Source: a virus (taxonomy: Duplodnaviria > Heunggongvirae > Uroviricota > Caudoviricetes). Taken from it: a stretch of 64,000 nucleotides of DNA. The notes under the pieces are model-generated. The model saw nothing but the letters and a program-made list of their open reading frames with translations. It did no database searches and was not told the DNA's origin. The position numbers and the translations under genes are program-made. Positions 1-64,000 of the stretch are shown one piece after another (within the stretch, counting starts at the first letter, position 1; the number at the start of each line of letters is the position of its first letter). The stretch lies in IMG/VR virus record IMGVR_UViG_3300035698_029829, positions 7,427-71,426 of that record. One strand, 5' to 3'.

Positions 1-2
1 GG

Positions 3-2861
3 GTCGCAGCCGCACCGGCAGCCGGTACCATCGCGAACGTCATGCGTGCCGCCGTACTCGTCGGTACCGTAGTAATCCTGGCCACCGGCGACAGCGGAGT
101 GGGTAATCCCGACCGTTACTATGCCTCGGTCTACCACGCCTCCGGTCTTGCACCGCAAGAGGGCGACACCCTCGATAGCGCGGGTAACCTCTACATCATC
201 AACAAAAGCTTCGAGGACCGCGACCTGGCTATCTACGTCGACAATTCCGCACCCATCACGCTCGCAGGCGTTAACTGCACCGAAATCGACGACTCCTACG
301 TGGTCTTCCGGCAACCGATGGGTACCGTCTTCACAGACAGCGTCACCGCGCGCGATTTCGTCACCGGTGACATAGCCCCCTTCGGTGGAGTCACCGACCA
401 ACTCGCGGTTATCGGAGGAAACGTAACTACCACAGGAGCAACCTCAACCCTGGATGCCACCGTTCTTAACCAGTACCCCGGCGGCGGTCTAATGCTCGTC
501 TTGGCGCTGGACTTCGTTATTGCCGCTCAAACCTACACAGCCATCGCAGTGGTAGTGCCCGACGGCGAGACCTACTTCTCACAGGGTTTGTGGTGGCTGC
601 ACACGGCCGCCCCAGTCGTCAGGCCGCTGGTAGATCTCGTCACCATCTGCCCGGCCAATGGATTGACTGTTGATTTCACACAGGCTGGTTCGCGTGCCTT
701 CTTCAACACCGTAACGAATCTCATGGATGTTCACCTGATCGGTGTACAGACCAGTAGCGGTGACGCCGTAACAGCGGTGCGCTACGGTATTCTGATGGGC
801 GCACCCGAAGCTAAGTATGTGCGGTGCCCTTCCACCACTCCAGGTGCATCGGCTGGACCCAACCTCTGGAACCCGGACCCGGTCTTCAGCCCGCTAACCA
901 ACACCTTTAACGCAGGTGAGAAGGCACTCTCCCTCATCGACGACTACGGCGAAGGCTGGAATCTCCTCGGCCTATTGGTAGACGACACCTACTCCGTCGC
1001 CATCGACTTCAACAACTATTCCTTCCTCAACCGCGAAGCCGCCACAGCCTCGGAGGTGGCGAACGCCATCAACCTCCGTGCCAAGGCAGTCAACCTACTC
1101 CTGGATGGTCTCACAACGATTACCACAGGCGGCGCAGTGCAGTTGACAAGTCCTACCAAGGGCAGTTCCAGCAAACTTCAGTGCTCACTTGATAACCCGG
1201 CGCTCGATTTCAGTGCCATCACGATAGTGCCCGACGTAGGCTCCGGCTACCCCTATTTCTCTGTAAAGATTGATGGGGGCGCGCAATACGACATCGACTT
1301 CGGTGACTACGTCGGTGACCTGATCCAAAACCAATCCGCCGCGCTGGCATCGGAGGTAGCAGCTGCAATTCAACGCGCCATCGGCATCACCTCCACCCAG
1401 TGTTGGGACGGCGGCATCGGACCCACAAGTCAGGTGCACCTGACCTCGGCTATCGAAGGTTCCCAGGGTACCGTAGAGGTGGTCACTCCGAACCTTGGCC
1501 TCGCCGGAGGCTTCGGAGCCACCGGTACCACGGTCGGCACCGAGTCAACCGTCGCCCCTTGCACAGTCCTGGCGCTATCGCCTGGCACATGGGCCAACCC
1601 GCTTGAAGACAAAATCAAGCTCCGGTTCACCGATGAGGACGCGCTCTTTTACGCGCCATACTCATCCCAGGTGGACATCCTGGTCAACAACGTCATCGAA
1701 GAAACCTATCACGGCGTCGTAGCCGACCCGAACGCAGACGGCGATCCGACCTCAAACGGTACCGGCGTGTTCATTGAGAACGCGCTCGGCAACGCTTCCT
1801 CGGTAGCCAAAAAGGATAATCCCTCTGAATACATCTACACCGAATTCGACGAAGACATCACCGAAGGCGCAGGATACACCTCCGCAATCATGTTCATGGC
1901 AACGCCTACCAGCAGCGAGTACGAGCTGAGCGGCGGAGCTAACGGTATTGAAGCCTTGGATGAGTTCGACCTGATCGGCGTGGCGGATAGCTCCTACTGG
2001 GGCGGCCCAACCGGCCTCCAGGTGTGGCGCGACAAGGACAACCGATTCGTCAACCTCATGGTTACCCCTGGTGCAACGCAGTACAGCGTCATCTCTGAGA
2101 TGTTGAAAATCTGTGAGGCGCGCGGCGATGCCATGTGCATCGTTGACCCGCCATTTGGCCTCAAGCCGCCACAGGTCATCGAGTGGCACAACGGACGTGG
2201 TTTCGGTAACACGGCCGCAATCAACAGTAGCTACGGCGCGTTGTACTCCACCTGGGTTCTCTACAGCGACCCCTATAACAAGGAGAAACTGTGGCTGCCA
2301 CCGTCCTGTTTCATGCTGGCAGTTTACGCCTACAACGACAAGGTATCCGAGTCCTGGTTTGCCCCTGCGGGCCTGACGCGTGGCAAGGTGCCAGGAGCCG
2401 AACAGCTCCAGTACACACCAACCTTCGGCGAACGCGAGCTGATGTACGGTACCGGCAACTCGGTCAACCCCATCGTCGACTTCAGCCGTTACGGTATCAC
2501 CGTATGGGGTCAAAAGACGCTCCAACGAACCACTTCGGCGCTCGACCGCGTTAACGTCCGCCGGTTGCTCTTGTACCTCCGCACGATGGCCGAGCTGACT
2601 GCCCGGGTTATCGTATTCGAACCGAACGACGCCCTGAGCCGCCAGAAGCTCGTAAACATGCTCGAAGGCATTGCCAACGACGTAATGAGACGACGCGGCA
2701 TCCAGCGCGCGAAGATCGAAGACAAAACCACGAGTCGGCACATCAAGAAAAAGAGGGCGCGCATCGTGTTCTTCTTGGAGCCGACGGAGACGTTGGAAGT
2801 CATCGAAATTCCGTTCATCATTACCGGCTCCGGCGAAGCGTTCCTGGACGTGGAGGTCTAA
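3..2861 (+). CDS. Phage tail sheath protein (5' end outside window)
   Basis: C-terminal sheath motifs (WFAPAG, VWGQKTL, ALDRVNVRRL, FEPND); frame open to the window edge upstream of ATG 42. Confidence 0.9.
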   Translation, partial: VAAAPAAGTIANVMRAAVLVGTVVILATGDSGVGNPDRYYASVYHASGLAPQEGDTLDSAGNLYIINKSFEDRDLAIYVDNSAPITLAGVNCTEIDDSYVVFRQPMGTVFTDSVTARDFVTGDIAPFGGVTDQLAVIGGNVTTTGATSTLDATVLNQYPGGGLMLVLALDFVIAAQTYTAIAVVVPDGETYFSQGLWWLHTAAPVVRPLVDLVTICPANGLTVDFTQAGSRAFFNTVTNLMDVHLIGVQTSSGDAVTAVRYGILMGAPEAKYVRCPSTTPGASAGPNLWNPDPVFSPLTNTFNAGEKALSLIDDYGEGWNLLGLLVDDTYSVAIDFNNYSFLNREAATASEVANAINLRAKAVNLLLDGLTTITTGGAVQLTSPTKGSSSKLQCSLDNPALDFSAITIVPDVGSGYPYFSVKIDGGAQYDIDFGDYVGDLIQNQSAALASEVAAAIQRAIGITSTQCWDGGIGPTSQVHLTSAIEGSQGTVEVVTPNLGLAGGFGATGTTVGTESTVAPCTVLALSPGTWANPLEDKIKLRFTDEDALFYAPYSSQVDILVNNVIEETYHGVVADPNADGDPTSNGTGVFIENALGNASSVAKKDNPSEYIYTEFDEDITEGAGYTSAIMFMATPTSSEYELSGGANGIEALDEFDLIGVADSSYWGGPTGLQVWRDKDNRFVNLMVTPGATQYSVISEMLKICEARGDAMCIVDPPFGLKPPQVIEWHNGRGFGNTAAINSSYGALYSTWVLYSDPYNKEKLWLPPSCFMLAVYAYNDKVSESWFAPAGLTRGKVPGAEQLQYTPTFGERELMYGTGNSVNPIVDFSRYGITVWGQKTLQRTTSALDRVNVRRLLLYLRTMAELTARVIVFEPNDALSRQKLVNMLEGIANDVMRRRGIQRAKIEDKTTSRHIKKKRARIVFFLEPTETLEVIEIPFIITGSGEAFLDVEV

Positions 2862-2924
2862 CAAAGGGTGCGGGCGGGACCCCACCGCCCACTACATCCT
2901 ACCCCGTGCGGGAGGAGAGATTAG

Positions 2925-5900
2925 ATGACACAGGAAGACAACCGCACCGTAGACGACCTGTTGGGAACCCAGCAGGATTCGCACAGAGACGCGCTGGGCG
3001 AAGAGTGGTGGCTCGAACGACCGGCCGACGACCGGACAGTAAACGAGTTGCTGAGCGAAGATCATCTGGACGAAAAAATCTCCGACGCCAAGGTAAACAA
3101 GATACGGCGTCTCCTGGGTGTTGGCGACGGTCATACCTGGCGTCCTTTCACCTCCATCGAAGACGCTGGCAATAAAGTTCAATGGGCCTATGTTGAATTT
3201 TTTAACGGTGGTGGTCTCTGGCACGTCCTCGTCGGCAACAAATACGAGATGATGGACCCCCACGCGTTTGGGCAATTCGACGAAGCATTAAATAGCGCCA
3301 TTCAAAACCACCCAAAAGCTATGACAGATTCCGCTGGAGCTAAGAAGTTCCTTTCTTCGCTCCCATTTATCAAAAAGATAGAGGCCGCAAAGGTAAAAAA
3401 CATCTCAGAAAACCCTCAACTGCGTGAAGACCAGTCGGGGAACGAATTATTGGGCGAAAGGCGCGCCCCTCTCCCAAAATTCGAAAACTGGCTTCGCGAC
3501 TTCATCCAAGCGAGACCTCAGAGCGAGAAGGAAATCCTTTCCGCCGTCAAACGGTGGAAATTCAAAGTCACCGACAAGCAGATCAGAGACGAGCTAAAGA
3601 GCTTCGAGGAAGACAAATACATCGCCAAAAAGGGTAACAAGTGGCGCTGGATCATGGCCTTCCGCGAAGATCGTGAAGTTCAGAAGGATGTGTACGCCAT
3701 CCTGGAAGATTGGGGCGTCCCGATCAACCCGGCAACGCCACTCGTGAGTGAACACTTCGACTCCGACGAAAGTGTAGCGACGGAACTGTACGACTTCATC
3801 GCCAACGACGGCGTCCTCTACCATCGACAATTCCAATCCATCCTAAAGAACTTCGCCACCAAGCTCGGCCAGGGCAAGTACGACCACAAGCTGTCCGTTA
3901 AGCTCTGGATGTACTTGGTCGACAATGGCGCGAAGAAATACGCAGAGGACATCGGCGGCATGGGCAGCGATGAAATCAAGCGTAAAAGTTTCTCTTCGCG
4001 GGGTTGGAACGACATGTTCCCTAAGAAGGTCCGCGAGATGGTCGCCAAGATGTTCGCCCACTGGTTCAAAGAGGAATGGAACCTCGGCAACTTCGCCAAT
4101 CTCCTACCCAAGAAGTACAAAAAAAACAAGTTGCCTCAGATCACCGAAGAAATCGACCACCCTTTTGTTGACGCTGAGTACGAGTTGGACGAGGAACTTC
4201 GAGCGTCGCTCGAACTCGACGAGCAGATCGGCATCAATGAAGTAAAAATGGTCTGGTGGGATGTCATTCTTAACGGAAAAGTCACTGACGAAATCCAATA
4301 CCCAGCCGACTGCGATGCTCAGTACGTCAAGGATTCTCTCATTGGGCATGACGGTTATGACCCCAAAATTAAAGTCCAAAAATCCAAGGGTCAACGCCTG
4401 CGCGAAGACCGTCTCGACGAAAAGAAAGACCACGGATTCGCCGTGGGCGACGAGGTTGTCCTTGCAAAGGACGCACTGGCAAAGCACTCCCATAGCATCC
4501 CGGCCCACATGGGCTACACCAAGGAAGAGTTCAGTTGGCGCGGCAAACTGTCAAAACGCCAAGACAAAAAGGAGTCCGCCAAGGTTACCCGGGTCTTCCC
4601 AAGCAGCGACCACATCAACATCACCTTCTCGGACAATCAGACCTTTGGTGTACCAGCCTACATGATCGAGAAGAAACCAATCCGCGAAAGCCTCGACGAA
4701 GCGTACCGCCCGATCCATCAGATCGCCGCCGAGATCAGGAAAGATTGGAAACGCGTCAATTACGCCGCCAAACCCTATCTCGATGCGATGGATCAACTCG
4801 ACGCCATCAGTGACAAATACTATTTTGACAGCGGCGCAAGCGTCGTCGCCTACTTCCTGGCCAACGCCCGGGCGTGGAAGGGCGAAGTCGCCAAACGCAT
4901 CAAGGCCGAGCTGAACGCCATGCTCAAAGGTAAGGCACTCCGTGAAGCCGTTGAGAACGAAGTTTCCATCGGCTTCGGCATCATCACCACCAGCGAGCAC
5001 CTCCTCAAGGACAACATCCAAGAGGACGGCCACCACGACAAGCGCAAGGTAGAACCGTTCATCAAAAAGGGTTGGATCGAGTATGACGAGCCCTCTGGCG
5101 TCGCGCAAATCACCAAAAAGGGTTGGGACCTCCTCAACAAAGACTTCCCGAAGATGGAGAAAAACGTCGTAACGTGGCTCGGAAAAACCTTCAATAACGC
5201 CCGTGACGAGGGCCACAGCGACGACGCGCTGGTCGGTACAACTTGGATAAACCCGACCAACAAAAAACACCTGGCGGCTTTGGAGGGTGATTCTAACGCC
5301 AGTAGCCGCGATCTTCGTGTTTATCGACGCGGCCCAGAGCACTTCAACCACGCCGAGTACATGAAATTCTATCAAGGTCTTTCTGAGTTCGGCAAGGCGT
5401 ACCTCGACGTGGACGTGGAGTTCTTCGATCTGCCACAGGATATTTTCGACGACCTTCGCGAAGCGAAAGAGGACATAAAGCTCAGCAAGAATGCGTTGAA
5501 GGTCTTCGATGTTTTTAAGCGATTCAAGCCAACCATCGGCGATTTTGCCAACGATGCTTACCGACTCGGTTTGGATGAAAAACGCATCCTCAAGGCGCTT
5601 GATGAGCTATTTGACAAGAAACTCATCCAAGCCATCGGCTCCCTTAAAGGCCGCGCAAACGACTTCAACTCCCAACGCGACAACCAATTCGAGATCAGCA
5701 ATTTCGCCCTCACAGCGAACATACACGAAAGCAGCGGCCATGAGATGGAGGAAGAGGACTACACCCTCACCCCCTCGGGCCACTTGGGTTCCAAAATCAA
5801 CGTCAGCATCGTCGGCGGCAAACATCTCGGCGAGTACAAGAATGAGGGTCTCGCATTAAAAGCCATCCGCGACCACATGAAAAAACACAACTTTAACCCC

Positions 5901-6638
5901 ACCGTGTGGTGGATCTCCGACCATGGTAACGCCTGGCCCATCGACTCCAAAACAGGAAACGAGATCAAGGGGCGCAAGCGACTCCGCGAAAGCCGCGAAT
6001 TCAGCATCTACATGAGCGGCGTCAAGGACAAGAAAACGCTGGATCAGGTCTTGAAGGACATAGAAGCCAGCGGAGGCGACGTATCCGATTATACCCAAAA
6101 CGAAGACGATCTCACCGTCGTGGTGAACGCGGACAACGAGAAGTCCTTCATGGACCGCTTCAGTAAAACGAAGTCCCACAAGCTCCCGAACCAAGGTAGC
6201 CCGCTCCGTGAGGATGTTGAGTCCGACGACTTGCCGCCCGACATCTTCGAGGCAACCGAAGGCATCAAGCCCGGACCTGACAGACAGATCGTCAAAGTCT
6301 GGATCAAAGGCAACCACAATCCCAGCCTGGCGATCTGGTGGAAGAAGGAATTGCACGCATTGGGGTGCGGCAACAGCGACGACCGCGACCTCAGTTCCAG
6401 TGGAAACATGCTCTTCGTAGACTCGCAAAACTCACGCTTGAGCTACCGAGGAGCCGAACGACACATTCCAGGTAAAGGGAACGTCGTCAAAGGACACTTC
6501 GCAGACAACATCTCCGGACCGGAGATTAAGATGCGCGAGGCCGAAGACGAGATGTTCTTCCAGGGTGACGATTACACCGAAGAAATGGAGAAAATGAACA
6601 CCCGGAAGTTCCTCGACCACGCTAGCCAGTGGTGGTAG
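2925..6638 (+). CDS. Large modular protein, likely head-internal polyprotein
   Basis: 1237-aa ORF with SD GGAGGAG; repeated (L/I/F/M)-R-E and L-D-E linkers between small domains. Confidence 0.75.
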   Translation: MTQEDNRTVDDLLGTQQDSHRDALGEEWWLERPADDRTVNELLSEDHLDEKISDAKVNKIRRLLGVGDGHTWRPFTSIEDAGNKVQWAYVEFFNGGGLWHVLVGNKYEMMDPHAFGQFDEALNSAIQNHPKAMTDSAGAKKFLSSLPFIKKIEAAKVKNISENPQLREDQSGNELLGERRAPLPKFENWLRDFIQARPQSEKEILSAVKRWKFKVTDKQIRDELKSFEEDKYIAKKGNKWRWIMAFREDREVQKDVYAILEDWGVPINPATPLVSEHFDSDESVATELYDFIANDGVLYHRQFQSILKNFATKLGQGKYDHKLSVKLWMYLVDNGAKKYAEDIGGMGSDEIKRKSFSSRGWNDMFPKKVREMVAKMFAHWFKEEWNLGNFANLLPKKYKKNKLPQITEEIDHPFVDAEYELDEELRASLELDEQIGINEVKMVWWDVILNGKVTDEIQYPADCDAQYVKDSLIGHDGYDPKIKVQKSKGQRLREDRLDEKKDHGFAVGDEVVLAKDALAKHSHSIPAHMGYTKEEFSWRGKLSKRQDKKESAKVTRVFPSSDHINITFSDNQTFGVPAYMIEKKPIRESLDEAYRPIHQIAAEIRKDWKRVNYAAKPYLDAMDQLDAISDKYYFDSGASVVAYFLANARAWKGEVAKRIKAELNAMLKGKALREAVENEVSIGFGIITTSEHLLKDNIQEDGHHDKRKVEPFIKKGWIEYDEPSGVAQITKKGWDLLNKDFPKMEKNVVTWLGKTFNNARDEGHSDDALVGTTWINPTNKKHLAALEGDSNASSRDLRVYRRGPEHFNHAEYMKFYQGLSEFGKAYLDVDVEFFDLPQDIFDDLREAKEDIKLSKNALKVFDVFKRFKPTIGDFANDAYRLGLDEKRILKALDELFDKKLIQAIGSLKGRANDFNSQRDNQFEISNFALTANIHESSGHEMEEEDYTLTPSGHLGSKINVSIVGGKHLGEYKNEGLALKAIRDHMKKHNFNPTVWWISDHGNAWPIDSKTGNEIKGRKRLRESREFSIYMSGVKDKKTLDQVLKDIEASGGDVSDYTQNEDDLTVVVNADNEKSFMDRFSKTKSHKLPNQGSPLREDVESDDLPPDIFEATEGIKPGPDRQIVKVWIKGNHNPSLAIWWKKELHALGCGNSDDRDLSSSGNMLFVDSQNSRLSYRGAERHIPGKGNVVKGHFADNISGPEIKMREAEDEMFFQGDDYTEEMEKMNTRKFLDHASQWW

Positions 6639-6734
6639 TAACGCTGCCGCCTCTGGAAAGAAGATAAGGACACGACAAGAGCCACCGGGCGGACCTCGGA
6701 GGCACCCAACATAGGCACCCAAAGGAGGAACGAC

Positions 6735-7436
6735 ATGGGCGTTCTAGGAATTGTGGGCAGCGCGGCCCAAGGAAACGCGGCAGGGGGCCTGGGGCGCTAC
6801 GACGTAAAGCGCAAGAATAGCTGGATTCTGCACTTTTCGAACTTCGGCTCCGAGGTCTTAAAAAATTCACTAACCATCCAGCTAAACTCGGCGACACGCC
6901 CCAGCTTCAGCACCGATGCCCAAGAACTTTTCTGGTGCAACGAGAGCTGGTTCGTCGCCAGCAAGCCGAAATACGGTGAGCTAGCGGTGGAGTTCTACGA
7001 TGCTCTTCCGACACAACTGGACTATTCCTATGTCCAAGCAGGTGTCAGCTCGCCACATCCGGACGGCAACGCCAATATGATTTCGGCAGGCCAGATTCTC
7101 TACGACTGGTGGCTCGCTATCTACGACCCCAGTTCCGGACGACTTGGCCTAGCCGCTGACTACAAAGCTGACGGCTTCATCACGGTTTACAACAGCGTAG
7201 ACACACCTGTTGAACGCTGGATGTACATCGGCTGTTTCCCCACTTCCATCGACTACGGATCACTGGAATACTCGGGGGCAGGCGATCCATTAACCATCGA
7301 CACCTCTTTCAAGTACGACAAGGCGCTGCGCCTGGCGAACCCGACGAGCGAACTGGAACCCACCAGTATCGACGAACAGCGCGGCCCCGAAAGCTACTCG
7401 CCGCTTGGCTTGAACTTGGTATCCGGCGCAGCCTGA
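6735..7436 (+). CDS. Tail tube protein (gp19-like)
   Basis: SD AAGGAGG; W..IYDP..G.LG...DYK and W...GCFPTSIDYG.LEY pattern; position after sheath. Confidence 0.8.
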   Translation: MGVLGIVGSAAQGNAAGGLGRYDVKRKNSWILHFSNFGSEVLKNSLTIQLNSATRPSFSTDAQELFWCNESWFVASKPKYGELAVEFYDALPTQLDYSYVQAGVSSPHPDGNANMISAGQILYDWWLAIYDPSSGRLGLAADYKADGFITVYNSVDTPVERWMYIGCFPTSIDYGSLEYSGAGDPLTIDTSFKYDKALRLANPTSELEPTSIDEQRGPESYSPLGLNLVSGAA

Positions 7437-7465
7437 TAGCGGCCTGAGAGGTAAACGAGAGTCAT

Positions 7466-7490
7466 CCCGCCCCAGCAACGGGGCGGGGTT
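7466..7490 (+). terminator. GC-rich hairpin after tail tube gene
   Basis: CCCGCCCC-AGCAAC-GGGGCGGG then TT. Confidence 0.45.
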
Positions 7491-7559
7491 ATGAGTGAGC
7501 GTGAGGGCGCAAACGCCCCGAGCAATGGAGTCCAGAACCTCAAGAGGGAGATCACTACT

Positions 7560-8567
7560 ATGAGTGACGAAAAACGTACTTCTAATCCGCCCCCCGCCAA
7601 TGCTAACCAAAGCGGCCCCGCCGCTGAACCCCAAGCCTTCGGCGCGAAGCCCGGTCAGCCGTTGCCCCGCAAAATGCCTACTCCTCCGAAAGAAGCAGTA
7701 CCTCCAATCGAGACGGCACCAGCCCCCGAGCCCCTTATCAAGCACCCCGCCAGTAACGATCCCGTCCCAGTCGTCCAGTTTGGCACCGCCTTACCCTCAA
7801 TGACGTTCACGCTGCCGTCGATGGGTCTCCTCTATCCCAACGAGATACCCAATGGCGATGTCAAGTTGCGCGCTTTGGGACTACGGGAACAGATGATTCT
7901 CAACACCCCAGCTCTGCACGTCAAAGATGAAGCATTCCCTATGATTTTCCGCTCATGCGTAACCGGCCTGCCACAAAACATGGACGTGCTCGACCTCTTT
8001 GCAGAGGACAAAAACGCAATTTTCATCGCCCTGCGGCAGCTATCCTACGGCCAAACTTACAAGGTCACAGTCACATGTCCGCGCCGCGCTTGCAACCGGG
8101 AATACGACCACATGGTCGACCTGGAGAAGGACCTCAAGGTTACGTACCTGGAAAGGGACAACGCCCCGAAGTACCCGTTGACCATCCCAGCCGAACATCT
8201 AATGTGTAAACGCGCCGTCCGCGTCCGGCTCCAAACCTGGCGCGATGAGATCAATCTGTCGCGCGAACGTGATCGCGCCCTGGACGAGGCCAACGCTCTG
8301 ATCGACCCGACACTCAGAATCAGACTCGGTCAACAAATCGTCGACATCCAAGACGTGCCAGCGCAACACATGGCTCCCTTCCTTGAAACCCTTTCCGCAC
8401 ACGACGTGAGCATCATTGAACAGATAATCATACGGGACATTTTCGGGGTGGATACAACGATCCAACCATCCGAATGCCCGAAGTGCGGCCATAAATTCAA
8501 AGCGGTATTAACGATAAGCGAAGGCTTTTTTCGGGCCACATTACCCCAAACCGAGGCACTTCTCTGA
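7560..8567 (+). CDS. Baseplate hub/tail assembly chaperone (T4 gp26-like)
   Basis: LREQMIL, D..AIFIALRQLSYG..Y, two CxxC-like motifs, ends ..EGFF..; SD GAGGGAG before ATG 7560. Confidence 0.7.
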   Translation: MSDEKRTSNPPPANANQSGPAAEPQAFGAKPGQPLPRKMPTPPKEAVPPIETAPAPEPLIKHPASNDPVPVVQFGTALPSMTFTLPSMGLLYPNEIPNGDVKLRALGLREQMILNTPALHVKDEAFPMIFRSCVTGLPQNMDVLDLFAEDKNAIFIALRQLSYGQTYKVTVTCPRRACNREYDHMVDLEKDLKVTYLERDNAPKYPLTIPAEHLMCKRAVRVRLQTWRDEINLSRERDRALDEANALIDPTLRIRLGQQIVDIQDVPAQHMAPFLETLSAHDVSIIEQIIIRDIFGVDTTIQPSECPKCGHKFKAVLTISEGFFRATLPQTEALL

Positions 8568-8889
8568 TTACCCATCGCCTCAAGAGTACTTAAACGCCGT
8601 CGACAAGTGGATCTACGAATCGGATCGATGGCAAAAGGCTTTTCTGCGCGAAGTGTACATCCTTACCCGGCACTGCCACTTCCCGCCCGAATTCCTATGG
8701 CAGATACCGCCTTATTGGCGCAATAATCTGCTCGATCTCTGGAACGAGGAGCAAGAGGCGATCAAGAAACAAGCGGAAGATATGAAGAAGAAACAGCAAG
8801 GGCTCATCACGCCCGGCGGCCCACTCGCGCGCGGTGTCCGACCCTCGGGCATTCCAGCAGGGGGTTCTAAGAGGGGTCCTTTGGTTTAG
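8518..8889 (+). CDS. gp51-like chaperone C-terminal module, probably reached by frameshift
   Basis: +1 frame open from 8518 with no ATG before GTG 8653; EVYILTRHCHF..W..PPYWR pattern. Confidence 0.6.
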   Translation, partial: AKAFFGPHYPKPRHFSDYPSPQEYLNAVDKWIYESDRWQKAFLREVYILTRHCHFPPEFLWQIPPYWRNNLLDLWNEEQEAIKKQAEDMKKKQQGLITPGGPLARGVRPSGIPAGGSKRGPLV

Positions 8890-9157
8890 GGATTTTAAGG
8901 GATAACTCGTCAGCCACCTTCATCCCGCAGTTAAGACACGTCCAGTCACAGAACTTCCGGTCAAATAAGAAAACCTGAACCACGGGGCCGGTCATCGGTC
9001 GTACGGAGCATAGAGGCGGAGACTTCGGCTCACCCTTACCACCCAGATCAATCGGGAACCAGGGCGGTATCTTGCACCGGATTGGCATAAGGTACTTCTT
9101 AAAACACGAGTCGACGGGATTGTCCTTCTCGCCCTTATCGTTTTTGTCATCGTTCAT
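8867..9157 (-). CDS. Hypothetical Cys-containing protein
   Basis: ORF overlapping the queC-like stop by 4 nt. Confidence 0.5.
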   Translation of the reverse strand: MNDDKNDKGEKDNPVDSCFKKYLMPIRCKIPPWFPIDLGGKGEPKSPPLCSVRPMTGPVVQVFLFDRKFCDWTCLNCGMKVADELSLKIPKPKDPS

Positions 9158-9918
9158 TTTTTCCTCGTCTTTTTACGCGCCTTGAGTTCTTTCGGTGTGA
9201 GTTTCGGAGAGCCTTCAACCGGCTTCTTCTCGTGCGGCGCTCTCTTGTAGTAGAGGGTGGGGCACTCCTCCCTCATCGTCCGGCACGGCTTGCAAGAGCC
9301 GCATACCTTGCCCCTCTTCGTTGGATTCTCGCACCACGTAATCCGCACTTGGTACTCCTCGGGGAGCAACTGCACAATCTCCTCCTTCATGGTCTTACGG
9401 AAGGGGAAGACGATGCGGGGAGCGATGCCCCGCCGAAAGCTCACCAGCGCCTCGTAGGCCGCTGCGATCTCCGGTAGAAAGGAAATGGCACAATCATACA
9501 TGACGTAGCCAAAGGCCACCACGTCACAATCCTTGGCTGCCATCGCCGCTGCCGTCACCCAGATGATCGGTTGGGTGAGACGCATATCCTTGTAGCAGTT
9601 GCACACCTCGGTCTTCATCGTCTGCTCGCAGGAAAACCGTCCCGGGAAATCCCTGTCAAACAGGGCAGTTAGACGCTCGATGGCCCTCGTCTCGACCATC
9701 GACTGCTCCACATTGTTACTCAGCACAACGTGTCCGGCGCACACTTCGTAACCGTGAGTCAGCAACAAATAAACCAACGCCGTCGAATCCAGGCCGCCTG
9801 ACCAGAGCACGTAGGCGCGGCGTGAGTTGAATGTCCGATCCGGCACCCCGGCACCATCGATGAGGTTGTGATCCAGGTCCCAAGCGTGGGCCACGTGATC
9901 TCCTTCCACTTTTCTCAA
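9154..9918 (-). CDS. queC: QueC-like 7-cyano-7-deazaguanine synthase family protein
   Basis: PP-loop VLWSGGLDST; C-terminal WC...CGSCKPC zinc site. Confidence 0.75.
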   Translation of the reverse strand: MRKVEGDHVAHAWDLDHNLIDGAGVPDRTFNSRRAYVLWSGGLDSTALVYLLLTHGYEVCAGHVVLSNNVEQSMVETRAIERLTALFDRDFPGRFSCEQTMKTEVCNCYKDMRLTQPIIWVTAAAMAAKDCDVVAFGYVMYDCAISFLPEIAAAYEALVSFRRGIAPRIVFPFRKTMKEEIVQLLPEEYQVRITWCENPTKRGKVCGSCKPCRTMREECPTLYYKRAPHEKKPVEGSPKLTPKELKARKKTRKK

Positions 9919-9933
9919 CCGTATCGCTATTAA

Positions 9934-12870
9934 TTAGGCTACCTTCATCAGCCGCGTGAAGCCGGGACTCACCCGCTGCGCGATGAATCTGGAATCAAAT
10001 TCTTCGGTCAACGTCGCCTTGTGCGTAATGATGAACACCGACAGTGCCATACCCTTGAGTTGCTCGAACGCCTCTTGCTGCCCAGCGTCATCCAACCCGA
10101 AGTCTAAGACCTCATCGAAGAACGCCACGTTAGTAACGCGTCCGCGCTCCCACAACATGGTAGAAAACGTCGCCATGCAGACGGCAAAATTCACGCGCGC
10201 CCGCTGACCGGTTGAAAGCTGACGCGCCTCTACTTCCTTGCCCTCGTAAACCAAGTAATCCTGAAGAGCCTCATTGAAAGTCAGTTTGCAGGCTGGGAGC
10301 AACTCATCCAGATAGCCTTGAAGATAGGAGTTGAAGCGCGGCAGGAGCTGTCGTAGTACCGCCTGGGGTAGATCGCGGTCGAAAGCCCGCACCAAAGCGT
10401 CCAAGACGGGATGCAGATCGCGATCTTCCTTAAGACGGCCACCCACTTTCTGTACCTCAGCCTCCAACGCTTCCACACGTGTCTGAGAGCTACGGATCGA
10501 CTCGGAATAGGGGTTGATAGATTCCTCAGCCGCCTGAATAGCCGACTTCAACTGCACTTCTCGCAGAAGTTTTGCCTGCGCGTCATCCCGTAACAACACG
10601 GGCACCGGCAATGCTTTTTTCTTAATCTGTGCATCCCCGAAAGCCGCTTCCATGCCCGTCAGGGCCTCCGCCCTCTCACGAACCTGCGCTTCTACAGCAG
10701 CCCGTGCACCCGACAGCGACCGATGACGCGCCAACTCCTCGCGGGAGTGGATGGGCATCGGCAAGGCTTCTTTCTTGGTTTGCACATCGCCGAAGACCAC
10801 CTCTGCACCCGTCAGAGCCTCCACCTTTTCCCGGGCCTGCGTCTCTACGGCCGCTCGTGCACCAGACAATGACTGGTGACGCGTCAATTCCTCGCGGGAG
10901 TGGACAGGCACTGGCAGAGCCTTCTTATTTATTCGAATGATGCCGAGTGCCTCGGTTGCCTGGCGAGAGGTGTTCTTGCGTGCCTGATATTGACGCTCCA
11001 ATGCTAATCGTCCGGCGTTCAGAACACGGTGCTGCTGTAGTTCCTCACGGGAATGGGCGGGTACAGGTAGAGCATTGATCTGCTCCAACATCCCAACCAA
11101 GGGCGGCTGATCATCAGGGTTACCTGACAAAGCCGCCTGAAGATCGGCTACGCGTTGGTGTTTCTCAGCTAAGACCACCGCGCATTCTGAGCGCTCCTCT
11201 TCGTACTGCGCCGCCACGCGCGAATGGTTTTTTTCGTCTTCATGGAGTTGTGCCCGCTGTTGTATCAGGCGTTCATAGTCAGCCTTGGCCGCCTCAGCCT
11301 CCTTCAACGCTGACTCCACTTCAACTTTAGCAAAGTTAGAGCGTCGCTCAATCTCTTCTTCAGTAACCATGTGCTCGGGCAACGGCTGCCCACAAGTAGG
11401 ACACTCTGGTTTATCAGCGTCCTCCAGTTTCTTCTTCGCCGCTTCCACACCCTTGATAGCCCGCTGAAGACGCGGTACCACGATTTCTTGCTCAACACGC
11501 TGGTTCTCAACCAGGTTATCAGTCGCCATCTGCGCCGCTGCTTCAGCACTTTCCTGCTTTCCAATCACTTCTTGCACGGTGGCTTGAGCGCGCGTCACCT
11601 CCGCTTCGGCTCCGACAATCTCACGAGACGCAACATCAATCCGAGCCTGAAGACGATCTCGATGGTCGTGTTTCTCGATCTCGTTACCAATCTCCTCTTC
11701 GTTAAGCGCGGCCTGTGCTTCCTGCACCTGCATCTGCGCTTCCTCCAACTCACCTTGAAACCGCGTCACATCCTTTTGGGCATCATCGATAGCCCGTTGA
11801 GCCGCGTCGAGAGCATCGTGTTGCGCGACCTCGATATCGATCTGGCCCTGGATCAACGCAGATTGGACCTCAGCCTCTTTTTCCCGTGCCTCCGCTAGCT
11901 CGCCTTGGAGCCGCGTCACGTCCTTCTGGGCGTCATCTACGGCCCGCTGAGCCGCATCGAGGGCGTCGTGCTGCGCAACTTCGGTATCGATCTCCGCCTC
12001 GGTGAGGGCGGTCGCAACCTCGGCCTCCTTTTTCCGTGCTTCCGCCAACTCGCCTTGGAGCCGCGTCACGTCCTTCTGGGCGTCATCTACGGCCCGCTGA
12101 GCCGCATCGAGGGCGTCGTGCTGCGCCAGCGCACCCTTCGGATCAAGCGCTACGATTTGCGCCAACTCGGCTTCCAGAAGTTCCAAGTTAGAGCGACGCT
12201 CTGACTCCCATCCGGTAGCTCCATCCTGTGCCTGTACCAGGCGCTCATTCTCCGCCACCAAACGTTCCTCAGCCTTCGCCAACTCGACGGTCGCTGTGTC
12301 GATGCGACGCTTGGCATCCAGGCGCTCATCCTTAGCCAGTTTGGCGGGCTTCTGGAAACGGTCGATCCGGAAGAAAGTTGCTGCAAACTCGCGCTTCTGA
12401 TCGGGCTTCTGCTCGATGAAGGACTTGAAGTCCTCGGCCGAGAACACCAACGATCCCACCAACTCCTCATATTTCAAACCAGTAATCCGTTGAAGCTCGG
12501 CTTGTGGATTTGCCTTCACACCCGGGTCGTCCAACTCCACGCCATCGCGGAACAGCCGCAAGGCATGTTTGTGAATGGGATGATTGCGATACCGCTCAAT
12601 GTGGTACAGGCAGTCGTCGTCACCTCGGAAGTCGAGGTGCGCCTCGGTGCCTTCGCCTTTGGAGGCGTGCCAGTTAACCACCTCATCAACCTTCGCGCCG
12701 TCCTTGATCTGCTTGCCGGTGAGCACCCACAAAAACGCCTCGACGAGGTTGGTCTTGCCAACCCCGTTCGTTCCCGCGAGCTGGTGTACGCCGATGGCCC
12801 CAAGGGGTAACTCGGACCACTCCGGCCCATAGCTCTTGTAATTCTTAACTCGTAGTAACAAGCACTCCAT
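9934..12870 (-). CDS. sbcC: SbcC/Rad50 (gp46-like) ATPase
   Basis: Walker A GTNGVGKT, zinc hook CPTCG, signature LSTGQ, Walker B FFDE, H-switch IITH. Confidence 0.92.
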   Translation of the reverse strand: MECLLLRVKNYKSYGPEWSELPLGAIGVHQLAGTNGVGKTNLVEAFLWVLTGKQIKDGAKVDEVVNWHASKGEGTEAHLDFRGDDDCLYHIERYRNHPIHKHALRLFRDGVELDDPGVKANPQAELQRITGLKYEELVGSLVFSAEDFKSFIEQKPDQKREFAATFFRIDRFQKPAKLAKDERLDAKRRIDTATVELAKAEERLVAENERLVQAQDGATGWESERRSNLELLEAELAQIVALDPKGALAQHDALDAAQRAVDDAQKDVTRLQGELAEARKKEAEVATALTEAEIDTEVAQHDALDAAQRAVDDAQKDVTRLQGELAEAREKEAEVQSALIQGQIDIEVAQHDALDAAQRAIDDAQKDVTRFQGELEEAQMQVQEAQAALNEEEIGNEIEKHDHRDRLQARIDVASREIVGAEAEVTRAQATVQEVIGKQESAEAAAQMATDNLVENQRVEQEIVVPRLQRAIKGVEAAKKKLEDADKPECPTCGQPLPEHMVTEEEIERRSNFAKVEVESALKEAEAAKADYERLIQQRAQLHEDEKNHSRVAAQYEEERSECAVVLAEKHQRVADLQAALSGNPDDQPPLVGMLEQINALPVPAHSREELQQHRVLNAGRLALERQYQARKNTSRQATEALGIIRINKKALPVPVHSREELTRHQSLSGARAAVETQAREKVEALTGAEVVFGDVQTKKEALPMPIHSREELARHRSLSGARAAVEAQVRERAEALTGMEAAFGDAQIKKKALPVPVLLRDDAQAKLLREVQLKSAIQAAEESINPYSESIRSSQTRVEALEAEVQKVGGRLKEDRDLHPVLDALVRAFDRDLPQAVLRQLLPRFNSYLQGYLDELLPACKLTFNEALQDYLVYEGKEVEARQLSTGQRARVNFAVCMATFSTMLWERGRVTNVAFFDEVLDFGLDDAGQQEAFEQLKGMALSVFIITHKATLTEEFDSRFIAQRVSPGFTRLMKVA
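10590..12130 (-). repeat. Tandem repeats in SbcC coiled coil: 150-bp units (11761, 11911, 12061) and about 153-bp units (10590-11070)
   Basis: Near-identical QHDALDAAQRAVDDAQKDVTRLQGEL x3; LPVP.HSREEL-type units on the other arm. Confidence 0.9.
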
Positions 12871-13642
12871 TTTTCCCCTCCAAAACTGCGTTCACCTCGC
12901 GGACCTGATCCAATTCATAAATCATTCTCAACCCCTCCAGATGCGCATGGCAGCGCAAGGAAATCACCTCCCCGAAGTCGGGAGCGTGTTCGTAGTATTC
13001 GTCGCCAAAGAGGGTGTAGCATTCGTCAGAGCCCATAAACTGGTGCCAATCCAACCGGCTACAGGCAGCCTTTTTGGCCCAATCGGCAGCTTCCTTAAGA
13101 CGTTCGATTTCTTCATCCTTGCTCGGTTTTTCGATTGCATCCTCAACCAGCAGTTCAATCAACCGTTCGATTGCAACTTTTATTGTCGTCACACCTTTTG
13201 CTGCTATCGCTTGAATCGCCGGTTGCCGCTCGTCTTCGTCAAAAGTCTCCTCAATGCAACTCATTACCTGTTCGCGCAGGTGTTCATTAATCCGGTCGAA
13301 GCACGTTTGCTCATCCCAGTCACGGAACTCGCGGCCATCCGGAGACGCCTCGCACTTCGACTCAAAATAATCGACGTTGCATCTGGCCAGGAAAGGCAAG
13401 TGAATGCCATTCGACCACCGGTAAACGGCGCTACCGAGATCGCCGGTGACGAGCAGTGCGTTACGGTAGATGAGGTAGTCGATCCGAAAGTAGCAGGAAC
13501 CCGGTCGACCCCATACAATCAACTCTCCGGCGTTATCAGGGAGGGGCTCACGTTTGAGCACCTCATGGGGCACCGTCTTGTCGTTCTCACCTTTGAACCA
13601 CGCCCGTACGGTGCGGCGACTTTCCTCATCGTTCCTCTTCAT
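12845..13642 (-). CDS. Conserved hypothetical phage protein
   Basis: 265-aa ORF in the sbcCD operon; VTGDLGSAVY.W motif. Confidence 0.65.
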   Translation of the reverse strand: MKRNDEESRRTVRAWFKGENDKTVPHEVLKREPLPDNAGELIVWGRPGSCYFRIDYLIYRNALLVTGDLGSAVYRWSNGIHLPFLARCNVDYFESKCEASPDGREFRDWDEQTCFDRINEHLREQVMSCIEETFDEDERQPAIQAIAAKGVTTIKVAIERLIELLVEDAIEKPSKDEEIERLKEAADWAKKAACSRLDWHQFMGSDECYTLFGDEYYEHAPDFGEVISLRCHAHLEGLRMIYELDQVREVNAVLEGKNGVLVTTS

Positions 13643-13644
13643 AC

Positions 13645-14775
13645 TTACTCCTTAGCGGACGCATTCTCCCACGCTTCGCGGAGAACGCGCCGCCCATGTT
13701 CCCGCAGCACACCCTTATCAAGGGTGTCCGGCGCGGAATGTTCTACCCAAGCATCCAGCAACTCTTCATCGGACAACTGGCCCGCCGGTCGTTGAAGATT
13801 CTCATCCTCCAATTTCTCAAAGCTGTCGACGGAAAATCCCACGTCAGGCAGACACCGCACAGTCCGCGCACCCATTTCCAAGGCCAGACGACGCAACTCG
13901 CCCGGATCATCCGCCAAACCGGTATAAATGCGTACGTAGTTGTTCTTGCAACGTTCCGGCGTTACCTCGGTGGCCCGCAGTTTCAGGTGGATCGGACTGA
14001 TCCGGTTGGGAATCAACTCTGCGCGCCCGTCCTCGAAGTGAACCACGCCACGCGTGCCCTCCTCGTCGAAACGGGTGGAAATCAGACTACTGACGTACCA
14101 CACCTGCGGAGTAACTGCGCTGAAAATATGGTAGTGCCCAAGCAACGAGAGATCGAAATGACTGCCGAGAAAGGCGGGGTCAAGCCCCGACTTCGCACAC
14201 TCGTGGTTGGTCATTTGTGCGCCCACGAGATCCAGGTGACCCAAGAAAAGGCTGCTCCGCATCGAATCGTGGCGTTCATGGCCCTTCAAAGCCTGCGCGG
14301 ATGCTTCGATGACGGTCTTTGTGCGGCCGAAAGGACCAGCCCACGGAACACAGAGCACTTCCGTATCCTCGTAGAAGTACACAAAAGGCTCCCGAACAAC
14401 ATGCCCGAATTCATCCAGGTAAGGCATCGCGTCACGCGGGTCCACCTTGTAAGGGCAGTCATGGTTCCCCGGGATAAAGGTCATCCGAAAACCCATGTCA
14501 CGCCAGCGTGCGAGCACTTCGCGGGTGCGGGCGATCACCACATTGTGGGTCATAAACTTGTTGTGGCTCCAATCGCCCAGGAAGAACAGGTGGTTGCACT
14601 TTTTCTCCTGATAGATCTTTTCCACCCACCGCAGGGCCTCCACCGCGTCGTCAACGCGAGAAAAGCGCCCCCCATGGGGAAACATGTGCAAGTCGGCGAA
14701 AAAGAGAGCGTTCAAATTCTGCATTGGGTTACTCCTCCGGCGGCGCAAAATCCTTCGGACCAAACCGTCGGTCAC
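13645..14775 (-). CDS. sbcD: SbcD/Mre11 (gp47-like) nuclease
   Basis: Metallophosphoesterase motifs DLH, LGD, GNHD, GHYH; start may be ATG of MQNLN. Confidence 0.9.
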   Translation of the reverse strand: MTDGLVRRILRRRRSNPMQNLNALFFADLHMFPHGGRFSRVDDAVEALRWVEKIYQEKKCNHLFFLGDWSHNKFMTHNVVIARTREVLARWRDMGFRMTFIPGNHDCPYKVDPRDAMPYLDEFGHVVREPFVYFYEDTEVLCVPWAGPFGRTKTVIEASAQALKGHERHDSMRSSLFLGHLDLVGAQMTNHECAKSGLDPAFLGSHFDLSLLGHYHIFSAVTPQVWYVSSLISTRFDEEGTRGVVHFEDGRAELIPNRISPIHLKLRATEVTPERCKNNYVRIYTGLADDPGELRRLALEMGARTVRCLPDVGFSVDSFEKLEDENLQRPAGQLSDEELLDAWVEHSAPDTLDKGVLREHGRRVLREAWENASAKE

Positions 14776-15535
14776 GGATTAGCACTGCTTCAAACTTACC
14801 ACGCCTGAGAACAAGCTGCCGCCATTTTGCCAACGGAAGTTGATCGCGAAGAGCTTTTTTGGCCAAAGTTTTCGCTTTAGACCGTACCGCCTTATACATA
14901 CCGGGCTTGACGATTACACGATTTACTTCCAATCCCTGCACGTGCAGGTTACCAGTTACCAGGTGCACCTTGATGCCCTGACCGAAAGTCTCGTAGATGC
15001 GGACCTCATCATCACGCCGTTCAGCGCTATGAGTGTAGGCGGAGTTATTCCTCGCCCCTTTTTCCAGAGTCTTATTCATCGACCTCACCAGACCGTAGTA
15101 AGCGGCCTGAAACTGTTCCAATAAATAACGATGGAAGGCCCGCCTTTGCTCTGTATCGTTCATATCGGCAACAGGCTTATCGAGGCTCAACAGATCCTCA
15201 CATACGAGCTGTAGATCCACGCCTTTGATGGGTAAGTTGAGAGCCTTGGAGAAGACCTCCTTGGCCAGAGCCTTGAAGGATTCGGGGTTATGACTCGCCT
15301 CAGCAACGATCATCGACACGCCGTTCGCCGTTCCCATCTGAATCAAGATGGCAAGACTATCGGCGACGAGCTGCTCGTACTGAGTGTCGGTGTTCAGCAT
15401 TATATTGGCCCTCTCAGGCACAATTCGGCTGCTCGTCGACAGATAGCCCTTCACCCAAAGCGCCTGACGGGCAGCCCCGTCCCCGGTCAACTCATGCAGC
15501 ACGGTCATCGTAGCGTTTGGAACGACGTTTTTCAC
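14729..15535 (-). CDS. Hypothetical protein
   Basis: ORF with SD GGAGG directly downstream of promoter at 15580. Confidence 0.65.
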   Translation of the reverse strand: MKNVVPNATMTVLHELTGDGAARQALWVKGYLSTSSRIVPERANIMLNTDTQYEQLVADSLAILIQMGTANGVSMIVAEASHNPESFKALAKEVFSKALNLPIKGVDLQLVCEDLLSLDKPVADMNDTEQRRAFHRYLLEQFQAAYYGLVRSMNKTLEKGARNNSAYTHSAERRDDEVRIYETFGQGIKVHLVTGNLHVQGLEVNRVIVKPGMYKAVRSKAKTLAKKALRDQLPLAKWRQLVLRRGKFEAVLIRDRRFGPKDFAPPEE

Positions 15536-15752
15536 GTATTCCCTCCTCTGCTGACCACATTATCAAAACATCAAAAGTTTGTCAAGAGTATTTTTGTTCG
15601 GGCGTCGCTCGAACGCCCGACCCAAAGATACAGCTAGGGCTTCAACTCGGAGGAAACGAAAAAGATGTGCGACCTGTCGATAGGCTACGGTTTGCTGATG
15701 ACGCTAGCCGCGTGTACGCCGTTCCTACTGTTGATCGTGCTACTGGCGTTAC

Positions 15753-16268
15753 TCAGCCCACACTGGCCGATGCCACGGGCAGCTCACTGATAAGATGAGG
15801 GTCCACCGCTCGATCTACTTGAGCCGACAACTCCTCGCGATAGGCGAGCCAGTCACCATCTTCGATTAGCTGCGAATCCCGGAAACGGTCTTCGTCAGCC
15901 GCCTCGAAAACATACACGCCGGTAACCTCGTTATCGCCGTCTCCCATGAGACGCACAGTAATCTGCCGCAGCTCAAAGAGGTTTTGGGGATCATCCTTCT
16001 TCGTGTAACCGTGTGCCTGTGCCAGCTTGCGCAGAGCGGCGGGCAGGCTATCCGTGGTAAGCTGCACCAGGTCGCCGATCACGTGGGTCTGGGCCTCATC
16101 ATCGAACACAGCAGCCGGGAAACTAACAGTTCGAGCGTAAAGCCGCCCGACGGCCTCAGCCTCCTGCCTCTGAACTTCGTAGAGCTTCAGTAAGTTCTGG
16201 CTTATCAGACCACATCGTTCATTGCCGTACACAAAAATATAAACATGCTTCATTTTTTTGTGGGTCAT
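15753..16268 (-). CDS. Gamma-glutamylcyclotransferase-like protein
   Basis: IFVYGNERCG resembles the FVYGTL..G motif. Confidence 0.55.
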   Translation of the reverse strand: MTHKKMKHVYIFVYGNERCGLISQNLLKLYEVQRQEAEAVGRLYARTVSFPAAVFDDEAQTHVIGDLVQLTTDSLPAALRKLAQAHGYTKKDDPQNLFELRQITVRLMGDGDNEVTGVYVFEAADEDRFRDSQLIEDGDWLAYREELSAQVDRAVDPHLISELPVASASVG

Positions 16269-16347
16269 TCTCTAATCTCCCTTTGAATAGACCCGTCACC
16301 GCTCACGAACATAATAAAATTAGATGAGTTTGTCAAGCCTTTTTTGG

Positions 16348-16974
16348 TTAAAGAGGAACCTTCTCATCGCACAGCACGGCTCCTAAAACCACCGCCATCT
16401 GCCGCATAGAGAAGTCGTGCGACTCCGCGTCGTACCCAAGCGCAGCCTGCGTCCAAATCATCACCTGGCACTGACCCAAATGAAAACGTAATCCAGCAAC
16501 GGTGTAAAGCAAATCCACCGAGGACCACGCTCCTGCTATGTGCACATGATCGAAATCGAGAGCGTGCTCACGCAAACAAAGACCAGAGCCATGCTCCCGC
16601 GAATAGGCGGCATGATCGAAGGCCGACGCCTCGAAGATGCGGACGCGGCCTTCCTTTTCCAACGGTTTCAAAAGCGGGCGCAATTCGTCGAGGAGCCTCG
16701 GCTCGGTCGTACCCCGCAACAAGTGCGGCGTCAACGTCTGGACGATATCATCCGTAGGATCGTGCATCCGAAGCGACAACGCTACGTGCCACCCCGATCC
16801 AGTCGCCAGCTTAACGAGCCCGGCAAGACGCGGGATGTGTGGGCCACCGGCTTCAGGATCGGCGAGCGCGCCTTCCCGATAGATGCCATTCTGGGGGTTA
16901 ACCAGAATAAGCAGTTCCTTAGATTCAGCGTCAGCTGCGATCATTTCGTCCTGTTTTTCTTGAGTTCGCGCCAC
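16348..16974 (-). CDS. Isochorismatase/nicotinamidase-fold protein with degenerate active site
   Basis: LLILVNPQN, H.P..., FEASAF, HIAGAWSSVD align with fold motifs but D/K/C triad positions read N/A/D. Confidence 0.55.
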   Translation of the reverse strand: MARTQEKQDEMIAADAESKELLILVNPQNGIYREGALADPEAGGPHIPRLAGLVKLATGSGWHVALSLRMHDPTDDIVQTLTPHLLRGTTEPRLLDELRPLLKPLEKEGRVRIFEASAFDHAAYSREHGSGLCLREHALDFDHVHIAGAWSSVDLLYTVAGLRFHLGQCQVMIWTQAALGYDAESHDFSMRQMAVVLGAVLCDEKVPL

Positions 16975-17255
16975 GGAAGTTTCTTGCGACCCGGCTTCTT
17001 GTAAGCCAACTCCATCAACGCCGCCTTAAAGATGACGGATCTCGCCAGTTCGCCCCGCAACTTATGCGTCGGGGAAATTGCCTTGGGGTTTAGGTCCCGA
17101 CGCGTCAGCGCGTCGGCTTCCACCCCCGTCCACATCGCATCCCGCAGATCGGTCGCCAGTTCATCCACCGTCGCCGCCACGATCTTCTTTACGTCGGACG
17201 CCTTCATCCCGGGAAACTGTCTTCCAATCGTCTTGAAAAGTTCAGTTTTCGTCAC
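16941..17255 (-). CDS. HU/IHF-like small DNA-binding protein (N-terminal helices only)
   Basis: MTKTELFKTIG...KASDVKKIVAATVDELA resembles HU helices 1-2. Confidence 0.5.
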   Translation of the reverse strand: MTKTELFKTIGRQFPGMKASDVKKIVAATVDELATDLRDAMWTGVEADALTRRDLNPKAISPTHKLRGELARSVIFKAALMELAYKKPGRKKLPWRELKKNRTK

Positions 17256-17290
17256 GATCTTCTCCTTCCGGTTAGTACCGGTCTTATCTT

Positions 17291-17563
17291 CTAAGAAAAA
17301 CTACCAAACCCTGCAAGGTTTGTCAAGAGTTTTCTTATCTTATGTAAACGCTCCCGCTCCTCACGGCGTTCCCGGCGGTTAAGGGGCCGAGTCCACTCAC
17401 GGTTTGAGCACATCCGGCATGAGCACTTGAGGTTGAACTTCGCAAGTCTGCCAGGATGGTCAGGCCAGTCGCTCGTTTGCCAGACCTCCCTGACGATACG
17501 CATACGTTTCCGGATGAGGCGGACGCGGTGATGCCGCCTCTCAGCGCGATTATAGGTTCCCAT
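17291..17563 (-). CDS. Small basic hypothetical protein
   Basis: SD AGGAG; Arg-rich with CxCxxC. Confidence 0.55.
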   Translation of the reverse strand: MGTYNRAERRHHRVRLIRKRMRIVREVWQTSDWPDHPGRLAKFNLKCSCRMCSNREWTRPLNRRERREERERLHKIRKLLTNLAGFGSFS

Positions 17564-17574
17564 AATAGATCTCC

Positions 17575-17913
17575 TTATACGGTTAGACCATCATAAGAAC
17601 CTCCTTTTTTTCGCCATCGCCACGTGTGCTCTCGAAACCTTTTAACCGTCCTTGGAAAAGCCATCGTAGCGGTTTTTTCGGAAAGAAACTTGCAAGCGAA
17701 AATGCGAAACACCATCCCCTGCCAGCAATCCCTCATCTTTAGCGGATTGATCTTCTGGTACCACGGCACCCCGAATATGCTCGGGAATCTCGACCACCAC
17801 TCGTCGTTCACGCCGAAGCGATACGTTCCGAAGATGAAATGAATAGCCAACTTCCAGTGTTCCGCATAAAATTTAACCCTGTCCTTAAGCAACAGGCTCA
17901 CCCACGTTCGCAC
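17575..17913 (-). CDS. Hypothetical protein
   Basis: ORF in operon spacing. Confidence 0.5.
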   Translation of the reverse strand: MRTWVSLLLKDRVKFYAEHWKLAIHFIFGTYRFGVNDEWWSRFPSIFGVPWYQKINPLKMRDCWQGMVFRIFACKFLSEKTATMAFPRTVKRFREHTWRWRKKGGSYDGLTV

Positions 17914-17917
17914 ATAT

Positions 17918-18430
17918 TTAATTCGGCATCAAGCCTGGCTCAATGACGATTTCATCTTTAGCCATTGAAACTTTTAAGAAATTCCCTTCAAGTAGGACAA
18001 AATGAGCTGCAACCATGACACGCACGGTCACGCCCTCTGCAACGATGATGTGGCACATTCCGTAGCCTTCCAACTCATTTTTGTCGAACATGTGCATCAA
18101 ATTAATCCCATCGGGAATTGGATTTTCTTCAGCGGGGAATCCCCCTTTGAGCTTGACCGTCCCAATGTTTGATCGAAACTCCGTTTCCATCTGAACGCTA
18201 AGCGTACCTCCGAATAAGATACGCAAGACATCGCCGTCCTGGAAAATCGGCAACAGATTCTTAATGACAACCGGCTTCTCGTTGCCGTCTTCACTTGTTT
18301 GAGTAAATCGAGATTCCACCGGCACCAAAAGAGGCCCGTCAAACTCATGGGTCTCCTTTTGCCGCCTCATGGATCGTGGTTTCATCGCCTTCAGGTCGAA
18401 GATGGACATATCAAAAAGTGTAATTTTCAC
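17918..18430 (-). CDS. Hypothetical protein
   Basis: ORF in operon spacing. Confidence 0.55.
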   Translation of the reverse strand: MKITLFDMSIFDLKAMKPRSMRRQKETHEFDGPLLVPVESRFTQTSEDGNEKPVVIKNLLPIFQDGDVLRILFGGTLSVQMETEFRSNIGTVKLKGGFPAEENPIPDGINLMHMFDKNELEGYGMCHIIVAEGVTVRVMVAAHFVLLEGNFLKVSMAKDEIVIEPGLMPN

Positions 18431-18449
18431 CAGGCATCGCCTTCCATAT

Positions 18450-18481
18450 AAAAGGGCGAGCCCCTTTCGAGGCCCGCCCGT
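18450..18481 (-). terminator. Intrinsic terminator after HNH gene
   Basis: GGGCGGGCC-TCGAAAG-GGGCTCGCCC then TTTTAT on minus strand. Confidence 0.55.
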
Positions 18482-18484
18482 GCT

Positions 18485-19081
18485 TCATCCCTTGACCTCC
18501 AGGACAAACTGCCACTCATCGGGTACCCGCTTGATACGCGCGATCTGAAGTTCCAGATGGTTCCCCGGAGCCTTCGGCACACTGAGCAGTTTCCACCCCA
18601 TCTCCTTGAGGGTGCGACTGCCTTTCTTATTGTTGCACCTCTGGCACAGCGTCGTCACGTTAATCCATGTGTTCTTCCCACCGCGCGAAAGCGGCAGCAC
18701 ATGATCCTTGGTGAGCTTCGACAAGTCGTGCCGGTAGGACTTGCCGCACTGAGTGTTCTGACAACGGAAGCCGTCCCTCGTCATCACATTCTTTGTGGTG
18801 GGCGAGGGCGTCATACGCCGTCCGAGCCGCAAGTACGTCAACACCTGGATCACCGCCGGAGCCTTCAGCACGGCCGTAGTTTGACGCACCACGACGCCGT
18901 CTTGCACATCCTCGGGGAATACAGCCGTCAGCACGCTCAACGGACCCATCCAAATCGAACGGTCGTCAAACCACCGCACTACCCGGCCCAATCGACGGAT
19001 TAACAGGTTGATTGCTCTCTCAAGCGGGATTAGGCCAATGCCCTTTCCACTCGCATCTACCGCCATAACTTGTGTCGTCAT
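18485..19081 (-). CDS. HNH endonuclease (McrA-like)
   Basis: RDGFRCQ..CG, TKDHVLP.SRGG..TW.N....CQRCNNKKG. Confidence 0.9.
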   Translation of the reverse strand: MTTQVMAVDASGKGIGLIPLERAINLLIRRLGRVVRWFDDRSIWMGPLSVLTAVFPEDVQDGVVVRQTTAVLKAPAVIQVLTYLRLGRRMTPSPTTKNVMTRDGFRCQNTQCGKSYRHDLSKLTKDHVLPLSRGGKNTWINVTTLCQRCNNKKGSRTLKEMGWKLLSVPKAPGNHLELQIARIKRVPDEWQFVLEVKG

Positions 19082-19146
19082 TGTCTCACCATCCTTTGCA
19101 GACCTCTACTCTGGTCTGTACTTCTGCCGCTTAACTACGGCTCGTC

Positions 19147-20337
19147 TCATCCTTTCACTCCACCTTTCTTCTCGCCGCCTTTGACAACGGCGAAGGGTCG
19201 AATCACATCCTTTATCTCCACGACAACGCCTTTCTGGGCGTTGATAACGTAATCCTCGTCCTTGTAAGCACGCGGAGCCTCGTCCAGCGTATCCGCACTC
19301 ACCGGCGCGAGGATACCAGCCATATCGGCCTGGAATTCACCCAGATCCAGCGTCTTCTTGGCCTTCGAGCGTCCCATCAGACGGCCCGCGCCGTGCGACG
19401 CCGAGGACAGGTACTCCTCGTTACCGAGGCCCACCGTCACGTAGACACCCGCGCCCATGCTGATCGGGATCACCCCGAGCTGGCCCTTGTCTGCCGGAGT
19501 CGCGCCCTTACGGTGTAATACGCCGTCCGGTCGAACCACCGCGTGGTTGTGGTTCTCGTTCACCATCCCTTCAAACATCGGCCGCTGCTCCCACTTGGAG
19601 AAGCCAAGTGTAGTCAGCGCCGCAATCATCATTCGGCGACGATTCTCCAGCGCGTATTCCAGGAAGAAGTCCAAGTCCTGCATGTACGCCTGGCCCAGAT
19701 CCGAATTGAGGGCGAAGAACCGATCCTTCTTGGCAATCCGCATATACACGTCCGCCGATTTCCAGCCCGGCCCGCGCGACCCCGAATGGATCGTAACACA
19801 AACCTCGCCGGTTTGCTCGCTGACGCCCAGCTCCAGGAAGTGGTTGCCCGCGCCGAGCGTGCCAACCTGGTGCCCAAGCTTCGCGTTGATCTCCTGCTCC
19901 TTCCTTTTTACGTCCACTCGGCCCTCGGCCAGTTCCGGATCAAAGGAGAACCGGAACGACTTGTACTCCTGTCGCTGCGCGTGGTTCGAGTTTAGGCCCA
20001 CCGGAATAGTCTCGAACAACCGCTGCCACACCGGCCGCACGTTGTGTTCCCGCACATCGGCGTCATCGCGCGACCCGTGGAATAGCTGCTCGAAGGTTCG
20101 GCCCGTACGAACCAAGCACATGCCGCAACCCTGGTCGTAACCAACGTAATACGGACTCACCATGCCATCGAGCAAAGCAACCCCGCCGATGGGTAGGTCG
20201 TAGCCCTGGTGCACGTCCGGCATCACAACGAGCCGCTTCAGAAACGGCAGTTCCAGCGCCGCGTATATCTGCTGCTGTGCGCCTTGCTCGATCTCGTGCA
20301 TGGGCACCAACATCCATAATTTTTCGATCTTACTCAT
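19147..20337 (-). CDS. rtcB: RtcB RNA ligase
   Basis: MPDVH, DQGCG, GAGNHFLE, HSGSRG, NHN, HRKGAT, SHGAGR, EAP.AYK. Confidence 0.96.
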   Translation of the reverse strand: MSKIEKLWMLVPMHEIEQGAQQQIYAALELPFLKRLVVMPDVHQGYDLPIGGVALLDGMVSPYYVGYDQGCGMCLVRTGRTFEQLFHGSRDDADVREHNVRPVWQRLFETIPVGLNSNHAQRQEYKSFRFSFDPELAEGRVDVKRKEQEINAKLGHQVGTLGAGNHFLELGVSEQTGEVCVTIHSGSRGPGWKSADVYMRIAKKDRFFALNSDLGQAYMQDLDFFLEYALENRRRMMIAALTTLGFSKWEQRPMFEGMVNENHNHAVVRPDGVLHRKGATPADKGQLGVIPISMGAGVYVTVGLGNEEYLSSASHGAGRLMGRSKAKKTLDLGEFQADMAGILAPVSADTLDEAPRAYKDEDYVINAQKGVVVEIKDVIRPFAVVKGGEKKGGVKG

Positions 20338-20338
20338 T

Positions 20339-20563
20339 TTAGTTCACCTGTTTCTTCTCGATCTCGTGTTTTTCCAGGACCTTGCCGTCCTCGTCTCTTA
20401 TCTCGATAGCCGTCCCATCACTCATAATGAGATCCATGACCCCATTCCACCACTCATAAGCAGCCGCTTCGCGCTCCGTCAACGGCACGCTCCACTGACA
20501 TTTCCGTATAGCCATCGCAATCTCATCGGCGGTGTAACCCTCTTTATTTTCGGTATCCACCAC
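20339..20563 (-). CDS. Hypothetical protein
   Basis: Short ORF in operon spacing. Confidence 0.5.
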   Translation of the reverse strand: MVDTENKEGYTADEIAMAIRKCQWSVPLTEREAAAYEWWNGVMDLIMSDGTAIEIRDEDGKVLEKHEIEKKQVN

Positions 20564-20564
20564 C

Positions 20565-20909
20565 TCACCCTACTCCCGCCACCAGTTTCTGAATCAGCCA
20601 CAGTGTCACCAAATGCAGTGTGTTGTCGATGATCACCCAACTCCAAGGGAACCAAGGTGGCTTCATGAATTTCGGTCGTCCTATCATCTCCAAATACCAC
20701 TGCACAAACAGCGTTCCATCGAGCAAGTAATGGCTGACGAAAATCAACGGCCACGTCCACCACGGCCACCAAGTGCAAAGCGCCACCGCCCCTGTATAAA
20801 CCAGACAGTGGACGAAGCAGGGAAACCAGTGCTCCTTCTTGTTAGACCCCATCCAATCGTTCTGGAGGAGGTAATCCCCGATCAGATGTCCGATAAACCA
20901 GTCCATCAT
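20565..20909 (-). CDS. DUF3307-like membrane protein
   Basis: HLIGDYLLQ..W...KK, H...Y, SHY..D, DNTLH. Confidence 0.75.
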   Translation of the reverse strand: MMDWFIGHLIGDYLLQNDWMGSNKKEHWFPCFVHCLVYTGAVALCTWWPWWTWPLIFVSHYLLDGTLFVQWYLEMIGRPKFMKPPWFPWSWVIIDNTLHLVTLWLIQKLVAGVG

Positions 20910-20915
20910 TTCACC

Positions 20916-21185
20916 TCATTGCGTCAGATCGTGGTCGGCCACGATCACAAAAGACAGCGTTTGGAACAGGAGGTGCGGTACCGCATCTTCGTCGATACCA
21001 AAGTGTTTCCTCACCGCCTCCGGCTTCATCGCATTCTCCGCCCGCACTCTTAACTCGTCGCCTTCCAAATCCTCGTAGAAAATCAGCATCCCGAGATTGC
21101 TCATATCACGTCCGTCAATGATGACCACCGGCGTAATGAGCGGACTCTGACCGGTCATATCGTGTATCACAGGGTTCGACATCAC
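20916..21185 (-). CDS. Hypothetical protein
   Basis: Short ORF in operon spacing. Confidence 0.5.
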   Translation of the reverse strand: MMSNPVIHDMTGQSPLITPVVIIDGRDMSNLGMLIFYEDLEGDELRVRAENAMKPEAVRKHFGIDEDAVPHLLFQTLSFVIVADHDLTQ

Positions 21186-22171
21186 TGGGCCTTCGTAGGC
21201 TGCCTCTCCACAGTTCCAAGCACGTAACGGCCCTGGGTGTCCACTTCCCGCACACGCGCGAAGATGAACGGTCCTTTGTCAAAGTCGGCTCCTACCGCCC
21301 GCAATACATCTGCCGGGTGCAGATCCTCTACGAGACTCACATCCTCCAGCGCAGCGAGTGCAGACTGGAATTGAGCCACGGACTTCAAATCCGGTACCTC
21401 CTCTTCCGGTAATCCCTTCTTCAGCTCCTCATTAAACTGTTTTTTTAAGGACGACGACCGACTTAACAGCTCATCTTTCTTCGCGAAAGAAGGCAACTTC
21501 CAAAAAACTTCGACGTGTAGATCGGCCAACACCGCCAAATCCTGCATCCGGTCGATGTCGAGATCGATCAATCGCAGTGACCGCCCCTCGCCCACACTGC
21601 CCACACCTATCAACGCCTTCTTAAAGGGTGTGAAATCCCTTGTATCCATGTGAACCAGCGAAAGGGCGTAAACGGTCACCAACGAATTTGGCGGAAGGAG
21701 AGGGATTTGAACCCCCGACGGCTTATCACCGCTATCGGTTTTCAAGACCGAGCCCTCGTGCCTCCGGACTCCTTCCTTACCCTGCTCTATCTCGGCTTTC
21801 ACGTGTTGATCGACCAAAATGAGATGCACGCCTTCAGGGAAGCTGAAATTCATCTGCTCCCGTAAATGACTCACGTATTTTTCCAAGCGCTCGCCGGTGA
21901 AATGGCCTGCGTCAAAAGTAACGAACACCGTGTCGCCCGCCTTCAGACCAGGCATCGCCGAGATGCGCAGATTGTCCTCTACGACGAGCACTTTAACACC
22001 CGACGGAACCACCTTTTTGAATTCCTCAGCAACACGCTCTATCATCTTGACACGCACAAACGGTGGCTGACATGCCTCCTTGCACAGCGTCGCGACGATT
22101 ACGTCACCATCCTTCAGATGTGTGTCCTTGCCAAGGCTCTCCACGGCAACCTTCAAATCATCCATTCCCAT
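21182..22171 (-). CDS. Hypothetical protein whose frame reads through tRNA-Ser(UGA)
   Basis: Open frame from ATG 22171 to 21182 spanning the tRNA at 21689-21776. Confidence 0.55.
   Translation of the reverse strand: MGMDDLKVAVESLGKDTHLKDGDVIVATLCKEACQPPFVRVKMIERVAEEFKKVVPSGVKVLVVEDNLRISAMPGLKAGDTVFVTFDAGHFTGERLEKYVSHLREQMNFSFPEGVHLILVDQHVKAEIEQGKEGVRRHEGSVLKTDSGDKPSGVQIPLLPPNSLVTVYALSLVHMDTRDFTPFKKALIGVGSVGEGRSLRLIDLDIDRMQDLAVLADLHVEVFWKLPSFAKKDELLSRSSSLKKQFNEELKKGLPEEEVPDLKSVAQFQSALAALEDVSLVEDLHPADVLRAVGADFDKGPFIFARVREVDTQGRYVLGTVERQPTKAQ
21689..21776 (-). tRNA. tRNA-Ser(TGA), candidate 8/4 fold
   Basis: GGAAGGAG/CTCCTTCC, loop CT-TGA-AA, long variable arm, G73, CCA. Confidence 0.8.
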
Positions 22172-22198
22172 CGAACACCCCCTTGAACGTTTTTTCTT

Positions 22199-22287
22199 TG
22201 GCGGAGAGAGTGGGATTCGAACCCACGAAGGTTTGACCCTTACTCGATTTCCAGTCGAGCGCCATAAACCAGCTAGGCGACCTCTCC
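22199..22287 (-). tRNA. tRNA-Ser(GGA)
   Basis: Cloverleaf, loop CT-GGA-AA, CCA encoded. Confidence 0.92.
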
Positions 22288-22626
22288 ATTCTTCTTCCTC
22301 GACGGTCTTGTACACTCCCGTATATGCTCGATGAGTTCATCATCGAGCTGCTGAGTAAACGACCGACAATCCAGGCTCTTCGGTACCGGCGGCTTCGGCA
22401 ACCTTTTATCCCGACCGCTGTCGAACACCGCCTGCGTTATTTTCTGGAGGAACACGAGCCAAGAATCGGAGTACCGATGTCGAAACGTGACGCCCTTGAA
22501 CAACGGTGGCCTCATGATGACGTACTCGTGTTCATCGTCGTAACCGGTTACCGGACCTATACGACCCGCCACCAGCCTCCCGACCTTGTTGTCCGGCGTC
22601 ACCGTAATCTCGACCTTAAAAGACAA
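22273..22626 (-). CDS. Hypothetical protein
   Basis: TTG start after GAGGAGG; TAG stop inside the tRNA-Ser D arm. Confidence 0.55.
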   Translation of the reverse strand: MSFKVEITVTPDNKVGRLVAGRIGPVTGYDDEHEYVIMRPPLFKGVTFRHRYSDSWLVFLQKITQAVFDSGRDKRLPKPPVPKSLDCRSFTQQLDDELIEHIRECTRPSRKKNGEVA

Positions 22627-22647
22627 ACCGACCTCCTCGCGTCCTCG

Positions 22648-22723
22648 TGGTGGAAGCGATGGGGCTCGAACCCACAATCTCGGCGTCGCGAACGCCGCGC
22701 TCTTCCAATTGAGCTACACCCCC
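22648..22723 (-). tRNA. tRNA-Ala(CGC)
   Basis: G3-U70, loop TT-CGC-GA, CCA. Confidence 0.9.
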
Positions 22724-22727
22724 GTAC

Positions 22728-22815
22728 TGGCGGAGAGGGCGGGATTCGAACCCGCGAGGGTGTTACCCCTGCCCGCTTTCGAAACGGGTGCCCTAAACCA
22801 CTAGGCGACCCCTCC
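22728..22815 (-). tRNA. tRNA-Ser(CGA)
   Basis: Loop TT-CGA-AA, long variable arm, CCA. Confidence 0.92.
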
Positions 22816-22900
22816 GCAGACGCCAAGGAGGCGTCGATGAAAAAAATCATAGAGAGATGCCGTGCCCGAAGCTCTCGCTTCGACCCTATCTTACCACCAA

Positions 22901-22973
22901 GGCCGGGAGTGGGATTTGAACCCACGAATTTCCTGCTTACCATGCAGGTGCCTTACCACTTGGCTATCCCGGC
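22901..22973 (-). tRNA. tRNA-Thr(GGT)
   Basis: Loop AT-GGT-AA; no encoded CCA. Confidence 0.88.
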
Positions 22974-23221
22974 GCATCGCCCTCCACGTCGTCTTGGTCT
23001 TCTTTGGTTTCTGGCGGCTCCCCTATAGCGTCCAGCGCAGCTTGCTGCGCCTTCTTCTTGTAGTAATACGTCCATTTCATGATCTGCCTGAACACGGGGT
23101 TTTTAATCCCCTCGATTTGTTCTTTCGTGTACCTTAACACTCGAATCGCAAGCTCAACGAGCCCGTACACCACGAACACCAAGCAGATTAAGAAAAACGT
23201 CAGCGATAGCATGACTCGCAT
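22964..23221 (-). CDS. Small membrane protein
   Basis: N-terminal hydrophobic segment. Confidence 0.55.
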   Translation of the reverse strand: MRVMLSLTFFLICLVFVVYGLVELAIRVLRYTKEQIEGIKNPVFRQIMKWTYYYKKKAQQAALDAIGEPPETKEDQDDVEGDAPG

Positions 23222-23223
23222 TG

Positions 23224-23817
23224 TTACTTCCCTTCAGGTTTCTTAACCTTCTTCAGGACTGCTGCCTTGCTCAACTTGATCGTCGTGGACGCCTTCGCAC
23301 CTGCCTTGCGATGCCAGACCCCAAGCTCATCCTGCTCAACGCGGTATGGGAAGGTCGTGATCTTGTGCTCAGTGTAGATTGGCTCAAGCGCCCCACCTGG
23401 ACCGACGCATAAAATCCACGTCCCATCTGTGTTCTTCGAGCTGAACAGGCCATTCGGTTCGGCTTGTTCAATAGTCGTTTGAACATCTCGTCTGACTGGA
23501 TTCGTCAGTGACGTGTCAGCCGGAATGCCGTAGCCAATCGACGGACAATCAAATCTCGTTGCGCCCATGACCGATTCAATGATCGTGTGCGTGTGTCTTG
23601 CCTCGTTCGTTGCTGTATAAATCTGCTTGTAAACGTCCCTCGCTTGCGAGTAATCGAAATACGGAATCGGCTGCGCTGTCGCATAAAGCTCTTGCTGCTT
23701 ATTCACATCTCTTCGATCCCTGTCCTCCTGGTCATCGCATCCATCACTACCAATCACCAAAAAGGCAACCAGCAGAATCAGCGCCGTCAAAGTAACCTTG
23801 CTAAATTTCGATTTCAT
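23224..23817 (-). CDS. Putative lipoprotein
   Basis: Signal-like N-terminus ending GSDGC; SD AGAAGG. Confidence 0.65.
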   Translation of the reverse strand: MKSKFSKVTLTALILLVAFLVIGSDGCDDQEDRDRRDVNKQQELYATAQPIPYFDYSQARDVYKQIYTATNEARHTHTIIESVMGATRFDCPSIGYGIPADTSLTNPVRRDVQTTIEQAEPNGLFSSKNTDGTWILCVGPGGALEPIYTEHKITTFPYRVEQDELGVWHRKAGAKASTTIKLSKAAVLKKVKKPEGK

Positions 23818-23842
23818 CTTCCTTCTCCTATCCTTCATTTGG

Positions 23843-24256
23843 TTAATAGGTCCTCGAATGCGTCTCCAGGAAGCTGGCAATATGAGCCGGAATCTCCGAC
23901 TCAGGGATCAACCCCGCCTCATCGTGCATCCTGTTCAGCGTCGCAGCGTTCTGATCCATGAGTGACTGGACGAGCATTTCCTCATCCGGCATGTTCTTAA
24001 ACTGGACAATGGCGGTAACGGTCCTCATGTAATCGCCATGCAACTTGCTCAGTAAATGAGCCTTTGCTTCCGTGTACCGCTGCGTTCTCTGGGTGATCTC
24101 ACGTTTGACATCCTGAAACTCTTTCTCGACTTGCAAGAAGCCAAACTCTGCCGCGACGAAAAGCGCCACAATGGCTATGAGCGCCAGAGCAACCATGATC
24201 GCTGCCACAAACATTTTTGGATATTCCTTTCGGAATTCCGTAAACCAACCATCCAT
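23843..24256 (-). CDS. Membrane-anchored hypothetical protein
   Basis: One TM segment then helical domain. Confidence 0.6.
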   Translation of the reverse strand: MDGWFTEFRKEYPKMFVAAIMVALALIAIVALFVAAEFGFLQVEKEFQDVKREITQRTQRYTEAKAHLLSKLHGDYMRTVTAIVQFKNMPDEEMLVQSLMDQNAATLNRMHDEAGLIPESEIPAHIASFLETHSRTY

Positions 24257-24318
24257 TTTCTCTCCTCTCTGTCTCTCTGTTAAAATACCCAGCACTGAAC
24301 CTCAAAGCTCCGAACTTT

Positions 24319-24396
24319 TGGTCGGGGTGGCCGGACTCGAACCGGCGACTCCACGGCCCCCAGCCGTGTACTCTAAACCAACTGAGCTACACCCCG
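24319..24396 (-). tRNA. tRNA-Pro(GGG)
   Basis: C1-G72, loop CT-GGG-GG, CCA. Confidence 0.92.
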
Positions 24397-25275
24397 TCAC
24401 TTCGTCCTGTAGGCGTTCATCAGGAGGTGGTATTCGAGCTTTCCTTCAAGCCCCTCGAACACGCTCACCACCTCATCGCTCCAAGCGCGTGCCTCGTTGT
24501 TATAAACAAACGCCGTTCGGCGTTCAGATCCCTTGCCGTTCACAAAATTTATGCCCTTCGGCGTAATCCGATAGAGGTAGTTGTGACGTGGATGACGCTC
24601 CAACAACCCCCAATGCCGCATGTACGGCCCCCAGTCATCGCGGCGACAAAGCACCTTCTTGAGGTTCTCGTCCGTCAACTTAAGCAAAATGCTCCGCTTG
24701 ACGTGAACCCAACCATCTTCCGGTTGAAACACCTCGGTATAGCGTTTCAGGAGAATAAGGGTTGCCACGGGACCTACGTCCAAGCTGCGCGGAGCCAATG
24801 TGGCGATGCGTTCACAGCACTTACAATCCGCACGACCGCGTTCTTCCAACGTTTTATAAAAGGCGTTCCTGCCCTCCAAAATCGTGCTGTGATCATTCAC
24901 CGTCGTCACTACTTTGGGATCGCGTAGCCCCGACAAACTCGCGATCTCGTGCACGAGCGCCCACCGCCGCAGGTCGCTCTCAAACGCCCGCAGCCACGCG
25001 AGCGACGGTACGCCACCGTTAGCCGTCTCATCACGGAATTTCATCTCGTGGTGATCCATCGGCACGTAGTCAGCGCAGGTGCCGCTGTGCGTACCCCAAT
25101 CCACCAGGCATTGCTTACAGATGTCGGGGCCGTACCTGCTCCCAGCGAGCTGGCTCGCCTTCGCGCACACCGACCCATCGGGCACCTTAAACACCCAGGG
25201 TTCAGATGGGTTCGCAGCCCGTTTATCGACCAGATTCGCAAGCTGTAGAATGATCCTTTTCCGCGCGTCTTCCAC
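24397..25275 (-). CDS. Hypothetical protein
   Basis: 292-aa ORF, GTG start after GAGG. Confidence 0.6.
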   Translation of the reverse strand: MEDARKRIILQLANLVDKRAANPSEPWVFKVPDGSVCAKASQLAGSRYGPDICKQCLVDWGTHSGTCADYVPMDHHEMKFRDETANGGVPSLAWLRAFESDLRRWALVHEIASLSGLRDPKVVTTVNDHSTILEGRNAFYKTLEERGRADCKCCERIATLAPRSLDVGPVATLILLKRYTEVFQPEDGWVHVKRSILLKLTDENLKKVLCRRDDWGPYMRHWGLLERHPRHNYLYRITPKGINFVNGKGSERRTAFVYNNEARAWSDEVVSVFEGLEGKLEYHLLMNAYRTK

Positions 25276-25380
25276 GTTTACCTCGAAGTTTTGGACGGCC
25301 TCAACCTATTCACGCGGCTCTTCCTCCGCGTTGTCCATAGCCGCCCCGGCGACACCCATATTCCATTGTCGCTTCCCCGC

Positions 25381-25429
25381 TGGTCGGAGTCAGAGGAATC
25401 GAACCTCCAAGCAGCCGAACTGCACTCCG
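25381..25429 (-). ncRNA. 49-nt tRNA minihelix-like element
   Basis: CGGAGT/ACTCCG stem, GCAG-TTCGG-CTGC hairpin, T arm TTCGATT, A-CCA end. Confidence 0.55.
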
Positions 25430-25434
25430 TCATT

Positions 25435-25752
25435 TCAACGCTGGTCGCTTGCAATCCTTTCTTCCATCTTCTGATTAATGTATTCCAAACCGAGCAACCA
25501 AAGGATTACCGTCCTCAACGCCGCCATTTTCTCACCACTCGCATACCGATAGGCCAGGATCACAAGCGTACCTTCGGGCTTCGGCGAATCGAAGGAGACC
25601 CACCAATCGTTGCTCCGGCCGAGCGTGTACTGATAACCGCTGTCTTTGGCTTGATAGTCGTCTGAACCGAGGATAAGCCACCCCAGGCGCTGGAGGAGCC
25701 ATTGCTTATCCATACGGGGTTGTATCCAAAACCTGATCGCATTGCTTGCCAT
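25435..25752 (-). CDS. Hypothetical protein
   Basis: ATG 25752 with GGAGG SD downstream of promoter at 25797. Confidence 0.6.
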   Translation of the reverse strand: MASNAIRFWIQPRMDKQWLLQRLGWLILGSDDYQAKDSGYQYTLGRSNDWWVSFDSPKPEGTLVILAYRYASGEKMAALRTVILWLLGLEYINQKMEERIASDQR

Positions 25753-25810
25753 GAAAAGATACCTCCAGAACGACAAATACCAAAGAAAGAAGGGTTTGTC
25801 AAGAGTTTTG

Positions 25811-25886
25811 TGGTGGATGATGCGGGAATCGAACCCGCCACCTCCGGCTTGCAAAACCGGTGCTCTTCCAGATGAGCCAATCACCC
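25811..25886 (-). tRNA. tRNA-Ala(TGC)
   Basis: G3-U70, loop TT-TGC-AA, CCA. Confidence 0.9.
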
Positions 25887-25893
25887 ATAAAAT

Positions 25894-26030
25894 GAGGACA
25901 AACGTCAGGGCAGGATAGTTTCTGCCACAGGTTCGGTAAGTTCCATGGAGCTTACTTCTTCCCGTCCATTCTACTTGTCGCCGTTTATTAGACAGCTACA
26001 GAGGTTATTTAACACCGACGTTCGGTCCTC
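25894..26030 (-). ncRNA. Candidate structured ncRNA between two tRNA-Ala genes
   Basis: Ends pair: GAGGAC/GTCCTC and AACGTC/GACGTT; no ORF. Confidence 0.5.
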
Positions 26031-26032
26031 GT

Positions 26033-26108
26033 TGGTGGAGCCTACGGGAATCGAACCCGCCACCTCCTGCTTGCCGAGCAGGCGCTCTTCCATCTGAGCT
26101 AAGGCCCC
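26033..26108 (-). tRNA. tRNA-Ala(GGC), C33
   Basis: G3-U70, loop TC-GGC-AA, CCA. Confidence 0.9.
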
Positions 26109-26578
26109 AAAACCATCTTCTTTAGGAATTCCGGCACTGTATCGCCCTCGGCCTCCCGCACCAACCGGAACAGGGCGTCCGACGGCAACTCGTGCAGGCT
26201 CTCCCCATGTGTCCGCACCACTTCCGCTATCACTTCGTCAGTAAGCTCCAAGTACACCAGCGTCACGTCGTTCCCACCTGCGTCGATTACCTTGTCATCC
26301 AAAGCGGGCGGCACGTAGGAGTAGATACAGGCAAAGTTCTCCTCGGCGATATCGTCGTATCGTTGAATGGCGTACCGCAGTATACTGTGTACGCCGAATT
26401 TATTGGGGTTCAGGTGCCGGGCCGAAGCATGGACCGGCCTATGGAGGGCGTCTTCAAAGACAGGCGTGTACACCTGCTGCGCCAGGATAGGGATCAACCC
26501 TGGAAAGAACCAGGCCGTTGCCTGCTCTCCAACCCGGCGTGCAACAGGCGATCCTGCTTCTGGAACCTCTCTCTGCAC
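26099..26578 (-). CDS. Hypothetical protein
   Basis: 159-aa ORF; TAG stop is U8-A9-G10 of tRNA-Ala. Confidence 0.55.
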   Translation of the reverse strand: MQREVPEAGSPVARRVGEQATAWFFPGLIPILAQQVYTPVFEDALHRPVHASARHLNPNKFGVHSILRYAIQRYDDIAEENFACIYSYVPPALDDKVIDAGGNDVTLVYLELTDEVIAEVVRTHGESLHELPSDALFRLVREAEGDTVPEFLKKMVLGP

Positions 26579-26745
26579 TCCTTCAATTCCTCCTCAGTCT
26601 CAGCGCCCAACGCATCGATCACCGCTGATTCATACTCATCCTCGTTGAAATCCTCAAGCTTTGGGCGTGCCTCCTCGATTTCATCTTCATACTCAAAGAT
26701 CCCGATCAAGATCGCCTTACGCTCATCCTGACCTCGTTGCCTCAT
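26494..26745 (-). CDS. Small acidic hypothetical protein
   Basis: SD AGAGGAGG. Confidence 0.5.
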   Translation of the reverse strand: MRQRGQDERKAILIGIFEYEDEIEEARPKLEDFNEDEYESAVIDALGAETEEELKECRERFQKQDRLLHAGLESRQRPGSFQG

Positions 26746-27400
26746 ATAAATGCCTCCTCTTGATGTAGTCAGCCACCTCGGGCGTTACCAGGCCATCCAG
26801 CGGCCCTCTGGCTGCCGCACGACGGCGTACGTCGGTGGAGGATACTTCCATGTCTTCCGTCGATAAAAAGGCCAAGAGACCCTCCTCGTGCGTCCAGAGA
26901 CCCCTTCCAAAGTTGGACCAAGCCGTCGGCGCAGGAAAAACCTCGGGCGGAGGCGGAGGGTCATATCCCAGGCGCGTAAACACCACTATATCCGCCTGCC
27001 GAAGCAGATCCTGATACCAACGCCATGTTGGCAACGTCGGGTAAGTATCTGCGCCCACCAAGAGCACCGGCCGCCCGACGGCAGCCGTCAATTCCTCCAC
27101 GGTATCGACGGTGTAACTCACGGTGTCGCGCCGCAACTCCACATCGCTCGCTTCTAAGCCTTCGTACCCGGCTACAGCCAGCTTCACCATGTGAAAGCGG
27201 TGTTCGCCGGAGGCACGCGGGCCATTGGGTTTGTAAGGGCTAACGTAGGTAGGCACAAGCAACACCCGCCGCAGACCAAGTGTTTGTTGAGCATCCTCCG
27301 CTTTACGGAGATGGCCCAGATGAATCGGGTCGAAGGACCCACCAAAGAGACCGATGCGCCCACGCACGAAGCTAAGTAGCTGCGGATGTGGCTTATCCAT
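26723..27400 (-). CDS. nadD: Nicotinate-nucleotide adenylyltransferase
   Basis: LFGGSFDPIHLGHL, SPYK, VSYTVDT, GAD, VSSTDVR. Confidence 0.93.
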   Translation of the reverse strand: MDKPHPQLLSFVRGRIGLFGGSFDPIHLGHLRKAEDAQQTLGLRRVLLVPTYVSPYKPNGPRASGEHRFHMVKLAVAGYEGLEASDVELRRDTVSYTVDTVEELTAAVGRPVLLVGADTYPTLPTWRWYQDLLRQADIVVFTRLGYDPPPPPEVFPAPTAWSNFGRGLWTHEEGLLAFLSTEDMEVSSTDVRRRAAARGPLDGLVTPEVADYIKRRHLYEATRSG

Positions 27401-27458
27401 ACGAAAAAGCTACCAGTCTTCTCAGAGTTTGTCAAGAGTATTCATGGTACGAAACTGA

Positions 27459-27532
27459 TACGCGGGGCGGGACTCGAACCCGCATAAAAGCAGCTTGTAA
27501 GGCTGCCGCCTGGCCAATTAGGCGACCCGCGC
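27459..27532 (-). tRNA. tRNA-Val(TAC)
   Basis: Loop CT-TAC-AA, A73; atypical D arm. Confidence 0.82.
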
Positions 27533-27569
27533 GCATAGTAGCCCTTCCCAGGCTCGAACCGAAAATCTC

Positions 27570-28049
27570 TTAAATGATGGACAGCCCGATGCCGTCAGAA
27601 TACACGGTGATCGAATCATGGTTGCCTGAAATAATTACGTTAGGCTGCCCGTCAATAAACTCCCCACCTTCGCAAGTCAAAGTGATTGGAAAGGTCCCCG
27701 CTCCACCAGATCCGTCTTTGATTACCACCCTTCGATTGCTGGCCACGATCTGAGCGGTCATCCACCGAAGCACGCAAAACCCCATTGTTGCCCGAGTAAC
27801 ATGAAGAATTGCATCATCCGCGAGAATGTCATAATTCGCGACGTTGACGATTGTCGGGGGCTTTGCATTGATAGCCTCCCAGCAAACGCCACCGACACCG
27901 TCGGCCACGATGTGCCAGCCAGCCGTGACGCCTGTACTCAGGATGTCGATGCCTTCGGGGAAACCCAAGATCTTCCACGTTTCACCGCTGTCCTCGGTAT
28001 ACTCCCAATGACCTCCTCTGAGTCGTACATTGAACCAAGGCCCAGGCAT
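27570..28049 (-). CDS. Putative virion/fibre-associated protein
   Basis: C-terminal IKDGSG.AG..PIT.....IDG....SITVYSDG motif seen in phage fibre-type domains. Confidence 0.5.
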   Translation of the reverse strand: MPGPWFNVRLRGGHWEYTEDSGETWKILGFPEGIDILSTGVTAGWHIVADGVGGVCWEAINAKPPTIVNVANYDILADDAILHVTRATMGFCVLRWMTAQIVASNRRVVIKDGSGGAGTFPITLTCEGGEFIDGQPNVIISGNHDSITVYSDGIGLSII

Positions 28050-28169
28050 AGTGACCCTCGCTATTGTTCTCCATCTATTATCTTCGAGAGAACTGCTCGT
28101 TGGCCACTAAGATAAAGCGTCGCTCAAACTTCAAAAAAATGATACAGAGAAGGATTCGAGCCCCAAGTC

Positions 28170-29504
28170 CTAAGAGTGAATTTCCACGAATCCCGTTGTT
28201 GAGACCCGCATGTGGATTAGCCCAGTCAGATCTTCTTGGATAATAATTTTCAGTCTGTCCAAATCCTTGTGCTTCAGAATAATCGGGACCGGGAGCTTGA
28301 GGCTGACGACAAGGACGGTATTGGTGCCGTCACCATCAGCTTGGTAAGTGGTTCCAGCCCACCAAAGGAGTTCGCCTAAACTGTGGATGGTCTCTGAGGT
28401 GACACGTACACCGCCCTGCCATTGCTCGTAGCGATAGCCCTCCAGGAGTGTCTCTCCCAGGATCTTATCGTAAGCCAATGCAGGAGGCGTAGCAGCCAAA
28501 GCATCCACGAAATAATGACGAACCTCCGTGATATGCAACCAAGTACCGGCATCGGGGCTGACTTCGTACTCTACGATACCAGCGCCGCCGCCCTCATCCT
28601 CCCACTCGATCAAGTCGATGTACACCATCAAAAGCGCGTCTTTAATTTTAATCCTGACGCTTGAGACTGTCTTCCCGACCAAATCCAAATCCGTAAGAGG
28701 GACGATAAAACGCTGCCATTCATCCAACGCAGCAGTATCCAGATAGTCTTCGATGTTGACTTTGTTCCCGACGGCACCACCAGCAGCGTCCTTACCCCAG
28801 AACTCAATGTGTTTTCCGGCTTTCCAGCTTGTAATGTAGATCCACCCGGAAACCACGTCGTAAGTTGTAAGATCCAGAGGAGCGCCTGCGGTGAAGGCAG
28901 CCTCGCCGTCCCTACCGGCAGCAATAGCATCAACGGACCTGCCGGAACCAGGGCAGCTCACGACATCACTGGTGTTGCACTTGGTGATGTCATGTGACGG
29001 GTCGGCGATGATGGACACCACCGCCCCTGTCGCCGTCGCCGACACCCCTGTGATTGTATCAAGCTCGGCGGCGAGGGCCGTAGCCGTTGCATCGTTGTCC
29101 CCTCCGACGAGGTTCCAATCAACACCTTCGGTGATGGTCGTGTCCGCTCCGCCAACCCCAATAGTCTGAGTGTCATTGGCGCAGTTGTTCGCATTGGTGA
29201 TGGTGATAACTGCTTGCTTGGCGTGCGTATCATCAGCCACAAAATCCCAAGTTCCCTTAATCGCAAGAGCAGTCCAGAAATTTTGATCCCCGCCGTCGTA
29301 GATACCCAGCGGAACACCAGCGAGGCCACCAGGGATCGCCATCTCCGCCCCGTAGTCATCATTGAGAAAAAACTTGTACGCAGGGTCGAATATTTTCAAC
29401 GGACGGGTAGCAACAACGGCCGCGCGGGTTTCGTCCCCTTGGGCATTGTCAACTGCCGCTTGGAGGCCGGTTTCAGAATCGGCTATTAAGGTCCTGAGCG
29501 CCAT
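28170..29504 (-). CDS. Hypothetical protein (possibly structural)
   Basis: 444-aa Ala/Gly/Thr/Asp-rich ORF. Confidence 0.65.
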   Translation of the reverse strand: MALRTLIADSETGLQAAVDNAQGDETRAAVVATRPLKIFDPAYKFFLNDDYGAEMAIPGGLAGVPLGIYDGGDQNFWTALAIKGTWDFVADDTHAKQAVITITNANNCANDTQTIGVGGADTTITEGVDWNLVGGDNDATATALAAELDTITGVSATATGAVVSIIADPSHDITKCNTSDVVSCPGSGRSVDAIAAGRDGEAAFTAGAPLDLTTYDVVSGWIYITSWKAGKHIEFWGKDAAGGAVGNKVNIEDYLDTAALDEWQRFIVPLTDLDLVGKTVSSVRIKIKDALLMVYIDLIEWEDEGGGAGIVEYEVSPDAGTWLHITEVRHYFVDALAATPPALAYDKILGETLLEGYRYEQWQGGVRVTSETIHSLGELLWWAGTTYQADGDGTNTVLVVSLKLPVPIILKHKDLDRLKIIIQEDLTGLIHMRVSTTGFVEIHS

Positions 29505-29516
29505 TGATTACAGCCT

Positions 29517-30059
29517 TTAGTCAGTCGAGTGAAAGAAAATGGAAATTATTGCGTTGACAGTTGTGTTGGCTGAACTCCACAGCGTAAGCACGGTGTTCTT
29601 CGGGAGGATCAGATCAGACTTCCAGACGAACTTCCTTGTGCCTTCCAGGGCCAAAAAACTTATGCGGTCAACCTCATCGCCGGTGGTCAGTTGCAAATCG
29701 TCGCCCTGCTGACAAACACAATCTGCCAACCGACCGGACCCCACATTGCGATTCACCGGTACTAGGTCGGTAGGAGCGTTGGGAGTCCCAGCATTGCGAA
29801 TCTCAGTATATAACTCCGTATCGGCTAAAACGAACGCCTTGATGCTGCTGATAAATAGATCGGTGTCGGACTCGTTCTTAATGAAAAGAAGGCACTTGTT
29901 CACGCCTCCGGCAGCCTGGTCCAACACGACCGAGTAGGCGTCCCCGTGCTCATGGTTTACATGATGCTGTAGTTCGACGGCAATGGCATTCGTCAACAGC
30001 ATATTCTCATTGGTCACTTTTGCACCGTGACCACCACCAGACGCGTCTTTAATAATCAT
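29517..30059 (-). CDS. Hypothetical protein (possibly structural)
   Basis: 180-aa ORF in operon. Confidence 0.6.
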   Translation of the reverse strand: MIIKDASGGGHGAKVTNENMLLTNAIAVELQHHVNHEHGDAYSVVLDQAAGGVNKCLLFIKNESDTDLFISSIKAFVLADTELYTEIRNAGTPNAPTDLVPVNRNVGSGRLADCVCQQGDDLQLTTGDEVDRISFLALEGTRKFVWKSDLILPKNTVLTLWSSANTTVNAIISIFFHSTD

Positions 30060-30262
30060 CCTGGTTCTCCTTCTGTGTCTTCCTCGCCCAGTTTCTCTCC
30101 GGCAAACTCAGCAAGATAAAGGTTGGTTTTAACCGCCTCAATCAAGATCAATTCCAAAAGCTCCCTGGTGTCCAGATTCTTCAGGTCGGCAAGGGTAAGT
30201 AATGTCCCGTCTGTCGCCTGGATTTTGGTAGACTTAAAATGACTCACTAGACAATCCACCAT
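30056..30262 (-). CDS. Hypothetical protein
   Basis: Overlaps next gene by 4 nt. Confidence 0.5.
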   Translation of the reverse strand: MVDCLVSHFKSTKIQATDGTLLTLADLKNLDTRELLELILIEAVKTNLYLAEFAGEKLGEEDTEGEPG

Positions 30263-30344
30263 TCAGTTTTCCACTTGTTATCTTCTTCGGGAAGGCTGTT
30301 CGTCTGCCACTGAATAGAGCGTCGCTCAAACTTCAAGAAAATGA

Positions 30345-30426
30345 TGCCCAGAGGGGGATTCGAACCCCCACGCCCGAAGGCCCTGGCGTTTGAAACCAGG
30401 TCGTCTGCCAATTCCGTCATCTGGGC
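30345..30426 (-). tRNA. tRNA-Leu(CAA)
   Basis: Loop TT-CAA-AC, variable arm. Confidence 0.9.
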
Positions 30427-30501
30427 TTAGGTTTGTTGATAGTGAAACGGGAAATATGAGACACAAAAGGATTTGTTGCTAGTGGACGAGACACAAACTG
30501 A

Positions 30502-30574
30502 AGCGGGCAATGGGACTCGAACCCACGACCTTCTGCATGGCAAGCAGATGCTCTACCAACTGAGCTATACCCGC
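30502..30574 (-). tRNA. tRNA-Gly(GCC)
   Basis: Loop TT-GCC-AT, U73. Confidence 0.92.
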
Positions 30575-30768
30575 ATATCGTAAAACTCCACCACGCACGG
30601 CACCAGGTCTCCGGCGTCCGGCAACGACGGCCTAAAGCCGTCCTCACGCGCCTTAAACCCATCGAAAACGGCTTGTACGGCCCGCGCCTCGGCGTCCTCG
30701 CAGCTCTCGGCATCGAGGATAAGCCCCAGTTCATAGCCGTACCCTCGCCGCTTGTTCAAAAGCAGCAC
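30565..30768 (-). CDS. Hypothetical protein
   Basis: TAG stop is U8-A9-G10 of tRNA-Gly. Confidence 0.45.
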   Translation of the reverse strand: MLLLNKRRGYGYELGLILDAESCEDAEARAVQAVFDGFKAREDGFRPSLPDAGDLVPCVVEFYDMRV

Positions 30769-30832
30769 GTGGTACGCCCTGGTGGTCTTCTTCTTCGTCA
30801 GACTACCCTTTGTCTTCGAAAAATACCAAAAA

Positions 30833-31258
30833 TCAGTCCTTCTTTAGCAGATCGTACCCGTAATACCAAGCCCTTTCAGCCTCACGGTAATCACGCAGCC
30901 AACGGTTGTTGCGCTCCCGCAAATAGCTCTCGGTCGGCGAAAGGGGGTACCGGCACTCCCTGCCTTCCTTAGCAGCCCGGTAACCCGCCTTAATGGCGCG
31001 TTCGAGATCTCGATAAGCCCACTCGGTCAGCAGGTGTTCAAAGGGAATGAATCCCCGTCCTCGGTAAAGTTCGCGGCGCTCTTCCTTGCAGCGCTTCGCC
31101 GCCGCGCGCAAGCGCCGGACCTCGATATGGATGATTTCGGGGTAGCGGCCACGCCAACGCGCACGTCGGGTGCTCTTGTGGTGGTAATTCTCTTCGGATT
31201 GGAGGTTCCGGCGCACCGGAACGGGCGGAATGCCGTCACGCTTCTCGTACTTACCCAT
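30833..31258 (-). CDS. Arg-rich hypothetical protein
   Basis: SD AAGGA; downstream of promoter at 31374. Confidence 0.55.
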   Translation of the reverse strand: MGKYEKRDGIPPVPVRRNLQSEENYHHKSTRRARWRGRYPEIIHIEVRRLRAAAKRCKEERRELYRGRGFIPFEHLLTEWAYRDLERAIKAGYRAAKEGRECRYPLSPTESYLRERNNRWLRDYREAERAWYYGYDLLKKD

Positions 31259-31390
31259 GTTGGTTTCCTTTCGGTTATGCTAAACCTAAAAACCGCATGG
31301 GTTCCTCCTTTCAGTTGTGTGAACGCACAAAGCGCGATCTTGCAGACAGCATCATCGCAGAGCACACAAGGTTTGTCAAGAACTTTTTGA

Positions 31391-31462
31391 AGCGGACGAC
31401 GGGAATCGAACCCGCAATAAGCAGCTTGGAAGGCTGCCGCCGTACCATTTGGCTACGTCCGC
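31391..31462 (-). tRNA. tRNA-Gly(TCC)
   Basis: Loop CT-TCC-AA, U73. Confidence 0.92.
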
Positions 31463-31722
31463 GCACACACTTCGGCTTTGTACCGCTCATACTCGCTTCG
31501 AAGCCAATTTTGGATGTTCTCCATGTCTTCGTCATCCATCAAACCATCGTGAATGCAGGCAACAAGGGCTTTGACGAGGACACCATCTCTGATCTTTGGA
31601 TCAAATGTCTCCACCAAAGTAATTACCTTGCCGGTCGCCTCGCTAATGTCAGCCACTTTATCGCAGAGATCATCAAATTTTTCAGATTCGAGTCTCTTTT
31701 GAAGGTCGATAAGATTGTCCAT
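31453..31722 (-). CDS. Hypothetical protein
   Basis: SD GGGAGG; TAG stop is U8-A9-G10 of tRNA-Gly. Confidence 0.6.
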   Translation of the reverse strand: MDNLIDLQKRLESEKFDDLCDKVADISEATGKVITLVETFDPKIRDGVLVKALVACIHDGLMDDEDMENIQNWLRSEYERYKAEVCART

Positions 31723-31743
31723 AGCACCTCCCAACACTACTGA

Positions 31744-31827
31744 TGCGAACGGGGGGAATCGAACCCCCACAACCGTAAGGTCACAGGCATCTCGGGCCTG
31801 CGTGTCTACCAGTTCCACCACGTTCGC
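31744..31827 (-). tRNA. tRNA-Leu(GAG), C33 copy
   Basis: Loop CC-GAG-AT, variable arm. Confidence 0.85.
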
Positions 31828-31831
31828 AAAC

Positions 31832-31914
31832 TGGAGCCGGGCATCCGGAGTTGAACCGGAAAGCAGCAAACTCGTCTCTCCAACCCTGGAGATCACCCAG
31901 GTGGACTACCCGAC
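31832..31914 (-). ncRNA. tRNA-like RNA with 8/5 fold and no 7-nt anticodon loop
   Basis: GTCGGGTA/TGCCCGGC, T arm TCCGG-TTCAACT-CCGGA, U73-CCA; TCTCCA-GGGT-TGGAGA in place of anticodon arm. Confidence 0.6.
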
Positions 31915-31925
31915 ACGAAAGGTGA

Positions 31926-32009
31926 TGTGGTCGGGGGGAGTCGAACCCCCACCCCCTCGCGGGGACCAGGTTCTGAACCTGGCGTGGCTGCCAGTTACAC
32001 CACGACCAC
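31926..32009 (-). tRNA. tRNA-Leu(CAG)
   Basis: Loop TT-CAG-AA. Confidence 0.9.
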
Positions 32010-32018
32010 AGAAGACAA

Positions 32019-32102
32019 TGCGACCGAGAGGATTCGAACCTCCACCCCGTTGCCAGGACCAGCCCCTCAAGCTGGCGTGTCTACCAGTTTCACCACGGTC
32101 GC
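32019..32102 (-). tRNA. tRNA-Leu(GAG), second copy
   Basis: Loop TT-GAG-GG. Confidence 0.9.
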
Positions 32103-32110
32103 ATAAAATA

Positions 32111-32190
32111 GGCAGAGGGTATCGCGAGGATATGTGCGCTGCGCCTCCGGTTTCACTTGGCCTTCGCTACTTTCCGGGACCCTTTCTGCC
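32111..32190 (-). ncRNA. Small RNA carrying a capped GCGCAGCGCA...CCTCGC module
   Basis: Closing stem GGCAGA-AGGGT/ACCCT-CTGCC; 21-nt block identical to 51310-51330. Confidence 0.6.
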
Positions 32191-32193
32191 ACT

Positions 32194-32277
32194 TGCTCAC
32201 GAGAGGACTCGAACCTCCACGGGGTTACCCCCATACGGGCCTAAGCCGTATGTGTCTACCAGTTCCACCACGCGAGC
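32194..32277 (-). tRNA. tRNA-Leu(TAG)
   Basis: Loop CT-TAG-GC. Confidence 0.9.
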
Positions 32278-32287
32278 ATAAAATCGG

Positions 32288-32497
32288 TCAATCTGGTCGT
32301 ATCCAATCAGAAGCCTTCCGCTGATGTTTGTAATCCTGCGACCGCTCTAAAACCTTCTTCTCCTCCAACTTCGTGCCACAGCTCATCACAATCCAGCCAT
32401 CCACGCCCTTGATCTTCAAAGCCTTCCCCTTCTTTGCGAAGCGTTGGGGAAGCCAAGCGGTTTTACGCGCCGAGCCTCGGGAAAGATTGCACTGCAC
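32288..32497 (-). CDS. Small hypothetical protein
   Basis: Short ORF. Confidence 0.45.
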   Translation of the reverse strand: MQCNLSRGSARKTAWLPQRFAKKGKALKIKGVDGWIVMSCGTKLEEKKVLERSQDYKHQRKASDWIRPD

Positions 32498-32505
32498 GTA
32501 CAGAA

Positions 32506-32748
32506 TTAGACCGGCCTCCTAATTTCTAACTGGTTCGCTTTCACCATCAAATCACCACCCGGGTTCAGCACCACTTCGAGTTCCTTTGGGAAGTGTATCT
32601 TTAGCGCCCCTTCATACTTAAAAATCCTGATTTCCCCATCCAAGCCATCCTCGGGGATGATGGGGATGTCGACCTCGAAAACCTCCGCTTCCTCGCGCAA
32701 CTCGGGTTTTCGCGCCTGCTCCTCGTCTCGAATCAAAATTACGCGCAT
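32506..32748 (-). CDS. Small hypothetical protein
   Basis: SD GAGGAGG. Confidence 0.55.
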   Translation of the reverse strand: MRVILIRDEEQARKPELREEAEVFEVDIPIIPEDGLDGEIRIFKYEGALKIHFPKELEVVLNPGGDLMVKANQLEIRRPV

Positions 32749-32790
32749 GACAAGTCCTCCTCAATACCTATCTTACCACGCGCGAGCTAA

Positions 32791-32872
32791 TGCGAGGCAG
32801 GGGATTCGAACCCCTACGCCCGAAGGCCCTCGGGTTTAGGCCGAGGTCGTCTGCCAATTCCGTCAGCCTCGC
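32791..32872 (-). tRNA. tRNA-Leu(TAA), C33
   Basis: Loop CC-TAA-AC. Confidence 0.88.
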
Positions 32873-32890
32873 ATAGATAATAAAAATAGG

Positions 32891-32991
32891 AGGGACTGGC
32901 CCCAGTCGCCTTGGCCATCAACGAACGGGGAAAACAGGCCGACGCCGCTCACACGCCCTTAAAGCGTGCGCTTCCGCCGGTGCCGCAGTCC
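32891..32991 (-). ncRNA. Candidate structured ncRNA
   Basis: GGACTG/CAGTCC closure, CACGC/GCGTG hairpin, pyrimidine-rich loop closed by GGCC/GGCC. Confidence 0.4.
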
Positions 32992-33002
32992 ACATTGAAA
33001 GT

Positions 33003-33080
33003 TGGTCGGGGTGGCCGGACTCGAACCGGCGGCTCCACGGTCCCGAACCGTGTACTCTAAACCAACTGAGCTACACCCCG
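33003..33080 (-). tRNA. tRNA-Pro(CGG)
   Basis: Loop TT-CGG-GA, CCA; near-identical to tRNA-Pro(GGG) at 24319. Confidence 0.92.
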
Positions 33081-33083
33081 AAA

Positions 33084-33160
33084 TGGTCGGAGCACGGGGA
33101 TTCGAACCCCGGACCCTCGGCTCCCAAAGCCGATGCGCTACCAGACTGCGCTATGCTCCG
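33084..33160 (-). tRNA. tRNA-Pro(TGG)
   Basis: Loop TT-TGG-GA, CCA. Confidence 0.92.
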
Positions 33161-33172
33161 ATAATATCCCGG

Positions 33173-33284
33173 CCCCCGCCCATTGGGAAATCAGGACTCG
33201 AACCTGAGCGACCGGGGGTGACCTGCTCTACCAGTTGAGCTACCAAGGCAAGCCTTGGACGGGGCTTGAACCCGCGTCTTGGTC
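33173..33284 (-). ncRNA. Circularly permuted tRNA-elbow RNA with a second T-arm module
   Basis: GACC, T arm, CCAAGG-CTTG-CCTTGG closed acceptor, D arm, GGTC; then CCCCCG/CGGGGG enclosing another T arm. Confidence 0.7.
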
Positions 33285-33285
33285 T

Positions 33286-33361
33286 TGGTGGACAGAACCG
33301 GGATCGAACCGGCGACATTCGCCTTGCAAGGGCGACGCTCTTCCAACTGAGCTACCTGCCC
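33286..33361 (-). tRNA. tRNA-Ala(TGC), second copy
   Basis: G3-U70, loop CT-TGC-AA, CCA. Confidence 0.9.
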
Positions 33362-33419
33362 ATACAATAATAGAAGTCCAACGGGGACTCGAACCTCAGA
33401 CCTAATCCATTCATCAAAT

Positions 33420-33522
33420 TGGCCCGCCTGTCAGGGATTGAACCTGATTGCCAATCAAAGCGTCATCGTAAGCTACTCAAGTCTGCTTTGATCGTTCACA
33501 GCAACCAAATGCTGTCAGGCAG
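33420..33522 (-). ncRNA. tRNA-like RNA with greatly enlarged anticodon arm
   Basis: CTGCCTG/CAGGCGG, G73-CCA, ACAGC/GCTGT D arm, 9-bp stem around a 23-nt loop, T arm. Confidence 0.6.
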
Positions 33523-33527
33523 TTAAG

Positions 33528-33602
33528 TTACCAGGGAAGGAATCGAACCTCCAGTCTTCGAGCTTTTAACGACTCGACGCGCTACCACTGCACCACCCGG
33601 TA
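33528..33602 (-). tRNA. tRNA with expanded (8-10 nt) anticodon loop, identity unclear
   Basis: TACCGGG/CCTGGTA, normal D and T arms, TCGAG-TCGTTAAAAG-CTCGA. Confidence 0.65.
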
Positions 33603-33606
33603 TTAG

Positions 33607-33681
33607 TGGTGCGCCAGGTAGGAATTGAACCCACGTGGGCGGAGTTAGAACCCGCTGCCTAAACCATTCGGCCACTGGCGC
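33607..33681 (-). tRNA. Amber suppressor tRNA (CTA)
   Basis: GCGGG-TT-CTA-AC-TCCGC anticodon arm, intact cloverleaf, A73-CCA. Confidence 0.8.
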
Positions 33682-33685
33682 ACAC

Positions 33686-33711
33686 GTCGGGGGGTCACCC
33701 CCCCGACAAAC
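33686..33711 (-). terminator. GC-rich hairpin between PTH-like gene and suppressor tRNA
   Basis: GTCGGGGGG/CCCCCCGAC inverted repeat; no U-tract on minus strand. Confidence 0.35.
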
Positions 33712-33717
33712 TAGTTG

Positions 33718-34017
33718 TCAAAGAAGCCTGAGCCGATCCAGGTCGGTCTCCAGGCCAGGGGGCGTTCCGACGAACGCCAACGAGGTTGTTTGATCATCAA
33801 AGTAGGGCTCGCAGAAGGTAGCAAAGCTATGCTTCGCATCGCCGAGACTGACCTCCCACTTACGCAGGTGCGCCTCGTCCTTCACGCCGAGCGCCACGAT
33901 GGTGTCATTCCAGCCAACGGGGTTACCGCCCTTGAGCAGCTCTGCCACTGCGTGACAGGACTGAACGAGTCGCTGGGACGCGGTCAAATCACGCCTGGTG
34001 AGTATGAAGAGTTTCAT
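33718..34017 (-). CDS. Peptidyl-tRNA hydrolase type 2-like protein
   Basis: KLFIL.RRDL....VQSCHA, IVAL.V.DE, F.EP......TSLA; SD AAGGAGG. Confidence 0.65.
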   Translation of the reverse strand: MKLFILTRRDLTASQRLVQSCHAVAELLKGGNPVGWNDTIVALGVKDEAHLRKWEVSLGDAKHSFATFCEPYFDDQTTSLAFVGTPPGLETDLDRLRLL

Positions 34018-34426
34018 TGGTCTCCTCCTTCTCAACAGGCCACGGAATACGGAAGTCATCCGCCTCACTGAGCACGAAAGGTGCGCAATAATCGCGAACC
34101 ATCTCACCGAAGAGCCGTTCGATGCGCCGGAGAATCTCCTCGCGACGGGGTTCATTCCCTTGCCGGTTCGTCTGTTCGATCTGCCGGAGGGAGCGCCCGC
34201 GCACAAGACAGTACGCCAGGTGGTTATACCGGAAGTCCTGGCTGTCATACTCTGCACGTTTGCCCTCACGCCGTTGCGCTTTGATGGATTCCGCGAGTTT
34301 TTTCTGGGATGCCTTAACCGCTGCGATCTTCGTTTTGAGATCGGCTACTGTCTCCTCCGTAAAGGGTGAGGTGAAACGGGTTGTTTCGCTCGGAGAAGGT
34401 TCGAGTTGCTTGGCTACCTACGTCAT
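33989..34426 (-). CDS. Hypothetical phage protein with in-frame TAG at codon 3
   Basis: GGAGG-ATG-ACG-TAG then 71 open codons to GTG 34204; RYNHLAYCLVRGRS..QIE motif starts upstream of that GTG. Confidence 0.5.
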
Positions 34427-34514
34427 GATCTTTTCCTCCAGTCAGTTGGTTGTTTGCGCCGGTCAAGTCCGGCCGTTTATTACGAAGCCAATGTAAGGCT
34501 TCTTGTGGAGTTTG

Positions 34515-35075
34515 TCAAGAGTTTACCTCTATTTTTTTCGTGTAAGTGAGCTTGCGGGTTTCAGAATCCACATCCATCGTCCCGTATTCTACGAGATCTC
34601 GGTTGCCCACCATGCGCTCCGCGATCTCCCTCCAGGTCAACCCAAACGCCCGATACTCGTTAGAGCCGGTACCCATATACCCCCACGAACCACTACTGAA
34701 TGGACGAAAGATGCAGGTAATGTGAGCCTTGATGCCCTGGGCGCTCAATTTATCCCACTCGGCGCGGAACAGATGCGCCTCAAAACCCAGCTTCCGAAGG
34801 CGATCCCGACAAAACCAGGCCATGTCCTCGCAATCGCCGCCCCCGTGCAACCAGGTCTCCTCGGGCGAGGCAGCATGGTCCACCTCGTCGAAGATGTACC
34901 GCATCCGCAGGAGCCAGAAGGTCCACGTGCGCCATGGCGTTGTTGCGTACCTCTCGAAGTCCTGGTACATCTGGATATTCCGGTAGCACCAACCCACGAG
35001 GACATCGCGGACGGTGTAAAGCCTGTCAAGCCATTTCTGGGATGCCTGCTTATTCATCGTGCGCCTCCAAAGCAA
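34515..35075 (-). CDS. Transglutaminase-like cysteine protease-fold protein
   Basis: SPEET...GGGDCED, downstream His (AHIT). Confidence 0.65.
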   Translation of the reverse strand: MLWRRTMNKQASQKWLDRLYTVRDVLVGWCYRNIQMYQDFERYATTPWRTWTFWLLRMRYIFDEVDHAASPEETWLHGGGDCEDMAWFCRDRLRKLGFEAHLFRAEWDKLSAQGIKAHITCIFRPFSSGSWGYMGTGSNEYRAFGLTWREIAERMVGNRDLVEYGTMDVDSETRKLTYTKKIEVNS

Positions 35076-35078
35076 ATT

Positions 35079-35154
35079 TGGTAACCGGAGTGAGACTCGA
35101 ACTCACGACCCCCGCCTTATCAGGACGATGCTCTACCAACTGAGCTACCCGGCT
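35079..35154 (-). tRNA. tRNA-Ile(GAT)
   Basis: Loop CT-GAT-AA, CCA. Confidence 0.88.
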
Positions 35155-35161
35155 TTAATAT

Positions 35162-35575
35162 TCAGTATTTACCACTATATACCTTGAAATGTCGAGCCGG
35201 AAGCGGCCTCGTTACCACCAAAAAAGCAGGAAGACCTAGTTCCTTGGTCTGATCAAGCTCGTCTTGCACATTTTTGCCTATTCCGTCTTCAGGATCAACG
35301 GCTAGAACAGAAACAGGCACTTTCTTCAATAAAAGCACAGTGTCACACCCACGTTCATTAGCAAACCACTCAGCATTTTCAGAAAAAGTAGTGACATAAA
35401 GGTAGCGCGGTTGCCCTTGGTTGCCCCCTGGCAACACCTGGTTGGGTCGCCAGCCGTTCTTCACCATCAATTTGGCACTATCCATACAGGTGCCGTGATA
35501 GAGGTCGATAGTTTGCGCACCCTCATCAAGAGCCCACTCTGCTAAAATCTCGTCTACGCTGCGTTCGTCTTTCAT
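35162..35575 (-). CDS. ADP-ribosyltransferase-like small protein
   Basis: LYHGT...G....YLYVT....A..FA pattern; N-terminal RSVDEIL..W.LDE leader. Confidence 0.5.
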   Translation of the reverse strand: MKDERSVDEILAEWALDEGAQTIDLYHGTCMDSAKLMVKNGWRPNQVLPGGNQGQPRYLYVTTFSENAEWFANERGCDTVLLLKKVPVSVLAVDPEDGIGKNVQDELDQTKELGLPAFLVVTRPLPARHFKVYSGKY

Positions 35576-35579
35576 GCCT

Positions 35580-35876
35580 CTATCTTTGCTTCAACACCTG
35601 GTACACGTGCCACAGTGCACCGTCGTAGTCGAATCGCTCCCCGCACCACGGCGTAGTGCTCTCCGGCTGATTCCACGGCCTGTTGATGCACACCGGATAG
35701 CCACCAAGGCGCTCTATCTCCGCGAGATTCCCCGTGAAATCGTCGACGCCCACATCGCCGGGCGCGAAGATCGGGAACTTCTCCGGGCCGACGCATAACT
35801 TGTTCGCCAAGTCCTCACCCAACTCTCGCGCCACCAAGCACCGCTTCGCCACATAATCCTCGGGGTCGTAGACCAT
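35580..35876 (-). CDS. 5'(3')-deoxyribonucleotidase-like C-terminal fragment
   Basis: K....GDVGVDD...N, PWNQ; N-terminal DxDG motif not seen. Confidence 0.45.
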   Translation of the reverse strand: MVYDPEDYVAKRCLVARELGEDLANKLCVGPEKFPIFAPGDVGVDDFTGNLAEIERLGGYPVCINRPWNQPESTTPWCGERFDYDGALWHVYQVLKQR

Positions 35877-35979
35877 TGAGAAGAACAGAAAGAGGACGCT
35901 GTGCTGCTTCGCGAGTTCAAGCGTCGCTCGAACAAACTCCCGCGCGTCAGGGTAAAAGGGTGACCGCCACCACAGATGA

Positions 35980-36052
35980 TGGGCCTGACTGGACTCGAAC
36001 CAGCGGCCATCCGGTTATGAGCCGGGGGCTCTACCAACTGAGCTACAGGCCC
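35980..36052 (-). tRNA. tRNA-Ile2/Met(CAT)
   Basis: Loop CT-CAT-AA; GGGCCTG acceptor is Ile-like. Confidence 0.85.
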
Positions 36053-36056
36053 GCAC

Positions 36057-36407
36057 TTAGCCCTTGGCGAACGTCAACATCTCATCGACGAATCGTCCGT
36101 AGTAAAGGTCGTTGATCCATACGTAGTCCCAGTCGGGCTCAAAAGCATCGTCTTCCAGATCTTCGCCCGCTATGATCCTCTCCTCGATGAGGTGCATCCA
36201 ATCGTAGAGATAAATCACAAACGTACCATCCGACAGCTTTACCGACGCAAAGCGGGCAAATTTGCCTGGGTTCTCCGGCGTGCCGTCGCCCCCGAAGAAT
36301 TTCGCTATAACGCCGACGGACTTCTCCTTGTCGCCGTCCGCATAAGTGAAGACAGGTGCAAAGACGAACCCCAGCTTGACTTCGGGTCTATCCTTTACGT
36401 GAATCAT
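36057..36407 (-). CDS. Hypothetical protein
   Basis: SD GGAGG. Confidence 0.6.
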   Translation of the reverse strand: MIHVKDRPEVKLGFVFAPVFTYADGDKEKSVGVIAKFFGGDGTPENPGKFARFASVKLSDGTFVIYLYDWMHLIEERIIAGEDLEDDAFEPDWDYVWINDLYYGRFVDEMLTFAKG

Positions 36408-36461
36408 GAGACGCCTCCAATGCGTTTACCGCATGACTACATCTTACCAGGTCAAATGTTC

Positions 36462-36593
36462 TGACCGCGAGAGTTGGCGGTAACGGTGATTACTACGGGG
36501 ATCGAACCCGCATGACCCTTTCGGGTCGTCAGTTTTGTGGACTGATGCCTAAACCAATTCGGCGAAGTAACCGGTACCTGTGCTGCGCGGCCA
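36462..36593 (-). ncRNA. Y RNA-like module carrying a complete class II tRNA (anticodon ACA)
   Basis: TGGCCGCG/CGCGGTCA, CAGCACAG/CGCCAACTCT loop, N8 stem continuous with acceptor GGTTACT/AGTAATC. Confidence 0.72.
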
Positions 36594-36612
36594 AGACAAG
36601 ACGAGATGCTGA

Positions 36613-36688
36613 CGGGGCCAGTGGGATTCGAACCCACGATTTCTTACGTGACAGGCAAGCGGGAACGACCAGACTTCCCTATGACCCC
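36613..36688 (-). tRNA. tRNA-Asp(GTC)
   Basis: Loop CT-GTC-AC, G73. Confidence 0.88.
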
Positions 36689-36693
36689 ATAAA

Positions 36694-36783
36694 GACCCAT
36701 GCTCCTCCACCACCCGGGCGCACCCCGTGGGGCCGGGTAGACGCTTCAAGCAGGAAGAGGAGCTTCCCCACGCCGCTGGGTCA
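36694..36783 (-). ncRNA. Rod-like hairpin RNA between two tRNA-Asp genes
   Basis: Nested GACCCA/TGGGTC, GCTCCTC/GAGGAGC, CTACCCGG/CCGGGTGG. Confidence 0.5.
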
Positions 36784-36797
36784 GACGGCCTTTTATC

Positions 36798-36876
36798 TGG
36801 CGGAGCTGATGGGATTTGAACCCACGATCTCCGGATCGACAATCCGGCGAGGAAAGCCTGACTCCTCTACAGCTCC
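36798..36876 (-). tRNA. tRNA-Asp(GTC), second copy
   Basis: Loop TT-GTC-GA, CCA. Confidence 0.9.
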
Positions 36877-36884
36877 ATAAACTC

Positions 36885-37607
36885 TTAAACGTCCAACGGA
36901 ACGTGATCGCACGTCGACTCGGCGCGCTTGGTGACGACGCAGGCAACGAGGTAGCAGGCCCCGTCAAGACCGCCCACCGCCTTCGCACGCTGTGCATCAG
37001 GATCGTACTCCTCGATCTCCCACTCGCCGAGGAGCTTGCGCTCATCGGCGCACCGGCACAACGCCAGGCGCGTCAGCTCGTACTTGTTGCCGAGGTAGTA
37101 GCGAGCCAGCAATTTGGGTGAGAACGACCAGAACCCGTGGTCAACGAAGTTCGAGGCGGGCAGCATGTGCACCACCTTGCCGCCGACCTTGAGCATCCGA
37201 TGGATGTTGGCCAACGCCTGCAGTACGTTGAAGACGTGCTCCAGGGTGCCTCCATCCACGACGAGGTCGAACGGCGGAACTTGTATCGGCACGGAGGTCC
37301 AGGGCACGTTTAGATCGGCCTTGATCTCCGGTGAACCCTCATCGACCACATCTACAGCCACGACTTCGTCGTAACCGAGCAACTTGAAGAAATCCACATC
37401 AGAAATGTGACCATCCTGATTCTTCAAGATGGGCCTTCCGAGCAACGAGAGAAGGTGACCGTGACACGCAGCCAAAGCGATAAACTCGTTGTAGGTGAGG
37501 TGCACCTCCTGGCGACCCAACGTAAGTACGCGGCCGGAGGGTGTCCCCTCGTACAGCGTCTCATGGAAGAACAATTCCGCCGCGCCTTTGCTGATGCCCA
37601 TATCCAC
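36885..37607 (-). CDS. Class I SAM-dependent methyltransferase
   Basis: DLN, FDLVVDGGTLEHVFN, LKVGG. Confidence 0.75.
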   Translation of the reverse strand: MDMGISKGAAELFFHETLYEGTPSGRVLTLGRQEVHLTYNEFIALAACHGHLLSLLGRPILKNQDGHISDVDFFKLLGYDEVVAVDVVDEGSPEIKADLNVPWTSVPIQVPPFDLVVDGGTLEHVFNVLQALANIHRMLKVGGKVVHMLPASNFVDHGFWSFSPKLLARYYLGNKYELTRLALCRCADERKLLGEWEIEEYDPDAQRAKAVGGLDGACYLVACVVTKRAESTCDHVPLDV

Positions 37608-37614
37608 TCCTTGA

Positions 37615-37687
37615 GGCCGACGACAGGAATCGAACCTGCAACATCCGCATTACAGGTGCGGTGCTCTACCAATTGAGCTACGTCGGC
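37615..37687 (-). tRNA. tRNA-Thr(TGT), C33
   Basis: Loop CC-TGT-AA. Confidence 0.88.
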
Positions 37688-37693
37688 AAATTT

Positions 37694-38038
37694 TGGACGT
37701 GCGGGGAATTGAACCCCGGTCCTGAATGGTCCAGATTGAGCTACTACGTGCGTAGTCCGCGATTTAATGTCGCCGGTCGCGCTCCCACGGACGGGATCAC
37801 TATGGCCTTTTCCGCCTTTATCTCGGTTAATCACCGACGGAGTCAATCAACCCAGCCACCTGTTTGTGACGCCTCTTCCACTCCCGTTGGCCCGGAACAG
37901 AGAAACGGGTCGCTTAATTAAGCGGCCAGGAGTTCAATGTCGGCATCTGAACTTTGGTCAGTTTTTTACGAGGCCAACTGACCAACCTCGGCACGCAACT
38001 TTCACCTTCACACATCCAGTCGAATCCGATTCACGCCC
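37694..38038 (-). ncRNA. ssrA: tmRNA
   Basis: 5' GGGCGTG..GGATTCGAC, 3' T arm and CACGTCC-A with G3-U70; tag (A)DQSSDADIELLAA* after AAAAAACT. Confidence 0.92.
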
Positions 38039-38062
38039 ATATTTCAAAAAGCCGCAATAGCC

Positions 38063-38197
38063 TTTACGGCGGAGCCCCGACATTTTTCATCCGGGTGGCA
38101 GGCAAGGATGTTCTTCTGTGGTCAAAGAGGGGTGCACGACCCTCTACACGGAGTCCCTACACGCTGCAAATGGCTTTAGCCACTCTCCCGTAAAAGC
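38063..38197 (-). ncRNA. Candidate structured ncRNA (array unit A)
   Basis: Closing stem GCTTTTACGG/CCGTAAAGGC, preceded by boxA-like site. Confidence 0.5.
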
Positions 38198-38224
38198 TAT
38201 TTTTCAAAGATCAAAAGAAAGGCC

Positions 38225-38335
38225 CGGGAATGTGGCCCTCACCAACCTTTCCAGCCTTTCCTATTCTTCGAGAGGTCTCTTACTCTCGGACGGTTATTAC
38301 TACTGTTCCAGTATCAGAGTGACCGGCCACATTCC
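38225..38335 (-). ncRNA. Candidate structured ncRNA (array unit B)
   Basis: 12-bp closing stem GGGAATGTGGCC/GGCCACATTCCC. Confidence 0.55.
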
Positions 38336-38355
38336 CTATTTCAAAGATCGAAATT

Positions 38356-38505
38356 AGCATCGTTCAGATGACCACTGCGGGGTTATTGCTGAGGTTTCCC
38401 TCGACTTTATGGCGGCCTCTGCCCGACTCCTGATCCAGCGTCCCAGATTCCCCGAATTCCCGCGTCACGGGTTGTGAGGAGCCGTGATCACCTGAACGAT
38501 ACCAA
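38356..38505 (-). ncRNA. Candidate structured ncRNA (array unit C)
   Basis: About 18-bp closing stem ATCGTTCAGGTGATCAC/GTGGTCATCTGAACGAT. Confidence 0.55.
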
Positions 38506-38536
38506 CCCTGAAATTTCAAAGAGCGAAGAGCGAAAC

Positions 38537-38719
38537 TTTAGCTGGTGTGCTACTACGCCAAAAGGGGGTTCCACCTTACCGTCTCCGGGGTGCTTCACCA
38601 CTTCCCCATTTACCCGCTGGCAGAACCTTTCTTGCTTTTACCACAAGGGGCTTATTACCGACGGTGGTTCGCCCTACTCTTTAGAGGGTGGCTGCCTCTA
38701 AGCCAACCTTCCAGCTAAA
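38537..38719 (-). ncRNA. Stand-alone mimic of the 23S rRNA L11-binding domain (H42-H44) with large insertion
   Basis: GCTGGAAGGTTGGCTTAGAGGCAGCCACCCTCTAAAGAGT...GCGTAGTAGCACACCAGC matches E. coli 23S 1051-1108 with compensatory pairs. Confidence 0.8.
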
Positions 38720-38889
38720 ATATTAAAGAACGAAGTCATAGGGCTCCGCGTGCCGGTTGACCCAACCGTAAGCGAGCACGTCGTCGCAGCCTCGCTATTC
38801 CGCGACGAACGAAGAACCCTTGAGGCGCATCCTACCAAACCTCGTGAGGTTTGTCAAGAGTTCTTATTACGTTTTTTGAAATTTTGTAA

Positions 38890-38963
38890 GGCCAGCGACA
38901 GGAGTTGAACCTGCGACATCTCGCATACGAAACGAGCGCTCTACCAATCTGAGCTACGCTGGC
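38890..38963 (-). tRNA. tRNA-Thr(CGT)
   Basis: Loop TT-CGT-AT. Confidence 0.9.
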
Positions 38964-39058
38964 GCAATCTTCCGCGTTTCCAATGGTATCCGCCAATCTC
39001 CGGCATCCCGCCGTTTTCAACAAATATGCGCTCGATCTTTATGTCCCTTATCTTCTGA

Positions 39059-39145
39059 CGGAGAGGACAGGATTTGAACCTGCGTAGGTGTTACCCTATC
39101 TGGTTTAGCAAACCAGTGCCATCAACCTGACTCGGCCACCTCTCC
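39059..39145 (-). tRNA. tRNA-Ser(GCT)
   Basis: Loop TT-GCT-AA, variable arm, G73. Confidence 0.92.
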
Positions 39146-39259
39146 ATACGAGCCAACAGGTCTGTCGAGGACGAGCCTGTTGGAAAAACCGGGGAGGAGG
39201 ACGGCCCCCTCCCCGGGGTATTTCAATTTTACGCGGCATCTCTCTATTTAATTGTCAAA

Positions 39260-39637
39260 GATCGCCTTGCGCTGCGTTGCGCTGCGCGCCGCACAATTAC
39301 CAGGTCCTAAAACGTCAAAAGCCTCCCAAGTTCCCTTGAGAGGCTTCCGACTGTTGGTGACGAGGTCTGGTTTAGTCGGAAGCCCCCCGTATAGGCACGA
39401 TACCGAGCAGGCTATCAGCGGTGGACGGCAATGCCGTCACGGCCGCCGAACGCACTCCTGCTGGGCACGACGCGGTTAGCGTCGCAGCTAAGCGAGCTGT
39501 CTGTATGTGCGTGTTACGGTTCATTTCCAACCACTCCATGCGCCTTTTGGCACTAAATTTTGTTCGCGAGATAAGCGCGCCAGGCGGCCTGTGCATCTCG
39601 AAAGAAACGAAGTAGCCCAGCACTGTGCTGCGCGAAC
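39260..39637 (-). ncRNA. Large structured RNA beginning with the Y RNA-like module
   Basis: Starts at promoter 39667; GCGCAGCACAG-TGCTGGGC-TACTTCG, partner GCCCAGCA at 39459-39466, several hairpins, tandem CGCAGCGCAA near 3' end. Confidence 0.65.
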
Positions 39638-39834
39638 ACGACCAACCTAACAGAGGGCGCAAGGTTTGTCAAGAACTTTTTTTCGCTGATCGAATTTTTT
39701 TCAGTGGTAAGATAAAAGAGCTGAGAGAAAAGGGGCACTGAGATATGCGAGAGCGCCCGGAACGATTGGGATCTTGAGCGGAGGATCGGGCGCGTCATGG
39801 CTCGTTATGAACCGAAAAGGCAGGAGGTGAAGGG

Positions 39835-40266
39835 ATGAATTCGTTCAAAGATGTCATTTTTTTCATTCTTGGAATTATAGGGGTTATCTCCATTTGGGTG
39901 GGCCTTTTGATGCTCCGGAGGGATATTCGGGCCGTTTTAACGAGGAAACCGCCCCTCCGGAAAATCCCCAGCCCCAGTAACCCGACCCTGCCGCATGAAA
40001 TCGCGGAAGCCCTGAAAAACTGGGATAAAAAGCCCCAAGAAAAGGGCTTTCAGCAAGGACTCGCAGGGGATAAGGAACACACCCTGATCTGGTGGACAGA
40101 GGATGAAACATGGCGTTCAACGAGCTTCCGCCTTGCAGAAGCGAAAGCAGAAAACGATCTACCGAAATTCGAGCGGATCATAGCCAGAGCTGGCGCGACC
40201 GCTGTGGCCTATTTCCGAGCCAAGCGTGCAAAAGAAATGGATGAAGAGAAAAAAGAAGGAAAATAA
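39835..40266 (+). CDS. Membrane-anchored hypothetical protein
   Basis: SD AGGAGG; N-terminal TM helix. Confidence 0.65.
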   Translation: MNSFKDVIFFILGIIGVISIWVGLLMLRRDIRAVLTRKPPLRKIPSPSNPTLPHEIAEALKNWDKKPQEKGFQQGLAGDKEHTLIWWTEDETWRSTSFRLAEAKAENDLPKFERIIARAGATAVAYFRAKRAKEMDEEKKEGK

Positions 40267-40267
40267 T

Positions 40268-41158
40268 TTGTTAAAACAATCCCACAACGTAATCCACGGG
40301 GACGCCCTCAGCACCCTACAACTCCTGCCATCCGGCTCGATTCACTGTGCGATCACCTCGCCGCCCTACTACGGCTTACGCAACTACGGTGTTGCTGGAC
40401 AGATCGGCGCAGAACCAACGCCTCAAGAATACGTCGCTCGATTGACTGAAATTTTCCGCGAACTACGCCGTGTGTTGCGCGACGACGGCACCTTCTGGCT
40501 TAACCTCGGCGATAGCTACACGAGTGGCAATCGAACACGGCGCGCACCTGATAAGAAAAATCCAATAAGAGCGATGTCCTACCGAGCACCAACCCCAAGC
40601 GGGTTGAAAGAAAAAGACCTCATCGGCATCCCCTGGCACGTCGCCTTCGCGCTCCAAGAAGACGGGTGGTACCTCCGCTCCGACATAATCTGGCACAAGC
40701 CAAACGCCATGCCTGAGAGCATCAAAGACCGCCCAACAAAGGCACACGAGTATGTATTTCTATTAACCAAAAGCCCTCGCTACTTTTACAACGCGGATGC
40801 CGTAAAAGAACCCGAAGTCTGCGGACGTAAGAGGGGTCCCGCGCTCCATCCTTGCAAAGATACGAACGGAAATTCGGGTTTATCACGGAGAGAATCGACC
40901 GGTTTTCGCAATCGACGCACTGTCTGGACAATAAACACTAGACCCTTTAAGGGCGCACACTTCGCGGTGTTTCCCGAAGATTTAGTCGAACCTTGTCTTC
41001 TTGCCGGTTACCCAGTTGACGGCATCGTGCTCGACCCACTTTGCAGCTCTGGAACAGTCGGCGTCGTCGCCAAGAAACACGACAGATCATTCATTGGAGT
41101 CGACCTTAACGCCGATTATTGCCAAATGGCTAAACAACGGATTGAAAAAAAATTATGA
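40268..41158 (+). CDS. N4-C/N6-A DNA methyltransferase (beta class)
   Basis: TSPPYY, W.K.N..PES, HFA.FP; SAM motif reads DPLCSSGT (degenerate). Confidence 0.85.
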   Translation: MLKQSHNVIHGDALSTLQLLPSGSIHCAITSPPYYGLRNYGVAGQIGAEPTPQEYVARLTEIFRELRRVLRDDGTFWLNLGDSYTSGNRTRRAPDKKNPIRAMSYRAPTPSGLKEKDLIGIPWHVAFALQEDGWYLRSDIIWHKPNAMPESIKDRPTKAHEYVFLLTKSPRYFYNADAVKEPEVCGRKRGPALHPCKDTNGNSGLSRRESTGFRNRRTVWTINTRPFKGAHFAVFPEDLVEPCLLAGYPVDGIVLDPLCSSGTVGVVAKKHDRSFIGVDLNADYCQMAKQRIEKKL

Positions 41159-41727
41159 ACGAGCCAAAGGAATCCTTGGAAGATATTCGCCGCAAGCTGG
41201 GCGATTGCCAGCGCTGTGAACTCGCGACGACGCGCCGCAACCTGATCTTCGGCTCCGGCGACCCCGCCGCGTGCCTGATGATCGTCGGTGAAGCCCCTGG
41301 CGAGGCCGAGGATGTAATCGGTGAGCCATTCGTAGGACGCGCAGGGCAGGAACTAATGAAATGGCTGGCCGCCATGTCGCTCAGCCGCAACCAGGTCTAC
41401 ATCACTAACTGCATCAAGTGCCGTCCGCCGAATAACCGAACGCCCTACGACCAAGAGCGCCACACTTGCCTCCCCTTCCTGCGCCGCCAGGTGGCAGCTG
41501 TCGCCCCGCGCGTGATCCTGGCACTGGGTACCCCGGCAATCCAGAGCCTGCTGCCCGGGATGGGCACCATCACCCACCTGCGCGGTCAGCAGTTAGAATA
41601 CGAAGGCGTCCCCCTCATCGGCACTTATCACCCTTCGGCCGTCCTCCGTGATCGCCCTAAACTGGCGAACGTGGTTGCCGATCTCGGAGTGCTCGTCAAA
41701 ATCCTGTACGGAAAAAAGGAGAATTAA
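41155..41727 (+). CDS. Uracil-DNA glycosylase family 4
   Basis: C..C, GEAPG..ED..GEPFVGRAG, TNCIKCRPP.NR.P, YHPS. Confidence 0.92.
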   Translation: MNEPKESLEDIRRKLGDCQRCELATTRRNLIFGSGDPAACLMIVGEAPGEAEDVIGEPFVGRAGQELMKWLAAMSLSRNQVYITNCIKCRPPNNRTPYDQERHTCLPFLRRQVAAVAPRVILALGTPAIQSLLPGMGTITHLRGQQLEYEGVPLIGTYHPSAVLRDRPKLANVVADLGVLVKILYGKKEN

Positions 41728-41729
41728 AC

Positions 41730-42182
41730 ATGGACAAGAAGCTGATCTCAGTCACTGCCGACGATGTGATCCGCGTCCTCAAAGAGGCGTTCGATCTCGA
41801 CCCCACCGCCATCCAAATACTAATCGACCACCGTGTACCCTGCAACGAGGCGCTCGCCGACCATCCCACCATCCAAGTAGGAACCGCCGAGAATTGGCGC
41901 AAGTACCGACCTAAATCCCATAACCTCCCCAAAAACGCTGTCCACACAATCGGGCTACTCGGCCTGCTTAACGGCGTCTTCGGCAAGCCTGATGGTGGCC
42001 CTATCGCAGGCGCGTACGACTTCATCTGCGACTTCTGTGGAGCCACAAACGTTCCCGAATTGGACGGCAAGCGGTCGGGCGATGACTGCCCGCTCTGCGT
42101 CAACGGCACTATTCGTCTCGGTCCGATTTTCGACTTCAAAAACCTGTGGGCTCCGGAGAAGCCGAAAGAAGATAAGGAGTAG
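41730..42182 (+). CDS. Hypothetical protein with C-terminal zinc ribbon
   Basis: CDFC...CPLC. Confidence 0.6.
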   Translation: MDKKLISVTADDVIRVLKEAFDLDPTAIQILIDHRVPCNEALADHPTIQVGTAENWRKYRPKSHNLPKNAVHTIGLLGLLNGVFGKPDGGPIAGAYDFICDFCGATNVPELDGKRSGDDCPLCVNGTIRLGPIFDFKNLWAPEKPKEDKE

Positions 42183-42205
42183 GGATTAAAAAATAGAGGT
42201 AAAGA

Positions 42206-42742
42206 ATGAGCCACACCAAGCGCGGCGGCGTAATCTGGCTAACGGGACTCAGCGGCTCCGGCAAAACTACGCTCGCCGTGGCCCTGCGCGAGGCGCTCTT
42301 GACCCATTTCGGCATTTATGCCGTCGCCCTTGACGGCGATGAGGTGCGCCAAGCCCTGGGAACCTCCGGTTTTACACGCGCCAACCGAGACGCCCACATC
42401 ACACGCATGGGAAGATTAGCCTCGTTATTGGAGAAGCAAAATCACTACGTTATCTGCTCCTTCGTCAGCCCTTACGCCGAAACGCGCCAGGAAGTAAGAA
42501 CGACGTGTTCTCGCTTCCTGGAGGTCTTCATGGACTGCCCGCTGGAGGTCTGTGAAGAACGAGACCCGAAGGGCCTCTACGCCCGCGCGCGGAGAGGAGA
42601 GTTAAAGGGATTCACAGGGATCGACGATCCCTATGAGAAGCCGCATCTACCCGACGTTCACATTCATTCCCATACCATGACGATAGAGCACGAGGTCGAC
42701 CTCGTACTCCAAAAGATGATCGCGCGTTGGGTTACCGACTGA
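42206..42742 (+). CDS. cysC: Adenylyl-sulfate kinase
   Basis: TGLSGSGKTT, LDGD.VR, SFVSPY, RDPKGLY, FTGIDDPYE.P. Confidence 0.93.
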   Translation: MSHTKRGGVIWLTGLSGSGKTTLAVALREALLTHFGIYAVALDGDEVRQALGTSGFTRANRDAHITRMGRLASLLEKQNHYVICSFVSPYAETRQEVRTTCSRFLEVFMDCPLEVCEERDPKGLYARARRGELKGFTGIDDPYEKPHLPDVHIHSHTMTIEHEVDLVLQKMIARWVTD

Positions 42743-42780
42743 CTCAATATCAGTTTCATAAGCCTGTGGATAAAGAAAAT

Positions 42781-43887
42781 CTAAACCCCAAGACATTTGG
42801 TTTCAAGATATTCGATCTGAAGACGCAATTCACGTACATAAGCTACGTTTTTTTCAATTCTTAACTTTTTACCAGATACTTTCTTAACGAGACCACCGAC
42901 AACCCATTTATCAAGTTCATTGGCAATCTGGTCGTGAAGAAAACCGATCTCACTATTAAGATCATTAACCTCTTTATCAAGCTCATCGGCCCTCTGACGC
43001 AACCTTTCGGATAAACCGCGCATCTCCTCTGCGATATAATCTGAAGCCAAATGATGATATTTTCTCGACTTCTCAATCCCCAAATAATTTCGACCCAGTT
43101 TCAAAGCTTCGATGGCGGTCGTTCCCGAACCCATAAATGGGTCCAATACAAGATCGCCAGGCTTTGAAAGGAGTTTGATGAACCAAGCGAACACCTTCCC
43201 GCAGGCCATAGCACTGTGATTTTTGTACGTTCTTCCGGTCGGGAAGCACAGAACGTTGGTCGGATAAGCAAATTCACGACCAAGCCAGTTTTCTTCCTTC
43301 CTCGCGCAGCCACTCCCATTCTTAGACCGAGTATGTTTATTGTCGTTTGCTTTCTGACGGTTGAGGCGCGTCTTGGCCCATTCACCCGTCGGCACCATCA
43401 CCGCCTCTTGATCCATATAAAAATGCTTCTGCTTCGTAAAGTGCAAACCCCATTCCCAAGCATTGCGAAACCTGTTCGGCCACTTCCCAGGAAAAGGGTT
43501 GGGCTTGGTCAAGGCGTAATAATCGGTATTGATCCAGCCCTGCTGTTTAGTCATGGCGATAATGAGTTCTAAAACATACAGGTGCCGCCCCCCGTTCGCC
43601 GTCGTTCCCTCCTTGATGTTCAAGAAGAAAGAGCCAGTCGGTTTTAAGATTCTGAAAAGTTCTCTGGAGATAGGTAGGAACCACTCGACGTAACGATCCG
43701 GATCAACACCGCCGTAAGAAGCCTTCCTTTTATTACCATACGGCGGCGAGGTGGCGATTAGATCAACTGATTCTGAAGGGATGTCGCACAACAGTTTGGA
43801 GCAGTCTCCCAAAAGCACCCGATTTACGAACTCGCTCATGACCGTATCCTCCAAAGAAAGGATACACTTCCTTGGAAGGTTTGTCAA
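42781..43887 (-). CDS. N4-C/N6-A DNA methyltransferase with C-terminal coiled tail
   Basis: TSPPY, VLDPFMGSGTT; likely start at MSEF. Confidence 0.88.
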   Translation of the reverse strand: MTNLPRKCILSLEDTVMSEFVNRVLLGDCSKLLCDIPSESVDLIATSPPYGNKRKASYGGVDPDRYVEWFLPISRELFRILKPTGSFFLNIKEGTTANGGRHLYVLELIIAMTKQQGWINTDYYALTKPNPFPGKWPNRFRNAWEWGLHFTKQKHFYMDQEAVMVPTGEWAKTRLNRQKANDNKHTRSKNGSGCARKEENWLGREFAYPTNVLCFPTGRTYKNHSAMACGKVFAWFIKLLSKPGDLVLDPFMGSGTTAIEALKLGRNYLGIEKSRKYHHLASDYIAEEMRGLSERLRQRADELDKEVNDLNSEIGFLHDQIANELDKWVVGGLVKKVSGKKLRIEKNVAYVRELRLQIEYLETKCLGV

Positions 43888-43910
43888 GAGTTTTTATGTT
43901 CATATTCAAT

Positions 43911-44663
43911 TTAGAACACTCTTTCAATCCAATTTTTCTTGAACCGAACTAGATTTAAGATGTGACGGCGTTCAATTATTCCAGGACGGCGGATAATGCG
44001 GAATTTATAAGCCGATCCGGGTACGATCTCGATTACTGTAAATTGGGAGCCATGAGGCTGCCAAGTGAAACGATGCTTATTCGTCCCTTTATCAAAGCCC
44101 TCGAAATTACCCCTTCGATTGATTTCCCACTTATAGTTGGATGGAGGATAGCGGACCGCCTCAAACTCAAACAAGACGAATTCCAGCGTACTCATGTTCC
44201 GTACCAGTACCACAATCCGCAAATCGTCATGATTATTGAACGACTGATTGACGCGCTCATTCCAAATATTCAGAACGGCGACCCCCGTTTCCTCCACGTT
44301 CGCCTTCGGATCGCTGATGCCATAGGAAAACGCAGGAGAATTACGACCAGTGATGAGCCTCACGCTAGGTTGTTTGAACGGCTTTTTTGCCTGCACCGTT
44401 TTCACGGACCAAGAACAGCTATTCCATATTACATCCGTAACGCCCAGTGGCTTGTTAAAATGCGTGCCGCTGATGGAATCCGCGAACATCTCCGCGAAGT
44501 CATCACCGGAGATATTGTAGCCAACGGCCAACCGATGCACAATTTGACCGCCTATCCCGATAACCACATCATCGGGAAATTCCCCAAGCGGATAAAGGCT
44601 GTGACGTGCTTTGTCATGCCCGCGCAATTTGGGTGGTTTGGATGACACGTAAAACTCCTTCAA
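43911..44663 (-). CDS. Putative type II restriction endonuclease
   Basis: Adjacent to C5 methyltransferase; D...SWSVKT could be a PD-(D/E)xK variant; AT-richer than flanks. Confidence 0.45.
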   Translation of the reverse strand: MKEFYVSSKPPKLRGHDKARHSLYPLGEFPDDVVIGIGGQIVHRLAVGYNISGDDFAEMFADSISGTHFNKPLGVTDVIWNSCSWSVKTVQAKKPFKQPSVRLITGRNSPAFSYGISDPKANVEETGVAVLNIWNERVNQSFNNHDDLRIVVLVRNMSTLEFVLFEFEAVRYPPSNYKWEINRRGNFEGFDKGTNKHRFTWQPHGSQFTVIEIVPGSAYKFRIIRRPGIIERRHILNLVRFKKNWIERVF

Positions 44664-44777
44664 TTCCAGCTATCGCTAACGGCACGGGAACGGCATTTCC
44701 CATTTGCTAAAGCAGCATCTCGTTTGGAATCTCACCCACCGGATGCGGATCATTACGCAAAGATTTATCTCTTGTTT

Positions 44778-45674
44778 TTACCCATCCAACATTTTCTCAA
44801 TGATGGCCGCAACCACAGGAACGGCAACGGCGTTCCCCGCCTGTTTTCGCACCTGACCATAGCTACAAATGATCTCAAACGAATCAGGAAATCCCTGAAG
44901 CCGAAGCATCTCTCGCGAAGTCAACCGTCGTTTACCGTCAACGAGCAGATAATTATACGAAGCACTGGCCCGCAACGCGCAAGCATAAGGATGACTCGAC
45001 ACTTTCTTTGACTTATTCTCGTGCCAGATCGCCGGTTTTACCTTGGTGGAGTGCCTGGCACGCCGCGCATCCCGGATGTGTTTGCTGGCATTATAACGGG
45101 TATCCGGTTTCTTCTCCAAAACTTCCGAAAGTGGAAGCATCACCCGTTCTTCTTCGGGCCAACAAAACTTTTTACCCCTTTTCCCCCGCAAAGCTACGAT
45201 GAAAACACGTTCTCTCCGTTGCGGAAGTCCAAAGTTAATTGCATTGAGAATCCGATGATCTGTTCGATAGCCAAGATCATTTAAGGTACCAAGAATCTTC
45301 TTCAGCGCGCGCCCTTTGTTGTGTGTAGCCAGCTGCTTCACGTTTTCAAGGACAACCGCCTGTGGACGCTTTCTTTTGATAATTTTAACGAGTTCAAAAA
45401 AGAGCAGCCCCTTGGGATCAGAAAATCCCTTACGGCTGCCGATGATGGAGAAAGGCTGACAGGGAAATCCCGCCAACAGAAGATCGTAGTCGGGAAGGTC
45501 TCTAATTTTAACCTGCGCAATATCGCCGACGGGGCAAAACCCGAAGTTGTGTTCATACACGCGACGACAAGGCTCGTCGGTGTCACAGGCAAAAACACAC
45601 CGGAGGCCAAGAGAAGACGCAGCGACGTGAAAACCACCAATGCCACAGAACATATCAGCGAACGTCTCTATCAA
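44778..45674 (-). CDS. C5-cytosine DNA methyltransferase
   Basis: FCGIGG, GFPCQPFS, ENV, QRRERVF, GNAV. Confidence 0.95.
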   Translation of the reverse strand: MIETFADMFCGIGGFHVAASSLGLRCVFACDTDEPCRRVYEHNFGFCPVGDIAQVKIRDLPDYDLLLAGFPCQPFSIIGSRKGFSDPKGLLFFELVKIIKRKRPQAVVLENVKQLATHNKGRALKKILGTLNDLGYRTDHRILNAINFGLPQRRERVFIVALRGKRGKKFCWPEEERVMLPLSEVLEKKPDTRYNASKHIRDARRARHSTKVKPAIWHENKSKKVSSHPYACALRASASYNYLLVDGKRRLTSREMLRLQGFPDSFEIICSYGQVRKQAGNAVAVPVVAAIIEKMLDG

Positions 45675-45775
45675 ACCAAATCACCCTCCTAAAACACCCC
45701 CCTGCTTAACAGTTTTCAGGGCTATTTGTCAAGAGTTTTATTGTTGCATTGAAAAATATCGAAAGCAAACACCAA

Positions 45776-47110
45776 TCACTCGCTCTGCCGAGGATCGCCC
45801 ACCGGCACGTCCTTGAGAAAGCCCTCGCCGCCCGCTGTTAAATCGACGTGCGGGCTGCCGAGAATCGCCTGGACCGTCGCCTCATCGGCGTAATTCAGGT
45901 AGATGACTGCCTCGGGCTCGTCCCGCCAGAAATCAAGCGCTTCGGGATCAGGGTAAACCTGCTGGTCAATCCGTGCTCCCGCTCCCACCTCCAGTTTCTT
46001 GGCTTGCCGCATACGCTTGAGTTGACCGGCGTCCATTTTGAGCTGAACTGAACCGGCACTCCGAAGAACACCGTCGGGCATGGCCCCCTCGATTGCCTCC
46101 AACGCCTCGCCCCCCGTTTCATCTGTCGCATTCACGAGAAAAGTAGATACTGGAGTTTCCTCGGTGAAATGTGTTGCCTGAATTCCATCATTCAGACACT
46201 GTCGCTGCCATGCGACGTACTCTGGATAGGGCATGTCATCATCTAGCACCAAGTTGGGGGGAGTGGATTGAACGGTAACCCACGTGGCCTGCGGCTTCTG
46301 CGTCGACTCAGCCGACTTCTGCCCACCACCACTTCCTAAGAGCTGCTTGTTGTAATGGAAGTTTATACCGCCAAAATCCATCACCGGCGATCCGCCATCA
46401 AAATCCATCACCGACGACGGCGCGCCGCGCAGGATACTTCGTTGTACCGGCTCCGGTCTGGGTTTTTTGGACAGGAAAAAAGCGATGCCGACGGCAAACA
46501 CGCGGTCCTTGCCGATCAAATTCTGCGCCACGCCGCGCTGCATTTCCTCCGGCGTAAAGATGAATTGCCGTACCTGGCCATCCTGGTTACGAAAACCGTC
46601 GAGCCAGAAAAAGCCCTCCGGTGTACCGGTGTCAGCTAGGTAGTTCTGCGCGGGCCACTTGTGGCCACACTTCGCACAGTAACGGTCGTGCCCAAACTCC
46701 ACATCGTGTACAGGGCACCGGCTGTCGTACCGTTCCAAGCGCGGCTCGAAACCAACTACCTTCTGGCCGGTCAGTGCGTTCACGCCTTGGATGGAAACGA
46801 CCACAGCGACGTGATACTTGTGCGATCTATTCATGTTGAAGTCGAGCCAAAAACCGCGCCCCTCGGCAGTCGGAAAGAAGAAGCTCCCCGCCTTGGCTGA
46901 CCCGCGCATCCAGTGCTCCGGCGCACCCTCGTATTCGTCGACGACGCCCAACTCGACCGGACAGAAAGGCGGCAATCCCTGTACGTGTTCCTCGCCATCC
47001 TTCTTGAAGCGCTGCTTGAGCACTGGGGGCAGGTTAACGCCAAGCGAAAGCCCACGCGCCGTCACCAGCTGGCAACCGTCATATCCGCTAAATGCTATAT
47101 TGGAGATCAT
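45776..47110 (-). CDS. Conserved uncharacterised protein
   Basis: LPP...V.EY...P..W, WLDG....G.VRQF, GAG.RI.Q.VY.DP....W motifs of a widespread unannotated family. Confidence 0.7.
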   Translation of the reverse strand: MISNIAFSGYDGCQLVTARGLSLGVNLPPVLKQRFKKDGEEHVQGLPPFCPVELGVVDEYEGAPEHWMRGSAKAGSFFFPTAEGRGFWLDFNMNRSHKYHVAVVVSIQGVNALTGQKVVGFEPRLERYDSRCPVHDVEFGHDRYCAKCGHKWPAQNYLADTGTPEGFFWLDGFRNQDGQVRQFIFTPEEMQRGVAQNLIGKDRVFAVGIAFFLSKKPRPEPVQRSILRGAPSSVMDFDGGSPVMDFGGINFHYNKQLLGSGGGQKSAESTQKPQATWVTVQSTPPNLVLDDDMPYPEYVAWQRQCLNDGIQATHFTEETPVSTFLVNATDETGGEALEAIEGAMPDGVLRSAGSVQLKMDAGQLKRMRQAKKLEVGAGARIDQQVYPDPEALDFWRDEPEAVIYLNYADEATVQAILGSPHVDLTAGGEGFLKDVPVGDPRQSE

Positions 47111-47163
47111 GGTTTCCCCTTAAGCGGTGTGGGGACCAGAGTCCCCGCACCGCGTCTCGTCCG

Positions 47164-48066
47164 TTAGAATTGGCGGTTTTTGCCAAACGGATCGTTTTTC
47201 TTCGCGCTGCCGTTGACGCCAAGATCCAACGTCAATGGAACCACCGTACCGCGTGCCTTGGCATCGTGGTACGCCCGCTTCGCCTCGGGGTAGATCACCC
47301 CGATGTAAGCAATCCGTTCGATGCTGGTCTGCACCGCATTGAGTTTGGCAAACAACTCATGCACCTGGGCACGATTGTTCGCGTCAATGAAGCCGCCGAG
47401 TTGTACGTAGTGCACTGCCTGGCGAACCTCCTTGGAGAGGCCGCCCCACTCGACCTGGCACTTGTAGCACCGGCCATCGATGAGGGGAGTATCGGGGTGG
47501 AGAGGGCAGGCGTCCTTGAGGCGGAACGGGCCGAACCCAACCGCATATACCGTGACGACGATACCGCCAGGGTACGAAAACACATCGGTTTCCGGCTCGT
47601 CCTTCTCGGCGCGCTCGATCATCGTGCGTGAGGCCGCCAGATCGAAGACGCCTTGGGCATCGAAAACGAGGAACGGGCGCAAGCCGAACCGGCGCGCTAA
47701 CTCCTGGGCCTCCGGCGACTTCGGCCTCGTCGGATCGAGATCCGCGAGAACCAACTCGACGGGCCAATCGGTCATCCGTTTATGATGCTTGATCTTCCGG
47801 GTCTCTTCTTCGCTCCGGCCACTGTCATCCTGCGTGCGGAAAACCTTGGCGAGTGCCTTAGCAATCAAACGCGGGATACTCAGACCATCCTCGAAGTCCT
47901 CCCAGGTTGCCTCGGCAAGTAGCTCAACCGAGATACCACCCATCTTCTCGACGGCCTCGGTGAATTCCTCGACGGTCGACCACCTTTCAACGCCCGACTG
48001 GCGCAGGGACTCATAAGCTTGGTTGATCTTCTGGGTGAGGGACGCTGGTGTGGTAGTGCGTGACAT
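47164..48066 (-). CDS. Hypothetical protein
   Basis: SD AAGGAG before ATG 48066; promoter at 48153. Confidence 0.7.
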   Translation of the reverse strand: MSRTTTPASLTQKINQAYESLRQSGVERWSTVEEFTEAVEKMGGISVELLAEATWEDFEDGLSIPRLIAKALAKVFRTQDDSGRSEEETRKIKHHKRMTDWPVELVLADLDPTRPKSPEAQELARRFGLRPFLVFDAQGVFDLAASRTMIERAEKDEPETDVFSYPGGIVVTVYAVGFGPFRLKDACPLHPDTPLIDGRCYKCQVEWGGLSKEVRQAVHYVQLGGFIDANNRAQVHELFAKLNAVQTSIERIAYIGVIYPEAKRAYHDAKARGTVVPLTLDLGVNGSAKKNDPFGKNRQF

Positions 48067-48223
48067 AATTCTTCTCCTTCTACTTCTGCGACTACTACTA
48101 CTCTGCCGCACAATGCGGACAGCGTGAATAGAATAGCCGCATCGCAAGGGGTTGTCAATAAAAAAAGCACGCCCCTCCAAAAAAAGAGGAGCGCGCTTTC
48201 CACCAAGAAACTTTGGAACTTTT

Positions 48224-48299
48224 CACCCCCGGCAGGATTCGAACCTGCAACCCTCGGATTAGAAGTCCGACGCTCTAATTCCAATTGAGCTACGGGGGT
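48224..48299 (-). tRNA. tRNA-Arg(TCT)
   Basis: Loop CT-TCT-AA. Confidence 0.92.
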
Positions 48300-48307
48300 A
48301 TACGTAG

Positions 48308-48383
48308 TGGCCCCGGCGGGACTCGAACCCGCGACCTACCGCTTAGGAGGCGGTCGCTCTGATTCCAACTGAGCTACGGAGCC
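48308..48383 (-). tRNA. tRNA-Arg(CCT)
   Basis: Loop CT-CCT-AA. Confidence 0.92.
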
Positions 48384-48388
48384 GTAAC

Positions 48389-48466
48389 TGGAGCCCCTGG
48401 CCGGATTTGAACCGGCGACTTCCTCCTTCGGAGGGAGGCGCTCTAATTCCACTGAGCTACAGAGGC
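48389..48466 (-). tRNA. tRNA-Arg(CCG)
   Basis: Loop CT-CCG-AA, CCA. Confidence 0.92.
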
Positions 48467-48469
48467 ATG

Positions 48470-48542
48470 GGTGAACGACGGGAGTCGAACCCGCTAAAAC
48501 CTGGGTCACAGCCAGGTGCCTCACCGTTTGGCTTCGATCACC
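48470..48542 (-). tRNA. tRNA-His(GTG)
   Basis: G-1:C73, loop CT-GTG-AC. Confidence 0.88.
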
Positions 48543-48549
48543 GTATAAT

Positions 48550-48693
48550 GAGTCCGGCGGCGAGAGTGAGCGGCGTGGGGGTATTGGCTCACTTGGTGGG
48601 AGTTGAACCCACGTCCTTCAGATTAATAGTCTGCTGCTCTACCATCAGAGCTTCAGGTGAAGTACCCCACGCCTGTGCTGCGCCGCCAGGCTC
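48550..48693 (-). ncRNA. Y RNA-like module carrying a complete tRNA-Asn-like body (anticodon ATT)
   Basis: Begins about 14 nt after the Ro60 stop; GGCGGCG/CGCCGCC, CAGCACAG/CGCTCACTCT, N8 stem; tRNA at 48585-48660 with U1-A72, G73, CCA. Confidence 0.78.
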
Positions 48694-48706
48694 AGATTGT
48701 CAAAGA

Positions 48707-50866
48707 TCAATATGTTGCCCGAATCTCTTCGAGCGTCATCCGCTTCCGCCCGCTCTCGCTGACGGTCGCCTCAATCACCGTTTCATCGACCTCCAGATCG
48801 GCGCTCGACACCTCTGCTTTGCGCCCCACCTCAGCGGACACCATCATGTCGAAGATGTACTCGCTGAAGCCCGACAGCAGGTTTACGTTCGTGTGCCGGT
48901 CGAGCGGCGTCACCGCCATGTGGTTGTGGTCGAGGTTGACACAGTGCAACCAAGTATCCGGCTGCATCCGCTTGAACTTCTCCCACTCCCCAGCGAAGGA
49001 TAGCAACGCCCGACCATCGTTCCCCGCGAAACTGTCGGTGTAGATATTCTGGTCGTTCCAGAACTGCTGATCCGAGAACACGATCACCCGCTTGAACTTA
49101 CGACCCGTCTGAAGCAGCAACGACGGCACCAAGTGAACGTTCGTGCTGTGCCCAACGTACAAGTCGGAGTACAGTTCGTTGCGAGCGATTCGTTCCATGC
49201 TGGATACGACCGAATCGCGCTTCAGCACCTGACGGATCTGTGCGCTCTCACCGAAAGCGACAACCAGTGTGCGCGGGTTACGCTTGGCCGCGATGGCTCC
49301 GAAGAGAGCAGCCACCTCACGACAGCTGATCTCAGAACCCTGGCCCCTGGCGTCCTTCTTCTCGTCGCCACTTGACACCCGGTTATCCATCGATCCGGAC
49401 AGGTCGACCAAAATCGCGGTGTACTCGTCGGCCGCATCAGCTTCGCTCAAATTTGGTACGCTCTCGGCCTGAAGCTCCATCGCCTCGATAACCGCCTCAT
49501 GGACCTCATCGAGTTGCGGGTGCTTCTCCCAACCGGTCTTATCGCTCTTCCCAAAGGTATTCCCGCTCCATAGCTTCGCATGGATCGAACCCTTGGTGTA
49601 CAGGCCCTCAGTACCCAGCGCCCGCAGTGCCGACCAGTAACGGTACGGGAACTGCCGCGCCTTCGCGATGGCTTGCCGGTTCGTCAGCTTCGAAATCACG
49701 AGTCGCACCGTCTCGGCGTTACGCTCATCCACGAGTTTCAAGCCCTCGGCCTTCTTGACCTTCGCCCGGGCCTCGGCCCCGGCGGTCAAGATGTTCCGGA
49801 CGTTCCGCAAGAGATTCATGTACGACGTGTTCCGAGCAACCCACGCCCAAGTGCGAGCATCGGAGCCCCATTGCGACGTAACGTTCTCCTGCGTCAAACG
49901 GGCAACCTTGACGAGCCGCTCCGTCTCCGCGTCGAACTCCATCCGCTTGAATGCCTTGACGCGAGCCACGATCAGCGGCATCTCACGCTCGGCATCGAAC
50001 GGTACGATCTGCCCGCCGCAGTAGGTCTTGCCGTTGTCGGTTGATCGCTCGCAGATACCGTAATTATCAGCGAACAGCGTTCCACATTTCTCACAGACGC
50101 CGGTTGGCAGCCTGCGTTTGAGCAGGTAAAACCACTTCGCCGAGGACCACCGCTTGCGCCGACCTTTCTTACGGAAATCGACGAGATGCAGCAAATCCGT
50201 AAACGTCGGGTGCTGCTCAGTATCGTATTTCAGGAGCAATCCGGCGTCGAACCTGGTCAGCGCGTCCATAAGCCCGCGCAGAAAGGCGTTCGGGTGCTTC
50301 TTGGCACGCACGTAACCCTTGTTCACATCCAAATCACCGAAGAGTGCTTCGTAGGCGGCCAGCGCCACACGCGGCTCGTCGGCTCGCAGGCAAATCTTCG
50401 GAGCGTACAACCGCACCAGTGACTGCTGGTCAAGCTTCGTCCCTGCGAGTGGTGCCTGGAGTACCCGCGTACCGTCTTCGTGGGCGGCCACAGCCAGGAG
50501 TACCTGAGCTGCCGTCCGGATGTTAAGTTTGTCGCGCGCGAACGCGGCGATCTTAAACAAGTCGCTGGCGTACCCATCCGTGCGAGCCGCAACCTCTTGA
50601 GCCGTCTGAATCAGGACATTGTCGCCCTCAGTCAACCCCAACTCATCACGCCCCTTGTCGTAGAAACTGGTCTCCTTGAAGAAGCCCGCTGCTACCAAGT
50701 TGAGCAAGCGTTCCGACGGGTCCTTGATGTTGAATGCCAACGCACCCTCCGCGTTCTCGCCCACCTCGTCCAATTCGCGCAGGTCGACCTCAGTCTTCAC
50801 CTCGACGGCGCGAGCGCGATCCTTCAGAGTTTTCTGCGTGTTCTTCTGCATTCCGATCTTAGCCAT
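48707..50866 (-). CDS. rsr: Ro60/TROVE-domain RNA-binding protein with C-terminal vWA domain
   Basis: ERL.......E.SFY, FARDKLNIRT, RADE, KY, LLRNVRNIL, RQFPYRY.SA, VDLSGSM, FSD.Q. Confidence 0.88.
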   Translation of the reverse strand: MAKIGMQKNTQKTLKDRARAVEVKTEVDLRELDEVGENAEGALAFNIKDPSERLLNLVAAGFFKETSFYDKGRDELGLTEGDNVLIQTAQEVAARTDGYASDLFKIAAFARDKLNIRTAAQVLLAVAAHEDGTRVLQAPLAGTKLDQQSLVRLYAPKICLRADEPRVALAAYEALFGDLDVNKGYVRAKKHPNAFLRGLMDALTRFDAGLLLKYDTEQHPTFTDLLHLVDFRKKGRRKRWSSAKWFYLLKRRLPTGVCEKCGTLFADNYGICERSTDNGKTYCGGQIVPFDAEREMPLIVARVKAFKRMEFDAETERLVKVARLTQENVTSQWGSDARTWAWVARNTSYMNLLRNVRNILTAGAEARAKVKKAEGLKLVDERNAETVRLVISKLTNRQAIAKARQFPYRYWSALRALGTEGLYTKGSIHAKLWSGNTFGKSDKTGWEKHPQLDEVHEAVIEAMELQAESVPNLSEADAADEYTAILVDLSGSMDNRVSSGDEKKDARGQGSEISCREVAALFGAIAAKRNPRTLVVAFGESAQIRQVLKRDSVVSSMERIARNELYSDLYVGHSTNVHLVPSLLLQTGRKFKRVIVFSDQQFWNDQNIYTDSFAGNDGRALLSFAGEWEKFKRMQPDTWLHCVNLDHNHMAVTPLDRHTNVNLLSGFSEYIFDMMVSAEVGRKAEVSSADLEVDETVIEATVSESGRKRMTLEEIRATY

Positions 50867-50940
50867 GACACTTTCCTCCTCCGGCGAGAAATTGGTGTTG
50901 CGCCGGATTTTACGACCAGCCACCATGACCAGCCGTCACC

Positions 50941-51264
50941 TTAACTAAATATGCCCTTTCGCCACTTTCTAAATCTTTCCCCAAAGGACGACCTGTTGAT
51001 TGGTTGGGGCCGCGCAGCAGCCCGTACCCGCAGCTGTTCGTCGGTCGGCATCATCACCTGAGCACGGCGTCCCATCGCAAGTTGCACAATAAATTCGTGC
51101 CACTCGGGTGCTACGCCCGTCAAGTCGAAGGTGGCGGGTACACGTGCAACCACCTGACCACCTTGCACCAAATCAATGTTGTCGAGAATGGTGAACTTCG
51201 CGTCCTGCACGACGATCACCCCCTTCCCATCATTGACCAATATGTTGCCGTCGTTCATGGGCAT
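50941..51264 (-). CDS. Hypothetical protein
   Basis: SD AAGGAG; directly upstream of Ro60. Confidence 0.6.
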   Translation of the reverse strand: MPMNDGNILVNDGKGVIVVQDAKFTILDNIDLVQGGQVVARVPATFDLTGVAPEWHEFIVQLAMGRRAQVMMPTDEQLRVRAAARPQPINRSSFGERFRKWRKGIFS

Positions 51265-51277
51265 CTCCTTAAATTAA

Positions 51278-51390
51278 TCCGGCGTCTTGCCACTCGACTA
51301 CCTGGAAGAGCGAGGATATGTGCGCTGCGCTCTCTCGTGGTCGATGCCACGAGCAAACCAAACCACGGAATCGAACCGTGGGCCTCCGGA
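51278..51390 (-). ncRNA. Permuted tRNA-elbow RNA with capped Y-module hairpin inserted in the acceptor
   Basis: TCCGG/CCGGA formed by the two ends, T arm CCACGG-TTCGATT-CCGTGG, GAGCG-CAGCGCACATATCCT-CGCTC, D arm GTC-GAGTGGCAA-GAC. Confidence 0.68.
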
Positions 51391-51393
51391 TTT

Positions 51394-51472
51394 TGGTACC
51401 CCCGACAGGATTCGAACCTGCGACCTCAGCGTTCGTAGCGCTGCGCTCTAATTCCAACTGAGCTACGGGGGC
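51394..51472 (-). tRNA. tRNA-Arg(ACG)
   Basis: Loop CT-ACG-AA, CCA. Confidence 0.92.
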
Positions 51473-51475
51473 GCA

Positions 51476-51552
51476 TGGTAGATGCGGGGGGGAGTCGAAC
51501 CCCCAACGTCTTGATTAAGAGTCAAGTGCTCTGCCAATTGAGCTACACATCC
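51476..51552 (-). tRNA. tRNA-Lys(CTT)
   Basis: Loop CT-CTT-AA, CCA. Confidence 0.92.
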
Positions 51553-51559
51553 ACAGTAG

Positions 51560-51632
51560 TAGGCGCGAAGGGACTTGAACCCTCAACGTCCGGATTAAAA
51601 GTCCGGTGCTCTACCAGTTGAGCTACGCGCCC
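51560..51632 (-). tRNA. tRNA-Lys(TTT)
   Basis: Loop CT-TTT-AA. Confidence 0.92.
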
Positions 51633-51726
51633 TTAAAAATTTCGAAAAAACAAATACAAAGCCGCCAGAAAAATTGCCGCTGGGAGTAACACGTCTACGA
51701 AAAAGTCATACGATTTCATTGTCTGC

Positions 51727-51939
51727 TCAGCATTCCTCAACTCGGACTACTCGATATCCGTGCTTTTCCCACTCTCCAATCTCCCACTTGGTCAACTCAA
51801 TTACGAATTTTCCCTTAAACAAATGAATCGTCCCATCGGAATTATACACACTGACTACCTCCATCTCCATCTCAGACGGATCAACCTCCTGGATTTCCCA
51901 TCCCCTCTCGCCACTCATCTTCTTCCCCTGACCGCCCAT
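51727..51939 (-). CDS. Small acidic hypothetical protein
   Basis: Short ORF. Confidence 0.5.
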   Translation of the reverse strand: MGGQGKKMSGERGWEIQEVDPSEMEMEVVSVYNSDGTIHLFKGKFVIELTKWEIGEWEKHGYRVVRVEEC

Positions 51940-52273
51940 AAGGCTTAATGCTTCTTACGCTCGATCTCGTTCAATTCAGCCCGCAGTTTTTGTTCACGCT
52001 TACGCTCGGCGATCTCCCGATGACGCTTCTCGCATTCTGCGCACACGTTGTCGCCCAACAACCCGAAACCAGGGTCGGGCATATCTTTGCCGCACTCAGG
52101 GCATTTAGTCATAGCCACCTCCCACTAAATTATTTTACCTTGGAGTTCCATCCCCCCTCCAAATTTTAAGCCCCCTGTGAGGCCCCGGCTTCACCAGACG
52201 CGAACGCCCCCGGGTCCGTAATGGGTTAAAGAACATTTACGACGACCGTTTTCACCATCATCATTCCAGTCGG

Positions 52274-52351
52274 TGGTAGCGGCACCCGGACTCGAACCGG
52301 GAACCTCTCGCGTATGAGACGAGCGCTCTAAGCCAGTTGAGCTATGCCGCC
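52274..52351 (-). tRNA. tRNA-Met(CAT), elongator type
   Basis: Loop CT-CAT-AC, CCA. Confidence 0.88.
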
Positions 52352-52357
52352 TCAACC

Positions 52358-53051
52358 TCACGATCTCCCTTTTCTATCAAAAAAACGATCCAATTCACTT
52401 CGCACCAGCTCCCACACCTCATCGGGGGTACCGCTGGCGTCGATCCGCACGATGCGCCCCTGTTCCTCGGTGTACCGACGGCCGTAACCATTACGCACCC
52501 GACGGTGAAAGTCGAGAGCCTTCTGCTCGAAGCGATCCTCACGCTGATCCTCGGGCAACTGCTCTGCCCTCTTATAGGCACGAGCCAACCCCGCCTCGAC
52601 CGGCACGTCAAACCAAAGTGTCAGGTCGGGGATGAGCCCCGGCCGTACAGCTTCGTCGATCACCTGAAAATTACGAACCGTTGGAAAACCGGGCACTGAC
52701 CCCGCGTATTCTCCCAACCGAGAATAAACCTGGTAAACCCACGTCGAGTCTTGGTAGCGGTCGCAAAGCACCCAGATGCCCTTGGCTAACGTTGGTACGA
52801 TAACCTCTTGCGTCAGTTGCCGCCGAGCAGCCAAGTAGAGCAGTAGCTCCACCATCGGGTCCATCGCTTTATTTCGTGCATCGAGGAGGACAGTACGAAT
52901 GCCGTCGCAGATCGGCGTGCCGCCGGGATCGGCCCAGTCCAACAACGGAGATGTTGTGCCTCTCCGCCAAGTATAAAGCCGCCCTGGTACTCTGAGTGGT
53001 CTTACCACTACCCTCCCCGCCCTCGAAAGTGATAAACGGTGCAGGCATCAA
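52358..53051 (-). pseudogene. tmk: Thymidylate kinase split by a +1 frameshift near 52940
   Basis: FITFEGGEGSGKTTQ in ORF 52869-53051; DPGGTP, ELLLYLAAR.Q, CDRY..ST..YQ, PDLT in ORF 52358-53008. Confidence 0.85.
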
Positions 53052-53710
53052 TTTTGATCCTTGTCGTCCGGCTTTTTGTTGACATCAAACTGACCCAAGT
53101 CCTGTGCAGACGCGCCAAGACGGAAGCTCTTCACACGTCTGGAGGAACCGAGCATCGCGGAACGAAAACCGTGGCTATGGGTCGCGAAGTTGGAGGCGTT
53201 GACCGTATCGATTCCCAGACCACCCGCCATGCCGAAGGCGTCGATATTCGCACCCAGGAAAATGAACTCCCACCGGCGAGATGCCTGGCGCTCCTCGATC
53301 ATTTTCTTGATCTGATCCAGCTTGTACTCCCGACTGGAATTCTCCTCACCGTCGGTCATGATGACCGCGATGATCTTGTCAGGCTGCTGGTCCTTCGGAT
53401 TTGTCGCAATCTCATCTTCGATCAGACGAATCGTCGAGCCGACCGCGTCGATCAACGCCGTCCCGCCACCCGTTCTGTAGGTGCTTTCGTCCAGCGTTGG
53501 TACATCCTTGATCGGTACACTGATATGCACCCGTTTCACCTCTGTATCGAAGAGGACCATGCTTAAGCGCGCATCACCAGGCTCCTTCTGCTGTTCGGTT
53601 AGAAAGGCGTTGAAGCCCCCGATCACATCGTTTTCTTTGCCGCACATCGATCCGCTCGTGTCGATGACGACGGCGATCTCCACCTTTAGCTCTCTCGGTT
53701 TCGTATCCAT
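53048..53710 (-). CDS. von Willebrand factor A domain protein
   Basis: VIDTSGSM, T.L.DA.G, MTDG.ENSS.EY, FIFLGAN. Confidence 0.88.
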   Translation of the reverse strand: MDTKPRELKVEIAVVIDTSGSMCGKENDVIGGFNAFLTEQQKEPGDARLSMVLFDTEVKRVHISVPIKDVPTLDESTYRTGGGTALIDAVGSTIRLIEDEIATNPKDQQPDKIIAVIMTDGEENSSREYKLDQIKKMIEERQASRRWEFIFLGANIDAFGMAGGLGIDTVNASNFATHSHGFRSAMLGSSRRVKSFRLGASAQDLGQFDVNKKPDDKDQN

Positions 53711-53715
53711 CTGCC

Positions 53716-53931
53716 TCAGCCTCCCTTCTCAGGATGTAACACCGCCCAGAGCTTCTTGCTCAGTTCGGCAGTAACCCGATTCCGATTCATGTAATCGTTC
53801 ACGTCCACTACAGACCCCTGCACGTCAATAACGCCCTTCAGCTGTTTGATGACCGCTACAGTCGCCTTCGCGTCATCCTTGCGGATATCGTGGTCGAAAG
53901 TCACAGTTACGCCCTTCCACCTGTCAGTCAT
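53716..53931 (-). CDS. Small hypothetical phage protein
   Basis: SD GAGGAGG. Confidence 0.6.
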   Translation of the reverse strand: MTDRWKGVTVTFDHDIRKDDAKATVAVIKQLKGVIDVQGSVVDVNDYMNRNRVTAELSKKLWAVLHPEKGG

Positions 53932-53977
53932 AGTGCCTCCTCGTCGTCTCTTCCTATTCTTATCTTACCACCTAAAA

Positions 53978-54049
53978 TAGCGGGTGAAGGAATCGAACCT
54001 TCGTAGCAGAGGTTATGAGCCTCCGGAGCGACCACTGCTCGAACCCGCG
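53978..54049 (-). tRNA. Initiator-type tRNA-fMet(CAT)
   Basis: Mismatched C1:U72, loop CT-CAT-AA; only two of the three G-C anticodon-stem pairs. Confidence 0.82.
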
Positions 54050-54093
54050 TCATTTTATAGCAAGAGTGGGACTCGAAAATAGAAGATACGATC

Positions 54094-54774
54094 ATGAAGC
54101 CCCAATTTTCTCCAGCTGAGTTCGCCAGCGCAAAAGGTTTTGCAAAACTACCTCTGATGTGCTGCCAATGTGGCAGCATCTTTTTCACGTCAAGAGTTTC
54201 AATCCAACAACAAATCAGCCATCCAGAGCGGAACCGCCTAAAATTTTGCGGTCGAAAATGCCTTAGCGAAGCACAAAATAAGACCAGAACCCTTACGTGC
54301 ACAAATTGCAAAGTTCCCATCAAACGAAAATTCAGCCAATTCAAGAAATCCAAAAACCATTTTTGTTCTCGCTCGTGCGCGGCCAGTTGGAACAATCTCC
54401 ACAAACAAAAAGGAACTCGCGTTTCCAAGCTAGAAATCTTCCTGCAAAAAGAGCTTTCCGTAGCCTATCCAGAAAGAAAGTTCCTCTTCAACGACAAAAC
54501 AGCCATAGATTCAGAGCTGGACATTTACATTCCAGACATTGCTCTTGCCTTTGAACTAAACGGTCCCACTCATTATAAACCTCTCTTCGGATTACGAAAA
54601 TTCGCCTCCATCCAACAGGGCGATGCCAAGAAAGTGCACGCTTGCAGGAACTACGGCATCGCGCTGTACACCCTGAACGTCAGTGGAATGAATAAATTTT
54701 CAAAGAGCCAAGCGATTCCATTCCTAAAAAAGATTCAAAAAATTATTGACTCGAACTCTGAACTCGTTCAATAA
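54094..54774 (+). CDS. Zn-finger plus PD-(D/E)xK/Vsr-like putative homing endonuclease
   Basis: Repeated CxxC..FC motifs, ELDIYIP...LAFELNG..HY; AT-rich, opposite strand to neighbours. Confidence 0.7.
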   Translation: MKPQFSPAEFASAKGFAKLPLMCCQCGSIFFTSRVSIQQQISHPERNRLKFCGRKCLSEAQNKTRTLTCTNCKVPIKRKFSQFKKSKNHFCSRSCAASWNNLHKQKGTRVSKLEIFLQKELSVAYPERKFLFNDKTAIDSELDIYIPDIALAFELNGPTHYKPLFGLRKFASIQQGDAKKVHACRNYGIALYTLNVSGMNKFSKSQAIPFLKKIQKIIDSNSELVQ

Positions 54775-55255
54775 TCTCCGTTGTGGAGGTGAGGACCTCC
54801 AGATCCGGCACAATCACCAGCCTCGCACCATTCTCCAGGCCCACAATCTTCTCAGAAGTCTCGGTTCCCTCGAACGCCTGGTTCTTAAAAAGGGACACTT
54901 CAGCCCGGCGAAACAGGTAGCCCGCCAGCGCGAGATCGCTCAGGTCATTCAAAATGAAGGTGAAGTCCACCGGCTTGAGGGAATCCACGCCAAGCGAACG
55001 GAGCTGTTCATTCATGATCGGTCGATCTAACCCCTTCTCCACACGCACCACGTGATCCGCGTCCACACCAACAACCAACAAATCGCACAGCCCCCGACAC
55101 CGCTTCAAATACAGGATGTGGTAAGCGTGGATCATGTCAAAGACCCCAGTGGTGATGCCGACCCGCATCAACCTCTTCGAAAGCCGCTGATTTAGGTATG
55201 CTTCAACTACGTCGGTCTCCGGACCACTACGGATATCGAAAATCATCGTCCTCAC
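54743..55255 (-). CDS. Cytidylyltransferase-family (RfaE/TagD-like) protein
   Basis: TGVFDMIHAYH, LVVGVD.D, K...RPI, STT.II. Confidence 0.8.
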   Translation of the reverse strand: MRTMIFDIRSGPETDVVEAYLNQRLSKRLMRVGITTGVFDMIHAYHILYLKRCRGLCDLLVVGVDADHVVRVEKGLDRPIMNEQLRSLGVDSLKPVDFTFILNDLSDLALAGYLFRRAEVSLFKNQAFEGTETSEKIVGLENGARLVIVPDLEVLTSTTEIIERVQSSSQ

Positions 55256-56184
55256 TCTCTCACTTTAACCCAGGATGGCCGTCCCGGCAGATCACGCACG
55301 TTCAAGATGGGCGGGCACTGCTTAGCCTTCCACGCACCACGGTTCGTCAGACGCACGATCTCCCCATAAGCCTCGGACGCCTTCAAGGAAGGCCATCCAC
55401 ACTGGTTAACGAGATAATCCATAAGCTCGGTCTGATCCAGACAGCCTTGAAAGTAGAAAAAGTACAGAGCCTGATCCAGCTGTTCGTAGGGCATCAACTC
55501 GTCTTCATCCAACTGTCCTTCGCTCAACTCCGCCGTGGGCTTGCGCGTAAAGACTTTCTCGGGAATCATCTGCTGCGGGTACGCCTCGTTGTAGGCACGA
55601 CCCACCTCGTAGGCTTCCGTCTTGAACAAACATCCGATCACCTCGACGGCCCCCACGGTATCGCCGTAGAGCGTGCAGTAGCCCGTCAGCGTCTCCGAGA
55701 GATTGCTGGTGGCCAGCACGAGCCGATCCAACTTATTGGCCAAGGTCATCAGTATGGTTCCACGCACACGGGCTTGGAGATTCTCTCGTGCCACGCCCTC
55801 TACGCGGAACGAGCCCGTGGGCACATCATTCATCAGCATGGCGTTCATTTCGACCAGCGCCGCAATGGGAACCGTATCAAACTGGCACCCCAACGACACC
55901 GCCACCTGATCGGCGAGCTGCTTCGACTCATCCGAGGTCACGGCCGACGGCATGAATACCGCCAGCACGTTCTGAGGTCCGAGGGTTTTACACGCAACGG
56001 CTGCTACGAGCGCAGAATCAAAGCCACCCGACAGACCAACGATGGCCTGCGTGTAGCCCGCTTCGCGAAAGAACTGGTGCAACAGAGCCACCAGATCATC
56101 GAAAATCCTGAGCCATACGGTAGTCACGGGAACCTCCCAGTTGAGTCTGGTACCAAGTCTACCAAATCGACCAGGGTTTGTCAA
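55252..56184 (-). CDS. nadE: NAD+ synthetase (no glutaminase domain)
   Basis: GLSGGFDSA, ENLQARVR, TSN.SE...GY.TLYGD, FKTE, PTAEL..GQ.DE. Confidence 0.93.
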   Translation of the reverse strand: MTNPGRFGRLGTRLNWEVPVTTVWLRIFDDLVALLHQFFREAGYTQAIVGLSGGFDSALVAAVACKTLGPQNVLAVFMPSAVTSDESKQLADQVAVSLGCQFDTVPIAALVEMNAMLMNDVPTGSFRVEGVARENLQARVRGTILMTLANKLDRLVLATSNLSETLTGYCTLYGDTVGAVEVIGCLFKTEAYEVGRAYNEAYPQQMIPEKVFTRKPTAELSEGQLDEDELMPYEQLDQALYFFYFQGCLDQTELMDYLVNQCGWPSLKASEAYGEIVRLTNRGAWKAKQCPPILNVRDLPGRPSWVKVRE

Positions 56185-56192
56185 GAGTTTTG

Positions 56193-56269
56193 TGGTGGGC
56201 CGGGACGGGATTGAACCGCCGACGCCTGCGGCTTCAACGCAGCGCTCTACCGAACTGAGCTACCGACCC
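56193..56269 (-). tRNA. tRNA-Phe(GAA)
   Basis: Loop TT-GAA-GC, CCA. Confidence 0.9.
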
Positions 56270-56277
56270 ATGATAAG

Positions 56278-56348
56278 CACCGGTGACAGGATTCGAACCT
56301 GCATCGCGTCTTTTGGAGAGACGTTGCCTAACCATTGGCGACACCGGC
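56278..56348 (-). tRNA. tRNA-Trp(CCA)
   Basis: Loop CT-CCA-AA, G73. Confidence 0.88.
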
Positions 56349-56353
56349 AAAAG

Positions 56354-56491
56354 TTGTGGCGAGAGTGAGCGAAGAGGGAACGTAAAAGTGCTCTACCAAC
56401 TGAGCTACGGGACCCGAAGGCCCCGACGGGACTTGAACCCGCGACCACTCGATTTGGAATCGAAGTAGCCCTCTCCTGTGCTGCGCCACAA
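56354..56491 (-). ncRNA. YrlA-type Y RNA (permuted tRNA domain, acceptor closed by UUCG)
   Basis: TTGTGGCG/CGCCACAA, module motif, TTCGA-TTCCAAA-TCGAG, T arm, CGGGGCC-TTCG-GGTCCCG, D arm. Confidence 0.82.
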
Positions 56492-56501
56492 TTTCTAAAA
56501 T

Positions 56502-56576
56502 TGGAGACGACGGTCGGAGTCGAACCGACCTATAAGGTTTTGCAGACCTTCGCCTAAACCGCTCGGCCACGTCGTC
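56502..56576 (-). tRNA. tRNA-Cys(GCA)
   Basis: Loop CT-GCA-AA, U73, CCA. Confidence 0.9.
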
Positions 56577-56725
56577 AAAAGTAACGACAACTCGGACAGG
56601 CATCACACCTGCCATCTCCTCCGGCTGAGGGCGCATACTTGAAAGCACCAACCAAGCGCAATCTTTCCACTCCCCATCCCCTTGTGGGCTCTATACTTGA
56701 GCTACGAGTCACCGGGTTTAACTGT

Positions 56726-58117
56726 TTACTGAGAAGCCAGAAATTCCCGAAGAAACATCCGGCCACCTTCCTCATCCTCAAACTTCCCGTCAAGCTGCGC
56801 TTCGAAACAGGCATCCAGCACAGGACGAAAGTGCTTGCCTGGGTTCCAACCCAGATCCATCAGGTGCCGACCCATCACAATGGGTTTCGGGGCCTGATCT
56901 CGCACGCCGAGTTCTTCGATGCGTTCCAAGAGCCACGTTGCAAACCGGTTATCAGGCTTCAAAGGAGGCCGACCGGCCTGATCGCACGCGGCTACCCGCA
57001 ACAACCGATCTACGCGCTTAACGCGACGAGCGAGCCGCCGGATCGCCGAACTAGAGGCTTTTACCTCGAAAAGTTCAAGGGGCTTCAGGTGTTCCACAAC
57101 CAAGTCGCAAACCTCGGTGTCGAGGCCGTGTTCGTTGGTCAAGCGTGCCAGGAAGCTCCGCGTCGGTGCGGCCCCCGCCGCTTCGTGTCCCTTCGACTTC
57201 CAGCGTCCATCTAAGAACGCGGTCGTCTCAGGCTTACCAAAGTCATGACAGAGTACCGCCAACCCGACCACCAGGTCTTCGCGAGAATCGCCGGTGCGTG
57301 TATGCGCGAAGGCATCCAGACAGTGCTTGGTGTGTTCAAACACATCCCCCTCGGGATGCCACGCTGGATTTTGCGGGCAATCCACGAGAGCCTCGACCTC
57401 CGGAAAGAACCGAAGCCACCCTACCTCGCGCAGGAAGTCGAGTCCAAGCGACGGTCGAACTCCCCGCAGGAGTAACTTCTGCCACTCATCGAACAGGCGT
57501 TCCTTCGGCAGATCCTCGATGTCGCCGCGCCGACAAACCTCAACGAGATCGTCGGACGGCTCAAAGTCGAACCGTGCCAGGAACTGCGCCGCTCGTAAGA
57601 CCCTCAATGGGTCCTCCAAAAAAGCGTCGGGGTTGGGGTGACCGGGCATCCGAGAAACCGGATGTAACAGGCGTGCCCGCAGATGCGTCTGACCGTCAAA
57701 CGGATCAAACAGATCATCGGTTAACGGGTCCCAGGATAAAGAGTTGATGGTGAAATCTCGACGTGCCGCCGCTTCAGCGACGGTCATGGTTGGATCGGAG
57801 TTGATCTCGAAACCTCGGTGTCCGAGACCTCGCTTGCTCTCGCGGCGAGGGATGGACACGTCGACGGGGAAATCCTTCAGTTTGAGTACACCGAAATCTT
57901 TACCAACCAGGTCAAGTGCGAAACCATGCGACAGCGTGTCGACCAATCTGTCGGGGCTAAGGCCGAAAACCTCTACGTCGAGATCATTCGGCTCATTCTC
58001 CAATAGAAGATCGCGCACACAACCGCCAACGAGTAGCGCGCGTCCACGCGCCCTCTCTACGCTCCGGCAAAGGGAAAGCAGCGCTTCCCGCGCCGGAAGC
58101 CGATGAAGTGCTTCCAT
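56726..58117 (-). CDS. cca: CCA-adding enzyme/tRNA nucleotidyltransferase with HD domain
   Basis: VGGCVRD, DLDVE, RRDFTIN, EDPLRVLR, ERL..EW.K, H.EGDV..H, LCHDFGK. Confidence 0.9.
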   Translation of the reverse strand: MEALHRLPAREALLSLCRSVERARGRALLVGGCVRDLLLENEPNDLDVEVFGLSPDRLVDTLSHGFALDLVGKDFGVLKLKDFPVDVSIPRRESKRGLGHRGFEINSDPTMTVAEAAARRDFTINSLSWDPLTDDLFDPFDGQTHLRARLLHPVSRMPGHPNPDAFLEDPLRVLRAAQFLARFDFEPSDDLVEVCRRGDIEDLPKERLFDEWQKLLLRGVRPSLGLDFLREVGWLRFFPEVEALVDCPQNPAWHPEGDVFEHTKHCLDAFAHTRTGDSREDLVVGLAVLCHDFGKPETTAFLDGRWKSKGHEAAGAAPTRSFLARLTNEHGLDTEVCDLVVEHLKPLELFEVKASSSAIRRLARRVKRVDRLLRVAACDQAGRPPLKPDNRFATWLLERIEELGVRDQAPKPIVMGRHLMDLGWNPGKHFRPVLDACFEAQLDGKFEDEEGGRMFLREFLASQ

Positions 58118-58147
58118 GATGTTCTCCCTTCGCGTTAATGTTGATAA

Positions 58148-58221
58148 CTCCTGGAGAGGGAATCGAACCCCCGACATCTCGGTTAACGGCCGAGCGCTCT
58201 GGCCTGCTGAGCTATCCAGGA
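58148..58221 (-). tRNA. tRNA-Asn(GTT), C33
   Basis: U1-A72, G73, loop CC-GTT-AA. Confidence 0.9.
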
Positions 58222-58898
58222 ATAATTCCGTACCTTTTAGCCCACTTCCGAACCGCATTGTCGGTCACTCCATACCGTTTGCCGATCTGCGTGAATGGGA
58301 TCTTCTCGTCAATCAGATTCATGAGTTCGTCTTTCGAGGGCCACTCGACTTTTCTGCGCGCCAACTGAAAGCACTTCTGTGAACAGAACTTCTGCCTTAT
58401 TTTCTTAGGAGCCCCACAGATAGGACAGGGATCAACAGGGGCCTCGCGCTTCGGAAAGGCTCTCGACTCATCGCGAAGGCTAGAAATACGCACGCGATAA
58501 TCCTCGGCCCAGAGCGGCTCTCGCCCGTTGCTCCCTTTTAACGGGGCAACCCTCAGCGAGCACCAGCTAGTACCAACAGCCTCTACCGGAACCAAATAAA
58601 CCTCATCCAGTTCAGGACAAAACACCCCAAAAAACTCACACTGGCCTCGGTAATTTCTTGTACCTCGCCCTCGGTGAGCATAGCTACTACACAAATTGAA
58701 CCCTATCGCACCGTTCTTCAAGCGACCCGTCTTAACCTGAATCCGCACAAAAACGCCGTCGCGATCAAGCACCAGGTCGTAGCGTTGATTATCGCCGAAA
58801 GGAAACAAGACAACCTCAGCCGCCTTCAACAAAGAAGCCATCACAGCCGCTTCTGACCGTTCGCCTATCGCCTTCGAGTTCATCTGCACCTCCAACAA
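58212..58898 (-). CDS. PD-(D/E)xK endonuclease of the group I intron-associated type
   Basis: G..SE, RYDLVLD..G..VRIQVKTG; CPIC and C-terminal HTH; TAG stop is U8-A9-G10 of tRNA-Asn. Confidence 0.78.
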   Translation of the reverse strand: MLEVQMNSKAIGERSEAAVMASLLKAAEVVLFPFGDNQRYDLVLDRDGVFVRIQVKTGRLKNGAIGFNLCSSYAHRGRGTRNYRGQCEFFGVFCPELDEVYLVPVEAVGTSWCSLRVAPLKGSNGREPLWAEDYRVRISSLRDESRAFPKREAPVDPCPICGAPKKIRQKFCSQKCFQLARRKVEWPSKDELMNLIDEKIPFTQIGKRYGVTDNAVRKWAKRYGIIPG

Positions 58899-58949
58899 AG
58901 TTCTACGTTATCTTCATTGGAGGTGCAGGTTCGATGTTCAATAAATAGG

Positions 58950-59077
58950 AGCGGCGAGAGTAGGTGATAAGGGGTTTTCTTACCCCGCATTGTGCGGGGT
59001 CTTGGAGTCGAACCAAGTTGCTCTAGCTTTGGAAGCTATTGCTTAACCGAAGTATCCCTGATCTGTGCTGCGCCGCT
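58950..59077 (-). ncRNA. Y RNA-like gene with a differently permuted tRNA-Trp mimic
   Basis: AGCGGCG/CGCCGCT, module motif, CTT-CGGTT-AAG, TAGC-TTCCAAA-GCTA, T arm, ACCCCGCA-CAA-TGCGGGGT. Confidence 0.75.
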
Positions 59078-59097
59078 TTTTCGTATTCATGGAACAG

Positions 59098-59172
59098 TTC
59101 GGGAGGCAGGACTCGAACCTGCACATTCCAGCTTCAAAGGCTGGCGACCTTGCCAAATTAGTCCACTCCCGA
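59098..59172 (-). tRNA. tRNA-Gln(TTG)
   Basis: U1-A72, loop CT-TTG-AA. Confidence 0.88.
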
Positions 59173-59184
59173 TCAAAATCGTAT

Positions 59185-59259
59185 TGGTGCTCCCGAGGAG
59201 AATTGAACTCCTCCCTCCGGGTTGAAGGCCCGGTATCCTAACCGATAGACGACGGGAGC
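59185..59259 (-). tRNA. tRNA-Glu(TTC), C33
   Basis: Loop CC-TTC-AA, CCA. Confidence 0.88.
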
Positions 59260-59264
59260 ATAGT

Positions 59265-59339
59265 TGGCTTGGGGCCGAGGAATCGAACCTCGATTGACGA
59301 AGTCAGGGTCCGCCGTCCTGCCGGTTAGACGAGCCCCAA
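59265..59339 (-). tRNA. tRNA-Gln(CTG), C33
   Basis: U1-A72, G73, loop CC-CTG-AC, CCA. Confidence 0.85.
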
Positions 59340-59462
59340 ACAAAAAACGAGGGGGAAGGGGTTCGCCCTCCCCCCTCGGTGGTTTTCATGGCGACGAATG
59401 AACATATTTAATTGTCAAAGAACGAACTTTCTTTGCACTCCGACGAGAGCGCAGCATCGTGA

Positions 59463-59548
59463 TGGGAGAGGAGGGAGTTGAACCCCCGAAGCTCTCAACG
59501 AGCGCCGAATTTACAGTCCGGGTACACTAACCGACAGTGCTCTCTCCC
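59463..59548 (-). tRNA. tRNA-Tyr(GTA)
   Basis: Loop CT-GTA-AA, variable arm. Confidence 0.9.
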
Positions 59549-59555
59549 ATAAAAC

Positions 59556-59624
59556 GGGCAGTGCCTTACCACTAAGACGATGATCGTAGAACAACCAGCG
59601 AGATTCGAACCCGCGTTTCTGCCC
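59556..59624 (-). ncRNA. Minimal permuted tRNA-elbow RNA
   Basis: GGGCAG/CTGCCC from the two ends, T arm, TGGTTG-TTCTA-CGATCA closed acceptor, D arm GTCT-TAGTGGTA-AGGC. Confidence 0.72.
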
Positions 59625-59627
59625 TTG

Positions 59628-59703
59628 TGGTGTTCCCGGCGGGAGTCGAACCCGCGTTTCCGGATCGAGAATCCGGCTGCCTGGGCCACTAGCAGACGGG
59701 AAC
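59628..59703 (-). tRNA. tRNA-Glu(CTC)
   Basis: Loop TT-CTC-GA, CCA. Confidence 0.9.
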
Positions 59704-59708
59704 ATAAA

Positions 59709-59826
59709 AAGGGTAGCGAGGCGAGGTTGATGCGCTGCGCCTCATCTCCAGCGAGGTTGTTTTGCGCTGCGCCGGAGAACGCTTTCCCCATCTAACCGAT
59801 TCGCTCGAATGACCTGGGCCACCCTT
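59709..59826 (-). ncRNA. RNA with two tandem capped Y-module hairpins
   Basis: AAGGGTGGC/GCTACCCTT closure; TCTCCGGCG-CAGCGCAAAACAACCT-CGCTGGAGA and GAGGCG-CAGCGCATCAACCT-CGCCTC. Confidence 0.68.
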
Positions 59827-59855
59827 CTCGGCGTAGGTACTCGCGGCACCTCTTC

Positions 59856-59931
59856 TGGTGGGCGGAACAGGGCTCGAACCTGCGACCCTCGGCACGTCAT
59901 ACCGACGCTCTTCCAGCTGAGCTATCCGCCC
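59856..59931 (-). tRNA. tRNA-Val(GAC)
   Basis: Loop AT-GAC-GT, CCA. Confidence 0.88.
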
Positions 59932-59965
59932 ATAGTTCGTTCGATTGTCAAAGAGCAAAAATCAA

Positions 59966-59998
59966 AAAAGCCCGACTCCTTTTCGGGGCCGGGCTTTG
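59966..59998 (-). terminator. Intrinsic terminator-like hairpin
   Basis: AAAGCCCGGCCCCG-AAAA-GGAGTCGGGCTTTTTT. Confidence 0.55.
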
Positions 59999-60227
59999 AA
60001 CGCTTTGTTTGGTCGATGTGCGTTACATAGCCCCGCCCCCGCACTCATGCTGGAAATTGACGCAATAAAAGCGTCGCCTTCCGCACCACATGCGTTGTTC
60101 GGGTTTTCTGACTGCGTGCCGTAACATCTTTCAATCCTTTTCGTGCGGTGATTTTACGGATCACCATCGTTATAAACCTAAGTCTACCGGCTCTTGCGAG
60201 GTTTGTCAAGAACTTTTTTGGGAATTT

Positions 60228-60998
60228 TCATTTTTCTTCTTCGGCGTCCTCTCCCTTAACAGTCCCGGACTCACTTTGAGAAAGAGACAACGCCGGTTCT
60301 ATCGCCTCGTCCATCATCGTTTCCCACTTCTTAAAATCTTCCAGAAGACGAGAGATAAGCGCCCTCAGATCCGCGCTCGGACCGTCGGTCTTGTGCCAGA
60401 AGCGAAGCCGGTCGGTGTTCATCCGATCCCTGATGAGGCCGCGCCCCGTCTGGTACGCCCAAAACCGCCATAGCATGACCGATTGAATCAAATACCAGGG
60501 GTACCTGCGGTTGAAGTAATTCATCTCCTCATTGAAAGAGCAATCCGATAACAGGAAAAACGCCACATCAACGTGCGTCTCGACAGTCTTCATGCAATAT
60601 CCTCGGGCCATCGTATCGAAACTACGTCGAACATGGCTCTCCGACAAAGCGCGTTCAACGTTACGCTCGATCTCGCGCCTGTAGTCGGACCGGACAGCAA
60701 AAAACATCCCATCAAGGAAGTCACGCCAGTAAGGCGTCACGCTCGGCACGAATTTGGCCTCCCCATCCTTCGCGTACCGTGCAGCCCAGCGATCAAAATC
60801 CTTCTGTTTCAACGACTCACACCACGTCCAGTCGAGACGATATAAGGAGATCTCGGATTCTTCGTTGCCTTCACATCTGCCAGGCGTAACGCGCTTCACA
60901 AAGACGAGTTTGGGAAAATAGAAACGTAGGTTGGGTATCATAGTGAAACCTCCTTCACCGAACCGAAACGTTAAATTACGACCGCACCCTGCGGTCAA
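60228..60998 (-). CDS. Hypothetical protein
   Basis: Likely start MIPNL after GGAGG; promoter at 61035. Confidence 0.6.
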   Translation of the reverse strand: MTAGCGRNLTFRFGEGGFTMIPNLRFYFPKLVFVKRVTPGRCEGNEESEISLYRLDWTWCESLKQKDFDRWAARYAKDGEAKFVPSVTPYWRDFLDGMFFAVRSDYRREIERNVERALSESHVRRSFDTMARGYCMKTVETHVDVAFFLLSDCSFNEEMNYFNRRYPWYLIQSVMLWRFWAYQTGRGLIRDRMNTDRLRFWHKTDGPSADLRALISRLLEDFKKWETMMDEAIEPALSLSQSESGTVKGEDAEEEK

Positions 60999-61036
60999 AC
61001 CCTACGAATTTATCCTACTAAAAGAGAAACGCTTTA

Positions 61037-61447
61037 TCAAGAACTTTTTGGAGGCTCTCGCTTTTTTTCTTCGTCCTCGAAGAATACCTGGCCGCCCTCA
61101 ATTTTGAAGCCCAGGCTAATGAATTCAACGGGGGTAGCGACGTTGAAAACGATGATCTTCTCCTCGGGTTGCTCATCAGGTGGAACATCCCAACCACCCT
61201 CGCGATACGCCTGCGCCGCCACCTCCTCGAACTCACGTTCCAGCACGCTGGTGAACAGCTTCGTCACGTGTTCGAGGCGATCAACGCGTGCCTGAAGCTC
61301 GGCCGACGGCCGCCACCCCTTACCGTAAATCCCCTCATCGATCTCAACCTGAGCGTGTATGAAGACCCCTCTAACACAAGCCAAATCACTGGCTTTAATC
61401 TTAAAGGCTGCCGCCCAACGGCGACAAGCGGATCGTGCATCTCCCAT
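61037..61447 (-). CDS. Hypothetical protein
   Basis: SD GGAG. Confidence 0.55.
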   Translation of the reverse strand: MGDARSACRRWAAAFKIKASDLACVRGVFIHAQVEIDEGIYGKGWRPSAELQARVDRLEHVTKLFTSVLEREFEEVAAQAYREGGWDVPPDEQPEEKIIVFNVATPVEFISLGFKIEGGQVFFEDEEKKREPPKSS

Positions 61448-61460
61448 GATTCAATCTCCC

Positions 61461-61679
61461 TTAATCCCACTCTCCCTCGGCTTTAATGCCACCTGTAAGA
61501 ACGAGGAAAATTGGCACGAACACCAACAGAAATCCAACAGCCGCCAACCCACCTCCAATCCACCGAGCACCCAAGCTCTCAATGAATCCAAAATAGCCGT
61601 CGCCGACCAGATAGATCAGCGCACCCGCGCACATCATGAAAGTCGCTAACAAGACTAGTCTCGTTATGAAGTGCATCAT
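61461..61679 (-). CDS. Small two-TM membrane protein
   Basis: Two hydrophobic segments. Confidence 0.6.
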   Translation of the reverse strand: MMHFITRLVLLATFMMCAGALIYLVGDGYFGFIESLGARWIGGGLAAVGFLLVFVPIFLVLTGGIKAEGEWD

Positions 61680-62092
61680 CAGTAGCGCTCCGCTTGATAG
61701 TCATTCAGAATCGTCGTGTGGTCGAAACATATTTCGCCCATAGAATTTTCGATCCTCTCGCGGTTAAACAAGCCGATTGCCTCAGCGTCGCTTGCCGCCT
61801 TCATCTCGCCACCCACAGCATCGCAGATGAAGACCACCGAAACCACGTGTTTCCTGGGGTCCCGCTTCGGGTCCGAGTAGACGTGGAATTGCCGGACGAT
61901 CTTTACATCGAGGCTGGTCTCCTCCTTGGCCTCCCGCACGACGGCGTGCTCGCAGCTCTCACCCTCGTCCACGATACCACCGGGAATCGCCCATCCATGA
62001 GGTTCGTACTTTCGCCAGATGAGCACGATCTTATCTTTTACCCGAATGATCGCATCCACTGCCAAGATCGGATTTCCGTTACTATCCATCAC
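61679..62092 (-). CDS. NUDIX hydrolase
   Basis: PGGIVDEGESCEHAVVREAKEETS Nudix box; YSDP.RDPR. Confidence 0.93.
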   Translation of the reverse strand: MMDSNGNPILAVDAIIRVKDKIVLIWRKYEPHGWAIPGGIVDEGESCEHAVVREAKEETSLDVKIVRQFHVYSDPKRDPRKHVVSVVFICDAVGGEMKAASDAEAIGLFNRERIENSMGEICFDHTTILNDYQAERY

Positions 62093-62098
62093 TCCTCC

Positions 62099-62392
62099 TC
62101 AACCGCAGCCTTTGCTGCACAACCACAAAATCATATCATGCGCGCGTTTCCCGCCGCTCTCCTCATCTTGAAGATGACCGACGCCCTCACCGGCAATCCA
62201 CCGTTCTAGGATGGCCAGGGCCTTCTCATTGCCCTCCTCGCGCAAAACGCGCCTCGCCTCCTCGCAGTGTTGTTCTATGTAAAGCGCGCAGTCCTTTTTG
62301 AACCGCTTAAAGACATCGGTCTGCACAAGTTCCTCCGCCGCCATCGGCCCTTCCACGATCTCCATCTTGAACCTCAAATTATCCTTTCTCAT
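62099..62392 (-). CDS. Hypothetical protein
   Basis: ORF in operon spacing. Confidence 0.5.
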   Translation of the reverse strand: MRKDNLRFKMEIVEGPMAAEELVQTDVFKRFKKDCALYIEQHCEEARRVLREEGNEKALAILERWIAGEGVGHLQDEESGGKRAHDMILWLCSKGCG

Positions 62393-63294
62393 ATAGCAAT
62401 TCCCTTCGTCTTATAAAAATCCGCCGTAATCTCACAGCACAACTCATTCAAAGCGCAGAGGTCGGGCTTCTCGGGCAACGGCGACCGGCCCTGCTCGACG
62501 AACTCGTCCATCTTTCGCATCATCTCATCGGCATAGCCTTCCAGATCCTCAAAAGACCACGCCCCCTCGAACCGCAGTTTCCGCAATTCCTCAGCGTCGG
62601 CACGCCGCACATTCACGCTACCCTCGGTCACGATCTCCCATCCCATCCGCAGCAACCGCACCAGGTGAGCGGCGTGTTTGGTATCATAGCCAAAGCGCTC
62701 CTCTAGCTCCTGCCGAGTCGAGCTACGTCCGTCACGCCAAGCCACGAAGGAACGCCACTTATCGGCAGCCTGTTTATAGCTCTTGCTGTTCGGAAAGTCC
62801 TCGCGTACCGGCCGCTCCTCGGGCGGATTTTTCATGTAATCGCGCTTCAACCGCAACTTGTGGAGTTGCTGAGAGGCGTACCCGATGAACCGGCTCTTCG
62901 CCGCTATACTGAGGAAGTCCCGCCGCCGTTGCATGAGCATGTCGCTCCAATGCGTCGTCACACGCAAACAATCCTTCGGTATCCACAGTAGCTCAATGAT
63001 CGAGGGGTTAGAAACCGCCGCGAGCTTCATGAATTTCCGCAACTCATAAAGGACGAGGTCCCGTTCGTCGCTATGTTCGTCGTGCCCGCTGAACGACCAG
63101 AAAGGGCTGTAGAGCAATTCCTGCGGCGCAATCACGATCCCACGCAAGTCCTCGTCGCTGTCCGGGCCACTCGTTCCGAAAGCACGACTTCCCGCCACGC
63201 ATTGGAAGATCGTGTACCGATCCAGATCAAACGCCTGGGGAAATCCTTTTTGCTCCTCGCCATTCATAATTGTCTTCCGCTCGCTCCTCAACAT
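62389..63294 (-). CDS. DNA polymerase beta-superfamily nucleotidyltransferase (RlaP/YcgL-like)
   Basis: GSRAFG....DSDED.RG, YELRKF, NPSIIELL, GYD.KHAAHL.RLL..G. Confidence 0.85.
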   Translation of the reverse strand: MLRSERKTIMNGEEQKGFPQAFDLDRYTIFQCVAGSRAFGTSGPDSDEDLRGIVIAPQELLYSPFWSFSGHDEHSDERDLVLYELRKFMKLAAVSNPSIIELLWIPKDCLRVTTHWSDMLMQRRRDFLSIAAKSRFIGYASQQLHKLRLKRDYMKNPPEERPVREDFPNSKSYKQAADKWRSFVAWRDGRSSTRQELEERFGYDTKHAAHLVRLLRMGWEIVTEGSVNVRRADAEELRKLRFEGAWSFEDLEGYADEMMRKMDEFVEQGRSPLPEKPDLCALNELCCEITADFYKTKGIAI

Positions 63295-63584
63295 GTCGAC
63301 TTCTTCGTCTTCTTTCTCTTTTGCCTTTCGACCTCACGAAAATAAGCAATCGAAATCGCCCCGTACTCTGCCATTACACGTTCAAATGTCTCTTTATCGT
63401 AAACGGAAGCAGCCTGACGCAACTTCGATAGCCTTTCCCATTCCGGTTGTTCATAGAACACCCCGGCAATCGCCCGATACCAACGATTGAAATCCTCAGT
63501 AATGTCATGCTTTTCGTCACGTTCAAGAAAACCCTTTTGTCGCTCCAACACTCCTTTGATTTTCTTCGGAATCCCAGGCATCAT
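63288..63584 (-). CDS. Hypothetical protein
   Basis: ORF in operon spacing. Confidence 0.55.
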   Translation of the reverse strand: MMPGIPKKIKGVLERQKGFLERDEKHDITEDFNRWYRAIAGVFYEQPEWERLSKLRQAASVYDKETFERVMAEYGAISIAYFREVERQKRKKTKKSTC

Positions 63585-63616
63585 CTCCCCTTACTCTGAT
63601 GATTCAAAGTTTGACA

Positions 63617-64000
63617 TCACTCCCAACGCCATTCCTCCAGCCCTTTCAGCTGCTGATTGGCAAGCCACTCACGCCCCGCCTTCACACGGTGCACAAGTTT
63701 CTCATTCTCGCCGAAAGCCACCGCTACGATGTCAGAAGTCACACCAAGGAACTCTACGAAAGAGCCGCTGCCCACGGCGTCAAAGGGCGCGCCCTGCGCG
63801 TCGAAGAAGAAAGTCTTCATGGGATTGAAACCAGAGCTAACCATGATCTTAGCCAACTTGCTCATGCTCTCCTCATCCATCACCCGGCGGACGTTTTTTA
63901 CCTGTTCCACGGTCACGCCCCGACCGCTCTCCCATCTCTGCTCGCCGGTCAAGGACTGTTCCCACTCGAAGATGTCCTGCTCGTCCAGCTGCGCCCACTC
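63617..64000 (-). CDS. Hypothetical protein (5' end outside window)
   Basis: Frame open to the window edge. Confidence 0.55.
   Translation of the reverse strand, partial: EWAQLDEQDIFEWEQSLTGEQRWESGRGVTVEQVKNVRRVMDEESMSKLAKIMVSSGFNPMKTFFFDAQGAPFDAVGSGSFVEFLGVTSDIVAVAFGENEKLVHRVKAGREWLANQQLKGLEEWRWE

What the first reader, a model, noticed from the sequence alone, without database searches (positions are those of the whole stretch)
26033..59339. Seven tRNAs carry C33 instead of the near-universal U33
Seen: Ala(GGC) TC, Leu(GAG) CC, Leu(TAA) CC, Thr(TGT) CC, Asn(GTT) CC, Glu(TTC) CC, Gln(CTG) CC; also the ACA tRNA inside the 36.5-kb RNA. Thr(GGT) and Val(GAC) have A32. Established: U33 forms the anticodon U-turn and is almost invariant in bacteria; anticodon nucleases read loop bases. 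Inference: repeated selection for nuclease-resistant loops, or C-to-U editing.
Basis: partly seen in the sequence, partly recalled or inferred. Interest (0 to 1): 0.7.

Follow-up and report, generated by a model that had tools for sequence, protein, structure and literature searches.

The report
Phage tRNAs with C33 loops
Eight of the 50 tRNA genes of this uncultured large phage really carry C where nearly every decoding tRNA has the "invariant" U33. These genes are otherwise intact, so they are probably working tRNAs that host enzymes acting at that U can no longer cut or read, though no such enzyme is known for this phage.

Summary
ARAGORN and Rfam both place C at position 33 in Ala(GGC), Leu(GAG), Leu(UAA), Thr(UGU), Asn(GUU), Glu(UUC), Gln(CUG) and the ACA tRNA-like gene. 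Thr(GGU) and Val(GAC) have A32.

This is not decay. All 50 tRNAs keep G53-T54-T55-C56-R57-A58-C61 and the D-loop GG, and only pyrimidines occur at 33 in normal 7-nt loops.

The rate is 16%, against 1.3% (15/1139) in other phage tRNAs (p about 2e-6). It was 0 of 73 for cellular tRNAs outside arrays and 0 of 39 for the dispersed tRNAs of one bacterium whose 32-gene tRNA array has six C33.

The only sizeable relative fragment (11 kb, syntenic, about 69% protein identity) has C33 in 5 of 12 tRNAs. It shares Glu(UUC) and Asn(GUU) despite rewritten stems. A second relative has U33 in Thr(UGU).

The tRNA region also encodes RtcB, a CCA-adding enzyme, Ro60, vWA, RlaP and a tmRNA.

Best reading (about 0.45): working tRNAs hardened against host enzymes that cut beside or read U33. 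Near-neutral pyrimidine drift (about 0.3) is not excluded. Editing has no support.

The general idea is published, but I found no paper on the position-33 pattern. This scan has already reported the same pattern on several other phage genomes.

The parts
26033..26108 (-). tRNA-Ala(GGC), loop U32 C33 GGC A37 A38, encoded CCA
   Evidence: ARAGORN; Rfam 61.7 bits; no structural deviations
31742..31828 (-). tRNA-Leu(GAG), loop C32 C33 GAG A37 U38
   Evidence: ARAGORN; Rfam 53.4 bits
32018..32103 (-). Second tRNA-Leu(GAG) with normal U33 (UU GAG GG); a diverged isodecoder of the C33 copy
32790..32873 (-). tRNA-Leu(UAA), loop C32 C33 UAA A37 C38; body resembles Leu(CAA) at 30345-30426
   Evidence: ARAGORN; Rfam 35.9 bits when searched alone
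36485..36572 (-). tRNA-like gene with anticodon ACA, class II body, loop C32 C33 ACA A37 A38. Probably part of a Y-RNA-like gene, not a decoding tRNA
37615..37687 (-). tRNA-Thr(UGU), loop C32 C33 UGU A37 A38. The relative L018 has U33 with the same anticodon stem
   Evidence: Rfam 70.3 bits; L018 comparison
58147..58222 (-). tRNA-Asn(GUU), loop C32 C33 GUU A37 A38. C33 is shared with the ortholog in L009
   Evidence: Rfam alignment
59185..59259 (-). tRNA-Glu(UUC), loop C32 C33 UUC A37 A38, encoded CCA. C33 is shared with the ortholog in L009
   Evidence: Rfam alignment
59265..59339 (-). tRNA-Gln(CUG), loop C32 C33 CUG A37 C38, encoded CCA. No counterpart in L009
   Evidence: Rfam alignment, 44.6 bits
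22901..22973 (-). tRNA-Thr(GGU) with A32 (AU GGU AA)
   Evidence: A32 is 0.7% in 1018 other phage tRNAs
59856..59931 (-). tRNA-Val(GAC) with A32 and U38 (AU GAC GU). Its ortholog in L009 has U32 C33
19147..20337 (-). RtcB RNA ligase, which joins 2',3'-cyclic phosphate and 5'-OH ends (the ends that anticodon nucleases leave)
   Evidence: PHROG 1075, E = 1.7e-91
37694..38038 (-). Phage tmRNA (tag ADIELLAA)
   Evidence: ARAGORN; Rfam RF00023, 162.6 bits
48707..50926 (-). Ro60/TROVE protein
   Evidence: Pfam TROVE; PHROG 850
53048..53710 (-). vWA-domain protein, conserved in L009 (68.5% identity)
   Evidence: Pfam matches, all below the families' curated cut-offs; tblastn
56726..58144 (-). CCA-adding tRNA nucleotidyltransferase
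   Evidence: PHROG 2244, E = 4e-64; homologs
62389..63294 (-). RlaP, an RNA-repair-pathway nucleotidyltransferase
   Evidence: Pfam PF10127, E = 7.9e-21

Best explanation
The seven clear C33 genes are working elongator tRNAs of the phage's own near-complete decoding set. In this lineage U33 has repeatedly been replaced by the only other base that the anticodon-loop fold tolerates.

The most likely reason the change is kept is that it removes the uridine that host anticodon-loop enzymes cut beside or use as a recognition element. Candidate enzymes:
- Nucleases that cleave 3' of U33: PrrC and RloC, and uridine-specific HEPN enzymes such as Cas13b6.
- Nucleases that cleave 5' of U33: CdiA-CT EC536.
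- Loop-modifying enzymes for which U33 is a determinant: TsaBCDE for t6A37, and TGT, which needs U33-G34-U35.

The ribosome would still accept such a loop, at some cost. That cost would explain why only a subset of the tRNAs carries C33 and why relatives differ.

Shown: the C33 state, the integrity of the genes, the enrichment, the inheritance in a relative, the restriction to phage or mobile arrays, and the RNA-repair gene context.

Inferred: that these tRNAs are expressed and used, that C33 confers resistance, and who the attacker is.
For: 1. C33 is real in 8 genes.
2. The genes are not decaying. All 50 tRNAs keep G53, T54, T55, C56, R57, A58, C61 and the D-loop GG. The Ala, Thr, Asn, Glu and Gln C33 genes show no flagged deviation and no unpaired stem position.
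3. Only pyrimidines occur at 33: 13 C and no purine in 61 seven-nucleotide-loop tRNAs of the window and L009.
4. Enrichment: 8/50 against 15/1139 in other phage tRNAs, p = 1.7e-6. L009 has 5/12, p = 5e-7. The highest other locus has 3/15.
5. Inheritance: the syntenic relative L009 (CCA enzyme 69% identical) keeps C32-C33 in Glu(UUC) and Asn(GUU) although the tRNA bodies are only about 65-75% identical and the stems are rewritten. L009's C33 states recur in three independent assemblies.
6. C33 belongs to mobile tRNAs, not host tRNAs. It was 0/73 in cellular loci with two or fewer tRNAs and 15/106 in dense arrays. In one Pyrinomonadaceae genome it was 0/39 in dispersed tRNAs and 6/32 in the array.
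7. Recurrence and persistence elsewhere. Ile(GAU) with a CC-GAU-AA loop occurs in 5 unrelated cultured phages at 64-78% identity. It occurs in 23 of 73 C-or-T viral pattern hits. The nearest-neighbour state agrees in 0.87 of cases against 0.60 for shuffled labels. Mycobacteriophage cluster C1 Val tRNAs with UC loops are each present in about 88-89% of 161 phages (PMC10264068 supplement).
8. Use: C33 tRNAs are the phage's only decoders for GCC/GCU (54% of Ala codons), AAC/AAU (all Asn), GAA, ACA and UUA. For Asn this leaves out the Asn(AUU) gene, which notes place inside a Y-RNA-like gene.
9. Context: RtcB, CCA-adding enzyme, Ro60, vWA, RlaP and tmRNA lie among the tRNAs.
10. Literature:
- PrrC cuts 3' of U33, and RloC cuts there too (PMC2610378).
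- Cas13b6 cuts after uridines in anticodon loops, its paired cleavage termini flank U33 of tRNA-Val(GAC), and it releases GU from UGU loops (PMC13692257).
- CdiA-CT EC536 cuts C32|U33 of tRNA-Ile(GAU) (PMC11724271).
- E. coli TsaBCDE cannot modify a U33C tRNA (PMC8887486).
- TGT needs UGU (Nakanishi 1994, as cited in PMC1635277).
- The general hypothesis is in PMC10264068.
Against: - No nuclease, host or expression data exist for this phage.
- U33C does not protect against gamma-toxin (PMC2275089) or colicin E5, which accepts any pyrimidine at 33 (PMC1635277). PARIS AriB reads positions 36-41, not 33 (PMC12409363).
- The C33 set shares no anticodon motif. One nuclease of narrow specificity therefore cannot explain it.
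- 42 of the 50 tRNAs do not carry C33, including Lys(UUU), His, Asp and Tyr, which are classic nuclease targets.
- Position 33 differs in 3 of 12 window-L009 tRNA pairs. That is about the same rate as loop positions 32, 37 and 38 (5, 3 and 4 of 12; counted by hand). A closer relative has U33 in Thr(UGU). This looks as much like relaxed constraint as like selection.
- The overlap of C33 sets between the window and L009 (2 of 2) is not significant alone (hypergeometric about 0.15, my arithmetic).
- No PrrC/RloC-type ATPase (PF13166) was found in the bacterium that holds a C33-rich array.
Confidence: 0.45

Rival explanations
1. Near-neutral pyrimidine drift. Phage tRNAs only supplement the host pool, so selection on each is weak. 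U33-to-C is the mildest possible damage to the U-turn, and it drifts in and out by transitions with no benefit.
For: - Position 33 differs in 3 of 12 window-L009 tRNA pairs, about the rate of loop positions 32, 37 and 38.
- Thr(UGU) is C33 here and U33 in L018 with the same stem.
- One viral/cellular Ile pair is identical except at position 33.
- The C33 set has no common anticodon.
- Away from Ile(GAU), C33 is enriched in NNC anticodons: 15/32 against about 20% (244/1205) of U33 tRNAs. Those are the tRNAs with the strongest first-codon-base pairing, which is where a weaker loop should hurt least.
Against: - The other near-invariant positions show no drift at all: 0/50 at 53-56, 58 and 61.
- C33 is kept in Glu(UUC) and Asn(GUU) across about 30% body divergence.
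- C33 Ile tRNAs hold their state across a nearest-neighbour divergence of about 15%.
- The rate differs 12-fold between phages that all have redundant tRNAs. Simple relaxation does not predict that.
Confidence: 0.3
2. Deliberate hypomodification or decoding tuning. C33 is kept because it blocks host modification of the loop (t6A37, Q34) or changes decoding kinetics, not because it stops cleavage.
For: - E. coli TsaBCDE fails on U33C (PMC8887486). Thr(UGU), Asn(GUU), L009's Met(CAU) and the recurrent phage Ile(GAU) are all t6A-type tRNAs (anticodon ending in U, with A37).
- TGT needs U33-G34-U35, and Asn(GUU) has C33 in both phages.
- A37 is present in 62 of 63 C33 tRNAs.
Against: - Most C33 tRNAs here (Ala, both Leu, Glu, Gln) are substrates of neither enzyme.
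- His, Asp and Tyr (GUN anticodons) keep U33.
- t6A normally helps ANN decoding, so losing it should cost fitness.
- This reading overlaps with the best explanation and is hard to separate from it by sequence alone.
Confidence: 0.1
3. Non-decoding tRNAs: pseudogenes, or decoys that soak up host nucleases or synthetases.
For: - The ACA gene and Asn(AUU) appear to be embedded in Y-RNA-like genes (notes, not tested here).
- Gln(CUG) and Leu(UAA) have modest Rfam scores, 44.6 and 35.9 bits.
- The AriB paper raises the possibility that overexpressed viral tRNAs inhibit the nuclease (PMC12409363).
Against: - Cloverleaves are intact, with no unpaired stem positions in five of the seven.
- Thr, Asn and Ala score 62-70 bits.
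- Without these genes the otherwise near-complete set would lack decoders for Asn, GCC/GCU, GAA, ACA and UUA.
Confidence: 0.07
4. C-to-U (or C-to-pseudouridine) editing restores U33 in the RNA, so the genomic C is silent.
For: - Bacterial tRNA C-to-U editing exists: TrcP acts at position 32 in Vibrio cholerae (PMC9553926).
- Editing would make C and T equivalent and so explain the flips between relatives.
Against: - No CDA-fold deaminase (PF00383, PF14437) and no RluA-type pseudouridine synthase (PF00849) is found in the record.
- No known enzyme edits position 33, and it would have to act on at least seven different tRNA species.
- The record is only about 62% complete, and a host enzyme is not excluded.
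Confidence: 0.03

Closest known systems
Nuclease-insensitive phage tRNAs: the hypothesis of van den Berg et al. 2023 (PMC10264068). Its own data set includes mycobacteriophage cluster C1 tRNA-Val(GAC) and Val(CAC) with U32-C33 loops.
   Same: Intact phage tRNAs whose anticodon loops differ from cellular ones. The Val tRNAs carry C33 (Cali; supplement) and are listed as 'mutations' relative to the host.
   Different: That paper never names position 33 and has only about 2 C33 tRNAs among about 33. Here 7-8 of 50 tRNAs in other isoacceptors carry it. Host and nuclease are unknown here.
Phage T5 tRNA-Lys(UUU), Thr(UGU) and Asn(GUU), which neutralise the PARIS nuclease AriB (PMC12409363, PMC11464382)
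   Same: This is the experimentally shown case of phage tRNA variants escaping an immune tRNase. Thr(UGU) and Asn(GUU) are among the C33 tRNAs here.
   Different: AriB cuts at 40|41, and resistance maps to positions 39 and 41 and the D loop, not 33. Lys(UUU) here keeps U33.
Nucleases that act at U33: PrrC/RloC (PMC2610378), Cas13b6 and Cas13a (PMC13692257, PMC11042736), CdiA-CT EC536 (PMC11724271)
   Same: They cut directly 3' or 5' of U33. The Cas13 enzymes cut after uridine. Cas13b6 cleavage termini flank U33 of tRNA-Val(GAC), and Val is a C33 tRNA in L009 and in mycobacteriophages.
   Different: None has been tested on C33 substrates in the papers read (Cas13b6 was tested on U33A only). None is known in this phage's host.
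[quoted passage not shown]
   Same: Many tRNA genes covering most amino acids, horizontally mobile, linked with homing endonucleases and acting together with RtcB under translational stress. Chromosomal arrays found here also hold C33 at 19-22% (L201, L178), and the L201 array abuts a Ro60 gene.
   Different: The window's 50 genes are spread over 38 kb among protein genes, below the array density criterion. Those papers do not report position 33.
Eukaryotic initiator tRNA-Met with C33 (PMC5041475, PMC9023262)
   Same: It is the one well-known class of functional tRNAs with C33, which shows that ribosomes can use such a loop.
   Different: Those are initiators acting in the P site. The tRNAs here are bacterial-type elongators of seven different specificities.

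Membership tests
Nuclease-insensitive phage tRNAs (PMC10264068; the T5/PARIS case) | Intact tRNA gene carried by a phage | tested here: met
   Myovirus-type record of 156.7 kb with a tail sheath gene; canonical cloverleaves
Nuclease-insensitive phage tRNAs (PMC10264068; the T5/PARIS case) | Anticodon stem-loop differs from the host's counterpart at a nuclease cleavage or recognition site | tested here: inconclusive
   It differs from the universal U33, which is a cleavage site of PrrC, RloC, Cas13b6 and CdiA-CT EC536. The host's own tRNAs are unknown.
Nuclease-insensitive phage tRNAs (PMC10264068; the T5/PARIS case) | A host nuclease cuts the host tRNA but not the phage tRNA, and the phage tRNA rescues infection | not testable with these tools
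   Uncultured phage, host unknown
tRNA array units / L-arrays (PMC4758250) | At least 20 tRNA genes at two or more genes per kb | tested here: not met
   50 genes in 38.2 kb is 1.3 per kb. Dense sub-clusters, such as 10 genes in 31.7-33.7 kb, have fewer than 20 genes.
tRNA array units / L-arrays (PMC8421152) | Association with homing endonucleases and RtcB | tested here: met
   RtcB; HNH and PD-(D/E)XK endonuclease genes
tRNA pseudogenes | Several departures from conserved positions, broken stems, low model scores | tested here: not met
   Positions 53-56, 58, 61 and the GG are intact in all 50. C33 genes score 35.9-70.3 bits, above the 29-bit threshold.
Initiator-type C33 tRNAs | CAU anticodon and initiator identity | tested here: not met
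   The anticodons are GGC, GAG, UAA, UGU, GUU, UUC and CUG
Edited tRNAs (TrcP type, PMC9553926) | A deaminase (with or without a pseudouridine synthase domain) available to edit the site | tested here: not met
   No PF00383, PF14437 or PF00849 match in the record. The record is about 62% complete and the host was not examined.
Edited tRNAs (TrcP type, PMC9553926) | U or pseudouridine at the site in the mature RNA | not testable with these tools
   Needs tRNA sequencing

The most novel reading that the evidence does not exclude
C33 marks a distinct, convergently evolved class of 'hardened' mobile tRNAs. They are carried by phages and by chromosomal tRNA arrays together with Ro60/RtcB-type repair genes. 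The U-to-C change blocks uridine-specific immune RNases (Cas13-like HEPN enzymes, PrrC/RloC) from cutting at position 33. For UGU loops it also stops release of the GU cyclic-phosphate signal that triggers cell death.
Probability: 0.25. Interest if true: 0.8.

Novelty: new variant of a known kind. Interest (0 to 1): 0.6.

Why it matters
U33 is treated as invariant in elongator tRNAs and as the basis of the anticodon U-turn (PMC5041475). A phage lineage in which 16-42% of otherwise perfect tRNAs carry C33, together with the same change recurring only in mobile tRNA arrays, has two implications. First, ribosomes tolerate C33 more widely than assumed. Second, something in phage-host conflict favours or permits it.

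It gives a simple, testable handle on which immune RNases or loop-modifying enzymes depend on U33. It also suggests a one-base design rule for nuclease-resistant tRNAs. Finally, C33 load could serve as a sequence marker of tRNA-targeting defence in the unknown hosts of uncultured phages.

Tried and rejected
1. Close relatives in cultured phages and IMG/VR. Megablast of the tRNA region found only stray tRNA hits. Single-protein scans with the CCA enzyme and the methyltransferase found none.
2. The 444-aa protein at 28170-29504 as an anchor. Its homologs sit in unrelated small phages without tRNAs, so three look-ups were wasted.
3. CCA-enzyme profile in IMG/VR. It found only 34-38% identical enzymes in large phages with 0-3 tRNAs nearby.
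4. tRNA-based DNA patterns for Cys and Thr. They hit unrelated low-GC phages, which I used only as baseline.
5. Metagenome scan with the cytidylyltransferase profile. It found only L009 again and a 1.85-kb fragment with two U33 Met tRNAs.
6. Editing enzymes in the record: none.
7. PrrC/RloC-type ATPase in the phage and in the Pyrinomonadaceae genome with a C33-rich array: none.
8. NCBIfam and Pfam on the unnamed genes between the tRNAs gave nothing informative. The two 444-aa proteins are not paralogs.
9. The PARIS link for Thr(UGU) and Asn(GUU) is rejected as an explanation of C33, because AriB reads positions 36-41.
10. 'The host's own tRNAs have C33' could not be tested for this phage. In the one genome where it could be tested, it is false (0/39).
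11. I found no paper in the library that describes C33 in phage tRNAs.

Full report
**What is there.** The window belongs to a single 156,689-bp viral record with 55% G+C, rated about 62% complete. It has a tail sheath gene, so it is a myovirus-type phage. ARAGORN finds 50 tRNA genes and a tmRNA, all on the minus strand between 21.7 and 59.9 kb. Rfam finds the tmRNA and 49 of the tRNAs in the whole-window scan. The fiftieth, Leu(UAA), scores 35.9 bits when its region is searched alone. No tRNA lies outside the window.

**The observation.** Positions 32-38 read from the ARAGORN coordinates give 41 U33, 8 C33 and one G in an 8-nt loop.
- Seven have C32-C33. Ala has U32-C33.
- Thr(GGU) and Val(GAC) have A32.
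- Covariance-model alignments place the C of Asn, Glu and Gln opposite the consensus U33.
I count it apart and did not test that reading.

**Not decay.** All 50 genes keep G53, T54, T55, C56, R57, A58, C61 and the GG of the D loop. The Ala, Thr, Asn, Glu and Gln C33 genes have no flagged deviation and no unpaired stem position. So position 33 departs in 16% of genes while the other near-invariant positions depart in none. The replacement is always C.

The C33 tRNAs are also not spares. Together they are the phage's only decoders for GCC/GCU (54% of its Ala codons), AAC/AAU (all Asn, leaving out the Y-RNA-embedded Asn(AUU) gene), GAA, ACA and UUA.

**More than chance.**
- A first panel of 13 loci from other phages gave 9 C33 in 205 tRNAs.
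- A pattern scan for one Ile(GAU) anticodon arm, with position 33 left open, brought in 80 viral loci with 1018 tRNAs. Apart from the selected Ile genes, 11 of 944 have C33.
- Pooled, the rate in other phage tRNAs is 15/1139 (1.3%), against 8/50 here (Fisher p = 1.7e-6). The highest other locus has 3 of 15.
- The same pattern in prokaryotic genome assemblies gave no C33 in 73 tRNAs from loci with one or two tRNAs. Dense arrays of 6-32 tRNAs gave 15 C33 in 106.
- In one Pyrinomonadaceae genome the 39 dispersed tRNAs all have U33, while its 32-gene array has six C33.

In my samples, then, C33 occurs only in phage and mobile tRNA arrays and not in ordinary chromosomal tRNAs. This agrees with the textbook view of U33 as invariant in elongators (PMC5041475).

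**Relatives.** The lineage is rare. The best relative is an 11-kb JGI contig (L009).
- Its CCA enzyme is 69% identical, and its gene and tRNA order match the window from Val(GAC) to the thymidylate kinase.
- Five of its 12 tRNAs have C33: Val(GAC), Glu(UUC), Asn(GUU), Cys(GCA) and one Met(CAU).
- Glu(UUC) and Asn(GUU) share C32-C33 with the window although the bodies are only about 65-75% identical and the anticodon stems are rewritten.
- The same states appear in ENA and Logan assemblies of that phage, so they are not assembly errors.
- A 2.6-kb fragment of a closer relative (L018, methyltransferase 79% identical) has Thr(UGU) with the same stem but U33. A third fragment (L033) has two U33 Met tRNAs.
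- Over 12 window-L009 pairs, position 33 differs in 3. That is about as often as positions 32, 37 and 38 (counted).

The lineage therefore has a high C33 load and keeps some C33 sites for a long time, yet it also flips others.

**Elsewhere.**
- Ile(GAU) with the loop CC-GAU-AA occurs in five unrelated cultured phages (hosts Xanthomonas, Caulobacter, Rhizobium and Aeromonas, plus phage DSS3_MAL1, whose record names no host). These tRNAs are 64-78% identical.
- In the viral scan, 23 of the 73 C-or-T hits have C.
- Among 105 distinct Ile tRNAs with that arm, C33 sequences are as diverged from each other as from U33 ones (32% mean). Nearest neighbours nevertheless share the state far more often than shuffled labels do: 0.87 against 0.60, with none of 3000 shuffles reaching it. 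That means several origins, with persistence after each.
- Mycobacteriophage cluster C1 Val(GAC) and Val(CAC) have UC loops. In the supplement of PMC10264068 each is present in about 88-89% of 161 phages.

**Context.** Among the tRNAs lie RtcB, a CCA-adding enzyme, Ro60/TROVE, a vWA protein, RlaP and a tmRNA. This is the kind of set that deals with broken RNA. RtcB joins the ends that anticodon nucleases leave. The chromosomal 32-gene array with six C33 is followed within about 100 bases by a Ro60 gene. L-arrays have been reported to act with RtcB under translational stress (PMC8421152).

**Mechanism.** The general idea that phage tRNAs escape host tRNases through anticodon-loop changes is published (PMC10264068) and has been shown for T5 against PARIS (PMC12409363). 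Several enzymes act exactly at U33:
- PrrC cuts 3' of it, and RloC cuts there as well (PMC2610378).
- Cas13b6 cuts after uridines in anticodon loops, its cleavage termini flank U33 of tRNA-Val(GAC), and it frees GU from UGU loops as a death signal (PMC13692257).
- CdiA-CT EC536 cuts C32|U33 of tRNA-Ile(GAU) (PMC11724271).
- U33 is also a determinant for loop modification. E. coli TsaBCDE cannot place t6A on a U33C tRNA (PMC8887486), and TGT needs UGU.

C33 would blunt all of these, and eukaryotic initiators show that ribosomes can use a C33 loop. I therefore rate 'working tRNAs hardened against enzymes that cut or read at U33' as the most likely reading, at about 0.45.

**Against it.**
- Gamma-toxin and colicin E5 cut U33C substrates normally, and AriB does not read position 33.
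- The C33 set has no common anticodon.
- Most tRNAs, including Lys(UUU), His, Asp and Tyr, keep U33.
- The flips between relatives fit relaxed constraint.
- Away from Ile, C33 is enriched in anticodons ending in C: 15/32 against about 20%. That suggests tolerance shapes where it can occur.

Near-neutral pyrimidine drift therefore stays a serious rival (about 0.3). Editing has a bacterial precedent (TrcP, PMC9553926), but no enzyme is present in the record. Decoy or pseudogene readings fit only the ACA gene.

**Novelty.** The kind is known: phage tRNAs with altered anticodon loops. A lineage-wide replacement of the 'invariant' U33, restricted to mobile tRNA sets, is not described in any paper I could find. 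This scan has already reported the same pattern on several other phage genomes. Those notes agree with mine but are not independent evidence.

Noticed in passing
L020, L021, L022, L029, L030 (cultured phages); L039-L118 (IMG/VR): tRNA-Ile(GAU) with the loop C32-C33-GAU-A37-A38 recurs in five unrelated cultured phages and in 23 of 73 C-or-T viral hits sharing one anticodon stem. The state is heritable but has several origins.
   Followed up: yes
L201 with L324, L325 (G001:C21:386841-392700, Pyrinomonadaceae MAG): A chromosomal 32-tRNA array with six C33 lies between ordinary housekeeping genes. A Ro60 (TROVE + vWA_Ro60) gene follows it directly, then an ABC ATPase and an EEP-family nuclease. 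The genome's 39 dispersed tRNAs all have U33.
   Followed up: partly
L178 (Candidatus Sulfotelmatobacter MAG contig DAIUEW010000040.1): An 18-tRNA array in under 2 kb has four C33: Ala(UGC), Ile(GAU), Thr(GGU) and Ser(CGA).
   Followed up: no
all C33 tRNAs pooled: Outside Ile(GAU), C33 is enriched in anticodons ending in C, which read GNN codons: 15 of 32 against about 20% of U33 tRNAs. It nearly always comes with A37 (62 of 63) and usually with C32 (55 of 63).
   Followed up: partly
window 33527-33602 and 33607-33681 (-): A tRNA with an 8-nt anticodon loop (CGTTAAAA) sits next to an intact amber-suppressor-type tRNA (CUA).
   Followed up: no
window 48585-48660 (-): A second Asn-type tRNA has anticodon AUU and A8. 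It lies directly behind the Ro60 gene.
   Followed up: no
window 21689-59931 (-): Only about 23 of the 50 tRNA genes encode their CCA end. The phage carries its own CCA-adding enzyme.
   Followed up: no
window 30345-30426 and 32790-32873 (-): Leu(CAA) and Leu(UAA) share nearly the same D arm, variable region and T arm, but their acceptor and anticodon stems differ. It looks as if only those parts were rebuilt.
   Followed up: no
L035 6106-6807, L036 3003-3704: Population variants of the L009 phage carry an HNH_2 endonuclease gene inserted after the thymidylate kinase gene. The JGI contig lacks it.
   Followed up: no
window 9154-9918 (-): A QueC-like gene (7-deazaguanine pathway) lies just upstream of the tRNA region. 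It could bear on DNA or tRNA modification.
   Followed up: no

What the first reader, a model, noticed from the sequence alone, without database searches (positions are those of the whole stretch)
36462..59077. Ro60 plus a family of five Y RNA-like genes with one shared module and interchangeable cargo
Seen: five dispersed loci share GCGCAGCACAG-N8-TACTTC with exactly 8 nt between blocks (+ strand positions 36578, 39623, 48673, 56476, 59063). In each, N8 differs but pairs with a 3' strand. In four, the opposite loop strand is C(G/A)CNNACTCT and the outer stem closes with GCG/CGC. Cargo differs: whole class II tRNA, non-tRNA domain, whole tRNA-Asn, and two different permutations of a tRNA-Trp mimic. 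One copy starts right after the Ro60 stop. Established: bacterial Ro60 binds Y RNAs; YrlA has a tRNA-like domain; Y RNAs tether Ro60 to partner proteins. Inference: a modular adaptor system in which one Ro60 is directed to different partners or decoy targets by swapping RNA cargo. I know of one or two Y RNAs per locus, not a diversified family with intact tRNAs as cargo.
Basis: partly seen in the sequence, partly recalled or inferred. Interest (0 to 1): 0.93.

Follow-up and report, generated by a model that had tools for sequence, protein, structure and literature searches.

The report
Five phage Y RNAs, one handle
An uncultured salt-lake phage encodes a Ro60 ring protein and five small RNAs that share one docking stem but carry different, mostly tRNA-shaped, tops; two of them enclose a complete tRNA cloverleaf, a layout I did not find in the Y RNA papers I searched.

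Summary
All five copies, not four, are complete two-stranded modules on the minus strand. Each has an outer stem of at least 7 bp, a 5' loop CAGCACA, a covarying 9-bp inner stem, UACUUC, the cargo, an 8-9 nt 3' loop ending A(C)UCU, and the closing outer stem.

The 719-aa TROVE protein folds as Ro60. One RNA is YrlA-like and one is a short YrlB-like hairpin at its own promoter. One has a T arm and a closed acceptor-like hairpin but no D arm. Two enclose whole tRNA cloverleaves in native order. The copy just after the Ro60 stop recurs in two related metagenomic lineages with compensatory changes, a kept GCCA and a drifting anticodon loop. A cargo-less miniature of the module lies on the Ro60 ribosome-binding site, which suggests autoregulation.

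The "modular adaptor" idea is the standard Y RNA model, not a new concept. Streptomyces phage LuckySocke and related contigs carry tandem arrays of up to five analogous modules. Earlier notes of this scan report many similar phage families on other DNA. What looks new is the enclosed whole tRNAs, the scattering through the tRNA island, and the leader mimic. Binding and function are untested. Verdict: new variant of a known kind.

The parts
36463..36592 (-). Y-like RNA a. Module enclosing a class II-type tRNA cloverleaf with a long variable arm, anticodon loop CCACAAA (C33) and no CCA.
   Evidence: Module geometry. ARAGORN 36485-36572 and Rfam tRNA 44.6 bits. Fold.
39562..39637 (-). Y-like RNA b. 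Complete module with a short apical hairpin whose loop is pyrimidine-rich (UUUC), YrlB-like. It sits at the 5' end of its own transcript.
   Evidence: Centroid fold and structure scan.
39644..39672 (-). Promoter-like site TTGACA-N17-TAGGTT, placing the transcript start about 7 nt before RNA b.
   Evidence: Sequence. The same CTTGACAAAC-type site occurs four times on this strand. The tool's own consensus scan did not list it.
39189..39216 (-). Intrinsic-terminator-like hairpin (12 pairs plus a T run) ending the roughly 450-nt unit that starts with RNA b.
48550..48693 (-). Y-like RNA c. Module with a 13-bp outer stem enclosing a class I tRNA cloverleaf with A8:U14, G73-CCA and anticodon loop CUAUUAA. 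It begins 13 nt after the Ro60 stop.
   Evidence: Conserved in L012/L017 and L013/L014/L016, with 9 compensatory pairs. Flank duplex -43 kcal/mol against a mean of -15.
48707..50866 (-). Ro60/TROVE protein gene, 719 aa from ATG 50866. The 739-aa ORF listed by the tool starts at an upstream in-frame codon.
   Evidence: Pfam TROVE 32 bits, cutoff 23. AlphaFold2 model pLDDT 70.9. The 13 best Foldseek PDB matches are all Ro60, E down to 5e-14, TM 0.58-0.64 by target.
50881..50906 (-). Leader hairpin CCGGCG-CAACACCAAUUUCU-CGCCGG abutting the Shine-Dalgarno GGAGGAGG of the Ro60 gene. It looks like the module with inner stem and cargo removed.
   Evidence: Sequence. It is the only GCGCARC...TCTCGC hairpin in the 156.7-kb contig, where 0.33 are expected anywhere. 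A hairpin at the same place is kept in L012 and L013.
56355..56490 (-). Y-like RNA d. Canonical YrlA layout: V hairpin, T arm, UUCG-closed acceptor-like stem, D arm.
   Evidence: Rfam YrlA 46.4 bits, E 1e-7. Fold. Module.
58950..59077 (-). Y-like RNA e. Hairpin with UUCCAAA loop, T arm, 7-bp closed acceptor-like hairpin, no D arm.
   Evidence: No Rfam or ARAGORN hit.
56726..58258 (-). CCA-adding enzyme / poly(A) polymerase family gene with an HD domain, lying between RNAs d and e.
   Evidence: Pfam PolyA_pol 58 bits, PolyA_pol_RNAbd and HD.
19147..20337 (-). RtcB RNA ligase gene at the edge of the tRNA island.
   Evidence: Pfam RtcB 239 bits.
37691..38038 (-). tmRNA gene inside the same island. 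This is context, and it indicates a bacterial host.
   Evidence: Rfam tmRNA 162.6 bits. ARAGORN.

Best explanation
The five elements are a paralogous family of phage Y RNAs. Each folds so that its 5' and 3' ends form one constant docking module: outer stem, asymmetric internal loop (CAGCACA opposite NNNNACUCU), 9-bp inner stem, then UACUUC. I infer that this module is bound by the phage's own Ro60 ring protein.

The module is a lineage-specific version of the Rsr/Ro60-binding module of YrlA. The UAC in UACUUC corresponds to the conserved YUAY box of YrlA.

On top of the module sit five different effector domains:
- a YrlA-type permuted tRNA mimic;
- a permuted mimic without a D arm;
- a short YrlB-type hairpin;
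- two complete tRNA cloverleaves in native gene order, whose acceptor ends are locked into the module.

Four are cut out of the long tRNA transcripts. One heads its own promoter-to-terminator unit.

Together with RtcB, a CCA-adding enzyme, tmRNA and about 50 tRNAs, they probably form a tRNA maintenance and repair platform that keeps phage translation running when host defences attack tRNAs. The tRNA-shaped tops would recruit tRNA-binding factors or stand in for tRNAs. Ro60 probably limits its own synthesis by binding a cargo-less copy of the module that overlaps its ribosome-binding site.

Shown here: the sequences, the folds, the covariation, the Ro60 fold and the synteny. Inferred: Ro60 binding, processing, autoregulation and the biological role.
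For: - Motif: five exact copies where none is expected, and no others in the contig.
- Geometry: it is constant, and stems covary while loops stay fixed. Inner-stem columns show up to four pair types.
- Likeness to YrlA: RNA d hits Rfam YrlA at 46.4 bits, above the hits beside the Ro genes of two cultured phages (Cali 36.1, LuckySocke 33.8). LuckySocke RNAs use the same plan (outer stem, GAUGCGYA, inner stem, UACUUC, cargo, YUUUCUA, outer stem) directly upstream of their Ro gene. Cali has UUACCUC at that place.
- Protein: it is a Ro60 by fold and by Pfam TROVE.
- Co-occurrence: every complete module found outside this genome (L012, L013/L014/L016, L017) lies directly after a homologous TROVE gene with 77% or 57% identity.
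- Conservation: 9 of 39 pairs change on both sides and stay paired among three lineages.
- Leader mimic on the Ro60 Shine-Dalgarno.
- RtcB and a CCA-adding enzyme lie in the same island. This parallels the Salmonella rsr-yrlBA-rtcBA operon and the view of TROVE plus a tRNA-like partner as an RNA repair platform (PMC7790460, PMC7824862).
Against: - No binding, expression or processing data exist for this phage.
- The 5' loop matches the published Ro60 motif GNCGAAN0-1G only as GGCGCAG (6 of 7).
- No copy reaches the Rfam YrlA gathering score.
- Four of the five lie 5.5-12 kb from the Ro60 gene, outside the 4-kb rule used by Chen et al. 2014.
- Only three lineages are available, and only for the copy next to Ro60, so the other four rest on paralogue comparison alone.
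- The Ro60 is very divergent: 14-18% identity to solved structures, about 200 residues longer, and a model of only moderate confidence.
Confidence: 0.78

Rival explanations
1. RNAs a and c are precursors of working tRNAs. The module would be a leader-trailer lock, perhaps held by Ro60, that delays RNase P and 3' trimming. The phage would then release unusual decoders (anticodons ACA, AUU) only at a certain time or under a certain condition.
For: - Both score as tRNAs (55.9 and 44.6 bits, within the range of the phage's other tRNAs).
- RNA c keeps G73-CCA in all three lineages, and its cloverleaf covaries.
- Half of the phage's tRNA genes also encode CCA.
- M. smegmatis YrlA is cleaved by RNase P and receives CCA in vivo (PMC4201824).
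- A CCA-adding enzyme is encoded nearby.
Against: - The anticodon loop of RNA c reads CUAUUAA, CUCUUAA or an 8-nt AUCUUAAA in three close lineages. This is not the behaviour of a decoder.
- RNA c has A8:U14 instead of U8:A14 in all three lineages.
- RNA a has C33 and no CCA.
- The ends are buried in a duplex of -43 kcal/mol.
- Standard tRNA-Asn, Lys and Cys genes exist separately.
Confidence: 0.14
2. The module has nothing to do with Ro60. It would be a processing or stabilising stem (for example an RNase III-type site or a site for another phage protein) used to punctuate the long tRNA transcripts.
For: - Four copies lie between tRNA genes in polycistronic units.
- Long leader-trailer stems with internal loops are typical RNase III sites (general knowledge).
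- Four copies are far from the Ro60 gene.
Against: - Only 5 of about 55 RNA genes carry it.
- The loops are sequence-invariant while the stems covary, which points to a sequence-specific binder.
- The plan and the UACUUC box match RNAs placed next to Ro genes in unrelated phages.
- A miniature sits on the Ro60 ribosome-binding site.
- All outside copies directly follow a TROVE gene.
Confidence: 0.06
3. The copies are remnants of a repeated mobile or recombination element that happens to flank tRNA-sized inserts, with no RNA-level function.
For: The flanks are identical around different inserts.
Against: - The 8 variable bases always change together with their partner strand.
- All copies are on the transcribed strand.
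- There are compensatory changes across lineages.
- No transposase, target duplications or DNA-level inverted termini were seen.
Confidence: 0.02

Closest known systems
YrlA / YrlB Y RNAs bound by bacterial and mycobacteriophage Ro60 (Rsr); Rfam RF02553; Chen et al. 2014 PMC4201824; Wang et al. 2018 10.1101/312249
   Same: - Ends pair into a stem with an internal loop that carries the protein-binding motif.
- A conserved UA(Y) box follows the stem.
[quoted passage not shown]
- They are encoded on the same strand as Ro60, and several occur per genome.
- They are processed from longer transcripts.
- RtcB is nearby.
   Different: - The 5' motif is GGCGCAG rather than GNCGAAN0-1G, and both loop strands are invariant.
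- There are five members spread over 22.6 kb of a tRNA island rather than one or two within 4 kb.
- Two members hold a complete cloverleaf in native order, with anticodon arm and (in one) CCA, joined to the module through the acceptor end instead of the anticodon stem.
- None reaches the Rfam gathering score.
Unannotated tandem Y-like RNA array of Streptomyces phage LuckySocke (OR725497, 10253-10900) and related ~112-kb IMG/VR contigs, found here
   Same: - Up to five copies share one module (outer stem, GAUGCGYA, covarying inner stem, UACUUC, cargo, YUUUCUA, outer stem) with different cargos (17-97 nt), next to a Ro gene inside a tRNA cluster.
   Different: - The copies are tandem within about 650 bp, directly upstream of Ro.
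- The loop sequences differ.
- No cargo is a true whole tRNA. The ARAGORN calls there start inside the module and look spurious.
- No mini-module lies on the Ro leader.
Thermus phage phiLo Ro60 with Yrl1 and Yrl2 (PMC12135203; PDB 9KOP, 9L5Y)
   Same: - A phage Ro60 with phage-encoded Y-like RNAs of stem-bulge-stem form. Binding was shown there, together with a ternary complex with host PNPase.
- The structures are among the best fold matches of the protein here.
   Different: - There are two RNAs, both adjacent to the gene, with a CGAA motif.
- The passages I read describe no tRNA-shaped cargo.
Bas63 gp130, a Ro60-like protein that counters the Ppl defence system (PhageMaP preprint 10.1101/2024.10.10.617714)
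   Same: - A Ro60-like gene at the head of a phage tRNA cluster.
- The authors suggest that some annotated tRNAs may be Y RNAs.
- It gives a tested phenotype, counter-defence, for a phage Ro60-like protein.
   Different: - The protein lineage is different.
- No RNAs were defined there.
- No link to this module was tested here.

Membership tests
Y RNA, YrlA type (Rfam RF02553) | Score at or above the Rfam gathering threshold (69 bits) | tested here: not met
   RNA d scores 46.4 bits, E 1e-7. The other four have no YrlA hit of their own. The YrlA hits beside the Ro genes of phages Cali and LuckySocke score 36.1 and 33.8 bits, so the threshold is strict for phage members.
Y RNA, YrlA type (Rfam RF02553) | Permuted tRNA-like domain: T arm, closed acceptor-like stem, D arm | tested here: met
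   Met for RNA d only. RNA e lacks the D arm, RNAs a and c are not permuted, and RNA b has no tRNA-like part.
Y RNA (general) | 5' and 3' ends pair into a stem with an internal loop or bulge carrying the Ro60-binding motif (GNCGAAN0-1G in bacteria) | tested here: inconclusive
   The stem-loop-stem is present in all five and covaries. The motif reads GGCGCAG, matching 6 of 7 positions, and the LuckySocke analogue reads (G/C)CGAUG.
Y RNA (general) | Encoded near a Ro60/TROVE gene and on the same strand | tested here: met
   All five are on the Ro60 strand. RNA c lies 13 nt after the stop. The others lie 5.5-12 kb away in the same tRNA island. Every outside copy directly follows a TROVE gene.
Y RNA (general) | Physically bound by Ro60 | not testable with these tools
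   This needs EMSA or pull-down. No RNA sequencing run holds this phage.
Ro60 / TROVE protein | TROVE domain and Ro60 ring fold with a C-terminal vWA domain | tested here: met
   Pfam TROVE 32 bits, above the cutoff of 23. The vWA_Ro60 hit is weak in this protein and reaches Pfam's cutoff only in homologue P0004. Foldseek ranks 13 Ro60 chains first (E 5e-14 to 4e-11), followed by MIDAS/vWA domains.
Working (decoding) tRNA, for the cargos of RNAs a and c | Cloverleaf scoring as tRNA | tested here: met
   Rfam tRNA 44.6 and 55.9 bits against a gathering score of 29. ARAGORN calls both.
Working (decoding) tRNA, for the cargos of RNAs a and c | Canonical core (U8:A14, U33), accessible ends, and an anticodon stable among close relatives | tested here: not met
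   RNA c has A8:U14 in three lineages, and its anticodon loops read CUAUUAA, CUCUUAA and AUCUUAAA. RNA a has C33 and no CCA. The flanks are base-paired.
YrlB-type Y RNA | Long hairpin with the Ro60 motif and a small pyrimidine-rich apical loop (PMC4201824) | tested here: met
   RNA b is a 76-nt module with an apical stem CGUUUC/GAGAUG and loop UUUC. This is a resemblance of shape only.

The most novel reading that the evidence does not exclude
The whole tRNAs locked into the module would be Ro60-held tRNA surrogates: baits or sensors for host enzymes that cut or modify tRNAs. The anticodon loop would change quickly in an arms race, while the elbow, the acceptor stem and CCA are kept. The neighbouring RtcB and CCA-adding enzyme would repair what is damaged. 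A single Ro60 would thus be aimed at several tRNA-directed host factors by exchanging the top of the RNA.
Probability: 0.17. Interest if true: 0.85.

Novelty: new variant of a known kind. Interest (0 to 1): 0.56.

Why it matters
What the tRNA-like half of bacterial Y RNAs is for has been open since 2014. This phage mounts five different tops on one identical docking module. They include full cloverleaves with an anticodon arm and a CCA end, a canonical YrlA top, a top without a D arm, and a bare hairpin.

That makes a natural comparison set. One protein and five short RNAs, all easy to synthesise, could show which tRNA features recruit which partner.

The cargo-less mimic on the Ro60 ribosome-binding site, if real, would be the first hint I found of Ro60 autoregulation through a Y RNA look-alike.

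There is also an annotation consequence. Such RNAs are called as odd tRNAs (here 'Cys-ACA' and 'Asn-AUU'; in LuckySocke 'Ser-GCT'), which inflates the tRNA counts of phages.

Tried and rejected
- Exact motif in IMG/VR: six hits, all inside coding sequence without a 3' partner, so chance.
- Full two-strand pattern: nothing in IMG/VR; in JGI metagenomes only the two lineages already found through the protein.
- Megablast and a protein-pattern scan for close relatives of the Ro60 region found nothing. Relatives came only from the large protein collection.
- Phmmer of the protein against PDB sequences was not significant (E 0.58). Only the fold comparison identified Ro60.
- My first strict scan missed the 3' half of the 39.6-kb copy. 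I had provisionally paired it with GCCCAGCAG near 39470, which would have enclosed a 55-codon ORF. The centroid fold and a structure-based scan replaced that with a much closer, fully consistent partner.
- More distant Ro60 loci (P0006, P0011, P0012, P0017, Cali, HGTV-1) do not contain this module by a loose pattern. Their own Y RNAs were not worked out.
- ARAGORN on 30 LuckySocke-type modules gave three tRNA calls, all starting inside the module. I rejected them as enclosed tRNAs.
- Sequencing runs: eight salt-lake DNA holders and no RNA holder listed. No reads were laid.
- The consensus promoter scan found no site at 39.6 kb. The TTGACA-N17-TAGGTT site was found by eye and by a custom pattern.
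- I did not test whether CAGCACA belongs to the 'CAGCAA handle' families named in earlier notes of this scan.

Full report
**Setting**

The window is part of a 156.7-kb IMG/VR virus contig (CheckV completeness 62%). It is held by DNA runs labelled salt lake metagenome. Between about 21 and 60 kb, everything relevant lies on the minus strand:
- 50 ARAGORN tRNA calls and a tmRNA;
- an RtcB ligase gene at 19147-20337;
- a CCA-adding-enzyme-type gene at 56726-58258;
- a TROVE-domain gene at 48707-50866.

The tmRNA points to a bacterial host.

**Observation**

GCGCAGCACAG-N8-TACTTC occurs five times without a mismatch, all on the minus strand. None of 100 shuffles gave a match, and the rest of the contig has no further copy.

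Extracting both strands shows one fixed geometry:
- an outer stem of at least 7 bp ending GCG/CGC;
- a 7-nt 5' loop, CAGCACA;
- a 9-bp inner stem made of the G that ends the motif plus N8;
- UACUUC;
- the cargo;
- the 3' strand of the inner stem;
- a 3' loop;
- the outer stem.

Four 3' loops are 9 nt and read NNNNACUCU. A centroid fold and a structure-based scan place its 3' half only 23 nt after UACUUC: inner strand GCCUGGCGC (9 of 9 pairs), loop GCUUAUCU, outer strand CGCGAAC (7 of 7). So all five are complete.

The loops are invariant while the inner stem differs in every copy and stays paired. Single columns show up to four pair types. That pattern fits an RNA recognised through its loops. 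It does not fit a DNA repeat.

**The protein**

The called product is 719 aa, starting at ATG 50866. Pfam finds TROVE above its cutoff and only weak vWA signals, and sequence comparison with PDB chains is not significant.

I built an AlphaFold2 model on 17 homologues. It has mean pLDDT 70.9. Its 13 best Foldseek matches in the PDB are all Ro60 (frog, human, Deinococcus and Thermus phage phiLo), with E 5e-14 to 4e-11 and TM 0.58-0.64 by target. vWA/MIDAS domains follow. It is a divergent, enlarged Ro60.

**Why the module is a Ro60 handle (inference from four lines)**

1. RNA d (56490-56355) hits Rfam YrlA over the full model at 46.4 bits, E 1e-7. That is below the gathering score of 69, but above the YrlA hits beside the Ro genes of mycobacteriophage Cali (36.1) and Streptomyces phage LuckySocke (33.8).
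2. The RNAs next to the LuckySocke Ro gene have the same plan and the identical UACUUC box: outer stem, GAUGCGYA, inner stem, UACUUC, cargo, YUUUCUA, outer stem. Cali has UUACCUC at that position. UAC after the binding stem corresponds to the conserved YUAY/UA of YrlA (PMC4201824; 10.1101/312249). The 5' side here, GGCGCAG, matches the published GNCGAAN0-1G in 6 of 7 places.
3. Every complete module found outside this genome follows a homologous TROVE gene directly. These are L012 and L017 (protein 77% identical) and L013/L014/L016 (57%).
4. The Ro60 gene is preceded by the hairpin CCGGCG-CAACACCAAUUUCU-CGCCGG, which runs into the Shine-Dalgarno GGAGGAGG. It looks like the module with inner stem and cargo deleted. 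It is the only such hairpin in the contig, where 0.33 are expected anywhere. L012 and L013 keep a hairpin there, and the L013 loop follows that lineage's own module variant (CAGC...AACUUCU). The simplest reading is translational autoregulation.

**The five cargos**

- **RNA a (36592-36463)** holds a class II-type cloverleaf (Rfam tRNA 44.6 bits). It has a long variable arm, anticodon loop CCACAAA (C at position 33) and no CCA. The UACU of the box forms part of its acceptor stem.
- **RNA b (39637-39562)** has only a short hairpin with a UUUC loop. This is the shape described for YrlB and Yrn2 (PMC4201824). It begins about 7 nt after a TTGACA-N17-TAGGTT site. That is one of four CTTGACAAAC-type sites on this strand. 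A strong terminator follows at 39216-39189, so it heads a unit of about 450 nt of unknown content.
- **RNA c (48693-48550)** holds a class I cloverleaf (55.9 bits) with G73-CCA.
- **RNA d** is the YrlA layout.
- **RNA e (59077-58950)** has a hairpin with the same UUCCAAA loop as RNA d, a perfect T arm and a 7-bp closed acceptor-like hairpin, but no D arm.

So the four long cargos are tRNA-shaped in three topologies. Cargo length stays within 74-82 nt.

**Are the two whole cloverleaves working tRNAs?**

Probably not.

For RNA c, three lineages can be compared. RNAalifold predicts 39 pairs. Nine of them have changes on both sides with pairing kept, in the inner stem, the acceptor stem and the T stem. 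The swapped tertiary pair A8:U14 and the GCCA are kept.

The anticodon loop is not kept. It reads CUAUUAA here, CUCUUAA in L012/L017 and an 8-nt AUCUUAAA in L013.

The flanks of this tRNA form a duplex of -43 kcal/mol, against a mean of -15 (sd 6) for the 50 tRNA calls. Ordinary Asn, Lys and Cys tRNAs are encoded elsewhere.

I give the rival, regulated release of real tRNAs, about 0.14. [quoted passage not shown]

**How new is it?**

The idea that Y RNAs consist of a Ro60-binding module and an effector module is established. So is the presence of several Y RNAs per organism that may aim Ro60 at different partners (PMC4201824; 10.1101/312249).

Families of this size also exist elsewhere:
- LuckySocke has five tandem modules, unannotated except that the fifth is called tRNA-Ser(gct).
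- Related ~112-kb IMG/VR contigs have 2-5.
- Earlier notes of this scan report many phage families with a 'CAGCAA handle' beside Ro60-like genes, including tRNA shapes on handles. I treat those as leads and did not test the link.

I did not find any of the following in the papers I searched or in the LuckySocke-type arrays:
- a native-order, complete cloverleaf joined to the handle through its acceptor end, conserved in three lineages;
- the scattering of members over 22.6 kb of a tRNA island;
- the leader mimic.

Hence: new variant of a known kind.

**Likely role**

The island combines Ro60, Y RNAs, RtcB, a CCA-adding enzyme, tmRNA and a near-complete tRNA set.

This mirrors the rsr-yrlBA-rtcBA operon, which responds to damaged tRNAs (PMC7790460). 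It also mirrors the proposal that TROVE with a tRNA-like partner is an RNA repair platform in large phages (PMC7824862). A Ro60-like protein of phage Bas63 counters the Ppl defence (10.1101/2024.10.10.617714), and phiLo Ro60 with its Yrl RNAs recruits host PNPase (PMC12135203).

I therefore favour a tRNA maintenance or counter-defence role. The tops would either recruit tRNA-binding factors or act as tRNA stand-ins. None of this is shown for this phage.

Noticed in passing
window 33527-33681 (-): Two adjacent tRNA-like genes: one with anticodon CTA (ARAGORN labels it Pyl; it would read the amber codon) and one with an 8-nt anticodon loop ('ttaa'). They may be suppressor or frameshift-type tRNAs in a phage that otherwise uses code 11 ORFs.
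   Followed up: no
window 38537-38719 (-), promoter-like site at 38857: Rfam places a weak bacterial 23S rRNA fragment hit (model positions 1095-1146, 20.9 bits) at 38663-38712. It lies downstream of a CTTGACAAAC-type promoter site.
   Followed up: no
window 48697-48712 (-); L012 about 4018-4030; L013 about 2912-2924: A boxA-like sequence (TGATCTTTGACAA; relatives have TGATCTTTGATAA and TGATCTTTTATAA) overlaps the Ro60 stop codon just before RNA c and is kept in both related lineages.
   Followed up: partly
L021 (Streptomyces phage LuckySocke OR725497) 10253-10900: Five tandem Y-like RNAs upstream of the Ro gene are unannotated in the record. The fifth is annotated as tRNA-Ser(gct) 10738-10811, a call that begins inside the shared module and is probably wrong.
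   Followed up: partly
window 39268-39295 (-): The transcript that starts with RNA b contains a short tandem GCGCAGCGCAAC / GCAGCGCAAG repeat that resembles the 5' strand of the module, and a possible 55-codon ORF (ATG 39539 to TAA 39372) with a weak ribosome-binding site and no family hit.
   Followed up: partly
window 16336, 17326, 38857, 39672 (-): Four sites share CTTGACAAAC-N-TA(G/T)(G/T)(T/A)T. This looks like this phage's own promoter class. A similar site follows the tRNA block in relative L012 (about 4455).
   Followed up: partly
window 40226-45674: A cluster of three DNA methyltransferase genes (two N6/N4 type, one C5 type) interrupts the tRNA island between RNA b and the Ro60 region.
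   Followed up: no
window 26723-27400, 54743-56184 (-): Two cytidylyltransferase-like genes and an NAD synthase gene lie among the tRNAs, in line with the NAD salvage genes noted by an earlier report on this genome.
   Followed up: no

Follow-up and report, generated by a model that had tools for sequence, protein, structure and literature searches.

A phage array of five helix-closed RNAs with boxA-like spacers, including a mimic of the 23S rRNA GTPase-associated centre

The array and its surroundings

The window analysed here is a stretch of 64,000 nucleotides from a 157-kb viral record, the source of which is a giant salt-lake phage. The phage carries 49 tRNAs and a tmRNA, and part of its RNA genes is organised as an array on the minus strand, on which all units, boxA words and flanking RNA genes given below with coordinates are located.

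Behind tRNA-Thr(CGT) (38890-38963), a sigma70-type phage promoter (TTGACA-17-TAGGAT, with TG; 38857-38829) marks the start of the array; it is one among 12 copies of the phage consensus AAAA(C/T)TCTTGACAAAC-N11-TGGTAG. Five mutually unrelated RNAs, each with a terminal closing helix, follow in 38040-38830 and are succeeded by the array's last long cistron, tmRNA (37691-38038; tag ADIELLAA), and by tRNA-Thr(UGU) (TGT in the DNA; 37615-37687), directly after which come a Shine-Dalgarno sequence and a methyltransferase gene. An earlier note on this DNA had placed a promoter upstream and tmRNA downstream of the array, and both were found there. Its description of the stretch as ORF-free is likewise borne out: no credible ORF occurs in 38040-38830, where the longest ORFs on both strands span 46-79 aa and none matches Pfam. 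A single PHROG match (phrog_37011, on the antisense of the fifth unit, E 0.0012) was considered negligible and was not reproduced by tblastn against phage genomes. Each of the five units (U1 to U5, in order of transcription) folds as a domain of its own, at coordinates close to those proposed earlier. Closing helices are seen in 5/5 units and comprise 8-25 bp, with a canonical RNase III-type length in U3 only. The possibility that the units are paralogues of one another was rejected (best pair z 2.8).

Kin of this array are few. The recovered ones consist of three identical copies (L094-L096, of which L094 is from a second sample) and one diverged relative, L093, with a methyltransferase 79% identical and DNA about 75% identical. 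The sources of L093 and L094 are salt-lake metagenomes (ENA ERZ27316756, ERZ27316532). L093 keeps the array promoter (about 436-470) and a perfect boxA, GCUCUUUGAAAA, before tmRNA, whereas the other RNAs differ: the slot holds a different RNA set plus an ORF, and U1 and U3-U5 are lacking. Scans of viral contigs with the neighbouring methyltransferase and a 1237-aa protein yielded no kin; a promoter probe returned 17 chance loci, none similar to the array; and a metagenome scan with the methyltransferase alignment gave distant bacterial homologues only, without an RNA array. Three further contigs examined for kin were also bacterial.

The five structured units

U2 (38535-38721) is the one unit with a recognisable counterpart. 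The earlier note had called one unit an rRNA mimic and had suggested Infernal and BLAST comparisons of every unit; when these were run, U2 gave a local match to LSU rRNA, and U1 and U3-U5 gave none to SSU, LSU, 5S or other translation RNAs. The L11-binding GTPase-associated centre (GAC) of 23S rRNA comprises 58 nt (E. coli 1051-1108), binds uL11, EF-G and thiopeptides, and is modified by at least one bacterial toxin. U2 contains an H42-like closing helix of 11-12 bp and, inside it and in 23S order, the H43 hairpin GGCUUAGARGCAGCC, the UUUAAAGA junction and the H44 loop GCGUARYAGC, with a domain of about 115 nt inserted before H44. It aligns with genuine 23S fragments as well as with members of its own family, of which at least 57 distinct ones were found in phage tRNA arrays. 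The closing helix covaries among these 57 relatives (7.0 of 8 positions pair, vs 3.97 +/- 0.17 with partners shuffled); the fold z of U2 itself is -1.6. By these features, U2 is identified as a full mimic of the GAC with an inserted domain, which upholds the earlier naming of one unit as an rRNA mimic. Its near-identity to the L11-binding 58-mer suggests that it may bind uL11, the stalk base or GAC factors; no L11 is encoded in the 157-kb fragment. No earlier description of a phage GAC mimic was found in the literature, although the library searched is incomplete and novelty is thus not proven.

With regard to the other units, U3 (38351-38508; about 158 nt) is an orphan with a closing helix of about 25 bp and a fold z of -4.8, with 0/200 shuffles being as stable. 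U4 (38226-38336; about 111 nt, 12-bp closing helix) has a fold z of -3.0, and a 15-mer of its central hairpin, GUCCGAGAGUAAGAG, is common to one phage only (L153), U4 being otherwise an orphan. U5 (38057-38200; about 144 nt, 13-bp closing helix) is an orphan with a fold z of -2.6, and its 3' strand could alternatively form a weak terminator-like hairpin (38070-38051). U1 (38736-38823), a structured RNA of about 88 nt, is the weakest of the five (fold z -1.1, not significant alone); it has GGAAUAG(C)CGAGGCUGC in common with RNA B of L093 (z 5), and relatives were found neither in Rfam nor by nhmmer.

The earlier note had further supposed that these four might be additional translation-related mimics, for which the searches gave no support. 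Rfam scans to E 10 returned nothing rRNA-like outside U2, and sub-threshold matches to DUF805b and ctRNA_p42d were taken as chance. Against complete E. coli genomes, BLAST matched the U2 core alone. For U1 and U3-U5, nhmmer over 2.5 Mb of RNA-gene loci and the whole record yielded self-matches only, and no homologues were detected by blastn in about 180 loci, by blastn and tblastn in phage GenBank, or in the whole records behind L121, L153, L159 and L163 beyond the U4 15-mer. Since no homologues are available for a covariation test, the predicted structures of U1 and U3-U5 are thermodynamic ones. These four units are well-folding orphans, and rRNA mimicry on their part is without support.

boxA words, the proposed operon and its alternatives

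The AU-rich spacers of the array carry a recurrent word with the consensus GNUCUUU(G/A)A(A/U)A. The copy before U2, GUUCUUUAAUA (DNA GTTCTTTAATA; 38721-38731), exactly matches the gamma-proteobacterial boxA consensus GYTCTTTAANA (PMC5725501). The copy before U3, GCUCUUUGAAA (DNA GCTCTTTGAAA; 38514-38524), has one mismatch to the consensus and a partial duplicate, CGCUCUUC, ahead of it, and those before U4 and U5 (38339-38349 and 38202-38212) are both GAUCUUUGAAA (DNA GATCTTTGAAA), which equals the core of the B. subtilis rrn boxA. The latter, AUGAUCUUUGAAA, was reported to bind NusB by NMR, and the E. coli boxA is UGCUCUUUAACA (PMC13753749). A degenerate boxA-like word, GCUUUUUGAAA (DNA GCTTTTTGAAA; 38042-38052), with C4 changed to U, lies 3 nt before the tmRNA 5' end. 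From U2 onward, the gap between each word and the 5' strand of the next closing helix is 0-5 nt. It was also considered whether the spacer words might be weak promoters, which was rejected because -10 elements at a workable spacing are lacking.

The strict form GNTCTTTRANA occurs 11 times in the 157-kb record, compared with 1.6 +/- 1.3 times in shuffles. All 11 copies are on the minus (RNA) strand, 10 of them inside a 38-kb RNA-gene region, and the presence of four within the 792-nt array has a Poisson p of 6.5e-8. Further copies are found before tRNA-Val, before the Y-like RNA that follows the Ro60 gene, and before a terminator-like hairpin; in the last case the word, GAUCUUUGACA (39253-39263), lies 37 nt before a strong hairpin (39216-39189) that is followed by tRNA-Ser. 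The copy at 54708 sits in a hairpin loop between convergent genes and was therefore left out as evidence.

The same word is a leader element of tmRNA in phages and bacteria, in which it lies 2-10 nt before the mature 5' end. When TTTGAAA alone was specified, it was preceded by GNTC in 44 of 56 distinct viral tmRNA leaders vs 6 of 269 occurrences elsewhere in those loci (Fisher 1e-36). More than 120 bacterial genomes have the word before tmRNA, with G at position -2 in 76/80. In the complete chromosome of a halophilic member of the Balneolaceae, GUUCUUUGACA is found in the 16S-23S spacer, downstream of its tRNAs and a GC hairpin, and GUUCUUUGAAA precedes tmRNA. Comparison of tmRNA sequences pointed to no clear host for the phage. 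No earlier description of boxA before tmRNA was found in the literature, the library searched being incomplete. In addition, the arrangement recurs elsewhere: in L121, an unrelated phage, a boxA comes after each of two helix-closed RNAs (z -4.3 and -3.4), and boxA also stands before tmRNA, while L153 has the order hairpin, boxA, helix-closed unit. The published consensuses, the halophile rrn spacer and the tmRNA leaders together sustain the earlier claim that the spacers carry boxA-like sites. The spacer words match authentic boxA at the level of sequence, and this match and its context suggest that they may recruit NusB/NusE.

In bacteria, boxA together with NusB/S10 nucleates complexes that resist both Rho and intrinsic terminators, and rRNAs are bookended by leader-trailer helices that are cut by RNase III (PMC10250234). 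It is also established that boxA protects CRISPR arrays and suhB. On balance, we favour the view that the region is a polycistronic stable-RNA operon, rrn-like in layout and Nus-dependent. Host NusB-S10 would bind each boxA as it is transcribed and, together with NusA, NusG and SuhB, would turn RNA polymerase into an rrn-type antitermination complex, which would carry transcription over about 1.3 kb of untranslated RNA free of Rho- or hairpin-induced termination. The complex would also keep each unit's 5' strand close to the polymerase until its 3' partner has been made, so that each unit would close on itself; for the leader-trailer helices of 16S and 23S rRNA, such strand holding has been proposed. 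Host RNases would then free the units. RNase III cleavage is plausible at the U3 stem, since its helix of about 25 bp is long enough; the AU-rich spacers are plausible sites for RNase E-type cuts, and RNase P may act at the tmRNA 5' end. The freed RNAs would act in trans: U2 may offer the ribosomal surface that comprises the uL11/stalk base and the factor-binding site, and may act as a sink or decoy for proteins or toxins directed at it, tmRNA would rescue stalled ribosomes, and U1, U3, U4 and U5 might be lineage-specific cargo. No NusB is encoded in the 157-kb fragment, so the model depends on host factors.

Several observations count against this reading. The tmRNA-adjacent copy carries the C4-to-U change, and in E. 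coli a boxA mutated at this position is no longer functional. Two copies have A at position 2, which fits B. subtilis and not the gamma-proteobacterial consensus, while U1 is without a proper boxA and has an unremarkable folding energy, and a stem of canonical RNase III length is confined to U3. We know of no precedent for a boxA every 110-190 nt in rrn operons, which have two copies. Moreover, Rho loading on the array may be poor even without boxA, because the array is highly structured and G-rich.

The alternative that survives best, although we consider it unlikely, is that the spacer words specify RNA processing or a leader function and not Nus binding, acting as targets of RNase E/G or a phage endonuclease, or as a 5' leader that aids RNase P. 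In other phages, GAC-like RNAs have a tRNA within 15 nt in 23/56 cases and a boxA in 1/56, so in the array processing could be signalled by the words in place of flanking tRNAs. The word also lies close to the tmRNA 5' end, where RNase P cuts, and the AU-rich, single-stranded spacers are the kind of RNA that RNase E prefers. On the other hand, the word is identical to the NusB-binding boxA of B. subtilis rrn and occupies the canonical boxA place in the halophile rrn spacer; RNase E sites are far more degenerate than a conserved 11-nt word with invariant G1, U3 and C4; and one copy precedes a terminator-like hairpin, as antitermination would fit. Processing and Nus roles can, moreover, coexist.

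It seems improbable that function resides in U2 and tmRNA only, with U1, U3, U4 and U5 being filler or decaying remnants that fold by chance. The lack of paralogues and of homologues in 2.5 Mb of related loci, the absence of all four from L093 and the failure of U1 to fold better than shuffles would agree with this reading. However, U3, U4 and U5 are far more stable than shuffles (z -4.8, -3.0 and -2.6), a perfect closing helix and an own boxA word frame each of these three, phage genomes are compact, an identical copy persists in the second sample, and L121 and L153 have the same grammar with other orphan RNAs.

Still less probable is a single multi-domain 'ornate' RNA of the GOLLD or ROOL kind comprising the whole 790 nt. 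Such RNAs, of 600-800 nt, are reported to adjoin phage tRNAs (PMC12286853), the scan of the array revealed no strong internal terminators or promoters, and the stretch of about 790 nt folded as one has a z of -2.7. Nevertheless, the Rfam covariance models of GOLLD, ROOL and HEARO gave no match at the gathering threshold or at E up to 10, and each domain is self-closing. U2 stands alone between tRNAs in dozens of phages, the spacer word also stands before tmRNA, whose status as an RNA of its own is certain, and the slot in L093 has other RNAs and an ORF.

We give little credence to the array as a sponge, in which abundant RNAs with four to ten boxA copies would titrate host NusB-S10 off rRNA operons and thereby aid the shut-off of host ribosome synthesis. 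With 4 copies in 792 nt and about 10 in the RNA-gene region, boxA is unusually dense, and NusB is limiting and autoregulated via boxA sites (PMC5725501); yet a sponge role would be senseless for the single word before tmRNA in many bacteria, processing would probably trim the spacers away, and a phage with 49 tRNAs and a tmRNA to boost translation needs host ribosomes.

Finally, it is hardly credible that the phage Ro60 (TROVE) protein (48707-50926) has U1, U3, U4 and U5 as Y-RNA-like partners: a TROVE-domain protein, RtcB and a CCA-adding enzyme are encoded in the window and long terminal helices close Y RNAs (PMC4201824), but the handle of the phage's five Y-like RNAs, GCGCAGCACAG-N8-YACUUCG...ACUCUCGC, is absent from U1-U5, on which ground these were rejected as the phage's own Y RNAs, YrlA and Y_RNA gave no Rfam matches at E up to 10, and the units are without a tRNA-like module.

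If the preferred reading of a Nus-dependent operon is true, phages borrow the host machinery for rRNA antitermination and folding for stable RNAs of their own, and Nus/boxA biology reaches well past rRNA, suhB, CRISPR arrays and lambda. The boxA before tmRNA in many bacterial phyla would then add to tmRNA biogenesis a new component that is easy to test, and the array would contribute several phage RNAs not described before, among them a widespread ribosomal-site mimic. The role of non-tRNA RNAs in phage tRNA clusters would become testable with a defined ligand hypothesis, and annotators would gain a simple search grammar for RNA cassettes, namely boxA followed by a closing helix. A broader and speculative idea, to which we assign a modest chance, is that boxA is a general co-transcriptional 'closing clamp' for stable RNAs with distant pairing ends. 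It would serve bacteria for tmRNA, and phages would have built from it a modular grammar of cassettes (boxA, 5' strand, cargo, 3' strand) that express interchangeable decoy RNAs, including a GAC copy that might soak up uL11, translation factors or Tre23-type toxins.

Relation to known systems

The closest comparison is with bacterial rrn operons (E. coli rrnTAC; B. subtilis), with which the array has in common an untranslated polycistronic stable-RNA transcript that includes tRNAs, a long-range closing helix whose 5' strand has an identical or near-identical boxA a short way ahead of it, and one stem long enough for RNase III. In contrast to 16S, 23S and 5S rRNA, the phage cargo consists of five unrelated RNAs of 90-190 nt plus tmRNA, and boxA is repeated per cistron as opposed to twice in rrn. 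In addition, no boxB or boxC was recognised in the array, which is phage-encoded and for which Nus binding is predicted.

In the boxA-protected CRISPR arrays of Salmonella and E. coli, suhB and lambda nut, boxA likewise heads an untranslated RNA against premature termination, and lambda is a precedent for the use of host Nus factors by a phage. There, however, one 5' boxA is present, whereas the array has many copies and its products are structured stable RNAs; lambda also needs N protein and boxB, and no recognisable N/boxB pair was seen in the array.

Structured non-tRNA RNAs within a phage tRNA cluster are known from T4, in which species 1 and 2 (rnaC, rnaD; about 120-140 nt) are co-transcribed with tRNAs and released by host RNases. 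No sequence relation of the array units to these RNAs was found, and to our knowledge neither boxA punctuation nor an rRNA-domain mimic has been reported for them. The Ro60-associated YrlA Y RNAs are comparable in that this phage encodes a Ro60-like protein and that a long terminal helix closes Y RNAs, whereas the array units have no phage Y handle, tRNA-like module or Rfam YrlA match.

Lastly, U2 is comparable to the GAC of 23S rRNA and to r-protein leader mimics such as the L10 leader. It retains, nearly unchanged in sequence, the closing stem (H42-like), H43 including the A1067 loop, the UUUAAAGA junction and the GCGUAAUAGC loop of H44. Unlike the 23S GAC, the U2 family, for which Rfam has no entry, bears a variable insert of 60-300 nt just before H44, and U2 is neither part of an rRNA nor an mRNA leader but a free-standing phage gene in tRNA arrays.

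The array and its surroundings

Five structured units (U1 to U5) lie on the - strand at window 38040-38830, between a promoter and tmRNA. The sigma70-type promoter (TTGACA-17-TAGGAT, 38857-38829), one of the 12 copies of the phage consensus, directly follows tRNA-Thr(CGT) and precedes U1 (38823-38736; closing helix of ~10 bp; z -1.1 vs dinucleotide shuffles, as for all units), U2 (38721-38535; 11-12 bp; z -1.6), U3 (38508-38351; ~25 bp; z -4.8), U4 (38336-38226; ~12 bp; z -3.0), and U5 (38200-38057; ~13 bp; z -2.6). Behind tmRNA (38038-37691) come tRNA-Thr(UGU) and then a methyltransferase gene preceded by a Shine-Dalgarno sequence. The array region contains no ORF longer than 79 aa on either strand, and shorter ORFs had no credible family match. 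The description and coordinates in the earlier note were thus confirmed by the promoter, the five self-contained folds, the order of tmRNA and tRNA genes, and the lack of a credible ORF.

The record is 156.7 kb in length (estimated completeness 62%, CheckV) and carries 51 tRNA/tmRNA genes, every one on the - strand, as well as genes for a Ro60-like TROVE protein (window 48707-50926), the RtcB RNA ligase (19147-20337), and a CCA-adding enzyme (56726-58258). Five Y-like RNAs have a common handle, GCGCAGCACAG-N8-YACUUCG...ACUCUCGC, and the one behind the Ro60 gene has a boxA word upstream, 1 nt past the Ro60 stop codon. Unusual tRNAs (33527-33681, 48585-48660, and 36485-36572), namely an amber-suppressor-type tRNA(CUA), tRNA-Asn(AUU), and tRNA-Cys(ACA), hint at stop-codon or decoding oddities; for the neighbour of tRNA(CUA), ARAGORN calls a 4-nt 'ttaa' anticodon. 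Just upstream of the RNA region, 40226-45674 holds a cluster of three or more DNA methyltransferase genes (two of N6/N4 type, one of C5 type), and an additional SAM-methyltransferase gene lies directly behind tRNA-Thr. The phage-specific promoter consensus, AAAA(C/T)TCTTGACAAAC-N11-TGGTAGnnT, occurs at 12 - strand sites (e.g. 60212, 56187, 43890, 38860, 34521, 17329), with a -35 region that looks like boxA lacking one T.

Spacer words and boxA upstream of tmRNA

The rrn antitermination word boxA, bound by NusB/NusE (S10), is UGCUCUUUAACA in E. coli, with the gamma-proteobacterial consensus GYTCTTTAANA (PMC5725501), and AUGAUCUUUGAAA in B. subtilis rrn, where NusB binding was seen by NMR (PMC13753749). 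The boxA-like words between the units are GUUCUUUAAUA, GCUCUUUGAAA, GAUCUUUGAAA (twice), and the degenerate GCUUUUUGAAA; each stops 0-5 nt short of the closing helix that follows or, ahead of tmRNA, 3 nt short of its 5' end. One array word matches GYTCTTTAANA exactly, and the B. subtilis core is identical to two. A complete halophilic Balneolaceae chromosome has GUUCUUUGACA in its 16S-23S spacer, 3' of the spacer tRNAs and a GC hairpin, GUUCUCUGACA in its rrn leader, and GUUCUUUGAAA in its tmRNA leader.

Across the full record there are 11 occurrences of GNTCTTTRANA, compared with 1.6 +/- 1.3 after shuffling (no more than 7 in any of 200 shuffles). All 11 copies are on the - strand, 10 within the RNA-gene region and 4 within the array (Poisson 6.5e-8); non-array copies lie upstream of tRNA-Val and between tRNA-Tyr and tRNA-Gln. 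At window 39189-39263, a strong terminator-like hairpin (12 bp, 10 GC, U-run) ahead of tRNA-Ser has the boxA word GAUCUUUGACA 37 nt on its 5' side, a layout that fits conditional read-through.

The word is also conserved ahead of tmRNA elsewhere. The only diverged relative recovered, L093 (methyltransferase 79% identical, DNA ~75% identical), retains the promoter and the order tmRNA, tRNA-Thr, methyltransferase, with a perfect GCUCUUUGAAAA 4 nt upstream of its tmRNA; different RNAs and a small intervening ORF fill its promoter-tmRNA interval. Viral contigs were scanned for TTTGAAA alone, 1-12 nt upstream of the tmRNA 5' end, and GNTC preceded it in 44 of the 56 distinct tmRNA contexts vs 6 of the 269 TTTGAAA found elsewhere in those loci (Fisher 1e-36). 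These 44 cases (within L117-L181) have the boxA-type word GNUCUUUGAAA 2-10 nt upstream of the tmRNA. Since just 7 of them are in tRNA-rich loci, many may represent ssrA genes that stand alone or belong to a host, consistent with the same arrangement in >120 genomes across many bacterial phyla (L189-L268; G at position 1 in 76/80), including Opitutia, Bdellovibrionota, Ignavibacteria, Balneolaceae, Gastranaerophilales, and Cloacimonadota. The word before tmRNA is often immediately 3' of a sigma70 promoter. No prior report of boxA before tmRNA was found in a non-exhaustive literature search. Matches to published consensuses, strand and context specificity, and conservation upstream of tmRNA bear out the earlier reading of the spacer words as boxA.

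The grammar of boxA, closing helix, and cargo recurs with unrelated cargo, because two other phage contigs show the same layout. A 54-kb contig of an unrelated phage carries an independent array with four boxA words (L121:5751-7526, - strand), which starts with a tRNA and a terminator, then two helix-closed RNAs, each with a boxA word 3'. Both have perfect closing helices of 10-11 bp (z -4.3 and -3.4) and no Rfam match; next come a small ORF and further non-coding RNA up to a boxA, then a ~450-nt non-coding stretch, the last boxA, and tmRNA. The 140-kb contig L153 (- strand, 1000-2350) has a hairpin, boxA, and a long-helix-closed unit, followed after 1.3 kb of non-coding sequence rich in hairpins by another boxA and a tmRNA whose leader is very like that of the window.

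Unit 2 and the four orphan units

With regard to the cargo, a permissive Rfam scan matched 38663-38712, within U2, to the helix 43 region of LSU rRNA, part of the GTPase-associated centre (GAC; helices H42-H44). The core GGCUUAGARGCAGCCANCC was found in 91 viral loci, just two of which run on as genuine 23S. The remainder share the order of U2: a closing helix replacing H42, H43, the UUUAAAGA junction, GUGGG and CCCUUU flanking a variable 60-300-nt insert, and the H44 loop GGCGUAAUAGCACAC. Among 57 distinct full-length members (93-403 nt), 7.0 of the 8 closing-helix positions are paired; shuffling the partners brings this to 3.97 +/- 0.17 (at most 4.53 in 1000 trials). Most positions show all four Watson-Crick pair types. 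At these loci, 392 tRNAs are on the same strand vs 1 on the opposite strand; a tRNA or tmRNA lies within 15 nt of 23/56 members, and boxA occurs at only 1/56. A GAGA-tetraloop hairpin, GCACCCCGGAGACGGUAAGG, is conserved inside the inserted domain of a subgroup (window 38560-38610, L007, L021, L038, L051, L070, L087).

Because of the common layout, the covarying helix, and the tRNA-array context, U2 is assigned to a widespread phage RNA family copying the uL11/thiostrepton/factor-binding domain of the ribosome. No Rfam family exists for these RNAs, and a non-exhaustive literature search found no description. They directly adjoin the tmRNA gene in two further phages (L039, ~11373-11420; L083, 10752-11313); these two RNAs, both related to translation, thus tend to be found together. 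A decoy role for U2 is speculation, with a concrete precedent in that the bacterial toxin Tre23 ADP-ribosylates H44 nt 1095-1098 (PMC8661411).

U1, U3, U4, and U5 are orphan RNAs. Rfam scans at E up to 10 gave no matches, BLAST against E. coli genomes found no likeness to stable RNAs, a search of the whole record and of 2.5 Mb of RNA-gene loci detected neither relatives nor paralogues, and mutual comparison of U1-U5 revealed no kinship. The four units do not have the handle of the Y-like RNAs and were rejected as such. Two short common words hint at kinship, as its sole signs: a 16/17-mer in U1 and L093 RNA B (z 5), and the 15-mer GUCCGAGAGUAAGAG in U4 and L153, the only hit in an IMG/VR scan excluding the window's own record. 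The case for the four as real RNAs rests on folding energies (strong for U3-U5 but weak for U1), a perfect frame of helix and boxA, retention of an identical array in a second sample (L094), and recurrence of the grammar elsewhere. Of the earlier interpretation, boxA and one rRNA mimic (U2, by its LSU match and the 23S-like layout of its family) were upheld, and the suggestion that the other units are further translation-related mimics found no support.

Proposed mechanism and relation to rRNA operons

In nascent RNA, boxA recruits NusB-S10, which with NusA, NusG, and SuhB forms a complex resisting Rho and intrinsic terminators; leader-trailer helices enclose the rRNAs and are cut by RNase III, and 16S/30S biogenesis needs its helix (PMC10250234; PMC13753749). 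The phage could borrow this boxA/Nus machinery to transcribe ~1.3 kb of untranslated RNA; the same machinery would help each unit and tmRNA to close its 5'-3' helix, and host RNases would then release the individual RNAs. Several points count against this mechanism: a critical position is altered in the boxA copy adjoining the window tmRNA, and just one stem is suitable for RNase III. We also know of no precedent for boxA ahead of every cistron. The spacer words may instead be pure processing signals. A role as promoters was ruled out because they have no -10 elements.

Judging from sequence, the array is best described as a new form of the rRNA-operon layout, carried by a phage, in which the cargo is not that of rRNA operons but one RNA of a widespread family and four orphans.
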